Source of the DNA: Chiloscyllium plagiosum
Taxonomy: Eukaryota
Reading direction: 5' to 3'
DNA length: 64,000 nt
NCBI RefSeq assembly: GCF_004010195.1
Contig: NC_057718.1
Coordinates: 52,762,498 to 52,826,497 of the forward strand
Shown: positions 1-64,000 of the stretch, piece after piece
Position numbering within the stretch: the stretch's first letter is position 1
Layout: each line of letters starts with the position of its first letter
The notes under the pieces: model-generated
Told to the model about the DNA's origin: nothing
The model's database searches: none
Seen by the model: only the letters and a program-made list of their open reading frames with translations
Program-made: the position numbers and the translations under genes

Positions 1-799
1 TCAGTACATGTAGACCCTCAAAAACCTGATGTCAATGCATGTGTATTGTTTCTGAACAACTAATCACAACAAGCATGAGGAAAAAGGGACAGTATGCATT
101 ACAGTCTCTCTCCCTTTTTCTTCACTTCCTTGTGCACTTCCTGTTCCTCTCCTCTGGCTGTATTTATAAACAGATGTGTTCCAGAACTAGCCATACCTTT
201 GTCAAGTCCTTTTAGTGAAACTACCCAACAATTGCATCCACTTGACAATGTGAAATATTGTCCAGGTATGCCCTGTCTGCAAAAGCCAGACATCTCCAAT
301 CCACTCTGTCAACTAATGCTCAGTTACCAGCAAAAGAGTATAGGAAACCATTAACAATGTTTTCAAGTTGCACTTACCAATAATCTGCTCACTGATATTC
401 AGTTTAAGTTTCCATGGTGATAAACATGTTACAGTCCTTATGACTGCCATGGTTCAAACATAGACAAATTTGCTTAATTCCATCTCAGAACTGATGATCA
501 GAAGTGAAGATGTCCATTGATGACTATGCAATTTTCTGTTTTAGTCACAAATCTTCAGACAATAAAGCAGCCCATCTCAGCATGCAGCAAGGCCTTGGTA
601 ACATCCAGGATTGAGCAGATGAGGTGACAAGAAAGATTTTCAATATTCAAGTGCCAAATAATAATCATCTTCAACAAGAGAATATAACTCTTCCTCTTCA
701 CCTTACAAGACATGACTATCACTGGAAACCCCAACATCTATATCCTAGAGGTTATCATTGACCAAATAAAAAATTTAGTTTGATCAGCATATAAATTTA

Positions 800-2500
800 T
801 AGAAAGAATAACAATCAATGAATTGTAAACATTTCAAATTAGGAAAAGATCAATTTTAATAAGTTGAGGTGGGATTTACTGAAAGTGGACTGGAAACAGT
901 TTATTGAAGATAAATCAATATCAGAGCAGGTGGGAGGCATTCAAGAAGGAGAAAGAGAAGTTCAGCACAAAAACATTTTCACAAAGAAAGTGAGTATCAC
1001 TCCCAAATCTAGCCACCTCTAGAGATCAACCAGAGTGGGTGGGATAAGGTACAAAGGGAATTTTATGTCAGATACTGAGAGCTCAGCCCTTCAGAGAGCT
1101 GAGAGAAACATAAAAGATGCAGGACTGACATTGAAAATAAAACCAAGAAAGCAAGGGAGGACATGAAAAGATATTGACAAGTGAAATCAAGGAAAATCCC
1201 AAAGATATTTTATTAATACATAAAGAATAAATGGATATCAAAAGAAATAGTAGAGTCTATTAGAGGTCAAAGAGGGAATATGTATATTGAGATGGAATAC
1301 CTGCCTATAGCTCTGAATGAATGCTTGTGTCCGTCTTCACAAAACAGTGAGTGGCTGCATTCATTGCAATTAAAGAGGAGTATATGATGTTAGAATGAAA
1401 GTGAAGGTGGTGCAAATGTAAATATTCACAGATGTAGCATCTTGGAAAGCAACAAAATGGCTAGGCCATTGATGAAATGTATCTTAAGTCCACTAAAACA
1501 AGGTTGAAAATAATGGAGACGCTGAATTTAATTTTTCAATCCTTTCTAGCTACAGACATGGCATTGGAGGACTGCTGTTATATTTGGGTTAAGTTACTGT
1601 TTATCTTACTTTTCTGATTTATCCCTGAGCAATGCAGAGGTGATTCCACATGCAAACAGTTTGTTTAAAGAGCTTTAGGGATTTTTGATCTTACAGAAGT
1701 TCAGAATCCCCGAGTTGTCAAGAACTCCTTGTAAAGTCTGCCATGTGACTCAATACTTCCATGCAATGTAAAATGATTAGTGATCAGACTTACATAATCT
1801 TATGTGAAAGAAAGCAAACCAGTAAACACAAACCTAACATCATGCCATTGATTAAAATGATAATGTATTGAATTGAATTGAATTTATTGTCACGTGTACT
1901 GAGGCACGGTGAAAAGCGTTGTCAGGGACCAAGGGGTAAGCCAAGCTTTTAGAGGCTGGTCAGTTGAAACTTTCTGGCCAGGTAATTACTGGGAAAAGTA
2001 CTGAGGAATGGTATAAAGCATCCCTAGAAAAGGCAAGGATTTATCAAAGACAGTCTGAGGGCATTTCTGAAAGAAAAGGTGCATAGGATTTTTTGAGGCA
2101 GTAACAAAGACAGTCAGTGACAGATATTGGGTGTGGTCTGCATGGATTTTAGCAAAACTTTTGATCAGGTTCCAATGACAAATTGGTCTACAAATTAAGA
2201 GTTCATGATTTGCAAAGGGCAGGTAGTAAGTTGGTTCCATAATTACTCCAATGGAATGAAGCAAATTGCACCTGTTGGCAGATATTTTTGTGACTCGAAA
2301 GCTATTTCCAGTGAGGTTCCACAGTGCTCCTGATTAGGTTTCTTTGCTTTTTGTTATCAGTGATTTAGATTAAAATGTAGGAAGCATAATAAGTACTTTA
2401 TAAATGTTTAAATTTGCTTGTCCATCTGCTATTGAAGAAGGAAGCTCAGGAACACACCAATGGAATGAGCAAATGTGCAGAAAAGTGGCAAACCAGGTTC
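800..2500 (+). mobile_element. Highly degenerate CR1-type LINE ORF2 remnant (EN-RT linker and RT), interrupted by other insertions
   Basis: Broken CR1 motifs: 'aaggaaaatcccaaagatattttattaatac' (KENPK.FY..I), 'ctgaatgaatgcttgtgtccgtcttcacaaa' (LNE...SVFT), 'gattttagcaaaacttttgatcaggttcca' (DF.K.FD.VP), 'agtgaggttccacag' (SGVPQ-like). Many stops and frameshifts. Confidence 0.65.
1867..1923 (-). mobile_element. Extremely 5'-truncated Rex1-like LINE 3' end with (TTCAA)n tail
   Basis: Reverse complement matches 3755-3811 (gacaa.gcttttcac.gtgcctc.gtacacgtgacaata.attcaattcaattcaat) with about 4 mismatches. Confidence 0.85.
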
Positions 2501-2576
2501 ATTCAAGCATATGATATCGGAGCAGAAGTATATCCTTTGACCTCCTTCAGCCTGCTCCACTATTCAATAAAATTAC

Positions 2577-2711
2577 TTTTCCTGATGAAGGGCTTTTGCC
2601 CGAAACGTTGATTTTTGCTGCTCCTCAGATGCTGCCTGACCTGCTGTGCTTTTCCAGCATCACTCTAATCTTGTTTCCAATCTCCAGTATCTGCAGTACC
2701 CACTTCTGCCT
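2577..2711 (+). mobile_element. Penelope-like pseudo-LTR (family A) solo insertion with hammerhead motif
   Basis: Matches the 3' end of the GIY-YIG element at 52076-52205; flanked by 11-bp duplication AATAAAATTAC (2566-2576 and 2712-2722). Confidence 0.85.
2580..2611 (+). ncRNA. Minimal type I hammerhead ribozyme motif (family A)
   Basis: TC-CTGATGA-A-GGGC-TTTT-GCCC-GAAA-CGTT-GA: intact core, 4-bp stem II, palindromic ACGT stem III, GUU triplet. Confidence 0.7.
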
Positions 2712-2919
2712 AATAAAATTACATTGACAATCTCATTTACCCCCAATAGTCATAATATAATGGTTCCCTTGCTGAATGAGAATTTATTCACCTCTGTCTG
2801 AAAAAATATTTAGTGACTGACCTTTTGAGGTAGGGAGCTCCAGAGTTATACTTTGAGAGAGATAAAACAAATTCTCCCAGCCCAGTTTAGAAAGGTCAAC
2901 AACTAATTTTCAAACAATG

Positions 2920-3811
2920 TCCCTGTATACCCATGACTGCGTTGCTAAATACCAGACTAATGCCATCTATAAGTTCACTGATGACATCACCATAGTTGGT
3001 CAAATCTCAGATGGCAATGAAACAGACTACAGATGGGAGGTGAAAGACCTAGAAAAATGGTGCAATGAGAACAGCCTAGCTCTCAATGGTGGCAAAACCA
3101 AGGAACTCATTATTGACTTTTGGCGGGATGTTACTCATGCCCCTCTACACATTAACAGCGCAGAGATGGAACGAGTAGAGAATGTCAAGCTCCTGGGAGT
3201 GGTCATCCACAACAAGCTTTCTTGGACTCTTCATGTGGATGCACTGGTTACAAAGGCCCAACAACATCTCTTCTTCCTCAGGCAGCTGAGAAAATTTGGC
3301 ATGATAGTGCATACCCTTGTCAACTTTTATAGATGTACCATTGAGAGCATTCTGTCTGGATGTATCACTACCTGGTATGGCAACTTTACCATTCAAGATC
3401 AGAGACGGTTACAGAGAATGGTGAGCTCAGCCCGGACAATCACAAAGGCCAATCTCTTATCTACAGAATCCATCAACCAGGCCCACTGTCCAGGAAAGAC
3501 CACCAGAATCTCAAAGATCCATCCCATTCTGGCAATATTTTTCTACAACCTCTACCATTGGGGAGAAGGTACAGAAGCCTGAACACACGCACCAGCCACT
3601 TTGGAAACAGTTTCTACCCTACTGTTGTTTGAATACCGAATGGACTCACAAGCTCTGAACATTTGACTGTACCTGTTCTTGTCTTTGTCGCTGTTTATCT
3701 ATTATTTACTTATCTATGCTACTTGACTATGTGATCTGCCTGTATTGCTCGCAAGACAAAGCTTTTCACTGTGCCTCGGTACACGTGACAATAGATTCAA
3801 TTCAATTCAAT
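2920..3811 (+). mobile_element. 5'-truncated Rex1/Babar-like non-LTR retrotransposon (RT C-terminal half, 3' UTR, (TTCAA)n tail)
   Basis: ORF 2917-3582 has SLYTHDC...KFTDDITIVG...WCNENSLALN.KTKELIIDF and AQQHLFFLRQLRKFG...NFYRCTIESILSGCITTWYG, typical of Rex1-type RT; frameshifts into ORF 3360-3632 (RRYRSL.TRT..F.NSFYP); ends in attcaattcaattcaat. Confidence 0.85.
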
Positions 3812-5406
3812 AGTACTGGGCCTACCCAGAAAAGGAAGTATCCTTTCTTTATCAAAATCATTCAGAATCTTATCTATTTCGATCATGTTCCCCACCAATC
3901 TAAACTTTGCTGCATACCATTTACCTCAATAATCTAATTTCACAATTGGCTGAAACTCACTTTTTTGGTGAAGTTCCAGTTTCATGGAGGATTTCTCTCT
4001 ATGAGACTTAACTGTTTGTCTCACCACATCTGAACAAACATGCCTCTTTAACAACTTATTCCGCCCCTCTGGTGCCCCTCCTACCTGATTCTATTTCTTG
4101 CCTTAGTGGGAACAATGAGTAACTTAAAGGATATCCCTGAATAGACTGACATCCCTGGCATCAGTGCATTTTTTAAAAGGTGTTGGGCACCCAGACAAGC
4201 ACTAGTGTCAGGCGATGCCTTGCACAGTTCCTGACATTTGCCTTGTACATGACAGAGAAGGGAAAGTTGGTGTCTCACTTTGCGGGTAAGTTCATGGACA
4301 TCCTGGTGTTGCAAAAGTAGGACTTCTGCTCCCCCGGGCCTGGAGGAGGAGGTAATGACATCCATCCATCCCCAAGTGATTTGTGGTTGCCACCGAGGTC
4401 AGCACAGTCTCATCTTGAAGAATGCACAGCAATGCAGAAGAAAGGTCCAGCAAAAGTGTCATCTCTCCAATACCTGACTCTTTCTATCGTTGTTTCCATA
4501 CCCACCTCCCACCAAGTTGTCTGCTCTACCATGCTCAAAATTACTTTCAACATCTTCCCTCACACTGTCAGCCGCCCCAAAGTCCAACACCACTAACCCT
4601 GCATACTACTGGCTACTCACTTACATGGGACACCTCTCCACTTATACTTAAAATTACAACAGGGACACACACTTTCATCTCCCTTAATACTAACTTCCAT
4701 CTTGTTCTAAGTGGTAAGCAGCCCATAATTGAACAGAAAGAATCAAGATGGGTGTTGGGCTATCTGACATTTGGCTCCTGATTTAATTATGAACTTGACT
4801 CTAAATACTCCATGAGGCTAACTGATCATTCCAGGCTGATGGACAAATATTGGAACTGCCCTTGACATACTGTGCCAAAATCCCTTGACTTGACTGAAGA
4901 CTGCTGATAACCATGACAAGCTTCCAAACTATGTGTATGCACTAAACAGCAAGGCATAACAGAAGTACTGTGAGTCTGGTATCTCTGGCAGAGAAACAAG
5001 ATGCAAAATGGCAAGGCAAAGCCTGTATGCTGTGAACATCCATATAGGCTCAAAATGAGTGAGCACTAAGAGAAGAAACAAACAGCCCAGGGATGAGCTG
5101 GTGTATGTCCCTGAGCACAAAATATCATTGCTGCAGCATTATAGGCATAGTTGCCAATGTGTCTTGAAGTGCAGCATTGAAGTACAGAGGTATTCTGTGA
5201 GTGGGTCAGAGATGTGCCATGAAGGTTCTTAGAGGTTGAATGCTCATAGCTAGATACCAATGTCCATGGATGTGGGGTGTGTATGGTCCATGCCCATGAT
5301 GCATGCTCTGAGGTGCTGTTGCATGGTGATTAACATAGAGACAGTTAGATTGTACCCCTGCTTCTGGATTCCCTGGTCATTGGGTACATCCTTCTTATGT
5401 TTACCC

Positions 5407-5900
5407 TGTCTAGTTCTGTTCGAATTTTATATTAGGATCCCCTAATTCTTCTGAACTCTAATGAATATAGTCCTAACTGATCCAATCTCTCTTCATTTGT
5501 CAGTCCTGGTAACCCAGGAATCAGTCTGGTCAACCTTTGTTGTATATCCTTCAATCTTATAACATCCTTCCTCAGATAAGGAAACCAAACCTGCACACAA
5601 TATTCCAGGTGTGTTCTCACTAAGTCCCTGTACAATTGCAGCAAGACATCTCTGCTCCTATACTCAAATAATCTGGTTCTAAAGGCCAATATACTATTTG
5701 CCTTCTTCACCGCCTGCTGCATCTGCATACTTTCAGCGACAACGGTGTATAAGGACACACACTTCTCTTTACATCTCTCCCTTTCCCAATCTATTGCCGT
5801 TCAGATAATAATCTAAATTCCTATTTTTACTACCAAGGTGGATAACCTCACATTTCTCCACATTATATTTCATTTGCCATACATTTGTCCATGCAATGTT
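5407..5900 (-). mobile_element. CR1 LINE RT fragment
   Basis: ORF 5432-5758: VKKANSILAF...EYRSRDVLLQLYRDLVRTHLEYCVQVW.PYLRKD...QRLTRLIPGL...EERL..LGLYSLE.RR.RG. Confidence 0.9.
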
Positions 5901-6379
5901 TTTGAACAATGATTGTTTATGTATCCTCTGTAATGAAGCCAAAAACAAGCATTGTTTATTGCATTCACTATTTCCCTATTATCTACCATGAACTCCCCAT
6001 TCTCACTGACTGAGGACCAATGGCCTCTTTACTCTTTTCCTTTTTGATATCTGTAGAAACTCTTGCTAACTGTTTTTACATTCTAAACTAACTTCTTTTT
6101 ATACTCTAATTTCTTCTTTCTGATTAACCTTGATGTTATTCTCTACTATTTTAAAATATTCTGACCATCCATCTGACCTGACACTCAACTTTGTGTAATT
6201 ACGTGTTTTAAGTTTAATGCTTTCACTAACTGTATTGTTAACCACAATCTGAATCTCCAACCACAGAAGTGGAAAACAGGGTCAACAAATACACACACAA
6301 AAAATAGGATATTGACAACTGCAGAACTACTTTGAGTGCATCTCCACAAGTTCCTAAAGAGGACAGCTAAATAAGGCAA

Positions 6380-6975
6380 TTACGATGAAATTTGGGATAG
6401 TTTTCTCTGAATTATTAACCCAAAGAATGAATATAAGAGCATGGAGCTTACATTTGATATGTGTAAGATAAGAGTTGTGGGCAGTTGTAATACATGGTGC
6501 AGTTCTGATCAGGATATAGGAATACAGGAAGGATGTTGTTACACTAGGAAGGGAATAACGGAGATTTTAAATGGTGCCACCAGAAAGGAGAAACTTTAAC
6601 TTGGAAGAAATCTTGGAAAGACTTCAATTGTTTTATTTGAAACAGAAGAGGTTATGTGAGGATTTAACTCAGGCATACGAAATTATGAGGGCCTGAGATG
6701 AAGTAGAGAGCAGAGATCAAAGATGCAGTAAAGATTTAAAGCAATTTGCAGAAGGTTTATAGGGGAACTGGAAAATAATTTGTTGCAACCAGACAGCAGT
6801 AACTTACTGTCTGAATGTGTGGAACTCATGTCACATTTAAAACATCCTTAGATATGTACCCGAAATTTCATAACATACAGTGTTACATACAAAGAGTAGA
6901 AAGTAGAATGGGGTTAGGTAGCTTTTTTTGGCTAGTACAGACACAAATGTCCATCATGTATTGATGGTTTTCTAT
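6380..6975 (+). mobile_element. Degenerate CR1 3' part
   Basis: 'gaatataagagc' (EYKS), 'tggtgcagttctg', 'ttgaaacagaagaggttatgtgaggatttaa' (LE.RRL..DL), decayed CR1-like tail near 6970. Confidence 0.6.
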
Positions 6976-7019
6976 GGTGCAATGTAACTTTGGTTTCAGG
7001 AGCAGGCAATAGGCTGGAT

Positions 7020-7585
7020 GCTCTACAATGCCTCCCCAAAGCCTTCCCACCATCTGTAAAACTCAAAAAGTGTGGCGCTGGAAAAGCACAGCCAGTCAGG
7101 CAGCATTGTCTGAGTCAAGAATGTGATAGAATGCTCATTCAATAATGTTTAAGAAAATCAACACCATCCTGGACAATGCAGCTGAGTTTATTTCTATCCA
7201 TTGAATCACCTTAAATACTTATTCCTGCACTGTCAGTGCAGTGTCTCTGTTGAGTGTATCATCTTTGAGATTCAAGACAGCAACTTATCTAGGCTTCTTC
7301 AATAATATCTCTCAAACCTGTGACTTCTGTCAACTAGAAGAACAAAGGCAGCAGCTGCACAGAAGCAGCACCACTTGTAAGCTTCCCAGCTTATGCATCA
7401 TCCTACCTTTGGATTGTGTCATTGCCCCTTCATCATAGCTGTGTCAAAATATTGGATCTCTCCACCCAACAGCACTTTAAATGTGTCTTCAATGCATGAT
7501 AAATAATAGTGGTTTGAGATGATTGGTCACCAATTATTTATGAGCCTTGCCAGTGATTTGTACATCCCATGAATGAATAAGAAAA
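7020..7585 (+). mobile_element. 3' end of a second, divergent CR1/L2-group LINE family
   Basis: Similar to 55400-55886, 59920-60578 and 9370-10400 (-); ends gccttgccagtg...catcccatgaatgaataa. Contains a family A pLTR scrap near 7065-7106. Confidence 0.6.
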
Positions 7586-9194
7586 TCCTTCCTCTTACTT
7601 TTATCAACTTGTCCTACTCTGCATGACCTCTCTTTGACCTCCATTTATATTCAGGATCTTGAAGAAATCTGATCAGGTCATTTATGTCTGGAAGCATCTT
7701 CGTTCAGTATAAGAACAAAGTATTTCAACATCAGCTAAACCATTCTGTTTTGACTATTCAAACTCAGAATAGTCTCATGTAGGTATTCTCAATAAAGGCA
7801 TGCTGTTATATCAGCAGCTGGAAGAGATAATTATATAGCTAATATCTCAGCAGTCAATAATCCCTTTAAATAACATGGGTGGTTGAGGGATGATGGAGGA
7901 GTCTTTTAATGCATTTAACCCTAGGTTCAGCAATGCAAGGTTAAGTCAGGGCATACACTGGAAAGATAACAGTAAAGCCTTCAAAACAATGTTTCATACT
8001 TGTTCATATTAACATTTACAGCTCTGCAAACATTCGGCAGTCATGAGGTATGTGCATACAAACTCTTCAAGAAGTGGGATTTCTTGCTCTGACTCAAATC
8101 ATCTTGGAACCCATTTTCAAATCTTACTTAATTTTCTAGAACCTGATTTTGAGATACTAAACATCCCGAATGTTGTATATTAAGATCATATTTTCATACA
8201 TTCTCATGTGATTAACAATTGACTACAATGGACTAGCATTTTTGCCTTTAAGAATAACTGTAGTTCCCACAGCCAGTGTTGGACATGAAATGATTGAGAA
8301 GTTTTTTTTTACCTGTAGAGACATACCAGCAATAGTGAATCATGCAGGTTCACAGGGCTGCCTCTCTAAGCAGTCAAAGCATTTTTCTCTGAAAATGATC
8401 CTGAGTGGAGAAGAGAGTCAGAAACGTCCTCTGCAATTCCATCATTGCAAGACCTGTGGCCAGAAAGAAACCACTAAAATAATAAGGCAATGGATCAACT
8501 GGGGGGCACATGGAACCAATAATTAAGATTTATGTCATGTACAAATATAGGGCATTTTACAATATGGATCTGCCACACTTTCAAAAGTTCGAAAACACTT
8601 TCAAAGCAATTTCCATGTTCATAAGATGTTGCACAACTTGGAGTTGAAGGGCAGTTCCATTTACAAACAATACCAGATTCTGTCACTGATTGGTCAATAC
8701 TTAAATGTAACTTCCAAGACTTGCTTTTCCCAATCTTTGCCCTATGCCTATTTACCAGTCAAGCATCACCACATTTTGCATGAATCATCTGTAATTCACT
8801 TCTGCCATGTAAATCTTATCGATATATTGTGGAAAGACATGCTATGTGCCACTAAAATATTATCCTATTCATAGTCCTGTGGCTATTACTTTAATAAATA
8901 CTATTTAGCAAAAGGTTAACATCCCCATTAAAGTAACACACAAAGACAGATCAGACAAATGGTAATGATCTTGCTAAAAGCTTACAGCAAGATTTCCAAT
9001 TTTAAGTGCCTGTGTCTAAGATGTATTTAATGGCAGTTCCTGCGATAAACATCTTCCATTAACAAGACAAGAAGAATCCAAATTATTTATGAAAGGAATA
9101 TTTATTTGCTTATGTATTGTATTTTCATCGTGTGAGTTATGTAGTGCTTACATAGTGCATAAACAACAAAGTTGTCTCAAATCTAAAAGAAATA

Positions 9195-10800
9195 CTGTTT
9201 CAGCCTCAACTAGAGTACTGTGTCCAGTTCTGGGCACCACAACTTAGGAAGTATGCGAAAGCTTAGTGAGTGAAGGGTATACTTTACAGGGTATAGAAAA
9301 GATCCACGAGAATGTTTCCAGATGTGAGGAACATCAGTCACATAAAAAGATTGGAGAGCTGGGGCTGTCATTTTTTAAAATTCCTTTGTGGGATGTGTGA
9401 GTACTGGCTGGAAACTACTTCGTGATCTGGTTGCCTTTGAGAAGGTGATGGTGAGCTGCATTCTTGTACTGCTGCAATCCACCTGCTGGGAATTGACCCA
9501 CAATGCCACGAGATAGGGAAATCTAAGATTTTGATCAAGCAACAGTGGAGGAACAACAATATATTTCTAAGTCATGATGGTGAGTGACTTGGCGGGAAAC
9601 TTACAGATGGTGGTGTTCCCATGTATCTTTGCCTTTGCCCTTCTAGATGGAAGTGGTCATGGGTTTGGAAGGTGCTGTCCAAGGATCTTTGGTGAATTTC
9701 TGCTGTGTGTCTTATAGCTAATGCACACTACTGATCATTGAGCATTGATGATGGATCAAGTGGATGTTCGTGAATATGATGCCAATCAAGCAGACTGCTT
9801 TATTTTGATTGGTTTCAAGCTTCTTAAGTTGGAGCTGTACCCATTCAGGCAAGTGGGGGGGGGGGCATTCCATTGCACTCTTGACTTGTGTATTAGAGAT
9901 GGTTGACAGGCTTTGGGGATTAAGAGGTGAGTTAATCACTGCAGTATTCCAAGCCTCTCATCTGTTCTTGCAGCCGCAGTGTTTACATGGCAAGTCCAGC
10001 TGAATTTCTGGTCAATTATAACCTCAAGGATAGTGATGGATTTAGTGGTGTTAACACCATTGAATGTCAAGGGATGATGGTCAAATTACTTCTTACTGAA
10101 GGTAGTCATTGCCTGACATTTGCGTGACATGCATGTTACTTGCCACATGTCAGCCAAAGCCTGGATATTATCCAGATCTTACTGCATTCCATAACAGACT
10201 GTTTTAGTGTTTGAGGAGTCATGAATGGTGATGAACATTGTACAATCATCAGTGAACATTTCTACTTCTGACCTTGGAGGGAAAGTCATTGATGAAGCAG
10301 CTGAAGATTGCTAGGCTTGGGACACCTGACGAACTCCTGAAGAGATGCCCTGGAGCTGAGATGACTGACTTTTAACAACAATCACAACCAACTCCTTATG
10401 TATCTGGTATGTATCCTTGCAGAAGAGAAGTTTGAGAGGAGATTTGGTTGAGGTCATCAAAATCTTGACATATTGAACACAACTGTTCCCATTGTTATAC
10501 GGAATGCAAGGATTATGAACTAAAGGACAGAGGTTTAAAGTAATTGGCAAAACATGCAGTGGTTATATGAGGAAGTTGTAACATGACAAGTTGTTAGGAA
10601 CTGGAACGCACTGTCTGAGGATGTGATAGTAGCAGGGCCAATTGAGGCTTGCAAAATAGAATTGGATAATTAACTGAAATGAAATGAATCCATGGAAAGA
10701 CAGACAAGGGGCACTAGGTAAATTGCACTTTCTGAAGGCAGCACAGACATGGTGGCCAAATTGCCTCTGTCCGCACCGTAACCATTCTGAGATTCTATCA
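9195..10800 (+). mobile_element. CR1 3' fragment split by an antisense LINE insertion
   Basis: 'cctcaactagagtactgtgtccagttctgggcacca' (PQLEYCVQFWAP) runs to 'gctggggctg' near 9368 and resumes near 10415 with 'ttgcagaagagaagtttgagaggagatttg' (L.KR.LRGDL); tail 'ttctgagattctat'. Confidence 0.7.
9370..10400 (-). mobile_element. Divergent CR1/L2-group LINE 3' fragment (second family), nested in CR1
   Basis: Minus-strand ORFs contain QGISSGV.Q and TQVKSAME...KKLETNQNKAVCLIG; the 3' end 'ttttttaaaattcctttgtgggatgtg' is the reverse complement of the family tail. Confidence 0.75.
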
Positions 10801-11694
10801 TGTGACACTTGGTGAAAATCATAAAGTGCATGATTCATATGGCACGCACCAGGTGTTAATGTGTTACTGAAACCTCCCAGGAGGTTGTTTTGAGATGTTG
10901 TTGCAAGGATGCGCCACCTGTTCTACTCTTTTCTCTCCTGTTGTTTGTAGGTTTGACATTTAAATGTATCCATGCAGTGAATTCAAGCAGGGTCATGAAA
11001 TTTATGTATATTTCTTTTAGCAGCAGATTCATTTTGCAAGAATTATTTGTGTCCTATAATTTGCATCAATCTGATATTTTAACTTTCATCAAATCTTTAC
11101 AATTATTTATTTGCTTGAATGGTGAATATGAAACAGCTTCCATATTAAAATTTCCTTGTTGTATTAGACCTGTATCTCCTTCTTGGGTCACGATGTGCAT
11201 TCTTGCCTGGTGGACTCATTTTCTTTCGGTCACATGTCAGTTATATACTGCACGACATGCTTGCTCACTTCTTTGATTTAGGACTGCTAATATTGTATTA
11301 AGAAAATAAGGGAAATTGGCTCCCTATTTGCACAAAAAAATCCCACTGATATCATACTTTCTAATGCTAACTGGTATAAGTAAGAGGTTGAATTACTTGG
11401 CCATTCTGTGAACACACTGCTGATGCCTGGAGAACCTGAATCCCAGTCCATGGTGGAAGTTACAACTTGGTCTTATATCTTCCATTGCTCCTTCGCAAGA
11501 TCTGCAACAAAAGCAGCAGTCTAGAATCTTTCCTGATACTGAGGGAACAGGGAAATCCTAAGCTGACAATTCTTGCTACTTGAACCCAATTGGAGCCTAA
11601 TCCAAAATTCAGGTGAGCACCACCATTGTTATACTGTTGTGGATAGGCTACTGGCCCAGTGTTGTAGTTTCGTGAGCAGGGTATTTTATCTGAT

Positions 11695-11834
11695 CAGTTC
11701 CGGAGAAGGATCACCATACTCAAAACATTAACACTGTTTTCTCCGCACAGATGCTGCCAGAGCTGTTGAGTTTCTCCAGCCATTTCTGTTTTGTGTCTTT
11801 CAGATCTCCAGCATCCATAATTCTTTCCTTCATG
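11695..11834 (+). mobile_element. Old Penelope-like pLTR (family D) with decayed hammerhead
   Basis: 'aaaacattaacactgttttctccgcacagatgctgccagagctgttgagtttctccagc' is shared with 32911-33020, 34260-34355 and 51626-51727; TSD TTATCTGAT at 11686-11694 and 11835-11843. Confidence 0.7.
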
Positions 11835-12334
11835 TTATCTGATGTTGCTCTGCCTATATTGTCCCTCATAACTTAAGAAACAGGGTTTGGATATGTGGTA
11901 TGGAATAACCTAATACTATAATGATTCATTCACAGACACATCAGTGGCTGGGTTATTATTAAGTTAATACATTGCAACTCAACAGCATGCTCTTCGTCGT
12001 GCAGCATGCTTCAAGTAACTCTGATATGATGGAGCATGAGATCTCAGATCACATATTATGATACATTTTTTGATATTGTGAGCATGTTTCTTGAAGATAT
12101 ATTAACCCACTAGCCATGAGATGTAACACAATATCCCCCTTCTCCATAGATAGACACTTATCATAAATGGATATGTGTGTAAATAATGATCCATAGGGAC
12201 ATGTTGTAAATTTAATAATGACTCAAAGCAATAAGGTTAAAAATCACACAACATCAGGTTATAGTCCAACAGGTTTAATTGGAAGCACACTAGCTTTCGG
12301 AGCGACGCTGCTTCATCAGGGAGCTTTGGAACTG

Positions 12335-12463
12335 CGCGCACATATACACAGATGTGCACACAGACACCCACACACACACTTACAGACACACACACTCCCA
12401 CACTCACACATGCACCCCCTCACAGACTTAAGACACTCTGCACTCACTACACACACACACACA
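12335..12463 (+). repeat. Degenerate (CA)n microsatellite abutting an assembly gap
   Basis: cacacacact tacagacaca cacactccca...acacacacac aca followed by Ns. Confidence 0.9.
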
Positions 12464-12526
12464 NNNNNNNNNNNNNNNNNNNNNNNNNNNNNNNNNNNNN
12501 NNNNNNNNNNNNNNNNNNNNNNNNNN
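12464..12526. other. Assembly gap (63 N)
   Basis: Run of n. Confidence 1.
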
Positions 12527-15500
12527 TTACAGCTAACCCGAGAATGCAACTTTTTTTAAAAAAGGTTTTGTGATTTACACATGAAAGAAGTGAAACTATC
12601 ACTGTATTCTAACAGATGAAGGGCTTAACAGACAATCAATTTTTCAATGTATAATTTCAGTTACATCACACTGTACATTTTTGCTATAAATTCTGTGTTA
12701 CGATCGAGCCCTCCACAATCAGCTAATGAAGGAGCGCCGCTCCGAAAGCTAGTGTGCTTCCAATTAAACCTGTTGGACTATAACCTGGTGTTGTGTGATT
12801 TTTAACTTTGTACACCCCAGTCCAACACCGGCATCTCCAAATCACAAAGCAATAAAACAGCATATATAGGACTGTTAATTCCAACTTCAGTGCAGCACTT
12901 TGGAGAATTTCACCTTGTCCTGATCTGGTGATCATACATTGTTCATTATTGTGCTTGTTTGATAACTCACTTGTCTTCCTGCTGGTTGTTGTCACTCAAT
13001 GTCACCACATAATTATCATTGTCAGAGTGTTCCTTCATACCTTCTTCATACGTAATCTATGTGTCTTGGTCTGAGCTGGCTTCTTTAGAAATCTGTGGAA
13101 CTCACAAAGATCTCAAAAGAAGTCAGGCTTCTTAAGATAGAAAACTGCATCTTCTGGCATTTTTAAACTTTGTTTTCTATGGGGGAGCTTTGGAACTGTG
13201 TGTTCCTGATCAATTAAATGACATTTGTTTCCTTTTAAAATTTGCATCCCCCACCCATGGTATTTTTTTAAAATATGAGAATGAAGTAAAGAACTCACTG
13301 TGCTTCAGTTTACATGTCGTGTTTAATTTTAACCGTACTTGTGATTTCAGCCTTTCTAATTTTTTACGAAACTCTCTTAGAAATTGTTTGTACAATTAAA
13401 TAACCTGCATCCTCATCAAAATGAAATTAGTTCTGTCATGCTTTTATCCAAGGTAAACTGATACTGTTGATTGACCAAGATTTCTGTTGTCCAGAAGAGT
13501 TTTCTATTTGAGCTTCAATTATCTTTCTAGACATCCACCATGAAGATGTTGATGTTTTTATTCTTTACGGACAACCACTGCTCCTAACCATAACAAGATA
13601 CTTTAAAGTAGAATTTAGATTCAGATAACATAGTTTACAGGACGGAAGAGACCCAATGATTAGCTTTTCTCTATCACTACAAAAGGTTAGAAGACAAGCC
13701 AAACATTAAACTATCTTACCGTACCTGTATGTGGTACCCCTCAGTTGCCTTTTAAAAGGGTTCACCAGTAAATATGTTGCTCATGAGACTGGAGCCCCTT
13801 TAAAGGATGATTATCTCATTCTCAGGAGCTACCGATGAATGGGATGCTTGGACGTTCAACAGTTTCAGAAGTATCATTAAGAGATGTTGCCACTGTTGGG
13901 ACTGGATTTGGCAGAAGGATATACCATAGAGGGACACCACCAACTAAGACACATAAGTGGGGTTGGAGGCATCAGCATTGGTTATACAAGTCCCAGTGAG
14001 TGTGGGAGTGTCTGATGGAGACTGGTAGAACCACTATTGGCAATTTGGTGCAGGAGGCCTATCAATGAGCCACAGAGTTCCTGAATAGGTAGCCATCCTT
14101 TGAGCTCACAGACAGGCAACCAGGTTTGAAGAGATAATATCCCCACTTGTCAGAGGTCCAATTGCTGTTCCTAAAGTGTCAGTGGTAACAGGAAAAGACA
14201 CTTAATTGAACCCTTAAGTGGTTGACTATTCCTTTAGGTGGGGTGTTGTCCTTCATCTTGCCCACTGCTGACAAATGACATAAAGGCAGGAGCATGACAG
14301 GTACACCACCCCACTTCCATATCTCACAGAATAACTACACAGACAGATAAAATCCAGCTCAATTAATTAGTGTGATCATGAATTCCAATGATATTCATGA
14401 TTAATTGGCCCAAACATCAATCAATAGCTTAGTTTTCCATAAATCACTTCTATGTCTTTCATTCTTCACCACAGTGTCATTCCACCTTTGCATAGTTCAA
14501 CTCTAATTGTATGACTGGATACAGTGAAAGATAACATTCAATTGTGGTTATTATTTGAGTATGACTAAGCCAAGGTTTTGATTTCAGAGGCTCTGAGGTG
14601 CTGTGTTATAATTATTTTTTATGTTTAATGTTACTGTCTCGCTACTTCCATGGCAGCTAAATTTGTTGAACATTCTTCCTATAATGCAGAAACATCCTAT
14701 TTTCAATCATTTTTATTTTCAGTTTGTAGGACTGACAGGATTATTAATTAGTCTCTAACTATGATTTCATCCTTTTTGGAAGTAACAGATGACTAATCAT
14801 TTATGGGTTAAAGTAACTGCTTCAAATCAATTGGAACTGGAATTGCATTAGGTTGTGCAAGAGTAATGGGAGAAATTTCCTTTCATTTTCACTATTGTGA
14901 CACTACTGAATGAAAACACTTTTCGTTTGGGTAAAATCAAAACCTGTATAATCTTCAGTACATTGGGGCTATAATCAAAGTGGATAGGACACATTTGACT
15001 GCTTTTTGGGGCAGACTTCAGTTAAGCTGGGGCTCTACCCTGTGTAGACTTTAAGCAATGTCTGCAAGTAGTGGCTGACCAGTGGTTGCTGAGCCCACCT
15101 CTTTTCATGAAAATATGGGACAGTGTCCGACAGAAGGATTCTCATCATTTCCCCCTCATTGTTTGAGGTTAAAGTATGCCTGCAATAAAGCAACATTTTG
15201 GAGAATATTTGTTGATGGGGCAAGATCAATAGCATTGTTAATTCAGGCCTATTTGTAAAAATTGCAACTGGGTCTCCATCAATTTATCAGCACCTAACCT
15301 GCATGTGTTCAAAATGATGTGATTACTTTCATTGAAAATGCAACTCAACAGCAACTCAACATCAAAAATGTAAAATTAAAATAATGCTCAAGACCAAGTT
15401 ATGTCGAAATAGGTACAAATAGGAAATAGGTACACAGTTCAATATATATGAAGTAAATTCTGAAATATACATGTAGAACCTGAATAAGAGAATGGACATG

Positions 15501-15559
15501 AGCTTTGAGTTCCCAAGAGAAGGCAGACATTGGAAAAGGCTAACAGATGCTCCTGCTCC

Positions 15560-16950
15560 TACATCTCAGGGTCTTACAACACTGGCATCTACCTATCAAT
15601 ATGGAAAATTACTCAGGTGTACCCTATGGAAATAAAAGTAGGACAAAAACTGCCCCATCAGACGAATCTCAGTCGTCAATAAAGTTGGAAGGACTTTTCA
15701 CAGAGCTATCAAATGGCATCTATTTGCCAATAGCCCATCCACTGCTATTGGCTCTGAGTTCTGCAAGGACCACTAAACTACAAAGCACATTACAGGCTGA
15801 TCCAGGCATGAAAATTAAAACTACCTTTCAAAGGTGAGGTGAGAGTGATTGCGCATTGACATCAAGTCAGTATTTGACAGTGTGTGATACCAAGGAACCA
15901 GATTGAAATCAAAGATTGAAGTTAAAAGCAGCCAGGGCCAGCGGAGGAGGGGGATGGGAGTGTTGGTGTGTGGGAATTCATAATGAGCTGGAGTGACAAC
16001 TAATACATTGGAAAATTTTTATGGTCATTGCAGGCCAATCAATTATTACAGCCTCAGGATATTTCTACTGGAATTTCTATGGGCAATGTTCAAGGACCAC
16101 ATCTTCAGTTACTTCACCAAAGTATAGATCAGAAGTGAGGATGTTTACTGACAACTGTGCAGTGTTCCATTCATTTCACTAACACTTTAGGTAACAAAGC
16201 AGTCTACGGCCATCTAGCAGCTAGACTTGCATAACGTTGAAGGTTATGCTAATAAATGGTAGAATGTTCCAGGTTATGAAAAGCACCAAGAAGAATGTAT
16301 TGAAAAACATTCTCCTGACATTTAACAACATCTCCAACATAAAACCTTTGGCGTCAATAACTTGGGATCATACTGATGTGAATTTAAACTGGATGAGCTA
16401 CATAAATAGCTACAACCAGTCAAATCTTTGGCATACAGTTCACCCTCTGATTTCTCAAACCCTTTCCAGGGCCTACAAAGTACAAGAGTGGAGTATTAAA
16501 ATGATTCTATATATCCCTGGATATGTGAAGCTCCAAAAATGCTCAAAAACCCCAAGACTGTCCAGGACAGCAGCCATCTCAATCTTTTGCCTCTTTAAAT
16601 ATTCAGTCCTTCTACCACTGCCACAACACCACCATGTTCCATAAACAATTGTCAGCAACTTGCCATGTTTGCTTTAACGCCACTTTCCAAACCTATGAGC
16701 TCTATCACCTAAAAACACAAAGATAGCACTACCAACTCCAAGTTCCTCTGCAAGACACATGCCATCCTAACTTGGAAATAATTGACTGTTCCCTTATCAT
16801 GCCTTATCTCTAACAGCTCTGTGGGTTTCCTATACCACTTGGACTGCAAAAGCACAGGAAAGTAGTTGACTATCATATTCTTGACAGCACTTAAGAATGG
16901 ACAATAATTAATGACTTTGCCAATGATTCCTTATCTCAAAATTAAATAAG
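15560..16950 (+). mobile_element. Very degenerate divergent CR1/L2-group LINE (second family)
   Basis: 'cattgacatcaagtcagtatttgacagtgtgtg' (LDIK..FD.VW), 'agaagtgaggatgtttactgac' (EV.MF.D), 'tacaaagtacaa' (YK.Q), family tail near 16900-16950. Confidence 0.6.
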
Positions 16951-17794
16951 AACAAAGTGGAAAAGTCTTCTGTCATGATAGTGATAACAGATTTTCAATG
17001 TTAATCATCTAATCTTAATACCTGAGAATGTTCACAGAGTACATTTCTGTTTTCAAAAATAAGGAAAATCACTGACTTATGATAGTCAGAGTGGCAACCT
17101 GACCACATTGAAACAAGTTCACAAACCAACATAAGACAAATAAATCCAGTCTGAGCCTAAATTAACAAAAAAAACTTGAAACTCAGCCAAGAATGCATAT
17201 CTCCTATTGTTACTATATACCTTCTGGAACTTTCATACATTGAGTAAAAGTTACTTGCAAATTGTCCAGCTTTAACAAAAAAAGATACCAGACAGAGGAA
17301 TACATGAATGAACTGCATTTCAGAAAACAGCTTTTGGGAAGGAAAGCGCAAGAACATGGATTGGTAATGGGAAAATGCTTTTTCTCCTTGTTTAATTCTA
17401 AATATTTCAAAAGCCAGCCACTGATAGAACAAAGTAGAGAAACATCCATCCTTTGTTTTCCTTATTGCTGAACACTCATCACTTGTAACTTTATGTCTGT
17501 AGAAGTAAAATTCAGATAATTGTCTCAGGAATTGTAACCCTGAAACTATTGTCAACTGTCATTAAAAATTCTTTGTTTAAAAAGTGATTAAAAACACTTA
17601 TGTTCCTTAAGCTGCCCTTACCTAGCCTGGGCTCCATGTGTCTCCAGATCAACAGTAATGTGGTTAACTCATAATTCCCTTCTGAAGTGACCTAGCAAGC
17701 CACACAGTTCAAGGACTATTAGGGAAGAGAAAATTAAGAAACAAAGAATGTTTCTGATTATCAGTCCAGGAACTTGGCTCCTTTGCTACTGTGA

Positions 17795-17873
17795 GAGAAA
17801 GTGAGGGCTGCAGATGCTGGAGATCAGAGCTGAAAGTGTGTTGCTGGAAAAGCGCAGCAGGTCAGGCAGCATC
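17795..17873 (-). mobile_element. Truncated family A Penelope pLTR 3' end
   Basis: agaaagtgagggctgcagatgctggagatcag...gctggaaaagcgcagcaggtcaggcagcatc matches 52076-52160. Confidence 0.85.
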
Positions 17874-18490
17874 CTGTGTCATGGGAACCCATTGTTAAAT
17901 TTAATACATTCCTGTATATTAGATATTTGATCCCAATATCTATCCTGAAGCTTAAACTAAACCTTAATGTGTACCATGTAGAGTTTAGCTGAAGCCAGAT
18001 TATTGGGCTAGACTATCCTCAGATGATAATTGTATCCATTAGTATTGAAGTAGTGAAGTAGATTCTTGAGTCGAACACCATTGCTATGAATGTTTCCTTA
18101 AATGTTAGCTCACATATAACACAAAGACTGGGTGCTTGTTGAGGCAAGTATCTTGAAGTTTATTAACGTGTTTTACATTTCTATAATATGACAGATTTAC
18201 ACATCGTCTAAGTTCTATACTTACGATGTTACTGTATGTTACATGGACATAATTGCCTGACTGAATTCTGGCTTGATTCCATTACACTGAGAAGTGGCTG
18301 AAGGTGAGGTAGACACCTTTACACTGGAATATCACATGTCATTGATACCTTAAGGACACATTGTCTAGTCTGGAATCTATGCAATAACACAAGTTGGTTT
18401 CAATCACAAAATGTAAACATAATGTCAGATTATTTGGATTAATGAGCACTTTCTTGTCTCCAAAATGGCATCTAGGCTATGTTCAGATTT

Positions 18491-18720
18491 GGAGACAATA
18501 AGGTCTGCAGATGCTGGAGATCAGAGTTGAGAGTGTGTTGTGGAAAAGCAGAGCAAGGCAGGCAACATTGAGGAGCAGGAAAATTGATGTTTCAGGCTGG
18601 AGCCCTTCATCAGGAAAACCCATCATTTCCTGATGAAGGGCTCCAGCCTGAAAAGTTGATTTTCCTGCTCCTCGGATGCTGCCTGACCTGCTGTGCTTTT
18701 CCACAACACACTCTCAACTT
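18491..18720. mobile_element. Fold-back (palindromic) family A Penelope pLTR pair with two hammerhead motifs
   Basis: About 18524-18617 is inverted to about 18626-18719 around the spacer 'acccatca'; CTGATGAAGGGCTCCAGCCTGAAA occurs on both strands; approximate TSD tcag(a/g)ttt. Confidence 0.85.
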
Positions 18721-21508
18721 TTCTCAGGTTTGTTTGATGTCACAATCTGTTATCTCCGTCCTGCTCTGACATTGCAGTTTCGATGCCAATGCTTGTTCTT
18801 TCTGTCATCTTGTAGGTCACAATGGATGCAGATGATTGAAAACATATCTGTAATCAAGTGATTTGGACAAAAACATTTAAATAAGAACAATGTTTTATAG
18901 CGGGCTCGATTCCTTATAGACTTGAGCAAAAGGTTGAGTTAAGGGAATGCCACCAGTGCTTTTTAAAGCTATTTTTAACTTTTGCTGTCAACTGGAAAGG
19001 TGAGGAACAGTTGAACATGTGCTCTAAGGTGGCATTGCTGTGATTGACCCTTGCCCAAATTCAGAACTATGCCGCACACAAAGCTAGAAAGATAATGCAC
19101 ACTAGAAATTTGGAGGCAAGATACTGAGTTCAATTATTTTTAATTCATTCCTTGATAGCCACTGCAGGTTGATTATGTTGCAGTAACTGTTGATTTTACA
19201 ACTCCCATCCCAACATTATTTACATGGTTAAATAAGGATAAGTTGTGATTTGTAAATGCTGTAGTAAATATTATTAATATTAGAACAGAATAAGTTATAT
19301 TTTGACTTAGGAAGACTTGATATAAATTGAAAAATCTGTAAACAACTTAGAAAACCACTGTGTAAGGTGTCTCAGTTACTGGTGAATGATTCCTAATCTC
19401 AGGTCAGTGGTTTTAAGCCCATTGGATAACTTTTTGAAAAAGTTAACATTTTCTTCAAAAAACATGGTCTGTGTCTATTTTTCAACCAAAAATTGTCTCT
19501 AACTAAATGGTACAACTAATACTCCACATAGGGAACTGGGAAGTTACTTGATGGTGCATCTCCATTGTTTACTGAATTGTCAGAAGTGTGTTTTGCAAAG
19601 GGAACAGCTCCCAGTTGATAGGTGGACTAAATGTCATAACTTGCAACTATTTAAGAACTGTACAAAGCAAGAAATTGGATACTCAAACTTTATTATTAGT
19701 CCACGTTTAGCCAACTTGCAGATCTTATGTGGGCTGCTGACACTAACAAATACACCATTGCTGCACATGTACAGGAAATGATGTCCTGGTGTTGTGGCAC
19801 AATAAACACAGCCTGAAAGATATCATCAACTATTTCTGATCAGTTGCTCATTGATTTTAACTGGCTTCTGCTGGGATAGTGCAAATATTTTGGGGGCTAT
19901 AGAATTGCTGACAGATGCTATGTCTCCAATGTAATTGGCCACACAGGGAAGAACAAGCTGATGCAAGATCAAGAAGGAGAGGTGATTAAATCTGGAGGAT
20001 GTATCAGCCCAGGGTGATCAGGGAGCAGCTAGGTTCTCCAACATGAACCTCAGCAAGAAACAGTTTGCTATTTTTGCTTCATTCAGAGCATCCTTCCTGC
20101 AAACTGTCACCTGTTGCTGCTAAAACTGCACTGTCAATGTAGAAGGAGGATAACATTGCAAATGTGACAAATGCCAAGCTGCCATGATGATGCATGATCC
20201 TGTCATCATGGCTATACAGGTCTGGCCTTTATTAAATACAGATTGTTGTATAAATTATAAAATAGAGCAGAAATAACATTAGTTTCTGTACGCATATAAC
20301 AGATTTTATTCACAGTATTTTAAAATACCTCATCCATTCTTGTAACTCTTTGCTTTCAGCAATTTGCACATTTTGAGTTCACACTCAGACTTAACCAATC
20401 AAGCACAGTGAGAATCAAGGGTAAAGAGATTAAGATAAACAAACACAAAACAATTAAACACTGCATGATTTCCACATTCTAAAACTAAAGACTTCTTCAA
20501 AACAATTGTGCCATCTTAATCTTCGAACATATATACATTGAGTAATTTGTTAGAGTTCAGCTTGCACTTTTTTTTAACACACAAGAAAGAGTCTTGAAGA
20601 TAGAAAGTTTTCAGATGATTATGCTGAAATCTATGAACTTGCAATTGTGGATTTGCATGAGCGACTCAATTACATGAACTGCTGAGACAGTTGACCTTGA
20701 AATTGTGCTGATGAAGACAACCTGACCATCAGCTAGCTCAGTTGACTAAATGATTGACTATAGTAGCTCATGGACGTCTACCTCACCTTACCACATCTTT
20801 GTGGAATGGTTACATTCAAGCTATGCACAAACAATTGTCTCTCTCGACTTGCATTTATTACTTATAGTTTTCTGTGGACCGAGGCTCCTTATAAGCATAT
20901 CATCTTCTTATACTTACTTCAGCTCCCATGATTCCTGGCAAACACCAACTATCATAATTTTTGCAAAACTTCCAGAATTTATGATATGTTGACATGGTGA
21001 ACGTGGAAGTCCTCCTTAATCTTCCCAGTCCCTAAATAAAGAAGGATACCTATATCAGCATCTTACATTATTGATCGTGTTAATGTGGTCTCTACCAGTG
21101 TCTTCAAGTTTAATTCCAAGCCTATCAAAAAAGGCTTACACCATAAGGCTTTCACATTTGGCTACATAGAATGTGAACCTATATAGGGTAACATTTGTGC
21201 AGCACATTGTAACTGTGATTGTTCCAAACAGCAGAATAATTGAGTCATCACAAGTTTGAAGAGTGTCTGCCATAGGAGTGAGAGAAAACTGTGAAAAATA
21301 TTAATGGCAGAGTTCGGCACTCTAAGTAAATACTTTCACAGTGACATAGATGAGAAGTGACACTGAAATGCCTATAACCTTGACTGAACATTACTTAAAA
21401 TGTTTTACCATTCATGGTAGCATAGACATGCTATACTTAACTCTTGGGAGAAGACTCATCAATATGTCAAACTGGTTAACTCCATTTTTGACAAGCAAAC
21501 CTTTTCAA

Positions 21509-21848
21509 GGGGAGGCAGTGGCTTAATGGTATTATTACCAGGCAATTAATCCAATGTTCAGGGACCTAAATTCAAACCCTGCCATGGTATGAATTTGAAT
21601 TCAATAAGGAATCTGGAATTATGAGTGTAACAATGACCATGAAACCATTGTCAATGTTCAGGGAAAAACCCATCTGGATCACTAAAGCCCTTTAAGGAAG
21701 GAAACAGTCTTCCTTATCTGATCTAGTCTACATGTGACTCCAGATCCACAGTAATGTGATTGATACTTAGCGCCTTCTGGACAATTAAGGATGGACAATA
21801 AATGCTGGCCGAGTCAGAGACACCCACATCCTGTGAGTAAATAAAAAA
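21509..21848 (+). mobile_element. tRNA-headed SINE sharing its 3' tail with the second LINE family
   Basis: A-box-like 'gtggcttaatgg', B-box-like 'aattcaaacc'; tail 'aataaatgctggcc...cccacatcctgtgagtaaataaaaaa' resembles 55840-55886. Confidence 0.7.
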
Positions 21849-21971
21849 TATTGGTTCCACTATAGTCATGAGTTACATTTTTCCCATCAAGCTGGGCCTA
21901 GTGTTGTGAATCAATTTGTATTTCCACAATTTAGACCACATTTGAGGGTATCTGACTGCAATGGAGCACAT

Positions 21972-22100
21972 GGAGAAAGTGAGGACGCAGCTGCTGGAGA
22001 TCAGATTCGAGAGTGTGTTGCTGGAAAAGTACAGAAGTTCAGGCAGCATCCGAAGAGTAGGAGAGTCAACCTTTCAGTCATAAGCCCTTCATCAGGAATG
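21972..22100 (-). mobile_element. Family A Penelope pLTR
   Basis: ggagaaagtgagg...gcagcatccgaagagtaggagagtcaacctttcagtcataagcccttcatcaggaat; CTGATGA core on the minus strand. Confidence 0.85.
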
Positions 22101-24117
22101 TTTGTGCACTTATTCAGGTTTGCTTGTCTGTAACCCTTACCCTTGAGCTGTTTGGGCAGACTGTGTCCATAACCATGGATCTGAGGGTGCATTTCTGTCT
22201 TGGAATTGAACATAACAGATTCTTTTTTTTGACAAGTTCTTGGTTTTTTACAAGTTTAAACTGTCATTCTTCATGAGGAGAAGTTACTTATTTCATTTAA
22301 TTCAAATCTTTTTAATTAATTGGCCACAAATGAACTCATCGATTGGTTTGTCAAATTGATCTGTAGACGTCAGTTGCCATAACACTACCATATATATTTT
22401 ATGGTCTGACAGTTTCCAAGAATCTTTAGCGGAGTATATATCCTTTGATCAATAAGGATATTTTGGTATTTTTTCTTTGACCTGAAGTAATTTTTGAGAA
22501 CACTTAGTACTTTATCAAACATTGGCATGCCTTTTTCTAAACAACTCAAATGTTCAATAGTCTTTCTTGCAGATCACTCCTTTATCTAAATTGCCAATGC
22601 CCATAGTGAGCAAGTACGTTTTTAATCCCCAAGGATTCTAAATCATGGGTGAACCTTCTGATTAAGAAAGAAAAGTTTCAGGAGTTGGTATATTCACAGT
22701 GCTTTAAAATGTTTGCTCTATGCTTACAGGGACTATTGTCACAGACAGATTGTGAGTTTTAAGAAATAAATCTTTGGCCCAATTGTCACCACATGTCCCA
22801 AACAGTTTTCTTTTTCCTTATTTTAGACAGTGTAAGAGTATTTCCCACCAGTCCCTCTGTTTGTGGTTCTGACTTTGCAAAGACCACAAAAACACTAAAG
22901 TCGAAAACCCAAATTTAGAGAATAGTTCACACACTTTTACATGCAGTCAGCTGGGGAGGCCTGGGAACTATTTTACCACACAGTAACTCATCCAGACTTT
23001 CACAGACAGATGGAATTGGAAAAGATAAGAAGTTTAGTTGATTAATAAGAATTACAAAAACAAACAACTAAGCGATACCAGTTTAATAATGTTCTTGTTA
23101 AAAAGACGGAGTCCAAAGTGACATCAGCAACATGGAAGTCCTTAGTTGGGGTGAGTGGTTGGCTCACTGCTGTTTATTCTCTTTTAAGCTCTCTTAACTT
23201 CCTCTGAGGGATTTTTGCTGAAATGGAATTTCTGCTTCATGGTTTTGACAAAAGAAAATGTTACTTGTGAATTACAAATACAGTTGTCAGGTGCTTTTTA
23301 CAGGCCAGAAGGTTTTCCTTTGTAGCTCAGATTTAGAGATGTTGATACTCAGAAGATATTGCTTGGAGCAGCACTGATCCCTAAACTGTCTGCTGTTTCA
23401 AGATTGTACGTTCAAAAAGCAGTTGGATTCATTACAGTGGAAGCCCATGATAAAGCCACCTTGGCTGAAAGGAGAAGCCAATCTCATTGCCTGTAGTTTA
23501 TTCTAGGGATTAAACAAAAAGTCATCAACACATCTTGTCAGATAGGTATACATAGCAATTCTGTTGTGGCAGTTTTTGTCTTAGAGGTCATCATTTCTAT
23601 AACAGATTATAATACGATGATGAATACTTCATCATGTGGTACCTGGGAGTTGTTTACCTGGCTGACATTCTGGGTTCTGGAAGTCGATTCCCAGTCCAGT
23701 CACGTGATGATAGCAGACATCTTTGTGAGCTCTTTACAGTGGCACTAAATATGTATAGATATAGGTTACCAATTTTTTTTTTACTCTGTTCATGACACTA
23801 CATAAAGAAGAGGATGTGGTGGAATACAAGACAGAAGAGGTGAAGGACCGAGGAGGAAGTCACCAACAGAGCCATTTTCTATCTGGATTGCCTGTGATTG
23901 TCCCATCTGACTATGATACCAGTTCTGCATACATACTGTTGCACACCTTTCCTACAAGCTGATATTGATCACCATAGAGTCCAATTGAATTATAATAAAA
24001 AAATTAAATAAAATCACAAATTAAACATGTCAAACTAAATTTATAAGTTGCACTATCTCATATTGCATAGAAGTATCAACAAATCAGCCTTGTATATTCC
24101 CTTCAAGCTTGAATTCT

Positions 24118-24335
24118 GAAACAAAAGCTGAATTTTCTGGAGGAACTCAGCAAGTCTGACAGCATCTATGGAGAGAAAGCTGGATTAACATTTCGAGTCC
24201 AATGAGATGTTTTCAGAGCTGATTCTAGCTAGGAAAAGGTGATATATATATATTGAAGACAAGGTGCAGGGTTGGGTATTTAGAGGGTAATAGAGAAATA
24301 AAGAAGTAAACAGTAAGTGGAGATGAAGCCCAGAT
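24118..24335 (-). mobile_element. Old family D Penelope 3' end
   Basis: 'ctggaggaactcagcaagtctgacagcatctatggagagaaagc...ttaacatttcgagtcc' is the reverse complement of the family D pattern. Confidence 0.6.
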
Positions 24336-24734
24336 GCAGCTCTGTATACCTTTGCTTGCCCTCATGCTTAATGCTCCTTTGCATATGAAGTTCAGAGTTT
24401 TTGATGGAAGTGGCAAAGATAGCTGATAGTTATGTCGAACAATCTCAAGTAATCTAAGGCCCAGCTTTAGATTACAACATTTCCATATTGGCAACAACAG
24501 TCAGGGCAGGCAGGCAGTAGTTCAGGCATTGGTGAAGTGTTACACAATGCTACAATAGAGAGATTTCAGATGGCTCATGCTTCAGTGAGGATGGTGCCTT
24601 AGCAAGCCTGGCTTCAGATCAGGCGAAAAATGGCTATACAGCCTTTGAACACTGGAATCTGCAGCTATGAATCTTAGCTTGCATGATGGCGTTTCTCTTC
24701 GGTTCAACACCAGCACCAGTTTATAGGTAATGCA

Positions 24735-25235
24735 ATAGTGATTTTTGAGAAGATTTGTAGCTCAAGTTGATGATAAGACTGTAAGTTTGCTCTCTGAGCT
24801 TGAAGGTTTGTTTTCAGACATTTTGTCACCATACTAGTTAACATCATCACTGAGAGTCTCTGGTGGCATGTTCTAGGATTGTGTGTTGTCCCAGTCAAAG
24901 TGGTGTCCTTCTTTTTCTGTATGTATAGAAACTAACGATAGAGGGTCGTGTCTTTTGGTGGCGAAACAAAGACACGCACAAGATTCTTAGAGGCATGGCA
25001 TTCTAACCAGAACTTCATCAATAAACAAATAAAGTTAGATCCTATCTACCTTCCCTTGAAAAAAAGAATCAGAAATGACATCACCCACCAAAAGAAACCA
25101 AGAACTAAAAATAGAGAGACGGGTCATACCACCAGCACTTCACCAGAGACTCTCACTGACGATGTTACCTAGTATGGTGACGAAACATCTGAAAATAAAC
25201 CTTCAAGCTCAGCAAGCAAACTTATAGACTTATAA
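24735..25235. mobile_element. Penelope-like element fragment (family C): GIY-YIG C-terminus, internal inversion, inverted pLTRs
   Basis: Minus 24865-24962 reads ATKRHDPLSLVSIHTEKEGHHFDWDNT; plus from 24964 reads KQRHA..FLEAWHSNQNFINKQIKLDPIYLPL; about 24770-24865 is inverted to about 25140-25235. Confidence 0.8.
25153..25192 (+). ncRNA. Minimal hammerhead ribozyme motif (family C)
   Basis: TCA-CTGACGA-T-GTTACC-TAGTAT-GGTGAC-GAAA-CATC-TGA: 3-bp stem I, 6-bp stem II with one G-U pair; stem III probably decayed from ACGT. Confidence 0.65.
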
Positions 25236-25255
25236 CATGATATTTAATAGAATAT

Positions 25256-25590
25256 TCATAGAATCTCTACAGTGTGGGAGCAGGTCATTTGGCCAGTTGA
25301 GTCCACATTACCCCTCTGAAGAGCATCCCACCCAGATCCCTAGCCTGTCTGTATAATCCTGTGTAATCATCCATGGCTAATCCACCTAGCCTACACATCC
25401 CTGGACACCATGAGCAATTTACCATGGCCAATCCATCAAGCCTGCACATCCTTGGACTGTGGGTGGAAAGTGGAGCATCCAAAGAAAACCCACGGAGATA
25501 CGAGAGGAATGTGAAAACTCCACTCAGACTGTTGCTCGAGGCTGGAATTGAATCTGGGCCCTTAGCACTGTGAGCCATCTTGCCACCCCA
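25256..25590 (-). mobile_element. HE1/V-SINE-like tRNA-derived SINE with CR1-type tail
   Basis: Reverse complement aligns with 51008-51323 (ccaaggatgtgcagg, V-domain-like core); tail 'catagaatctctacag'. Confidence 0.8.
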
Positions 25591-27759
25591 TATACTCCCT
25601 ATGCCCTTCTGCAAAAGTTTAAATGTGCTTCTTTTGTATGACTTGTGTATCTCTATTTTGGCACTCCTTAAAGATGCTTCCTGTGAGCTAACACTTCAAA
25701 AACTGATGAGATGTGAATATGGGTCCAGAAGTGTTTGAAGCTGAGGTGAATTTAAAATAATAGCAGATATCTGGGCGTGACCTGACGCAGTTTGCATTTC
25801 TGTTCCTGCTAACTGCAAAGCCTAGCCCTGCAGCTACCTGTTGGAATTACAGAAATCTGAATCATTGGTTGGAAGACCATGTGTTGGTATTCTGAGGAAC
25901 AGTTTCATATATAGAAAATATCAAAATTCTGCAGATGGTTAAAATTTAAGAAAGAACAGAATGTGCCTTAAATACTCAGCAGATGAGGCAACAGCTGTAC
26001 AGAGAGAAACAGACAGTCAATAACCATTCACTGGAACTGAAAAATGTAATCAAAGGGGAGATGGGAGGAAAAGGCATGTGATAATGTGAAGGGGAAGTGT
26101 GAAAACCCCACTGGGCTAAAGAAGGTGGTAATAAAAGGCAGAATCTTCTCAGTCCCTGAATAATATGGGCATTGATGAGAAATGTGGAAAAATCGCGTGA
26201 GACAGCCATTTAGAAGCCTTGTGTCTTTGAGAGCAAAATGTCTGATTTTCCAACCATGTGTCAGAAACCAAGTTTTCCATCTGTGAGACAACATTCTCAC
26301 TCATTAACAGTGAGAGGCTAATTTGCATATGTATGCATGTATTAACATCCTCAGTATTAAATTATCTCATCTCATTTAAAATTTCCCATTCTCCCAGCTG
26401 CAGGATAGAAATTGAATGGAGTCAATTCCCAACATGGATTTGAGAGTGGTATCTTGGCCAGTCCGCATTGCTACTTGCTCCCCCAACCTCTATTAGTCAC
26501 TAACATCTCAGGGTATGCTCCTTGGGTGGTGATCATGCACATCCCACATCTACAGGAACTTCAGGCCTCTGATGGCAAAGTGGGTGCCAATTACCCTCTG
26601 TCTGACATATCTGGGCCAAATTGCATGAACTGTGCAGGATAACTAGGACTGCAGTATTTGGCTGTGCACATAGTGAGGCTGTAAAAATGTAAAGATATAC
26701 TGTAAGATCCCAGCAGAGATCAGTACTTCTGCTTGTGATAAGTAGGAGAATATGATAATCGGAGTGCTGTGGATGAGTGCATAGTGTCTGATTAATGAGG
26801 CAAATTTGGGGAGATAGCGTGAGGAGACCTGATCAAGCTTGTGGGGAGAAATCCTCCAGGAAACACTCCACAAAATGATTCTCATCCAAATTCTGGGAAG
26901 AGTCAGCCCCTGAGACAAAACACGTATTTACATGAACTGTAAAAGACATCAACAGAACTGTTATTGGCTATTTGGGAAAATGGAAGTGGGTTGTCATGAT
27001 CTGGTAATGTTGAAAGCAATGTTGAAAATAGCAAGTTCTTAATGAATAAAATGAATAACAAAATGAAATTAAAGAGCAGGACAATTTTGAAATGGAGTGA
27101 GTCAGTGCTGTTTCAAAGAAAAGTTATGAGACTGCATGGTTTTCAGCATGGATTTCAGAAAGTGATGAAAGCAGTTTTTCAAGGAATGCTAAATATCATG
27201 AAACTATCTAAAACCAGGAGAGATGGAAAATGTGAAGGGTGGGTTTAATTGGAGTCCATTTAAAATAAGGTGGATATAAAAACAATAAGTGCTGTCAGTA
27301 CTCGGCATGTTTGGTAGTTTCTGTGAAGAGAGATGTGAGATTCATATTTCAGGTCAATGATCTGCCATTACAATCACTTGTTTCTCTGTCTACAGACACT
27401 GCTTGAACCACTGAGTAGCTCCAGAATTTTCTGTTTTGATTTCAGATGTTTAGTATCTACAGTATTTACTTTTGTACTGGTGGAATAGGACAGAGTCAAT
27501 GACAGTTGTCAATCACGCAAGGAAAAGAGAAAGCAATGCAAGCGAAGAGGTAAAAGAGACCGTTAGAGAGCTCAGCTGATCTATTTCAATGACTGCATTG
27601 AGAAATTATAGTGTGGGTGCTGGCCTAAATTCTAAGTTCCTGGAACCCAAGAGAGGATATTATATCTATCTGTCAAGCTGTGAAACACTTCATCAATTGA
27701 ACTTGAAACATGAACTTGAACTCTAATCTAATGCTGGAAGGGATGGTTAGAGGGAAATC

Positions 27760-28405
27760 TGTAAGAGCTACATTAGAAATCAACATGATACTATTTGGTT
27801 ACGAAGTATTTGGGTTATTTGAGTTTATTCATAGATGCATACAATATAATTTTACCAGAACTTTATAAATAACAAATTAAGACTCAACTGGGATACTAGA
27901 GAAAAAAAAATCAGTTGCCACATTTCAGGATTATGTAAACATTTTAGAAATGGTACAGAGGAAATTTCCTATGATATTCCAGAGATGAGTGATGGTGGAA
28001 AAGAGAAGCCTGTTGTCCTTGGAATAAAGAGGATAAAATAGTGAGCTAATAGAACATCAAGATGATGAGAGATTTTGGTAGAGTTGGTACTCTTTTGTGG
28101 AGTGAATCAATAACAGAAGGCCTTGGATATAAAATTATTGGCTAAATATCTATAGAGCAAATAAGGAGATTTGCTTTTTCATTGGAAGAAATGCCAGGAT
28201 CTCAAAGTCGTAACTAAACTACTGGAAGGTGATTCCATAAACACTGAAACAGAGTTCAGCAGGTATTTGAGGATGAGAAACTGACAGGGTCATGAACATA
28301 AAGCAGAGATGCGAGACTGAGTGCGCCTGTGCTTTCAAAGAGCTAGCAAAGGCATGGTTGATTGTGTAGTTCTTTACAAAGCTGTAATTTTCTCTGATTC
28401 TATGA
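27760..28405 (+). mobile_element. Degenerate CR1 3' part
   Basis: 'ctttataaatacaaattaagactcaactggga', 'tttagaaatggtacagaggaaattt' (LE.VQRKF), tail 'ttctctgattctatg'. Confidence 0.6.
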
Positions 28406-29539
28406 AGGTGTCTGTTGATACATGGCTCAGCAATGGGTCCTACTGTGTTGCCCGCTGAACTTATTGATAACTTGGGGTGGTCGTTTGGACTTAATGGAGC
28501 CTGTGTTATTGGGACGGAATGAGAGTAGTAAAATCTGCAAAAAATAACAACACAAGAAATAGGAATGACAGCAAATTGACTGAAAATACAAAGCTATTTA
28601 AATACTAGGCTTGTGTACTTAACACCTTTTTATGGCAGCAAAGCATGGGCAATTTGCACAGGCCAAGAAAAACAGTTGAATTGCTTTCACTATTGGGCAT
28701 GTTCAGTAAGACAATAGTGCTGATTAAGGGAGTAAACCTGTGTGCAACAATCCTGAATTTGCTTGCCCTTGAGTCTACCATGACTCCATTGGTTGGATCT
28801 AATGAGCTGAATGGATGACAACTAAATTTCCACAGGCATGTTTGAGAGTCATTCGGCTATTGGCATGAGACCAATAGATTGTCCACATCTGAAAAGGTTG
28901 AGACATGAAAATGCCTCGAGTAGAGTCCCTGCTTCCAAGTCCTCATTCCCATTATGCCTTTTTATTTAGCTGTACTTCATGACTACGAGTCTGCTGGGAT
29001 TTGCTCGGTGCAAATTATTAAAGTAATGGAAGCCTGACACAAAGGTGTTTTTCATCTGATTTCAAGGTACTGACATTTTCCCATCCAGAGTCAATGTAGA
29101 CTTTCTGAAAATCTGCATGAACTCATTGGATTAATGTGATGGAAATCCTGTGGAGTTGGTCACTGTATTCATGAAATAAGACATCCCTGCAATGCTCTTT
29201 GATATCAATTCATTCAAACTTATCACCAAAGAAATGGCTAAATGTACATATGTTTGTTCTTAAGGATGATTAGCTTTAATATGTGCACCCATGTCTTCCA
29301 ATCTGTATCAGAATTCCTATTTCCGACCCACATCAGGCACAAAGTTGTGTGTAGACCTTAATACGATACTTTGAGCTTGACTTCCGAAGGAGGATAATTC
29401 CAAGCTCACAGAGGGCAATGATTCTTGTAAGGAAAGCTGCAGAGAAACTGGGTGACAGTCATGCCACCTGCTTGCAGCCCTATACTATTAGATAAACAAC
29501 CTTTAAAGGTCCCAAAATCTCTTTTAAAAGCTCCAGAGA

Positions 29540-30090
29540 GAAGATAAGTGGGTGAGCAGGTTATCGTCACAGATAGGTAGCTGAGGACATAGGAAAGCAA
29601 TTGGTTAGGGGGCTAGGGTGCCAGGTGGAGGAGGATGTTGAATGGTAAGATGGTGGATGAGGGGATAGTATTGCAGTTTGGTGGAAGAGGTAGAGTGGTA
29701 AGGATAGGTGAGGGGGTAGGATAGCAGTTGGGTGAGCTGTTAGGTGAGTGGAAGGGATATAGTGACAGGACATTGAGTGAAGGGTAGGATGATAGGTTGG
29801 TGACTGAGTGGGTTGGATAGTCGTTGTATGAGGTAATAGGGCAGTAGCTGGATGGAGAGGATAGGATGGCCGGTGGGTGGGTGAATAGAAATAGAGAGTA
29901 GTTATGTGATAAGGCCTGGTTGGTGGGAATTGTTTGCTCTAGCGGAGAGCTAGATGCCTGAGGGTTCTGTAGGATGTTGGTCAATGGTTAGTGCCAAGTG
30001 TCAGGGATGAATGGGGAAGGTGAGTGGCATTTGGGAGGGTTCAGGGGAGTGGTTGGTGGCTGGTTCAATGAGAGTGGATTAGTTGCAGAG
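29540..30090 (+). repeat. G-rich, C-poor low-complexity tract
   Basis: Runs such as ggtggatgaggggatag, gggtgagctgttaggtgagtgg with strong strand asymmetry and no clean periodicity. Confidence 0.7.
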
Positions 30091-31149
30091 CAGGATTTAG
30101 AGCAGATTTTAACCTGTTGAACTTCGCTCAGGTAACTATCCAGGTTATAAAGGTGAAATCCTTCTAATTGTTTGACTGTAGCTCAGAGTAAGAGACATTA
30201 TCAGACTGTTCCAGGTGCTGGGTAATTGCAGATCAGACGTTTAAATTTCTTGGGCAAATACTTCGTAGTCGTTGCGTCAGGACTTCTGAGGGACCCCAAT
30301 GCACATTTTTTAGGGTTTGTCTATTTTCTAAATCGCTCCACTGAAAGATCTGGGTCAAGGTCTTTAGTTTTTATAGATTGTGGGGAGGGGAGGGGTAATT
30401 CAATTATGTGAGTCTGCACGGGGCTAGATTTGTTAAGCCTGGATGTAGACCTTCGGGGGCGGGGGTGGTGAGAAAAAGTAAACAAACTGTTGAATGACTT
30501 GGAAAACTGAAAACAAGAGTTGAAGAATGGAGCAGATAGTTTTAAAAAATACAGTGAATAAAATCTGTTAGGTGCACAGAAACTATAGTCATCTCTGCAT
30601 ATGTCCAAGATATAAAGTGTACAACAGTGTGATATTGGAATAAAGCCTTGCCTGTTAACAGTGCACCCTCATAAATGTCAATGTACAAATGCACATAATG
30701 CACCATGCTTTCCAATTTACATTCCTCCCCGGAAAGTCTACTTCAGTTGCATTTTCTCCTGAAGAGCTTCATATAATTTAGAATTTATCAAGACCTTGTT
30801 CACCAATCAAAAAGAGTTAGTTCTGTATTCCCAAATAACGATTAACGTTTCAAAACAACCACCGCCTGAACGTCCACAAGAATATCCACAAGATTGTAAC
30901 AATATTTCAAAAGGTTATTCCAAGTTGAAGGCTTTATTTTGTTTTCTTAATATCTAGGCAGCAGAAACTAGGTAAGTAATCATTTTGATTTTATCTTCAT
31001 AAATATTATTTTCCATTGCTTAAGAAGTGCATAAATCAATACTGAAACTGAGGAAGAAGAATTGCAGCCATTACTTTGATTCTCTAGCTTTAATACAGCT
31101 TGGGGCTCACTTTTGGAAAAAAACAGACTCACCTTTTATTCTTCATATA

Positions 31150-31455
31150 GATTGTTTCGTCCCAGTAGTCATAAATTTAGGGTAAAGGATAGCAGATGTA
31201 TAACAGATTTGAGGGGGAATTAGTTGTCTCAAAGAGTTGTGAATCTGAGAGTTGGTGAAAACTGGAAAATTGAGTAAGTTTAAGGAGCAGACAGCCAGGT
31301 TTTTAATAAGTAATATTTTGAAGGGTTTAGGAGAGCAGGCAGGAAAGTGGGCTTGAGGCTGAGATGAGATCAACCATGATCATGTCAAATGGTGGAGCAG
31401 GTTTGAGGGGCTGATTTGCTGACTCTTGCTGCTAGTTCTCATGTTCTTATGTTCT
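31150..31455 (+). mobile_element. CR1 3' end
   Basis: 'ctcaaagagttgtgaatctg' (QRVVNLW-like), 'caggaaagtgg', 'aatggtggagcagg', tail 'gttctcatgttcttatgttct'; similar to 62170-62442. Confidence 0.75.
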
Positions 31456-32910
31456 AAACAAAGATCAACTGGATTTGGTAACCGATTTCACATCTGTCTT
31501 TTCATTTTATTGCAATTTCAGAATAGAATTTTATACATAAGCCTATTGGATCAAGCAAGCAATTCAAGCAGAATTTCATATTGTAAAATTGGCATAGTTT
31601 AGAAGGTTTTTGCTCTTAAATGGCTCTGCACAGTTAATTTGATTCTGACTATGTGCAATAATGTGGAACTGGTAAGATAAAAACCCATTCTGCATCTCCT
31701 CTGTGTATTATTTTGTAGAATAATGGGTCAGGATATCATCCATTGGACTAAACTTTAATTAAGGTGATACTTCCCTTTAATTTTCAAAGAAAACAGTAAG
31801 TTCGAGTCAAACTAAGAATATACCTTAGCTTGTCTTCAAAGCATTATCAAACAATTTTGAAAATAGATCACCTTGGCAGCATTAGTGACAACCTAATTCA
31901 AAATAAATTATTCTCCTTTCTCAAGATCTTGGCACATATCAGAGACAATACATTAACAATTGCAGCATAAACAGAGAAAAAGTCAAGAGCACCTTGCTTT
32001 TGTAACTATAATTGACTTCCAAAATATGAGTCCTGGGAGGACTATTGAGTTGAATTCTGCTGAGGTTGGAGAGAAAATAGAAGGACTGCTCGATGAATGT
32101 GGTTTGGGAATAATGGTTTAAAATCTATCTGACAGGAACCTAACATCCTTTCTTGGTTCTAAAAAAAATGGCTCAATCTCTGTTGTTTTCACTCGACTTC
32201 CACTACTGGAGGCAATGCTATCAGGAAACTGACTATTCATTGTGTGGAGTTCAGATGATCTTTGGAGTGCACGACTCAAGAGAGACATTGTTGGAATTTA
32301 GTTATTTTTGAATGTAATTGCTTATTTATACTGTGCTAATTGCCTCATCATGATCAAATAGTAATGCCATCATCAGTACGTAGCTTCCAATGTGCATGTT
32401 TAGGAGTTAACCTTTTACTCTACAACAATGGCTTGATTTCATTAGTTTGTGTCAGTTCCTCAAGCTTTTCTAATGCCTTGTAAAGGATGGAACTTCTTTT
32501 TCATCAGTATAAGACAAATTTCACCTCGGGTGGAACTTTCTTAAATCCAATGTTGTAATCATGACGTTTACTGTGAGTTATGCATAAGAATGCATACAGG
32601 AATACTTTTTTCCCACATTTATACAATCTCAAATGTGGAAAGAATCATTGATGCAAACCACTTCAGTTTGAGATAATTTTATGTCAAATAGACATAAAAT
32701 ATATTAACAATAATATTGGAAAACCTGTTGTTCAATGGTGTTTTACTGCAGTTTAATAACCTTTGTTTGGAACTCATCTGGTACATCCAACAAAATAACA
32801 GGAAATTGTGCTCTGAAAATTGAAAACTCTCCATCACAGTTCAAAGTCAAGGAGGGAAAATGATCAACAGTATTGGAGGAAAGTTGCTTCGTCCTCAACT
32901 AAAGAAACCA

Positions 32911-33020
32911 TGACTTGATGAGTCATACTGACTTGAAGAGTCATACTGACTTGAAATGTTAACTCTGTTTCTCTCTCCACAAATGCTGCCAGAGCTGCTG
33001 AGTTTCTCCAGTTTTCTATG
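32911..33020 (+). mobile_element. Old family D Penelope pLTR with an internal 18-bp tandem duplication
   Basis: tgacttgatgagtcatac tgacttgaagagtcatac tgacttgaa followed by atgttaactctgtttctctctccacaaatgctgcc. Confidence 0.7.
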
Positions 33021-36000
33021 TGTTTGCATCTTGAAAATTACACATTTTTAAATTTCTGCTCTGTGAAGATTTTGACAGTAAAAGCTATGGTGTTAAACTT
33101 CGAGCTTAGATTGATGATTCGTAATTTGATTTTCAGCTTTGCTACTATTGCTGTTTTCTTGCCCATCATCAAGAGAGCCTCATTTGTGGTCAGGCTCACA
33201 ACTTATATCCGAACCCTCAATTAGGTTTCCCAAAGCTTTCATCAAATTGTTAAAAAATGTCTTTGTTTTTCTTCTTGGTATTAATTTCACAAGCTTCTCT
33301 GTAATAAATATATATTCCATGAATGACTACTGCCAACCAGGCCACTGAAATTTCATCAATGCTTTCATCAAATGCAATTGAACAAGCGGAAAAGCTCTTT
33401 GCTTATGATCGTATCCCAGAAGTCTGCTTTCAAATTCTTTCAACCATTGTGTCTCTTGAAAAACTGACATTTGCTAACATTTGGTACCTAATTTAACACT
33501 GAGCTGAATTTTACTGTCCACATTTGGCTGCAAAACCTGGAGAAGCAACATACTCATGAAAATGGCAGGGAAGGAAGAAATGGAGGACAGAGGCAGCCAC
33601 AACTGGAAGCTCATGGTCACAGTAGGCATTACAACTTGGAGAGTCAACTGACGAGGACTCAGCTACATGGACAGTGTCAATGAAAACTTTGGATTTCCAG
33701 GTAGGTGACCTTGGAGTTGTGCAGTATTGAGGTTAATGGAATACATTGGTCATCCATTGCCTGTGACAGTGAGAATCACTGTGGCACTCAACCTTTATAT
33801 CACAGGACCATTCCAGAGATCCTCTGGAGAATCATCCAGTGACCATCCATTGGCTGGTGAAGGATACCATGCATTTTCCACAGGTTAGGTTGACAAAATG
33901 GTTAGATTCAGACTCACCAGTAGATTCCCCAACAGCTACTGATGTGTGTTCCATGGAGGTACTTAAGCCACTCTTGTAGACATATTCCTCACACCCTATT
34001 TTAAATGACTAAGGAATATAATTTTAGTGTTTACACAAATATCCTTATTGGCCTTTCCTTGAATGTCCTTGCCGTCTCAGTTGGTGTGTTGTCATGAGAG
34101 GTCAAGGCATATATTTCCTATTGACCTCATGCTATGTTTAACTTTCCTGACCTCTTTCTCAAGGCAGACAATGGCAGAGAAGTGAGTACTGCTGACCTTA
34201 GCTGATGAAAAAGATATCATTTTTAATTTAACAAATCTTGAGTTCTAGCCTAAAAGCCATCAGTTGTGAAGAAGGATCACTTTACCAAAAACATTAATTC
34301 TGCCTTCTCTCAACAAATGCTGCCATGTCTGCTGAATTTTTCCAGCAATTTCTATTTGAGCACTAACCTTCCAGCTTTCTGTACTGCATTGCATTGACCT
34401 TCTGTTCCAGCTCAAAAGTGCAAATCAACATTTTCTTTTAAATTAATACAATCTTAGCAACACATTCTATTTTGGAAGAACTAACATTCTAATCAAAAAT
34501 AAATTAACTCCATTCTCTCAATAGTTAATTACCTACAGGTATGTACAGCTGTCTGTGCTTACAAAATCTGATCTTTCTTAAGGGTGAGAAATTCTCCCTT
34601 TGGATGAATTCTGTCTTATTCAAAGCTGTTAATCTTTAATTAGTTTTCCAAATATATCCCACCAAGACATTGGATTCTTTTGTAGACTGCTGTTAGACTG
34701 TTTGCCTCCAGTACAGAGTTTTAACTGAAGTGGCAATGCATACATTATCTCCCACAGCACAAGGAACTCCTTATGGATACCATGGTATTTAGGAATTCAC
34801 AGATATTTAGTATAAATAACTACAATGTAACAAACATTATATGTGTGATGCACATAAATGTCTGGGATAATATTCACCTATCTGTTAATATAAATGAATT
34901 GTGCTTCAAGTAGAGTGTCATGCTTTAAGAGATCTGAGGTAAGAATGGAGTATGATATTTTTGTAACATCCATGTCATATGCTATGATATAGTAATGATA
35001 TCATCAGCATGTCTCTAATGGCACAGTGACCATAAAATCTAGCACCACCTTCCTGATCTTGTCCCATCATCGATGCAGTAATGGCCTGATATTGGCATCC
35101 CTTATTTCTTTTCTCTCCAAAATCATCATGCTGTCTCTTGGTTTGTGACAAGGATTCATAGCCAATCTGTCAGGTTCTGATAGTGTATGGGAATCAATGT
35201 TAATGATCATCTTTCTTGACACTTTCACATCAGTGGTTGTGGTTGTTGTTCAATTGAGAAATCCCAGCCTGTACGAATTGAATTACACGCACACACTTTT
35301 CTCTCAATGAACAAAAGGCAGAGTGCCATCATTTTTTTAATAAAGCTAGCAGCTTTCATTAATGAATTTACAATTCTTAAAACTTGTTTAAGATTCAATT
35401 TCACACAAACCTTTCCCTAGCTTTTTTATTGCAGAAATTGCTGGAGAACCTCATGAGGCCGGGCACCATCTGTACAGAGAGAAAAAAACGTTAATGTTTT
35501 CAGTTCAGTATGACTTCTTTGGATCCCCTGTGGGGTACCCAAAATGCTACAAGATTTTCAGAGAAATACATTTTGATTTATATGTACAAATGACAACTCA
35601 TTCAATCAGCATATTTTGAGGAAGACATCTTATGCCATGGGTGTCCTTCATATGGCCAACTAATTTTCAGTGGACCTTCACTTCTTTATTTAGTTTGATA
35701 TACAGCAACCTTAGTTAGCTTTGCCAACAGAGTTTTATGTTAAGCTAAAGTCACTTAGCAATCCTTTTCATCAATTGTCACGTTGCCAAGAAATGGCAAT
35801 CACAGCTGTCGCATTTTGTCTGACAGAGTTACTTATTAGCTCATTACATTGAAATATATGGCAAAATGTAATCAACAACTTGTAACATTCATCCCAGGAT
35901 TTTAACTTCCATCTTGACAAGAGGTTGTCATATCTTTATCCACAAATTGAAAGGGACATATTTTGCACACTTCAAAATAAATGGTGATTACTCTGAACAC

Positions 36001-36338
36001 AACATAGGTGTGAAACGTATTGTTGTTGGAGCTTTGGGAGCCTGGAGGGACTGAAAATGGAAGCACTACATTCTCACCACATCTGGCACAGACCACACAG
36101 ATCACTGTGTTTGGAAGGAACTGGCACAGCTGCACTGTGCGTGCAGTGGAAGAGTAGGCAGATTGAGATGTCAATCTGCAACAAATTATGATTTGAAACT
36201 GACCTGTCATTTCAAACCTTGTGGGTCATGATTGCATCACTTCCTAAACACTCCAAGCTGTACGTGGGTCCCCAACTACCATCTAAATGTATCAGAATTG
36301 GACCTTCAAGTGAAGTGAAGTTAACTTAAGTACTGAGT

Positions 36339-36503
36339 TAAAAATCACACAACACCAGGTTGTAGTACAACAAGTTCAATTGGAAACACTAACTTTTGGA
36401 GGGCTGCTTCTTCATCAGGTGGTTGAACCTGTTGGACTATAACCTGGTGTTGTGTGATTTTTAACTTTGTGCACCCCAGTCCAACACCGGCATGTCAAAA
36501 TCA
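36339..36503. mobile_element. Older fold-back family B insertion
   Basis: Inverted arms aaaaatcacacaacaccagg / cctggtgttgtgtgattttt; TSD TAAGTA(C/T)TGAGT at 36327-36338 and 36504-36515. Confidence 0.85.
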
Positions 36504-37989
36504 TAAGTATTGAGTCATGTATCTTTTGGAGGAACTCTTGCAAGTTCTTGAAGTCAGCAAGAAATGGTAGTTCAGGGGACCCTGTGGCCTCAAAGCTTGT
36601 CAATCTGATAGAGTTAGAAGTCCCTTTTTAGCTGAGCCACAAATCAGAAATGCAGGATATTAGCAGAGAGAGGACACTATGCTTAGAGGAAGGGGGTCAA
36701 AGGTTCTGAATAGAAGGCCATTATCGTACTTGAAATTCAGAACACTTGTCCAACATCACTTCAGTTAAAAACAGTGGCTGAGGTGGCAATGATTCACCAT
36801 CTCGGAAAATCCCCTGATATGCACAACCTTGTCCTGTGGGGCTTACAGCCAGAAAGCAGGACAGTGGCTGCAATACTAGTGATGATTAAGATTGCCTTGG
36901 ATCCTTCATTTCTACACCTCAGAATCATAACACGCTCCATTTGACAATATCGACAAGATGTTGCTTAATGTTGCGCATTGGAGCATCGGTTAGTTTGTCA
37001 AAATCTATGTAAAAGAAGAAGGGAGTTCAAAGTCTTCTCTCTTAGCAGAGGAAAGCAGGAGTTTGTCCCCAGGCAAGCAGAGAAAGATTTCCAGTGGCAC
37101 AGGCAGACATGACTGCACTCATGTTGCTCTGCATGCACCGATATATCAATGAAGAAACAGACAACTATAGAAAAAGGCTACACCATTAACTTGCAGTTGC
37201 TCTGTTTCCTTCTGGTTTGTTCAGCCCATTGAAGCCAGCGACGGCTTCAGGTGAAGGTATCATTTACCTTCTAAAGTACATATAGTCCTGGGATCTGAGC
37301 TGATGGCTGTGAGTAACAGAACAGATAACAGTGTTTTTTTTTTCATTTGACAGTAATTCTTGCTCATGCTTCTCATGGTGAGGCTGCTCTGGCTGTCCAG
37401 GTGACACCTCCTGAGTATCTGAAAAATCAAATGCAGAATTAGAGAGTTGGGTGAGTAAAGGGATGTGTTGGACAGTCAGCGAGAGGTCCACGGTTACACA
37501 ATCTGTGACTTGTGCTTCATCTTAGTTTGACAAATGAGTGTGAAATGAGATCTGAAAAGGTACATAAGTCAAGAAAATGCTATCATCCTGCATATTCTCA
37601 ATGACACCAGCAATGGTCTCATTCACTGCAGCAGCAATAACTTGTAGCATTGTCTCTGTCAGAGTGCTTGATTAATGCAGCTCTTCCCCCATTGGTTCAT
37701 TATAGCTCTATCCTATTATATGCCATCTTGTCCCTCTAGAGAGAGAGAGAGGAACATCAGGGAATGTATTGTGATGTATTTGGATGAAGTGAATATCATA
37801 GCTGAATAATTGAAAGAGAGTGAGGTTTGAGTGGAAAACCAGCAATAGGGGTGATAAGTGTGTCACGGTGAGGTCGATACTTTAAGGTTAGTTATAATTC
37901 TTCATTGGCTGGATTATAATGATGTACGACATTTAGCAATGTATGAGGTTGGTGGTGGGATTGATTAGGGTTAACATTTGAAAATATTT

Positions 37990-38235
37990 TCACTGACCTT
38001 GACCACTCAAGTGAGGTAACTGAACTTGGGGCACCGCAGCTAGGTATTTCAGACAGCCACTTTGATTTGAGTTCAATAGCTGCCTATTCCTATTCCCTTT
38101 GCAGTGCATGTCCTGACTGTCTCCTATTCCCCTGCACAAACTTGGCATCTCTTCCTCTTTAATTAAGTGTTCTAAAGCTGAAACATAGAACCTCGGAACA
38201 GTCATTCTTCTCTGTAGCTCCTTGGTATTCTTCAT
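37990..38235 (-). pseudogene. Possible decayed Myb/SANT-like ORF of a PIF/Harbinger-type DNA transposon
   Basis: QRRMTVPRFYVSALEHLIKE resembles the R.PRF...LE.L N-terminus of Harbinger-associated Myb-like proteins; resemblance by eye only. Confidence 0.3.
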
Positions 38236-38699
38236 GACTTGGAAGAGAGACCTTTGTGGACAATTCTAACATCTGCTGTAAGGAGAATGTACCTCTTTAA
38301 TAAGTGCAGGTCACCATTATTTTGTAATGCTGTGAATGGACCTGGGCTCCCTCGTGAGCATGCAGTCACTCAGCAGTATATTGAAATGTGAGGGAACAGC
38401 TGCCAGAAGTTCTTTGCGTCTTCCTCTCATGGAACTCATTGCCTCAACAGTAACATCTTGGCTCTTTTATTACTCTGGTCACAATGTCTCATGAAATCAT
38501 AATGTTAGAGACATCTTCTGTGCAGGTACAGTTAGCCTTTGATATGCCAGCACCTTCAAGGCAGAACAACCTTGGTATGAATATCACAATTCCTAAATCT
38601 ATGGACCAAACAATCAAGCAGCAGATATCAACTACATTTGCATGAGCTGGCTTAGCACAGCACAGTAGAATCTCCAAGCAGTCACATAAGACCAATTGC

Positions 38700-40000
38700 A
38701 CCTAAGTGTCAACTTATACTGTTTTATTGTGTAAGAGACAAGGTACCACGCAGAAACCTCATGATGGATTTGGAATCCTGTGACACCCCTACTAAACTAC
38801 AATTGTTCAAAACCTTCCTGTAATTCTATTTTACTGATCCAGTGATTGATGATATCAAGGGGAAACACTAAATATCTTACTTGCCATTGGCAAAGGATGG
38901 GATTCTCAGAGTCAATGCATCCAGTCTTTGATTGGATGATCAGAAAGATCCAGAAAACATTTGGAAGGCTTTCAAAGACTAATTCAAGGTAACAATAAAC
39001 TTAAAGATTAACAAACTTCAATTCACGTATTGTGAACATCAAGTCCAAGTTTCTAGGAAGATGCCACAGCAGAAGGCATGAGTGTGATTTGTTTCCAAAG
39101 AGGAACAATCAGAAAGTCTCATTTTGTAGTTATGAGCTCAATACTAACTAAGTCCTTGGGGAAGGATCTTCTCAGCAAGAAAAATGGCCATAACATTGAT
39201 ACAGTGCTTGAGAGTGTTTATACATATGAACCCATAATGGCAGGCCAACACTATTGCTGCAGCCAGCAAAGTGCACCAAACCAACAATATCTTTAACCAA
39301 TATGGTTTATTATATATATCAAAAGTATTCAGCCTTGTTTTAAATATATGTGCAATGAAGAGACATTGAGTACACATTTATCAGCCCCAACAGCAAATCA
39401 CAAGTGACTGATAAGATGGCACAACACCACAACATGAACAACATAGAAAGTTTCTGAAATTGCATCAGCAAAAACGTATCAATGATGCACAGGATCAACC
39501 AAATAAAAGGCAAATTTCAGAAGATGATCAAGCTTTCTCTATTGTTAACATTATATTATGTTGTTGGTATAAGGTATTCAGAAGATTTTGCAATCATTAA
39601 TATCATATGACTTAAAGAAGCTGGTTGATACACAATAAAAGCTAAAATCAACATTGTAGCTCGCGTTAACATAATATCTGTACACATCCTGGAAGTCATA
39701 TACGCAGCAGGTGATATTTCATGACAGCCTGCGAGAGAGCATCTCACAGGTTGTGACATTCACCAATTCCGTGGTTTGACAGAATCACACTAGGGTGCCA
39801 ATATGCAAGCTCATCTTAGATTTCTGCATATTTTTATCTGGTAAGTACCAATAGTCCAGCTGGGCAGGACTACCAGTATACACAGACCTTGGTGCAGTTA
39901 CAATTGATGAGATTTCAACTACACTCGCTGTGATGGAATAGATCACATATGACAAAATCAAATCAGTCAATGGTCTCCAAGGATTTGAAGTCAAATGTAA
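38700..40000 (+). mobile_element. Possible highly degenerate Gypsy-type gag/protease remnant
   Basis: QKDPENIWKAFKD-like text near 38940 (gag-like) and YTIKAKINIVARVNII near 39630 (resembles the K.DTGA..N.I retropepsin motif, but D-T-G is lost). Confidence 0.35.
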
Positions 40001-41195
40001 GTAAGGTATCAGGATGATTAATTATGCCATTTCCTCAGATCATTCGAAGCAAGCCAATTTACTAAAAGCATACTATGTTGTTATAAACAAACAAGCTTCA
40101 TATTAGGTCAGACACTTTTATGCCAGAAGAATGTAATATTCCTACTCAATAGTTAGTTGTAGTATTTATCTATGGGATTCTTCAATATGACAATATTCAC
40201 ACATAATTTCTTATATTATGGGAGATAACATATAGATTGCCACATTAAGTAAAACACTCTAAGAGGAAAACTTACACCAATCAACAGCCAGCAGAGCTGA
40301 AATTTCAAATTGGAGCTCTACATTTATCTAACCTAATTTATTTAGCTTAATTTTTTGGTGTTACCATCCTTTGACTGTTTAAAGTTTGAGAAAATTGATT
40401 TGAGCATACCCTGTATATGCTGCCATCAGTCCCAATCCAGTCTCCAAAACAAACCTGAAATAGGTAAAGCCCCATAATTTGCATTCAAAATGAACATAAT
40501 ACTAACTACATGCAGGCAACTCAGCCAACTCCTGCCACCGACAGTGTATACAGATTCAACCTGTTCATATTGCACCAGGAATAACCATTTCTCAGTAGAA
40601 AATATGAGCTACGCAATCCAATTTCAAGGCCATTATGAAGATTATATGAGAGGTACTTTAAGAATACTCTGCAACACATTGGTCGAAGCTAATCTGCATT
40701 CTTACACACAATAACAGTAAGCACTTTAATTTACTTTAATGACATCTTTTATTATTCAGTAGACGGTTTCTCCCAGTGATTCTTGACCTGAAAGAAATTG
40801 CGTTAACACATGCCATTACATTAACTGTACAACAATTTTATAATACATGAATTAGATATTAGTAATTCCACTTGACCTGAATCATGCATAGAAAGGATAA
40901 TGAGTTCAAAGCAAATGAATGAAGCTAGCTAACTAACAACTGTCATTGTTAATATTAAAAATATAATTAACTTTAGACATGAAATGGATTATTGTCAAGA
41001 ATTGTATTGTAAGATATGAATTTCATACCCGATAATCATTTGTACAGATATCACTTATGGAGTGTTCCTGAGAATAGCTACAGGATCTTAGCACTATATT
41101 TTGTCTTAGAAAACTGAAAGCATCTCTCAAGAAGAATTATTAAGAATTTTTAAGCTTTACATGGTCCATTTCCAAATAGGCTTTAAGGCAATGGA

Positions 41196-41768
41196 TTAGA
41201 ATGAGAATTAGCTTTATTGTCACATGAACTCAAATGAGTACAGTGAAAAATTCATAAGTCACCATTTACAGTGCCATCTTAGGTACAAAGGTACCTCGGT
41301 ACAGTTTCTTCAGTTACAAAATCTTAGAAAGTAGAATTACAGAAATGAAAGTTCAGAAAGCAGCCTTCCAACCCAGACCACACTGACAAACAGCCTTCAG
41401 TCCATACCGGGTCTTGGCTCCAGACCGGGCCAGGCTTCACCTCGAGGTTCATGAAGCTGGGAGATCACTTCAAAATCACCTTGAGACTGGGAGACCAGGC
41501 TGAGGCCACCAGTTGAGACACTACCATGTACTGCCAGGATGCTGCCATGCGTACCTGCTACGCAAGGCTGGGAGACTGCCATGTCAAGCCAGAAGGCCGC
41601 TATGCAAGGTCGAGAGAACCCCTCATTGTACCTGCACTAGGATTTGTTAAAGGCTGGGGGAGAACAACAAAAAACAGAACACAAGATAAAAACGAGAGAA
41701 GAGAAAGGAAATTAATGGGCAGAGCCAACAAGCACCAGCTAAAATGTTCTACTCCTCTGCCATCTTAG
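41196..41768 (-). mobile_element. Putative non-autonomous element with Rex1-like 3' tail
   Basis: 'tttattgtcacatgaact...gagtacagtgaaaa' matches the Rex1 tail at 1883-1917; the other end reads AAGATGGCAGAGGAGTAG on minus; internal ctgggaga-containing repeats. Confidence 0.55.
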
Positions 41769-42339
41769 GCTGGAACCAATACCAATAATTTCAATGAACA
41801 ATTTGTGATTTTCTTTATAGTTATAATATCTAACACTGAAAACATTTGAAATATTACATAGAATAACATTTGCAACTTCAGGATTTCCATGTGTAAAGGA
41901 CAAGCAGAGCCTCTTTAAATGGTCAGTGTTTTCTGGATCATAAGTTCCAGGAGGTGTCCATGTCATTGGCAGTACGAGTTCTGGATAGTAGATGAATGGT
42001 CATCTGCAAGATTCAGAAGATGCAGGAAGTAGAAGGGTCTCTGGGATGTGTGTCATTCTCAGAATGTTAAACAGGATTAGGAACTGCTGGATGACTTAGC
42101 TTAAAAAAATTCAGTCATCATAGGCGATCATATCGTCAGGGAATACATATTTATGTAACCATTGATGTGAGTCCTACATGATGCGTTGCCTCCCAAATGC
42201 CAGGTAAATGACATCAAGGACATGGGGCAGAAAAAGGACAAAAGGAAATGAACTATATTTTGCGATACTGGTTTGTCCCAGTGATGTAGAGATGACAGAG
42301 ATTTAAGTCCTTTGGTGAGATTTGGTCCTATTGTCAAAT

Positions 42340-42800
42340 TGAATGCTTCCACCAAACTTCCAGACAGTGCATTTCAGATCTGAACCATTTGTTGTTTGAA
42401 AAAAAAACATTAACATCTCATTTATTGCATTTGCAAAACTATTTAAATCTATGACCTCTCGATCTCAATTCTTTTCTGAGAGGTACATTTTCCCCTGGTC
42501 TACTTCACCCAAATCTGTCATGATGCTTAATACTTCCTTCAAATCACCTCAATGCTTTCTTCTCTCCAAGGAGAACAATTCCAAAATCTCCTATCTGTCC
42601 TTATAACTAACCTTCCTCATCCTTAGAACTATTTTTATTAAATCTGTTCTGCACTGTCTTCAATGTAAACATATCCTTCACATATTATTGTGTCTAGAAC
42701 CGTACACAGTACGCCAGCTGTGTTCCAACAAGTGTCTTATACAGTTTAAGTACAAGTTCCTTCCTCTCATACTGTACATATCTATTTATAGATCTCAGGA
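42340..42800 (-). mobile_element. Degenerate CR1 3' fragment
   Basis: 'caaatcacctc...ttctctccaaggagaacaa', 'ctagaaccgtacacagtac' (reverse of YCV.FW). Confidence 0.6.
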
Positions 42801-43099
42801 CATAAAGTGCTCAGAAAAAGGAAGACACTGTACTGAATTAACAAAAGGATGCTTTTAGGGAAAAAGGACAGAATGCATTTGCTTGAGTTGAAAAGCAAAA
42901 ATATATGATCACACTGTTATGGATTTTCGACAGGATAACAAGTGGTGAGCAAATGGGAGATAGGAACAAATCTATCTCTGAGGGTTATCATGGAACTGTG
43001 TAAGAACTACAGAGTGGTGCTAGGTGATACTGGGAGATGTTAATACCCTTAAGTTCAACTTTGAAATGCTAATCCTTTTAAAAGTTTTGATTTGACTAT

Positions 43100-43400
43100 A
43101 ATCACAATGTTACATCTATTTCTATTCACCACACATTAGGAAAGATCTGAGAGTACTGGAGAAGTTGCAAGAGTTTTTGCCAGATTGGTCCCAGGGATAG
43201 GGGATTCAAATATAAAGTTAGTCTGGAGAAATTGATATTCTTTTCCTTGGAGAAAAAGAGTTCGAAGATAAATTTGACTGAGATGCATAAGTGTTGAAAA
43301 CATATATACTTGGGAATTATGAAAATGGAAGATGTGGACAATTCCTGAGTTGCAGAGGAACAAACAAATTCAAAAGGTCAAAATAACTGGTGATTGTTTG
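43100..43400 (+). mobile_element. CR1 fragment
   Basis: 'tattcaccacacattaggaaagat...ctggagaagttgcaagag', 'ttttccttggagaaaaagagttcgaagataaatttg'. Confidence 0.6.
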
Positions 43401-44872
43401 CTGTTTACAGAAAGCTAAGTGGCTTTAGGAGAAAATATTTTAAAAAGAGAAATAAGAACATGCTTAATAGTGTATAATTGCTGGACAAACAGATTGATAT
43501 TTGAAGATTTCCTAGCAATAGCCTCTGGACATTTGGTTTCTGTTTTGCCACAGATTTGAGATTTGATCAAATGTGGAGAGGTGTGCAAGGAAACAATTCT
43601 CTCAATCTCTCACTCTCTGATTAAAACATAACTCCCCCCGCCCTCCCAAAAAAAACAGCTGAAGAGATATCTTAGCAAAGTTTTTTTGGCACTTGGGGAT
43701 GTTCTAGAATCAATATTTCTCCCTGAACTCTTCATATAACTTTGAGGGTCAAACTGTTCGCACAATAATAAGACCTATGTTTAACTGACCTGCTACTCAA
43801 TCCGTGAGTTTTCCATCACTCTGTGACTGACAGCAACATGATCTTGTCAACGAGATACTGAAGGAAATGTGAGAAAGTCATCTCATTCTTCGCTATTAGT
43901 TTGAATTTCGATCAGCAGGGATTTCCCCTGTATTTCCCACTTAATTGCTCTGCAGAACTGAATCACCTCATCCTATCTGTGTATAAATGTGTGCATGGCT
44001 GAGCTCAAGTATGTATAGTTTAATCCTGCATAGTTGCTTAGTTAATAACCTATTTTCTCATGCATCTAAAGAATGATTGTGTTCTTCAAAATCACAAGGC
44101 AACTGCATTTATTGAAGAAACTTAGTAGAAGTACTTCTAGGTAACTGTTATAAAATTTGCGATTACAAAAATTCAATTATCTCAAAAAATGAAAGTCAGT
44201 TCACTCAGCTTGTGGATAGCTGAGGCTTGAATTTCAGCACACTCCTACTGTATGTATCATATCCAAAAGTTATCACAGAGTTAGATGAGATAGACAAAGA
44301 AACAGAGGCCTCAAGGACACAATAAATGTTGGGCAAGAGATGCAAAGGTGATGTGAGAAAGAACTTTTTACACAATAAGTGGCAATATGTTCAAACACGT
44401 AGCCGATGACAGTAGTGGTTGAATAATTTTAAAATAAAAATTGGATAAATAATCGAACAAAGTAAATATAAAAGGTTACAGATATAAAATGGGGCAAATA
44501 CCCTTGTTCTGTGCCATAGTCACTCTGACTCTATGACATGTTTAAATAGATAACTGTTCAACACATCTTACCTTTTCTTCAGGAATACAGATTTGGAGTT
44601 GACCTCAAAAAGTTTAAGTCTTGTGCCTAAAGATTTCCTAAATGTATTTAGATTTTCTCATTTGTAGTTCACAGAGAGCTCACACAGATCAAACTATTCC
44701 ATAATAGAACATCTCCCATGGAAAGACAGTTTACTATATCTTGCAAAATCCACATAAATGATGTTTACTACCAGCAGTGTGTCCACAGCATGGCCTTTGA
44801 ACTGTGAATTAACATGGCTCATTTAGCTTCTTCTCAGGTCTTTTCTTATATTTGAAGTTAACTTAACCAAAA

Positions 44873-45750
44873 AGACCATAATGCTGAGCAAAGGTAGGCC
44901 ATTTAGCCCATTTGTCTGCTCCGCCAATCAATAAGATCGTGTCTGATCTGACAATCCTTAACCCCACTTTCCTGCCTTTTCCCATACACTTGTTTCCCTT
45001 CCCGATTAAAAATCTAGCTCAGCCTTGAATATTCTCAACAGCTGAATATTGACAGCCCTCTGCAATAAAGAATTACTCAGATTCACTACCCTCTGAGAGA
45101 CAAAAAGGCTACTCCTCACCTTTGGGTTATATGATCAACCCCTCACTCTAAGATTAAACTCCCTCGTCCGAGATTCTTCCAAACAGAGGAACAACCTTTC
45201 CGTTTCTACCCTGTCAAACCCGGTAAGAATCTTGTGTCTTTCAATAAGGTCATTCTTTCCATCTGCAATGTGTACGGGCCCAACTCAACCTTGCCCCATA
45301 AGAAAATCCCTCGATATGTGTAATCAACATAGTGAATGTTCTTTGTTCTGCCTCCAATGCCAATATATATCTCATTAGGTAAGGGTACCTGAACTCTTCA
45401 TTCTATTCTAGCTGTGGTGAGATTAGTGCCTTATAAAGTTTTATCAATACCTCACTATTTTTACCTCTATTCCCTTTGAAAGAAAGACCAACAACCTATT
45501 TGCCTCTGATGTTTTATTGAATTTGGATATTTTTGCAATTTATGTTGTAGATTCCCAATTTCCTTTGCGTTGCAGCTTTCTGCAGACTTTGAATGATATT
45601 TATCTTTCTTCCTGCCGAAGTGCATTATGTCACATTTTCCCACATTCTATTCCCGACTTTAGACACTTAATCTGTCTATATCCCTCTTCAGAGTGTCTGT
45701 GTCTACCTCACCACTTGCTTTCCCTTTTTTATTCTTTCGCCAAGTAGCAA
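44873..45750 (-). mobile_element. CR1 3' fragment
   Basis: Begins 'gaccataatgctgagcaaaggtaggccatttagccc' (CR1 tail, antisense); 'cagattcactaccctctgaga' (QRVVNL reverse). Confidence 0.7.
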
Positions 45751-46324
45751 AAAATTAGCTTTAAAACAAAATAAAATGTTAGTTTATCGTTTATCTATTG
45801 AATGGTTTGTGTTTTCTTGTACGTGCAGACTCAGCAGAACAGCAGATATTGGGAGACACAGTGAAGTGGTAGGATTAAAAAAAATGTCCAAAGCAGATCA
45901 TTAAGGATTAATTGGACATGACAGTGATCAATGGAAATAAAGTGGAAAAGTATTAGAAGACAGGGCTTGTCTGAAAACAATTTATTTTGATGGCATGGAC
46001 TTACCTGTGGGCATTGTTGGCAAGGGTAATCCAGCAGGGCTGCGAGATCGTGTTGTTTTCTGTATAATGGTATGTCTTGGAAAGTACAGACAACTGCAGA
46101 ATAATACTAATATCAGGGATTTTGTCCCATTTAGGGACCTTCATTTTTGCCTGGGCATCCATGACAGTGAGAAGGCAATGGGCTTTTTGCTCCATTCAGC
46201 TGCAGTTTGTGCTGCTAGACTTGGTCTTGGACTGGGATTGAGAACAGTGCCAGAATCTACAAACTCTCCAGGTCTGCCATCATAAAGAGTGATACCCAAT
46301 GGGCAGAAGTCTGTAAGGTTTGTT

Positions 46325-46500
46325 GTTAATATATATGTGTGTATTCACCGCTAAATATATACATATTCACTACTACATATACACTGCTTTTATACATATA
46401 TTCACCACTTAAAATAAAATATATTTGCTGCTTTCCTTATTATATTTACCAATTAATATTTACACTTATGTATATGTATCATTGTTAATAAATGTATTAA
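46325..46500. repeat. Degenerate AT-rich minisatellite (about 20-bp unit, atatattcacc.ct)
   Basis: gtattcaccgct, catattcactact, atattcaccact, atatttaccaat recur. Confidence 0.55.
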
Positions 46501-46594
46501 TATCATTTAATTTATAGAGAGTATTTTGTTACATCTCACTAAATTCACCATTTAATCATAACCAATGGAAAATTCCTGGCTTTTGGTTCTGCAG

Positions 46595-46886
46595 CTATGG
46601 CACTTCTAGCTGCTCAATTAATATACAGCAGATCTACAGCTCTACTGTTATTCGAGATGTTTCTCTTTCTCTCTCCCTCTGGAGAGAAGTTTGTTCTGGA
46701 TGGCTCAAGATTAAATCTCTCGATGTCTCAGCAGCTAGCCATTAACTCAGTTTTTCTAAATATTACCACAGCATAACTGTACGGTCTTGACAGTGATTCT
46801 TATTAAGCCAGTATTGATGTTACAGGAGAGGAATACAATCTATGTCACCACCCATTTAATTTTATCATCCAAGAGCCACAATATAG
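46595..46886 (+). repeat. 292-bp direct repeat, copy 1
   Basis: ctatggcacttctag...gagccacaatatag is repeated at 47971-48262 with about 10 differences. Confidence 0.95.
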
Positions 46887-47124
46887 CTCTAGGTAGGAAA
46901 CTGGCCAAAGACTGTATCAGACACAGTCAGCACTACAAGGTCAGCATATGATATTTTTTATATATTCCAGTTACAAACAGAACCATAGATTTCTGCACAT
47001 CAGTCAGAGGTAGCCCCTAAACTATATCCAGGTGGCTTCAGATAGCAACCTGCAGGAACTAACTCAGACAATATCTGAAAAGAGAAAAGAGTATTTTTTA
47101 CAATACTTGGGCAATTTTCTTTTT

Positions 47125-47522
47125 GGGTTTGTTTAGCTCAGTTGGCTGGAGAGCAGATTTGCGATGCAGAATGAATCTCACACCACAAGATCAATTCCCA
47201 TCCCAGCTGAGGTTACTGAGAAGGTCCTTCCTTCTTAACTTCTCCCCTTGCCTGAGGCATTGACTAGGAGAATGTGAGGACTGCAGATACTGGAGATCAC
47301 AGTCAAAAAGTGTGACGCTGGAAAAGCACAGCAGTGCTGATGAAGGGCTTATGCCTGAAACATTGACTCTCCTGCTCCTCAGATGCTGTCTGACTTGCTT
47401 TTTCCATTCCGCCCTACACTTTTGACTATGAGGCATTAACTTGCCAGCCAAACTATCACCAGTCATCTCTCTCCAATAAGACAGTAGCCTGTGATCCTTT
47501 GGAACTATAGTAACTTTACTCT
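47125..47522 (+). mobile_element. tRNA-headed SINE interrupted by a Penelope fold-back insertion
   Basis: A box 'tagctcagttgg', B-box-like 'gatcaattccc'; the body resumes after the TSD at 47429. Confidence 0.6.
47266..47428. mobile_element. Family A Penelope fold-back mini-insertion with one hammerhead motif
   Basis: Minus-strand 3' end (47266-47333) joined to plus-strand CTGATGAAGGGCTTATGCCTGAAAC...; 13-bp TSD TGAGGCATT(G/A)ACT (47253-47265 and 47429-47441). Confidence 0.85.
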
Positions 47523-47970
47523 GAGTGGTTTAATAATAAATCATAATTTACTTCTTATCTTTCCTTATGTTATTTTCCTCTTTGCTGGCAGCAATCTTTG
47601 GGATTTTTAAGTTCATTTTTAAAAGGAACAAACAAATAGTTCTTGTTGGAAAGATGTAAAGATTTTTAGCAGTGCATGGAGAAGTGTAATATTCCTGCTG
47701 GGACTAAATATGTATAATTATTGACAATGTTAAAAACTGAAATATGCCAAACGTTTGGACATTGGATTAAAAAGGTATAATCAAGGAATGAGGTCAACAA
47801 TTTAATGTGGCTGCAAGCCATCTGCTGTTCATAGAATATCATGTATATTTGGGAAAGCATTAAGCAAAGCTTTTATGGAGATGCTCCAAATTGCCGGAAA
47901 CCTTGATTGGAAAGACTATAGGGTCATACGCTAATCAATGCCTAACATGTTTTTCTGGTCTTAAATAAAC

Positions 47971-48262
47971 CTATGGCACTTCTAGGTGCTCAATTAATAT
48001 ACAGCAGATCTACAGCTCTACTGTTATTCGAGATGTTTCTCTTTCTCTCTCCTTCTGGAGAGAAGTTAGTTCTGGATGGCTCAAGATTAAATCTCTCGAT
48101 ATCTCAGCAGCTAGCCATTAAATCAGTTTTTCTAAATATTACCACAGCATAACTGTACGATCTTGACAGTGATTATTATTAAGCCAGTATTGATATTACA
48201 GGAGAGGAATACAATCTATGTCACCACCCATTTAACTTATTCATCCAAGAGCCACAATATAG
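47971..48262 (+). repeat. 292-bp direct repeat, copy 2
   Basis: Near-identical to 46595-46886. Confidence 0.95.
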
Positions 48263-48534
48263 GGAGTTAGAAGGAAGAAATCTGCCAAAGCAGCAAGTTT
48301 CTATCACTCTTGGTGGAGGAAATTGGGACCTTCATAAAGGTTCTATATCTCAGTTTTTTGACCATCTTGTAAACTCTGCAAAATGAACTTGGAACCAGCA
48401 AACTTTCATTCAAGCCAAAGCTTGCTAGGAAGATATCCCATCTGCCTAAGGAAGTCAGAAATTTGATTTTGTCAACAAGAAACCTGGTAGACTGAGAAAT
48501 AGTTTGTTTCTGTTTTTTGCTCTTCAAATCATTA

Positions 48535-49034
48535 NNNNNNNNNNNNNNNNNNNNNNNNNNNNNNNNNNNNNNNNNNNNNNNNNNNNNNNNNNNNNNNNNN
48601 NNNNNNNNNNNNNNNNNNNNNNNNNNNNNNNNNNNNNNNNNNNNNNNNNNNNNNNNNNNNNNNNNNNNNNNNNNNNNNNNNNNNNNNNNNNNNNNNNNNN
48701 NNNNNNNNNNNNNNNNNNNNNNNNNNNNNNNNNNNNNNNNNNNNNNNNNNNNNNNNNNNNNNNNNNNNNNNNNNNNNNNNNNNNNNNNNNNNNNNNNNNN
48801 NNNNNNNNNNNNNNNNNNNNNNNNNNNNNNNNNNNNNNNNNNNNNNNNNNNNNNNNNNNNNNNNNNNNNNNNNNNNNNNNNNNNNNNNNNNNNNNNNNNN
48901 NNNNNNNNNNNNNNNNNNNNNNNNNNNNNNNNNNNNNNNNNNNNNNNNNNNNNNNNNNNNNNNNNNNNNNNNNNNNNNNNNNNNNNNNNNNNNNNNNNNN
49001 NNNNNNNNNNNNNNNNNNNNNNNNNNNNNNNNNN
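48535..49034. other. Assembly gap (500 N)
   Basis: Run of n. Confidence 1.
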
Positions 49035-49071
49035 CCAGTCCCATGTTCCTAACCATGCCCTGAGCTCAAGG

Positions 49072-49665
49072 CTGGTACAATTGCAATATTTAAAAGGCAT
49101 TTGGATGGGTATATGAATAGGTAAAAACCCTACTGAGAATCCTCTTGCAAGAATGCCTGCCTTGAAGAAGTTTTCCTCCTTTCTCTACAAGAATCTCAGG
49201 GAGTCCCTTTCCCACTGCAACTCCCAGGTCATTTCCTCTGCCATGAAGCACTTCAACCATGTCCTGAAAATCTTCCTTTCCACCTATCCACTCCACCCTC
49301 CTCCCTAAACTATCACCTTCATCCCCTCCCCCACTCACCTATTGTACTCTATGCTACTTTCTCCCCACCCCCACCCTCCTCTCATTTATCTCTCCACCCT
49401 TCAGGCACTCTGCCTGTATTCCTGAAGAAGGGCTTTTGCCCGGAACATAGATTTTACTGCTCCTCGGATGCTGCCTGAACTGCTGTGCTTTTCCAGCACG
49501 ATTTTAATCTAATCCCTGGGTATATGAATAGGAAGGGTTTGGAGGGATATGGGCCGGGAGCTTGCAGGTGGGACTAAATTGGGTTAAGATATCTGGTCGG
49601 CATGGACGGGTTGGACCGAAGAGTCTGTTTCCATGCTATACATCTCTATAACTCTATGACTCTAT
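49072..49665 (+). mobile_element. CR1 3' end interrupted by a Penelope derivative
   Basis: 'tttaaaaggcatttggatgggtatatgaatagg' resumes as 'aagggtttggagggatatggg...ctataactctatgactctat' (CR1 octamer-type tail). Confidence 0.85.
49122..49516 (+). mobile_element. Internally deleted family A Penelope derivative
   Basis: Short ORF MPALKKFSSFLYKNLRESLSHCNSQVISSAMKHFNHVLK (from 49154) fused to a C-rich 3' region similar to 52210-52380 reverse, then pLTR CTGAAGAAGGGCTTTTGCCCGGAAC; 16-bp TSD TGGGTATATGAATAGG (49106-49121 and 49517-49532). Confidence 0.75.
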
Positions 49666-50655
49666 TCTCTCCATTGCTGCACTGTATGCGCTCTACAGGA
49701 CCTTCCATTGGAAGATTGTCCCATAAAAGCAGTGCTAAGCAAATATGCACTTTTTGTCTGACATGGATCGGAAATAGGAATTCTGACCCAGATGGAAAAT
49801 TTGATCTAATATCTTCATATCTAATGAAAACCTACATCCTATTTCGAGTTTGACATTAGATTCTTAGCCTCCTCTTGACATCATCATATTTTCTGCTTGG
49901 GTGACTGTGGCTGTCAGAGCCAGATTCTATCTCTATCTTGCTGATCCCCTTGGACATTTAAAGGGTCTCAGGACAGCATTTCACCTACCCCCTCTACTTC
50001 AATGATTGAGATAACCAGACTCTCACTGATCCTGGAATCAAAATAGGGAGAAATACAGAGCTAATATTTTGAATCTTTTGTCGGAACAGATTTCTCTGTA
50101 CAGATGTTGCCAGATCTTCTACATTTCACCAGCAGTTTCTTTCTTTGTTTCTACTCCCCCTCTGTCTGGCTATTAGTTCAACTGGCTTTGCAGCTTTAGT
50201 CTGTTGCTGGCTATTGGTTCTGTGCATACGATCATGCAGAGAATATATGATCTATGCAAAGAACCCCATGTCATTCGACCAAGTCCGAAAACCGTGGCTG
50301 ATTTTTCATTATTTTTATTTTATCCTTTTATATATGTTCTTTTGGAATTGTGAACCAAAAAGTACTCCTGATTTTTGGGCAGTTTGTGTTTAAAAGAAAG
50401 TGGGTCAAGCAATGCTGTGGTTTGTTTGTGAGGCCCATCCTGGAAGTGAATTGAAGGTTGGTTCTTGATCATAAGGTTCAACAGGCACTTTGAGACCATG
50501 AAGGGCAGCATGTTTAAACAGATAGCAGATGTTGGCCGTTAATGATGGCAATACCTGGGAATTCATTCCTGAACATCTGACAGAGAGCTTGTCCTCAAGC
50601 AAAGTTAAAAATCACACAACACCAGGTTATAGTCCAACAGGTTTAATTGGAAGCA

Positions 50656-50690
50656 CACTAGCTTTCGGAGCGATGCTCCTTCATCAGGTG
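50656..50690 (-). ncRNA. Minimal hammerhead ribozyme motif (family B, minus-strand mirror copy)
   Basis: Exact reverse complement of 50714-50748. Confidence 0.8.
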
Positions 50691-50713
50691 ATTGTCATCA
50701 GGTGATAGACAAT

Positions 50714-50748
50714 CACCTGATGAAGGAGCATCGCTCCGAAAGCTAGTG
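50714..50748 (+). ncRNA. Minimal type I hammerhead ribozyme motif (family B)
   Basis: CAC-CTGATGA-A-GGAGC-ATC-GCTCC-GAAA-GCTA-GTG: stem I CAC/GTG, 5-bp stem II, palindromic AGCT stem III, CUA triplet with predicted cleavage after 50745. Confidence 0.8.
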
Positions 50749-51007
50749 TGCTTCCAATTAAACCTGTTGGACTATAACCTGGTGTTGTGTGATTTTTAAC
50801 TTTGTACACCCCAGTCCAACACTGGCATCTCCGAATCATGTCCTCAAGCAGATTGCAGATGTTGAATGGTTACTCGGACTTCATGGGGAGATGGTCAGTC
50901 TGACAGGAAGAGGTCAGAGATTTGAAATAGATTTTGGAGAATGTTTTCTGTGAGAAGAGGTTTGGCTGTCAGTGCTACAGCATGAAGATTTGAAAGCTAT
51001 TTGCCTG

Positions 51008-51323
51008 TGGGCAGCATGATGGCTCAGTAGTTAGCACTGTAGTCTCACAGCACCAGGGACACGGGTTTGATTCCTGCCTCAGGTGACTGTCTGTGTGGAG
51101 TTTGCATATTCTCTCTGTGTCTGTGTGGGCTTTGTCTGGGTGCTCCGGTTTCCATCCACCATCCAAAGATGTGCAGGTTAGGTGAATTGGCCATAGCATT
51201 AGGTGCATTAGTCAGGGGGTAAGTATAGGGTAGTGGAAAGGTTTGGGTGGGTTACTCTTCAGAGGGTTGGTGTAGACTTGTCGGGCCAGAGGGCCTGTTT
51301 CCATTCTGTAGGGAATCTAATCT
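51008..51323 (+). mobile_element. Full-length HE1/V-SINE-like tRNA-derived SINE
   Basis: A box TGGCTCAGTAG, B box GGTTTGATTCC, V-domain-like 'gtgtggagtttgca...gtgctccggtttcc...ccaaagatgtgcaggttagg', CR1-like tail 'gggcctgtttccattctgtagggaatctaatct'. Confidence 0.85.
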
Positions 51324-51625
51324 CCCATTATTAGCTACTGGATGTTCAGAGGATAGAAACTAAATTATAAGTATAACCGATTTCCTCTGAGTAAACTGAA
51401 GAAGTGGCACTTAATACCATCTTTAGATATACAATGAAGAAACAACTCATCTCTGTCTGTGGAACAAGGTATTCTGAAAACCATTTAAGTAATCTGGCCA
51501 ATTTTGTTTTACTCTTTTATTAATCCCTTAACTAAGTTTGTTTGTCCTTCTGAATTTTGTGTGAACAGTGCTGAAAATGTAAATTATCGGGTTTAAACAT
51601 AAACATCAATTCGATTACTTTATTG

Positions 51626-51727
51626 GAACAAATTACTGCAAATGCTGGAAATCATAATGGGGTCAGGAAGCATCTGTGGAGAGAGAGCAAACTAATGTTT
51701 CGAATCCAGATGACTCTTCTTCAGAGT
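51626..51727 (-). mobile_element. Family D Penelope pLTR with a recognisable hammerhead core
   Basis: Minus strand CTGAAGA-A-GAGTC-ATCTG-GATTC-GAAA-CATTA; about 20-bp imperfect TSD tcaatt(c/a)gattacttt(a/g)ttg (51606-51625 and 51728-51747). Confidence 0.75.
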
Positions 51728-51876
51728 TCAATTAGATTACTTTGTTGCTTAATTTTGTGCTGCTAATGTTAGTGTATTGTTAATAAATTAATATGCCTTT
51801 TGTTTCAATATAATCTGATGGTGAGAAGTGATTATTCTCATAATCTGGGATGGGAGATTGAAAACCAACCGCCCAT

Positions 51877-52006
51877 ATTCCTGATGAAGGGCTAATGCCC
51901 AAAACATCGATTCTCCTGCTCCTCGGATGCTGCCAGACCTGTTGTGCTTTTCCAGCACCATACTTATTGACTCTAATCTCCAACATCTGCAGTCTTCACT
52001 GTCTCC
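51877..52006 (+). mobile_element. Family A Penelope pLTR, tail-to-tail with the element at 52076
   Basis: attcctgatgaagggctaatgcccaaaacatcg...ctgcagtcttcactgtctcc. Confidence 0.85.
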
Positions 52007-52075
52007 ATGGTACAAAGATAGACAAATCAGGCTTCCTACCTCTGCATTGGATTTGGCTATCTGTCTTTGTACCAT

Positions 52076-53245
52076 GGAGAAAGTGAGGAACTGCAGTTGC
52101 TGAAGGTCAGAGTAAAAAGGTGTGGCGCTGGAAAAACACAGCAGGTCAGGCAGCATCCGTGGAGCAGAAGAGTTGACATTTCAAGCATAAGCCCTTCATC
52201 AGGAATGTGGGGGGGGGGGTTGGCAAGGGGGCTGAGAGATAAATAGGAGAGGAGGGTGGAGCTGGGGGAAAGGTAGCTAGGAAGATGATAGATTGATGAA
52301 GGTTGGGGGTGATGGTGATTGGTCGGAGCAAAGAGTGGATAGGTGGGAAGGAAGATGGACAGGTAGGACAGTTCAAGATGGCATGGTGAGTTGGAGGGTT
52401 GGATCTGGGATATGGTGTGGAGAGGGGAGATGAGGAAACTGGTGCAATCGACTGATTCCGTGTAGTTGGAGGGTCCCAAGGCAGAAAATGAGGTGTTCTG
52501 GCTCCAATAATTGGGTGGCTAGGATTTTGCAGTGGAGGAGCCCTAGGATTTGCATGTGCTTGGTGATGTGGGAGGGGGAGTTGAAGTGGTCCGCCACAGG
52601 ACCATGGGATTGTTTAGTGCGTGTATCCCCGAGATGCTCTCTGAAACATTCTGCAAGTTGGCATCTTGTCTCCCCAATGTAGAGGAGACCACATTGAGAG
52701 CAACAGACACAGTAGATAAGGTGTTCGGATGTGCAGGAAAATCTGTGCGGGATGTGGAAGGATCCTTTGGGGCCTTGGACGGAGGTGAGGGGGGGAGGTG
52801 TGGGTGCATGTTTTATACCTCTTGCGGTGGCAAAGGAAGGTGCTGGTAGTGGAGGTGTGTTGGTGAGGGGGCTTGGACTTCATGAAGGAGTCACGGAGGG
52901 AATGGTCTCAGTGGCATGCTGAAAGGGGTGGGGAGGGAAATATATCTCTGGTGTTGGGGTCTGACTGTAAGTGGCAGAAATGGCGGAGGATGATGTGTTG
53001 TACCCAGAGATTGATGGGTGGAAGGTGAGGACGGGGGTGGTTCTATCTTTGCTGCGGTTAGAGGGGTGGGGTTCAAGGGCGGAGGTAAGGGAAGTGGAGA
53101 AGATGCACTCGAGGGCATTGTTGACCAAGTGGGAGGAGATATTGTGGTCCTTGAAGTAGGAGGCCATCTGGGATGTTCTGGAGTGGAATTTATCCTCCTG
53201 GGAGAAGATGCGGTGGAGGTGGAGGAATTGGGTGCAGATTGGGAA
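52076..53245 (-). mobile_element. 5'-truncated Penelope-like element: RT C-terminus, Cys linker, GIY-YIG endonuclease, pLTR
   Basis: Frameshifted minus-strand peptides: QFLHLHRIFSQEDKF...YFKD...VLTFHP; TFLCHRKRYKTC; LIYCVCCSQCGLLYIGETRCQLAECFREH (about 52634-52720); ADHFNSPSH...EHLIFCLGTLQ.HGI. 10-bp TSD TTTGTACCAT (52066-52075 and 53246-53255). Confidence 0.9.
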
Positions 53246-54129
53246 TTTGTACCATAACAATACACCACTTTTGTTGATAGCCTGTGATATTTAATGTGGA
53301 GTAACCAATACACATTAAAAAATGAATCATGCATAGTGCCTTTCATTTATTAATAAGAAGTTTGGGACCTGGAGTGTAGGGCTGTCATGTCAAATACAAC
53401 AATGACAAACCTGAGGGCCACACCATCTTTATAGCTTGGGAACTAGATGCATTGACATTGAAATCACTGCTATTGGGCACAACCTTGAGGAAAAGACCAA
53501 CAGAAGGAAAACACAGCCAATATACCTTTTTCTGGAAGGGCCACCTAGAGGAATTATTCACCTCAAAATATCCTTGAAGAAGTCAAACATACCCCACCGA
53601 TCCTGGGAGATCTGATTTCTGATCAACCAAATGAAGGAAGCCCATTCAGAAAGATACTGAACACGTGGCAATGCTTTGTCAGGAATATTGAGAAGCAAAA
53701 TTGAAATATTGTTGAGATGCACAAACCTCCAAACAATACACCCACTTCCATCTTTTATGCACCGACAGCCATACACGTGGCAAAGTCTACAGATCATGTG
53801 GAATGGACTAATCAGCCTTTTCAGAATCCATCAAATTAAGGTGGAAGCTAGCCATCCTGCACCTCAGGGGACTGCTTAAGAAAATAAAATAATGAATCAT
53901 TTTAAAAATGTCCTCATTGTTGCAATGCAAGAAACATGGGAGCAGATTGTGCTCAGCAAGACCTAATGAAATAATGTTACAATAATCTGCTTAGTTAATA
54001 TTGGTTGAAGGATTGTTATTTTCTAGTATGGGGGCCGACAGGAAGGACAGCAACACAATAACTTACATTCACAATGGAGTCGAGGAAACCTGCAGTGAGT
54101 AACTCGCATCCTGACTTCACAAAATCTGT

Positions 54130-55384
54130 CATAGAACATAGAACAATACAGCGCAGAACAGGCCCTTCAGCCCTCAATGTTGCGTTGACCTGTGAACTAT
54201 TCTCAGCTTGTCCCCTTGCACTATCCCATCATCATCCACGTGCTTATCTAAGGATTGTTTAAATCTCCCTAGTGTGGCTGAGTTAACTACATTAGCAGGT
54301 AGGGCATTCCACGCCCTTACCACTCTCTGAGTAAAGAACCTGCCTCTGACATCTGTCTTAAATCTATGACCCCTCAATTTGTAGCTATGCCCCCTCGTAC
54401 ACGCTGACGTCATCATCCTAAGAAAAAGACTTTCACTGTCTACCCTACCTAATCATCTTGTATGTCTCTATCAAATCCCCTCTTAGCCTTCTTCTTACCA
54501 ATGAGAAAAGGTTCAAGTCTCTCAGCCTTTCCTCATAAGACTTTCCCTCCAGACCAGGCAACATCCTGGTAAATCTCCTCTGCACCTTTACCAATGCTTC
54601 CACATCCTTTCCAAAGTATGGGGACCAGAACTGTACATAATATTCCAAGTGCGGCCGTATTAGCGTTTTGTATAGCTGCAGCATGATATTGTGGCTCCGG
54701 AACTCAATCCCTCTACCAATGAATCCTAACACACCATATGCCTTTTTAACAGCACTATCCACCTGGGTGGCAACTTTCAGGGATCTCTGTATATGGACTC
54801 CAAGATCCCTCTGTGTATCCACACTACCAAGAGTCTTTCCATTGACCCAGTACTCTGCCTTCCTGTTATTCTTCCCAAGGTGCATCATCTCACATTTAGC
54901 TCCATTGATCTCCATTTGCAATTTATCCAAGTCCCCCTGCAACCTGTAACATTCTTCCAAACTGTCCACTATTCCACCGACTTTAGTGTCATGTGCAAAT
55001 TTACCAATCCATCCACCTATGCGTGCGTCTAAGTCATTTATAAAAATGACAAACAGCAGTGGTCCCAAAACAGATCCTTGTGGCACACCACTAGTAACGG
55101 GGCTCCAGGCTAAATATTTTCCATCAACCACCACTCGCTGCCTTCTTTCAGAAAGCCAGTTTCTAATCCAAACTGCTAAATAGCCCTCAATTCCATGCCT
55201 CTGCATTTTCTCCAACAGCCAACCATGTTGAACCTTATCAAAGGCTTTACTGAAGTCCATGTATACCACATCAACTGCCCTACCCTCATCTACATGCTTG
55301 GTCACCTTCTCAAAAAACTCAATGAGGTTTGTGAGACATGACCTGCCCTTGGCGAAACCATGTTGACTATCTGAAATCAAATTC
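54130..55384 (-). mobile_element. Young 5'-truncated CR1 LINE
   Basis: Long open RT frame plus C-terminus (TRGHSYKL...FFTQRVVRAWNALP) in ORF 54174-54416; tail (TTCTATG)n seen as catagaacatagaac. Confidence 0.95.
54445..55384 (-). pseudogene. CR1 reverse transcriptase domain, open for about 313 codons
   Basis: SQHGF.KGRSCLTNLIEFF, YMDFSKAFDKV, SGVPQGSVLGPLLF.IFINDLD, KFAHDTK, LYKTLIRPHLEY. The predicted N-terminus (55385-55524) comes from unrelated flanking sequence. Confidence 0.9.
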
Positions 55385-55399
55385 AAATATGCCTCTTTA

Positions 55400-55886
55400 A
55401 AGCATATTTGAGGAGTGTGATAGAATACTCCCAACTTGTCTGGATAAGTGCAGTGCAACAACACTAAAAAAGCTTGACACCATCCAGGACAAAATATTCC
55501 ACTTGATTGGTACCAAATCCACAAACATCCATCCCTCCATCACCGATGCTTAGTAGCAGCAGTGTGAAAGGTGAACTCCAGAAATTCATCAGAAGTCCTG
55601 AAAGAATACCTTCCAAACACATGACCACTTCCATTTCAAAGATCAAGGACAGCAGAAACATCGCAACACTACCATGTTCAAGTTCCTTTCTAAGCCATTC
55701 ACTATCTTGACTGAGAAATCTGCTGTTGATCCTTTCGTATTGTTCAGTCAAAGTCCTAGGATTTTGTCCCACATGGCAATGATTTAAAAAGGCAGTTCAC
55801 TGTCACTTGCTCAAGGGAAACTAGGAATCACCAAAAAATGATGGCCCAGCCAGGGATGCCCACATCCCATAAGTGAATTTTAAAAA
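55400..55886 (+). mobile_element. Divergent CR1/L2-group LINE 3' end (second family)
   Basis: 'gagtgtgatagaatactcc...aagcttgacaccatccaggacaaa' (SV.EYS...KLDTIQDK); tail 'gatgcccacatcccataagtgaattttaaaa'. Confidence 0.75.
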
Positions 55887-57757
55887 TCCACACTACTTCT
55901 CTGTGACAGCTACAAGGGGAATCTTAATCGCACTTCCAATCTTTGAGAGGCACCTAAAATGGGCAAAGGCATACTGCCAAATGCGGTCTCCTAAAATCAA
56001 TGGCAAAGTTGAAAGTTCCTCTTCTCATCATTGACACTTTCTCTTCTGTTTTACACTGTTTGTCTTACCTTTGATTTCTTTCTTTACCCCTCTCCCAACA
56101 ACAGAAATAATTCTTTATCCCGATCCCACTCCAAAATATAACAACATACCTAATTTGCTTGCCACTGTATGACATTGCCAATTATCATTGTCTGATTGAA
56201 AAAGCACACTGTCTCCTGCACATCTCCAAGAATGACAAAAATCTCCAACCATGTACATTCTCTTTCATTACAACAAAGTACAAGGTGAATACAAGTTAGA
56301 TAAATCTTTCCTAAATCATGTTTGCTTGGATGATTGCGCATGCCTTAATTTCACCTATTCTATACATTGAGGTCGGTATCACCAAATGTGGATGAGTAGC
56401 TATATTCTGCAAAAGGCTTACAGGATTGATTGACTCTCTGCTTCTGACAGTTCCTTCTACACAGGGAGATGTGGCTGACTGTATCATTAGAGATTGTTAT
56501 TGGAAAGCCTGGTGGCAAATCTGCTGTGGTTTAGTGATCACATTTAAGCCTTGCTTATGGAATACTGAACCAAAAGCAGTAAGTGTTGCAATACTGAGCA
56601 GGTCAAGCAAACACTGTGGAAATAGAAACAGCATTTTAGATTGAGGAGCTTTCATCAGAATATGATGAAGATATTGATACCGCATGATTAAAATTTGGAA
56701 AGTAGAAAAGGTATTTCAGGAAGTTCAAATAGCATGACGATAAATGGCTGTTTATCCAGCACAGCCACTTACACATTTTTGACTTTTGTGTGGATGGGGC
56801 TATATTGCTAACTCACATTGTATGCATATTTTGTAGCAAAAGGAAGCTGATATCCTTGTTCAGAAAATTGTTTGGCAGTAATTCACTACTGGTAAAGCAT
56901 GACCCTCAGTTGGGCTGAGACTGTCTCACCATTTAACATGACACTCTGGGCCTCTTGAGACATTGGTGTTCCAACATATTCTTTATCTGGACACTTTGTG
57001 GCAGGAATTATGTTTGGTGGAGCTGCACTTCTCTGAGCAGGAGGATGTTGTTGCAGGTCCTGATGTTCCTGATGTTATTGCTGATCAAATTTGTGCTCAT
57101 CTGAGTTTCAAGATAATAAAGTATAAGCATACTCGTATGATATTTGAACTCCAATGTACAGATCAAATGTCTGAATGTGCAAAATATAAACACTTCCAAA
57201 GTATAAATGACAGTCCCAAAGTGTGTATAGTAGCATCTCAGTGCATAAACTTTTATCCAAGCTGGTAAGAGAGCAATTGTGAAGTTTCAGTCCTTGTTTG
57301 AATGTTACCCCCTTCTATCTACAGCCCCTTTAATTGCTGCTTATTTTTTGCCTTACTTTCACTGCTGGTTCCAATATCCCAGGAAACCCATGGAGCCAAA
57401 GTTCAACTCCAAAACATTAGTATTCAAGTGACCACGTTGAATTTGACAATCCACCTCTCCCAGAGGTGTTGTATATACACATTTTAACACACTAGAAGGG
57501 AAATATAAAAATAGTGGGTTGGAGCTGCCTTCTTTCAAGTTTGTAATTTTCGTGTTTTCTCAAACCACCCATACCGAAGGACTCATCAATATTTTAAAAA
57601 TTCTCCTATGGTTTGATAGTTATACAATGACACTTAAAATAGCAATTTAAGACACCAATATCTTCAGATATTTAGATAAAATTCTTTTAAGTTCAGGGAT
57701 AATGTCAAGTAGCAATCACAAGCAGCAAAGGAATATTGACATGGAAGTTAGGAACAA

Positions 57758-57812
57758 TGATTTGGAGATGCCGGTGTTGGACTGGGGTGTACAAAGTTAA
57801 AAATCACACAAC
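57758..57812 (-). mobile_element. 55-bp family B 3'-end insertion
   Basis: tgatttggagatgccggtgttggactggggtgtacaaagttaaaaatcacacaac is the reverse complement of 12790-12844; imperfect 12-bp TSD agtta(g/a)gaa(c/a)aa. Confidence 0.85.
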
Positions 57813-58184
57813 AGTTAAGAAAAAATAGGTGTTGAAATGACACATGCCAATCCTGAAATGGTCACGATGCATTTCAGTTCAGCTGAGGAACCTTGCACAC
57901 GCAGAGAAGTGGGGTTCAGTAACTGACACAGTGTCACAGTCTGACGATATCATTGTGATATGAATTTGATTTTAACTCCTACAGGATTAAGACCTAATGA
58001 AAGGTTCAGATCCTGTGATGAAAACTGGGGACAGAGAGGGCCGTTACCAGAAAAACCACAGGTAAGCAATTTAAAAAAAAAGACTTTGGAAAGGTCATTT
58101 TTAGGCCAGTAGAAGCAGGAGTGATACTGTTAACCTCATAAGTAGACCTTTGGATCTCTACTGTCCATGACAGTATATTCTGTA

Positions 58185-58350
58185 GGAGAGCAGGGCAGAA
58201 TTAGGCCACTTGGCTCGTTGAGTCTACTCCACTGTTCAATTATGGCTGATACATTTCTTAACCCCATTCTCCTGCCTTGTCCCCATAACCCTTGATCATC
58301 TTACTAGTCAAGAATCTATCTATCTCAGTCTTAAATACACTCAGTGACCA
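58185..58350 (-). mobile_element. CR1 3' end
   Basis: 'ggcagaattaggccacttggc...ccccattctcctgccttgtccccataacccttgat'. Confidence 0.75.
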
Positions 58351-59919
58351 TCCTGAGCATCCCATTCTCCTGATCAACAATTATGCTCCACCACAGTTTA
58401 CTTGTCATTCCGGAGAACTGTTTCTTTCAATCCTCAGGAGACATGTATTTTATTACTTGCATTTTTTATACTATCCCGACTGCTTTTGGTTGAGAATCCA
58501 CAAGGAAATATTGGAATAAAGCCCAAGAATGAAAATTGTCCAGGACTCACCCTTCAGGATGGCATTCAAATTTCAGCACCATTTTAATTGCCATCCTGGT
58601 TAGAATAAAGGATTACTGCTAGACTTGAGTCAGGTGAACATTAAAAATTCGCACTCACCTTGTACGTTTGTGATTCTTACTTCAATCTGAGGAAAGAAAA
58701 TGTTAAATCTGAATTCAACGATGGTGAATTAAATGCTCACCTATTTTCAGTTCCTGGGTAATTGATGCATTTCATGCTAAAAAAAATGTGCAATGTTACA
58801 AGCGCTTTAAAATGTTGTTTGGATCACTTGCAACTTTAAAGTGCAATCAAAATTCTGGGTAAATATCAAATCGCTGTCTTGGTTACTACCTTTGTCAGCT
58901 GTCACAGGAAATGGTCTAGACAATGTAAATTCGAATATAGCCATGGAATAATTGGTCATGTGCTGGAGTCACCACTGATCACTGGTCCACCTCCTAATTT
59001 GCCTCTGGATGAATTGTATAAGTATGGTGGACTGCTAAATTCAGTCAGAGGTTCATGTTCTGCAGTGAATGGTGATCTGAGTGACCAAAGGGACTTTGCT
59101 GGCAAGGGAGCATTGTCTTCTGATGCATGTGGGAGATGTGACCGACATCGAGTTAGACTTTTAGTAATGGACTGAAGCTATGGCAGCCAGAGGCTCTAGG
59201 CAGTAAACAGAAGCTGCCATTAGAAAGATTGAAAGAGGCTCGAGGAGCATCTTCATGATACAGCTCTGCTGAGCATTCCTATTGGCGTCAGCAATGTCCA
59301 ATTCTCCCAGTGGTATTTTTGAGTCTTTGGAGCTGTTGGTTACTTGTGCTGGAAGCGTTGGGAGCCTACCTGCTGGTCTTAATCGGCTGACAAATAAAGA
59401 AGTGGCCAATTAGGAGCTGAAGCCAGGAAGATTACTTTATTGGCTTTTGTTCCTAGCAAGCGTAGGTTCGGCAATTTTGCTTGGTCCAAACCTCTAGGAA
59501 AATCTTTCCCATGACTTCTGTTAATATTCCTTTATCTCCTGCTTTTCGCTTTACATTTAATATGGTTTAACCTGCCATGTTTGGTTTTGTGATTAAAAAC
59601 CACTGACAGCTTGTGGTTGAGGTAGTTTACTGTCACCAGTTCTTAATGGGAACAAGCTCTTATCTTAAAACAAGATAAAGTTTATTGCATTATAGACAGG
59701 TATAAGTTACATGAATAAAATAAATGTAACTAAGACAGTGAAGGGAATTATGATATAGAACCATATTCCGTAAGATCTAAAGATGTTCTGCCTTATCAAG
59801 ACCCAAGCAAGTATGATGTGATCAGATTGGGTGGAGTCCACCATTTTCCCTTTCAGAATTATTACCTTATATAATACCTAAAGTACTGCAGTAAATAACT
59901 CACCTCTTGACTCCCTAAA

Positions 59920-60578
59920 ACACCACCTGCACGGTACAGGTGTGGAGTGTGATGGAATATTCCCCACTTGCCTGGATGGTTGCAGCTCCAACAGTACCCA
60001 AGAAGCTTGACACCATCTGGGACAAAGTAGCCTGCTTGGCACCATGTCCATAAACATCCACTTCTCCACCACCAACCCTCAGTGTGTATTATCTATAGGA
60101 TGCACTGCAGAAATCCACTAAAGAACCTTAGATTGCACCTTCCAAACCCACAATCACTTCCATCTAAAAGGACAAGGGCAATAGATACTTGCAAGTTCCC
60201 CTCCAAGCCACTCATCATGCTGACATGGAAATATATTGCTTTCCTTCATTGTCACTGGGTCAAACTCCTGGAATTCTCTCCCTAAGATCATTGTACATTA
60301 GTTTACAGCACATGAACTACAGCAGTACAAGAAGAGAGCTCATCTTCCCAAAGGCAACTCGGGGCACCACAATAAATAGACAATAGACAAAAGGTGCAGG
60401 AGTCGGCCATTCTGCCCTTTGAGCCTGCACCAATATTCAATATGATCATGGCTGATCATCCTTAATCAGTATCCTGTTCCTGCCTTATCTCCATAACCCT
60501 TGATTCCACAATCCTTGAGAGCTCTATCCAACTCTAGCCAGCAATGTCCACTTCCCATGAGAGAATTTAAAAAAAAAC
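59920..60578 (+). mobile_element. Second-family LINE 3' end with a nested antisense CR1 3' end (about 60375-60535)
   Basis: 'gagtgtgatggaatattccccacttgcctggatg...aagcttgacaccatc'; the tail is interrupted by 'tagacaatagacaaaaggtgcaggagtcggccatt...' and resumes with 'agccagcaatgtccacttcccatg'. Confidence 0.8.
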
Positions 60579-61264
60579 TTGTAAATTACTTTATTATCTT
60601 TAGTTGCTCTCTGTGATTGTCTTACTGGAGAATCCAATACATCATCAGTTATGCTACTTGAGGATCGCTGCTGACTAAGATCTGTCACTGGTATTGATAA
60701 TTCTCCCGAGGGAGATGAAAAATGAAAACATTACTCTTGAACTTGTGTTGCTTCATCATCTCACATTAAATTTGAATCAGTTCCTGCTGATAAATTTCAG
60801 ATTAACATTTATCAATGAGCTCCTGTTCGCCATACTACACATATTCTTTTTCAATGTCCACATCTTCTGGCAGGATTTTACTGGTTTCAGTCATCTGAAT
60901 TTTCTGCAATGATATTGGGACTTTTTGTTTTCCTGACAATACTGTGCAGTGGCAGATTTCAGAATGAGGTATGTTGTCTTCAATCTCCTCTTGAGATTGC
61001 AGCATCTGAGCATTGTACCAACACCTTAAAATCTGCAAGTGACCCTGGTGTATCATTTCCAGGATACCTTCCCAAAAGGAATCTCAAATAACAAGTTTAA
61101 TAATGAGTACATTTATAATTGGGAAATGCTGCAGGTGCACAAAGTATGAGTTCTTGAATAATTCACTGGAATTTTGGTCTTGCCATCCTTCAATGAGGCA
61201 AACATTCTTTGCCAGTGTTTTGCTCTTGTTGAATTTACTAGAGCCTATTTTGGCCTGCCATTGT

Positions 61265-61905
61265 ACAGTCATCGAGCCATACAGAGTAGAAAGAGACCCT
61301 TTGGTCCAATTCGTCCATGCTGACCAGATATCACTAGCTAAACACCTTACACTTATCTGCATTTGGCCCATATCCCTCTAAACATTTTATGTCAAATATC
61401 TTTTAAATGTTGTAAGTCTACCTACATTGACCAATTTCTCTGGCAGTTCATTCCACATACAAGGCACCGTGTGTGAAAATGTTGCCACTCAGACCCCTTT
61501 TAAATCTTTCTCATTTCACCTTAAAAATATGTCCCTAGTTTTGAACTCCCCCCCACACTGGGGAAAAGACCTTTGATATTCACCTTATCTGTGCCCCTCA
61601 AGATTTTATAAACCTCTGTAAGGTCATCCTCTCCAACCTCCTATGCTCCACTGAACAAAGTCCAAGCCCAACCAGCCTGCCCTCATACTCAAATTCTCCA
61701 ATCCTGGCAACATCTTGATAAATCTTATTTGAACCCTCTTCAATTTAATGATATCTTTCCTATAACAAGGCGACCAGAATTGTATGCAGTACACCAAAAG
61801 TAGCCTCACCAACTTCAACATGGCATCCCAACTGCTATACTCAATGGCCTGAGCAATAAAGGCAAGTGTGCAAAATACCTTCTTAACCACACTGTCTATC
61901 TGTGT
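61265..61905 (-). mobile_element. CR1 3' fragment
   Basis: ORF 61624-61890: VKKVF.TLAFI..IEY.S...YCIQFWSPCYRKDIIKL.RVQ.RF.KMLPGL. Confidence 0.85.
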
Positions 61906-62169
61906 TGTTTAAATGAGACTTCAAATGAAGCAAATTTATTATGCCAACATAACATGTGGTGCAGTGTTAAAATCCCTGCTTTGAGGCTGGGTGACTCAGG
62001 GTCAAGTCCCACCTGCTTCAGAGGTTTGTAACAGCATCTCTGAGAAAGTCGATTTGAAAGATAGGTTAAATTAAAAGTAAATAACTAATTCAATTTCCTC
62101 TTTTTGTGCTCCTCCATGATTCCTCATACAGATTTCCGCATGTCGGGCAATCTCAAATGAGATGTCATT

Positions 62170-62442
62170 ACTTCAGGAGAGCAAATTTAAAACAGAGATG
62201 AGGAGAAATTATTTCTTTCAAAGAGTTGTGAATCTGTGGTATTCGCCATCTCAGCATGTGGATGGATGTTGGAATAGTAAGGAGGAGGTAAATAGTTTTT
62301 TTAAATAGTAATTGGTTGAAGGACTATGGACAGCAGGCAGGAAAGTGGAGTTGATGTCAAGAATGAGATCAGTCAGGTTTCATATTAAATGGTGGAGCAG
62401 GCTTCCTGGGCTGAAATGCCTGCTCCTGCTCTCAGATCTTAT
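62170..62442 (+). mobile_element. CR1 3' end
   Basis: 'tttaaaacagagatgaggagaaattatttctttcaaagagttgtgaatctgtgg' (FKTEMRRNYF.QRVVNLW). Confidence 0.8.
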
Positions 62443-63689
62443 CTACAATGCCTGCTTGTTCAAGGACAAGTGTTTCTCTGGCACCCTTCACGTTACAGAT
62501 TCATTTGTAGCACACATTTAATCTTGAAAATTGTCCCATTTAGACCTTGTAATCCCTTCCCTGTAGGTTGTAAATGCCAATTCTTTAGCCATGTTAAATA
62601 ATCTGACAAAATTGACACACCACCTTGCATCAAGCCTTAAAATTAATCAGATATCCATTGGCATAAACAGTTCTGTCAAACTGAGTCAACTTGATCACCA
62701 ATTTCCCCAAGGAATGAATTGCATATTGTTATGATCTCACCTGATGTTACCACTGATCAAATCTGATTTCAAAATGAAAACCAGCCTAATACTATTGAAA
62801 AAAAAAACACCTGGTGGTTTTTCATTGAAACATCAGCACACTGGGCTGCAGATTTGTTTTAACAATAAAACAAAATATTATCATATAAAAGAAACAATAA
62901 AACAAAACAAATCAAACTATCTACATGTCGTAGTGTTTGAAAGATTTCAAAATATATGACAAAATAAAACCACATCCACAATATTTCAATAAATCATTAA
63001 TCCAAAGAAATTCCTTCTCTGCCAAACTGTTAGCTTTAAAATATGTTTTTGTAAACCCTGAGGCCTGTTTCCATGATTGCTCACACATCTGAGAGCTTAA
63101 GGCACTATGCATGACTTGTTTTTTAGACTTTTAATATTCTTTAGTGCTCTAACCAAACACTAGCCAAACTATTCTTTCACGAACGTAGCCTATTTGTTGG
63201 ACTGTTCTGAACAATCATATTTTCCTCAGAGAATCTATATTTGCATTTGACTTTAGCCAGGTCTCCTTCAAACTACCCAAAAGGTTTCTAGTCTCTTGGT
63301 TTAACCAAAAATTAATCTTTGCTATTTTGAATCCTAAAGCATGCAAATGTTTTCTCTCTCCTGTATTAAACCCCCATAATATACACATACTTCCATTAAT
63401 ATCCAGGAGGCACATACTGGTTTAAATTATTGTTTAAGAAAGTCTGATCAAATTCATTTTTAAACCTCTTTACTGAATAGACCAATACTCATATGTCATT
63501 ACGTTAAAATCCAAAGTTAAGGAATGGTGTTTATGTACATCATATACCTGTCATCATATGCAATGTTCGTGGCTCTACCACATTCACATCTATGTAGGAT
63601 TACTTCACTCTGGTTTTTGATTGCTGCTTAGCATGCAAGCAGTCTCTGACACAAAAATTTCGCCAGGTTGACAGCTCAATTTTTGGAAT

Positions 63690-64000
63690 GCTTGTTCATG
63701 TTCCAGGTATGTTCACCTGCAATCTTCATTGATCCACAATTGATTCCCTGGCCTGTTGTTAATGGTACAGTGGAGGATATGCTGTGTTATGAATTTACAG
63801 ATAGTGAATGAATACAATTCAGCTGCTAGTGGCCCGCAGTGCCTCATAGATAGCCAGGTCTTAGTTTTTTGATCTGTTTGGAAACTACCTCATTCAACAA
63901 AGAAATAGCGCCACATAATAAAATGAAGGGTCTCCTCAATAGAAAGTTGGTGACTTTCCATAAGAATTATGCTCTTGTTAATCCTGACATAGACTGTTTG
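63690..64000 (-). mobile_element. Degenerate LINE fragment (second family, likely)
   Basis: 'ttacagatagtgaatgaatacaattcagctgct...ggcccgcagtgcctcatagat', resembling antisense LINE ORF2 text; judged by eye. Confidence 0.4.

What the first reader, a model, noticed from the sequence alone, without database searches (positions are those of the whole stretch)
2580..52205. Dispersed minimal hammerhead ribozymes in four Penelope-type repeat families, with cross-family covariation
Seen: the pattern CTGA(T/A/C)GA + 1 nt + hairpin + GAAA + 4-nt palindrome + NUH recurs in otherwise different short repeats. Family A: GGGC-N4-GCCC, ACGT (2582, 18630, 47338, 49422, 51881; minus near 18612, 22095, 52202). 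Family B: GGAGC-N3-GCTCC, AGCT (50717, 12723; minus 50687, 12318). Family C: GTTACC/GGTGAC (25156). Family D: GAGTC/GATTC (minus 51724). Stem sequences differ completely but pairing and core are kept, and all carry one extra nucleotide after A9. Families A and C are physically attached to GIY-YIG ORFs in this window. Established: Penelope-like elements carry minimal hammerheads with a palindromic, loop-less helix III that is thought to cleave as a dimer. Inference: this genome carries a very high density of potential self-cleaving RNAs, more than ten motif copies in 64 kb, some intact, which could cut any host pre-mRNA transcribed across the region.
Basis: partly seen in the sequence, partly recalled or inferred. 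Interest (0 to 1): 0.75.

Follow-up and report, generated by a model that had tools for sequence, protein, structure and literature searches.

The report
Penelope retroelement stubs carrying minimal hammerheads
These motifs are minimal hammerhead (self-cutting RNA) sequences of a known kind, sitting in mostly decayed end-stubs of Penelope-like jumping genes; they show no sign of being kept out of host transcripts, but U6 RNA copies fused at the predicted cut bond suggest they likely do cut the element's own RNA at times.

Summary
All 14 listed motifs exist and covary across four families, but only 3 are intact, and two of those are buried in a fold-back hairpin. They are the minimal hammerheads of Penelope-like element (PLE) pLTRs described in 2014, including the extra nucleotide and the palindrome. 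This 3.56-Gb genome holds at least 44,772 exact copies; all four families abut GIY-YIG sequence somewhere.

Host pre-mRNA cutting is not supported: in 1.21 Mb of myosin introns, 151 copies lie sense and 176 antisense (intact 25/25).

Added here: (1) stubs start just before the motif, about 30 nt after a TATA box, and 86 of 100 such family-B starts carry an untemplated G, a likely cap copy; (2) family-B RNA is polyadenylated about 30 nt past the cut site and reads cross that site; (3) 5 of 7 U6–PLE fusion loci join U6 at the predicted cut bond, indirect evidence of cutting in vivo.

The scan noted all three before on other DNA (702 similar notes). I re-tested each; the U6 and cap-G leads came from those notes. 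Known kind, with testable mechanistic clues.

The parts
2577..2711 (+). Family A stub; intact minimal hammerhead (C3 at 2582, predicted cut 2609|2610, U at position 17); starts 5 nt before C3; 11-bp target-site duplication
12235..12844 (.). Family B head-to-head insertion with 11-bp target-site duplication; minus arm motif 12319 (stem II broken), plus arm motif 12723 (G5-to-A)
12685..12690 (+). TATA box of the family B pLTR, 30 nt before the predicted start at 12715
   Evidence: sequence; TATA at -36 to -40 in 16 of 19 long B copies; promoter activity inferred
12763..12783 (+). Family B polyadenylation signal (12763-12768); poly(A) addition maps to 12780 and 12783 in family-wide reads
   Evidence: same site on L005
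18498..18720 (.). Family A head-to-head palindrome (motifs 18613- and 18630+), both decayed, folds into one long duplex
21992..22100 (-). Family A stub, decayed motif at 22095
24745..25232 (.). Family C inverted pair (motifs 24850- core broken, 25156+ palindrome lost) around the C-terminal end of an endonuclease and 3' UTR
36328..36504 (.).
47262..47428 (.). Family A stub (motif 47337+, decayed) with inverted tail piece; 9-bp target-site duplication
49417..49504 (+). Family A motif at 49422, core broken, with upstream pLTR sequence
50602..50838 (.). Young family B palindrome, 12-bp target-site duplication; both motifs intact (50687-, 50717+); both arms begin at the predicted start with an extra G; arms end at the two different tail ends; RNA predicted to fold into a ~105-bp hairpin
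51628..51728 (-). Family D stub (old family), motif 51724, palindrome lost
51876..51994 (+). Family A stub, motif 51881, core broken
52093..52207 (-). Family A 3' pLTR end, motif 52202, decayed
52373..52879 (-). Decayed GIY-YIG endonuclease coding region of a 5'-truncated family A PLE, upstream of motif 52202
   Evidence: 104,231 first-look candidates in the genome
11696..11815 (+).

Best explanation
The motifs are the minimal hammerheads of four Penelope-like retrotransposon families, scattered as mostly decayed 100-130 bp end-stubs that likely arose when reverse transcription began just downstream of the ribozyme and ran off the capped front end of an uncut element RNA. Shown: each family abuts GIY-YIG sequence; stub 5' ends pile up 0-9 nt before the core in A, B and D; family B stubs carry an untemplated G there; family B RNA is polyadenylated about 30 nt after the cut site; genomic copies end further 3'; copies decay at CpG sites like neutral DNA. 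Inferred: the pLTR is laid out like U3-R-U5 (TATA / ribozyme between start site and poly(A) site / tail with the two reverse-transcription starts). Two primings of one RNA would give the head-to-head palindromes. The ribozyme is selected in the parent element's RNA, where the 5' and 3' copies could pair through the palindromic helix III, probably helped by the element's protein. It likely cuts only a minority of transcripts, and U6 fusions at the cut bond record such cuts. Inserted stubs are mostly inert toward host transcripts.
For: Exact genome counts A 24,055, B 17,799, C 2,876, D 42; reversed-pattern controls 0. GIY-YIG sequence upstream of A (window, many loci), B (L018, L131), C (L014, L024, L123, L144), D (L119, L188, L191). 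5' ends 0-9 nt before C3: A 85 of 127, B 35 of 71, D 54 of 69, C only 6 of 42. An inverted arm directly upstream in 58 of 127 A and 32 of 71 B copies. TATA(-like) at about -35 (A), -38 (B), -53/-48 (C), -33 (D, 2 of 4). Of the first 100 of 2,409 B copies starting at -8 with non-template flank, the base before is G 86, T 8, A 6; G one base further out 29 (counted by hand). Poly(A) loose ends at C3+55/57 (644 and 751 reads) and C3+57/60 (324 and 441 reads); not among the listed loose ends of three contig sets, which show element ends at C3+83-88 and +121. Sense depth has no step at the cut site (1023 vs 1113). U6 fusions: 48 Rfam U6 matches, 46 loci examined; 7 loci are U6-PLE; 4 join family A exactly at G1.1 with four different subfamily tails, 1 joins family C at its cut site, 2 join inside the endonuclease region. 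Only 4 of 192 ordinary A copies start there. CpG-driven decay hits the core and palindrome (15-31% changed, against mostly under 10% elsewhere).
Against: No cleavage was measured. No full-length element with both pLTRs was recovered, so the start site, the link from tail to ORF and dimer formation are inferred. The extra G is clear only in family B; in A it is 49 G to 51 A, and in the small sample 7 of 25 A and 5 of 15 D (not significant). Some B G's could come from the inverted arm. The 5'-end pile-up is inflated where a subfamily lacked an upstream reference (D had only 4), and family C shows little pile-up. Ordinary B copies show no excess of starts at the cut site: 69 raw, of which about 30 are small slippage indels, against 40 and 30 at two neighbouring positions. 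The family C U6 joint is ambiguous by shared T's. RNA data are one single-cell poly(A) sample (X19; X20 laid 0 reads) with the species label of the best DNA holders, pooled over thousands of copies; cut products would be lost in such a library.
Confidence: 0.78

Rival explanations
1. One reading: the dispersed intact copies cut host pre-mRNAs often enough to matter.
For: About 41 intact copies per Mb in the intron sample (50 in 1.209 Mb). U6 fusions suggest the fold can cut in vivo. The 2026 preprint reports tandem retrozymes under-represented in Xenopus introns (passage). Family B was 14 sense to 27 antisense in the first intron set.
Against: Overall 151 sense vs 176 antisense (95% interval of the sense share 0.41-0.52); intact 25 vs 25; the B bias reversed in the second set (17 vs 11). 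Same-family, same-strand neighbours within 400 nt are rare (10 pairs among 521 copies, none with both motifs intact). Fold-back pairs bury the motif. The second intron set is inferred to be intragenic by extrapolation from myosin exons, and weak cutting deep in introns could be tolerated, so a small effect is not excluded.
Confidence: 0.07
2. The stubs are their own non-autonomous SINE or retrozyme families that are transcribed and re-mobilised as short hammerhead RNAs.
For: Very high copy number, uniform length and target-site duplications. Retrozymes derived from pLTRs are reported in vertebrates.
Against: Stubs that start at the predicted start site lack the upstream TATA region; the same motif and tail occur on long copies carrying GIY-YIG sequence; 5' ends vary and 3' ends fall at two tail positions; tandem arrays are nearly absent.
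Confidence: 0.08
3. The motif never cuts in vivo and is kept only as a protein-binding, promoter or start-site structure.
For: In PMC11167929 catalytic mutants did not affect insertion in vitro and no RNA-seq reads ended at the cut site. Here most stubs include the uncut motif, and poly(A) reads cross the site.
Against: Five U6 fusion loci join at the predicted scissile bond, four without T microhomology. Core, helix I, helix II and palindrome all covary across four families.
Confidence: 0.07

Closest known systems
[quoted passage not shown]
   Same: [quoted passage not shown]
   Different: They report about 4,000 (coelacanth) and 9,000 (Xenopus) motifs with their descriptor; here at least 44,772 exact matches to four patterns. 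Helix I is only 2-4 bp here. The parts read name no shark and give no start-site, poly(A) or U6 evidence.
Poseidon element of Anolis (PAc), Frangieh et al. 2024 (PMC11167929; parts 1-2 of 4 read)
   Same: Hammerhead at the pLTR, two internal reverse-transcription starts downstream of it that match the genomic tail ends, both DNA strands nicked and extended, uncut RNA as main template.
   Different: In vitro work on one lizard element. It found no reads ending at the cut site, whereas U6 fusions here point to cutting in vivo. The parts read describe no cap-G or poly(A) site.
Complex PLE insertions with inverted 5'-truncated pLTR, tail and putative TATA/Inr (Craig et al. 2021 PMC8557442; Arkhipova et al. 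2013 PMC3846280; passages read)
   Same: Head-to-head palindromes, optional 30-40 bp tail on one arm, 8-10 bp target-site duplications (9-12 bp here), TATA followed by an initiator-like sequence in the pLTR.
   Different: The 2013 paper favoured self-priming on an antisense template for the palindromes. Here both arms of three palindromes carry the same U6 fusion, which fits two primings of one sense RNA (inference).
U6/LINE-1 chimeras made by RtcB ligation, Moldovan et al. 2019 (PMC6789731; passages read)
   Same: U6 ending in its T run joined to a retroelement 5'-OH end and then retrotransposed.
   Different: There the L1 break points vary and the nuclease is unknown; here 5 of 7 joints fall at a ribozyme's predicted cut bond.
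Non-LTR retrozymes (bioRxiv 10.64898/2026.07.22.740005; part 1 of 5 and passages read)
   Same: Short non-coding type I hammerhead repeats related to PLE pLTRs.
   Different: Retrozymes are tandem arrays; these are dispersed single or head-to-head stubs.

Membership tests
Minimal type I hammerhead of metazoan PLEs | Core CUGANGA ... GAAA ... UH | tested here: met
   in the window only 3 of 14 listed copies are wholly intact
Minimal type I hammerhead of metazoan PLEs | One extra nucleotide between A9 and G10.1, and G10.1-C11.1 pair | tested here: met
   present in all 167 core-intact copies tallied, though the search pattern itself required it; its identity is family-specific
Minimal type I hammerhead of metazoan PLEs | Palindromic positions 15.1-16.1 without loop 3 | tested here: met
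   ACGU in A, C, D and AGCU in B
Minimal type I hammerhead of metazoan PLEs | Short helix I, covarying between families | tested here: met
   2 bp (A), 3 bp (B, C), up to 4 bp (D)
Minimal type I hammerhead of metazoan PLEs | Self-cleavage as a dimer or with protein help | not testable with these tools
   indirect only: U6 fusions at the cut bond
Endonuclease-positive Penelope-like elements | C-terminal GIY-YIG endonuclease upstream of the pLTR | tested here: met
   the Pfam score in the window is below the curated cut-off; B rests on 2 loci, D on 3
Endonuclease-positive Penelope-like elements | Single ORF with PLE-type reverse transcriptase between two pLTRs | tested here: inconclusive
   no full-length copy among 15 candidate regions; one 411-aa frame with RT-like motifs in L118, recognised by eye
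Endonuclease-positive Penelope-like elements | Inverted 5'-truncated pLTR, optional tail, target-site duplication | tested here: met
Neptune (A, B, D) versus Penelope/Poseidon (C) clade | RT phylogeny and cysteine linker | not tested
   labels recalled from the look of the endonuclease sequences; no tree built
Non-LTR retrozymes | Tandem repeats, each unit with an intact hammerhead | tested here: not met
   10 same-strand pairs under 400 nt among 521 copies, none with both intact
Rfam hammerhead families | Match to a curated covariance model | tested here: not met
   no hammerhead family among 12 matches at E<=5 in the window; minimal forms lack the helices these models score (inference)

The most novel reading that the evidence does not exclude
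The PLE pLTR works as a U3-R-U5 unit in which the hammerhead is the R region, the first 32-37 nt of the capped RNA, repeated just before the poly(A) site. The mass of stubs are inserted strong-stop-like cDNAs of uncut RNA, palindromes come from priming one RNA twice, and U6 fusions are a DNA record that animal minimal hammerheads do cut in the germ line and leave ligatable 5'-OH ends, as a circular-template model needs.
Probability: 0.5. Interest if true: 0.65.

Novelty: new member of a known kind. Interest (0 to 1): 0.42.

Why it matters
The motif class is known, and most inserted copies look inert, so the finding as written is ordinary. What matters is the open question of whether PLE hammerheads cut in vivo and what for. 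The 2014 paper had no in vivo evidence, the 2024 paper found cutting dispensable in vitro, and the 2021 paper calls the function unclear. A genome with roughly a million copies (extrapolated from 270 per Mb) records the RNA's start, its poly(A) site, its reverse-transcription starts and occasional cuts, which gives exact positions for direct tests. The used poly(A) signal in family B is a more likely route to effects on host transcripts than cleavage.

Tried and rejected
Rfam scan: no hammerhead family; the miRNA hits at 50661-50743 reflect the palindrome and fall below gathering scores. Search for a full-length element in 15 regions with long open frames failed; most held N gaps. Sense depletion of family B in the first intron set (14 vs 27; 7 vs 20 without inverted partners) did not replicate (17 vs 11). 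Control repeats showed no bias either (CR1-like 58/47, SINE 78/64), so the test was not shown to detect a bias in this genome. Excess of family B starts at the cut site: not found; family A 4 of 192, inconclusive. Cap-G in families A and D: not shown. Run search: no RNA holder listed for window 12560-14500, so whether the window itself is transcribed is unknown; run X20 laid 0 reads; no pile of molecule starts or ends was listed. Paper searches that found nothing relevant to the added observations; one search gave only PMC3846280. Subscription papers and supplements were not seen, so these observations may be in print.
Full report
1. Observation. All 14 motifs are in the window, three off by one base. 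A strict descriptor gives 9 hits against 0.005 expected from 200 shuffles. Profiles built from genome copies find 20-21 motif-bearing copies and about 10 tail-only pieces. Only 2582+, 50687- and 50717+ are intact. The last two are arms of one 237-bp insertion with a 12-bp target-site duplication. On either strand its RNA folds into a hairpin of about -195 kcal/mol in which stem II has pairing probability 0.0, against 0.99 for the motif alone. Rfam has no hammerhead match.

2. Genome context. The window lies on contig C9 of a 3.56-Gb genome. That it is a shark rests on recalled repeat families and on earlier AI notes, not on a test. Exact counts: A 24,055, B 17,799, C 2,876, D 42, with reversed controls of 0. 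In 1.209 Mb of myosin-gene introns there are 327 motif-bearing copies, 50 intact; shuffled sequence gave 1 hit. The window's density is therefore typical. All four families have GIY-YIG sequence upstream in some copies. The family A endonuclease piece has 104,231 first-look candidates. No full-length element was recovered.

3. Covariation. Stem II differs between families and stays paired; helix I is 2-4 bp and covaries; helix III is ACGU or AGCU; the extra nucleotide is A (A, B, D) or U (C). This shows selection in the parent elements. After insertion the copies decay: in 121 A and 63 B copies, CpG positions in the core and palindrome are changed in 15-31% of copies, as are CpG positions outside the core.

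4. Host pre-mRNA cutting. Sense 151, antisense 176 (p=0.18); intact 25 and 25. A family B bias in set 1 (14/27) reversed in set 2 (17/11). Set 1 (620 kb) lies between myosin exons found; set 2 (590 kb) is extrapolated from them. Control repeats were unbiased too, so the test's sensitivity in this genome is not shown. Dimer partners are rare (10 same-strand pairs under 400 nt among 521 copies), and 58 of 127 A and 32 of 71 B copies have an inverted arm directly upstream. Published assays found no monomer activity and low dimer activity and a need for the element's protein.

5. Where the stubs begin. 5' ends fall 0-9 nt before C3 in 85 of 127 A, 35 of 71 B and 54 of 69 D copies, but only 6 of 42 C copies. 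Missing subfamily references inflate this. Long copies have a TATA or TATA-like word about 30 nt before an initiator-like A at -4 (A, D) or -8 (B) (promoter function inferred). Both arms at 50602-50838 show it. In A the count is 49 G to 51 A among the first 100 of 13,266, 19 being perfect palindromes, so not shown. B copies starting at the cut site are no more common than at two neighbouring positions (69 raw with about 30 slippage indels, vs 40 and 30; 6 of 12 loci inspected still held the motif upstream). Most stubs were therefore copied from uncut RNA.

6. RNA. One single-cell poly(A) run with the species label of the best DNA holders shows family B sense RNA with poly(A) at C3+55 to +60, after an ATTAAA signal at window 12763. 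Sense depth falls from about 1290 to 390 there and has no step at the cut site. Contig sets show element ends at C3+83-88 and +121, matching two tail ends. Reads pool thousands of copies, cut products would be lost, and family A showed no such site among the listed rows.

7. Evidence of cutting. Earlier notes pointed to U6 fusions, which I tested. Of 48 Rfam U6 matches, all lie in the 46 loci examined. Seven loci join U6 to a PLE. L211, L228, L238 and L245 join the five-T end of U6 directly to G1.1 of family A, each with a different subfamily tail. L240 joins it to the family C cut site in its inverted arm (ambiguous by shared T's; the other arm has a few changes). L223 and L227 join inside the endonuclease region. 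About 2 in 100 ordinary A copies start at that base. In L228, L238 and L240 both arms of a palindrome carry the fusion, so it likely existed in the RNA. U6 ends in a cyclic phosphate and RtcB joins it to 5'-OH ends (passages), the end a hammerhead leaves (established knowledge). A template jump from a cut RNA end would also need an RNA end at that bond.

8. Mechanism. Shown: anatomy, 5'-end pile-up, extra G in B, poly(A) site in B, tail ends, decay, U6 joints. Taken from PMC11167929: internal reverse-transcription starts at the tail ends and nicking of both strands. Inferred: start site at the ribozyme's first bases; stubs as run-off cDNAs; palindromes from two primings of one RNA; cutting by pairing of the 5' and 3' ribozyme copies on the element's own transcript, in a minority of molecules, possibly yielding the circular template proposed in 2014. 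Confidence 0.78 for the whole; about 0.95 for the identification alone.

9. Comparison and novelty. The cap-G, poly(A) and U6 observations were not found in seven paper searches; subscription papers and supplements were not seen. The scan had noted them on other DNA. I had reached the start-site and poly(A) readings from my own before seeing those notes; the cap-G and U6 tests were prompted by them.

10. Verdict. New member of a known kind. Observation confirmed, host-cutting inference not supported. Interest 0.42, carried by the indirect in vivo cleavage record and the mapped RNA ends.

Noticed in passing
L211, L228, L238, L245, L240 (G000 C10, C7, C31, C10, C1): U6 copies fused at the predicted hammerhead cut bond of families A and C; three are palindromes with the fusion on both arms.
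   Followed up: yes
window 12763-12783 and L005 412-414: Family B carries a used polyadenylation site about 30 nt past the cut site; sense copies in introns could end host transcripts early.
   Followed up: partly
16 or so of the 46 U6 loci, e.g. L209, L216, L226, L229-L236: Many U6 copies are followed within a few bases by the 5' end of one SINE family; either U6-SINE fusions or a preferred insertion site.
   Followed up: no
family A about C3-21 and C3+55 to +74; family D C3+35 to +54: Polypyrimidine tracts ending in CAG that look like 3' splice sites, in D followed directly by an ATG that may start the ORF.
   Followed up: no
L056, L060, L073, L092, L102: A second family C subfamily with a bulged or mismatched stem II and a different helix I (GCA/UGC).
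   Followed up: partly
window 54445-55539 (-) and 2866-3582 (+): Decayed non-LTR reverse transcriptase fragments (Pfam RVT_1), used only as orientation controls.
   Followed up: partly
L212: A U6 copy followed at once by a tRNA-like sequence.
   Followed up: no
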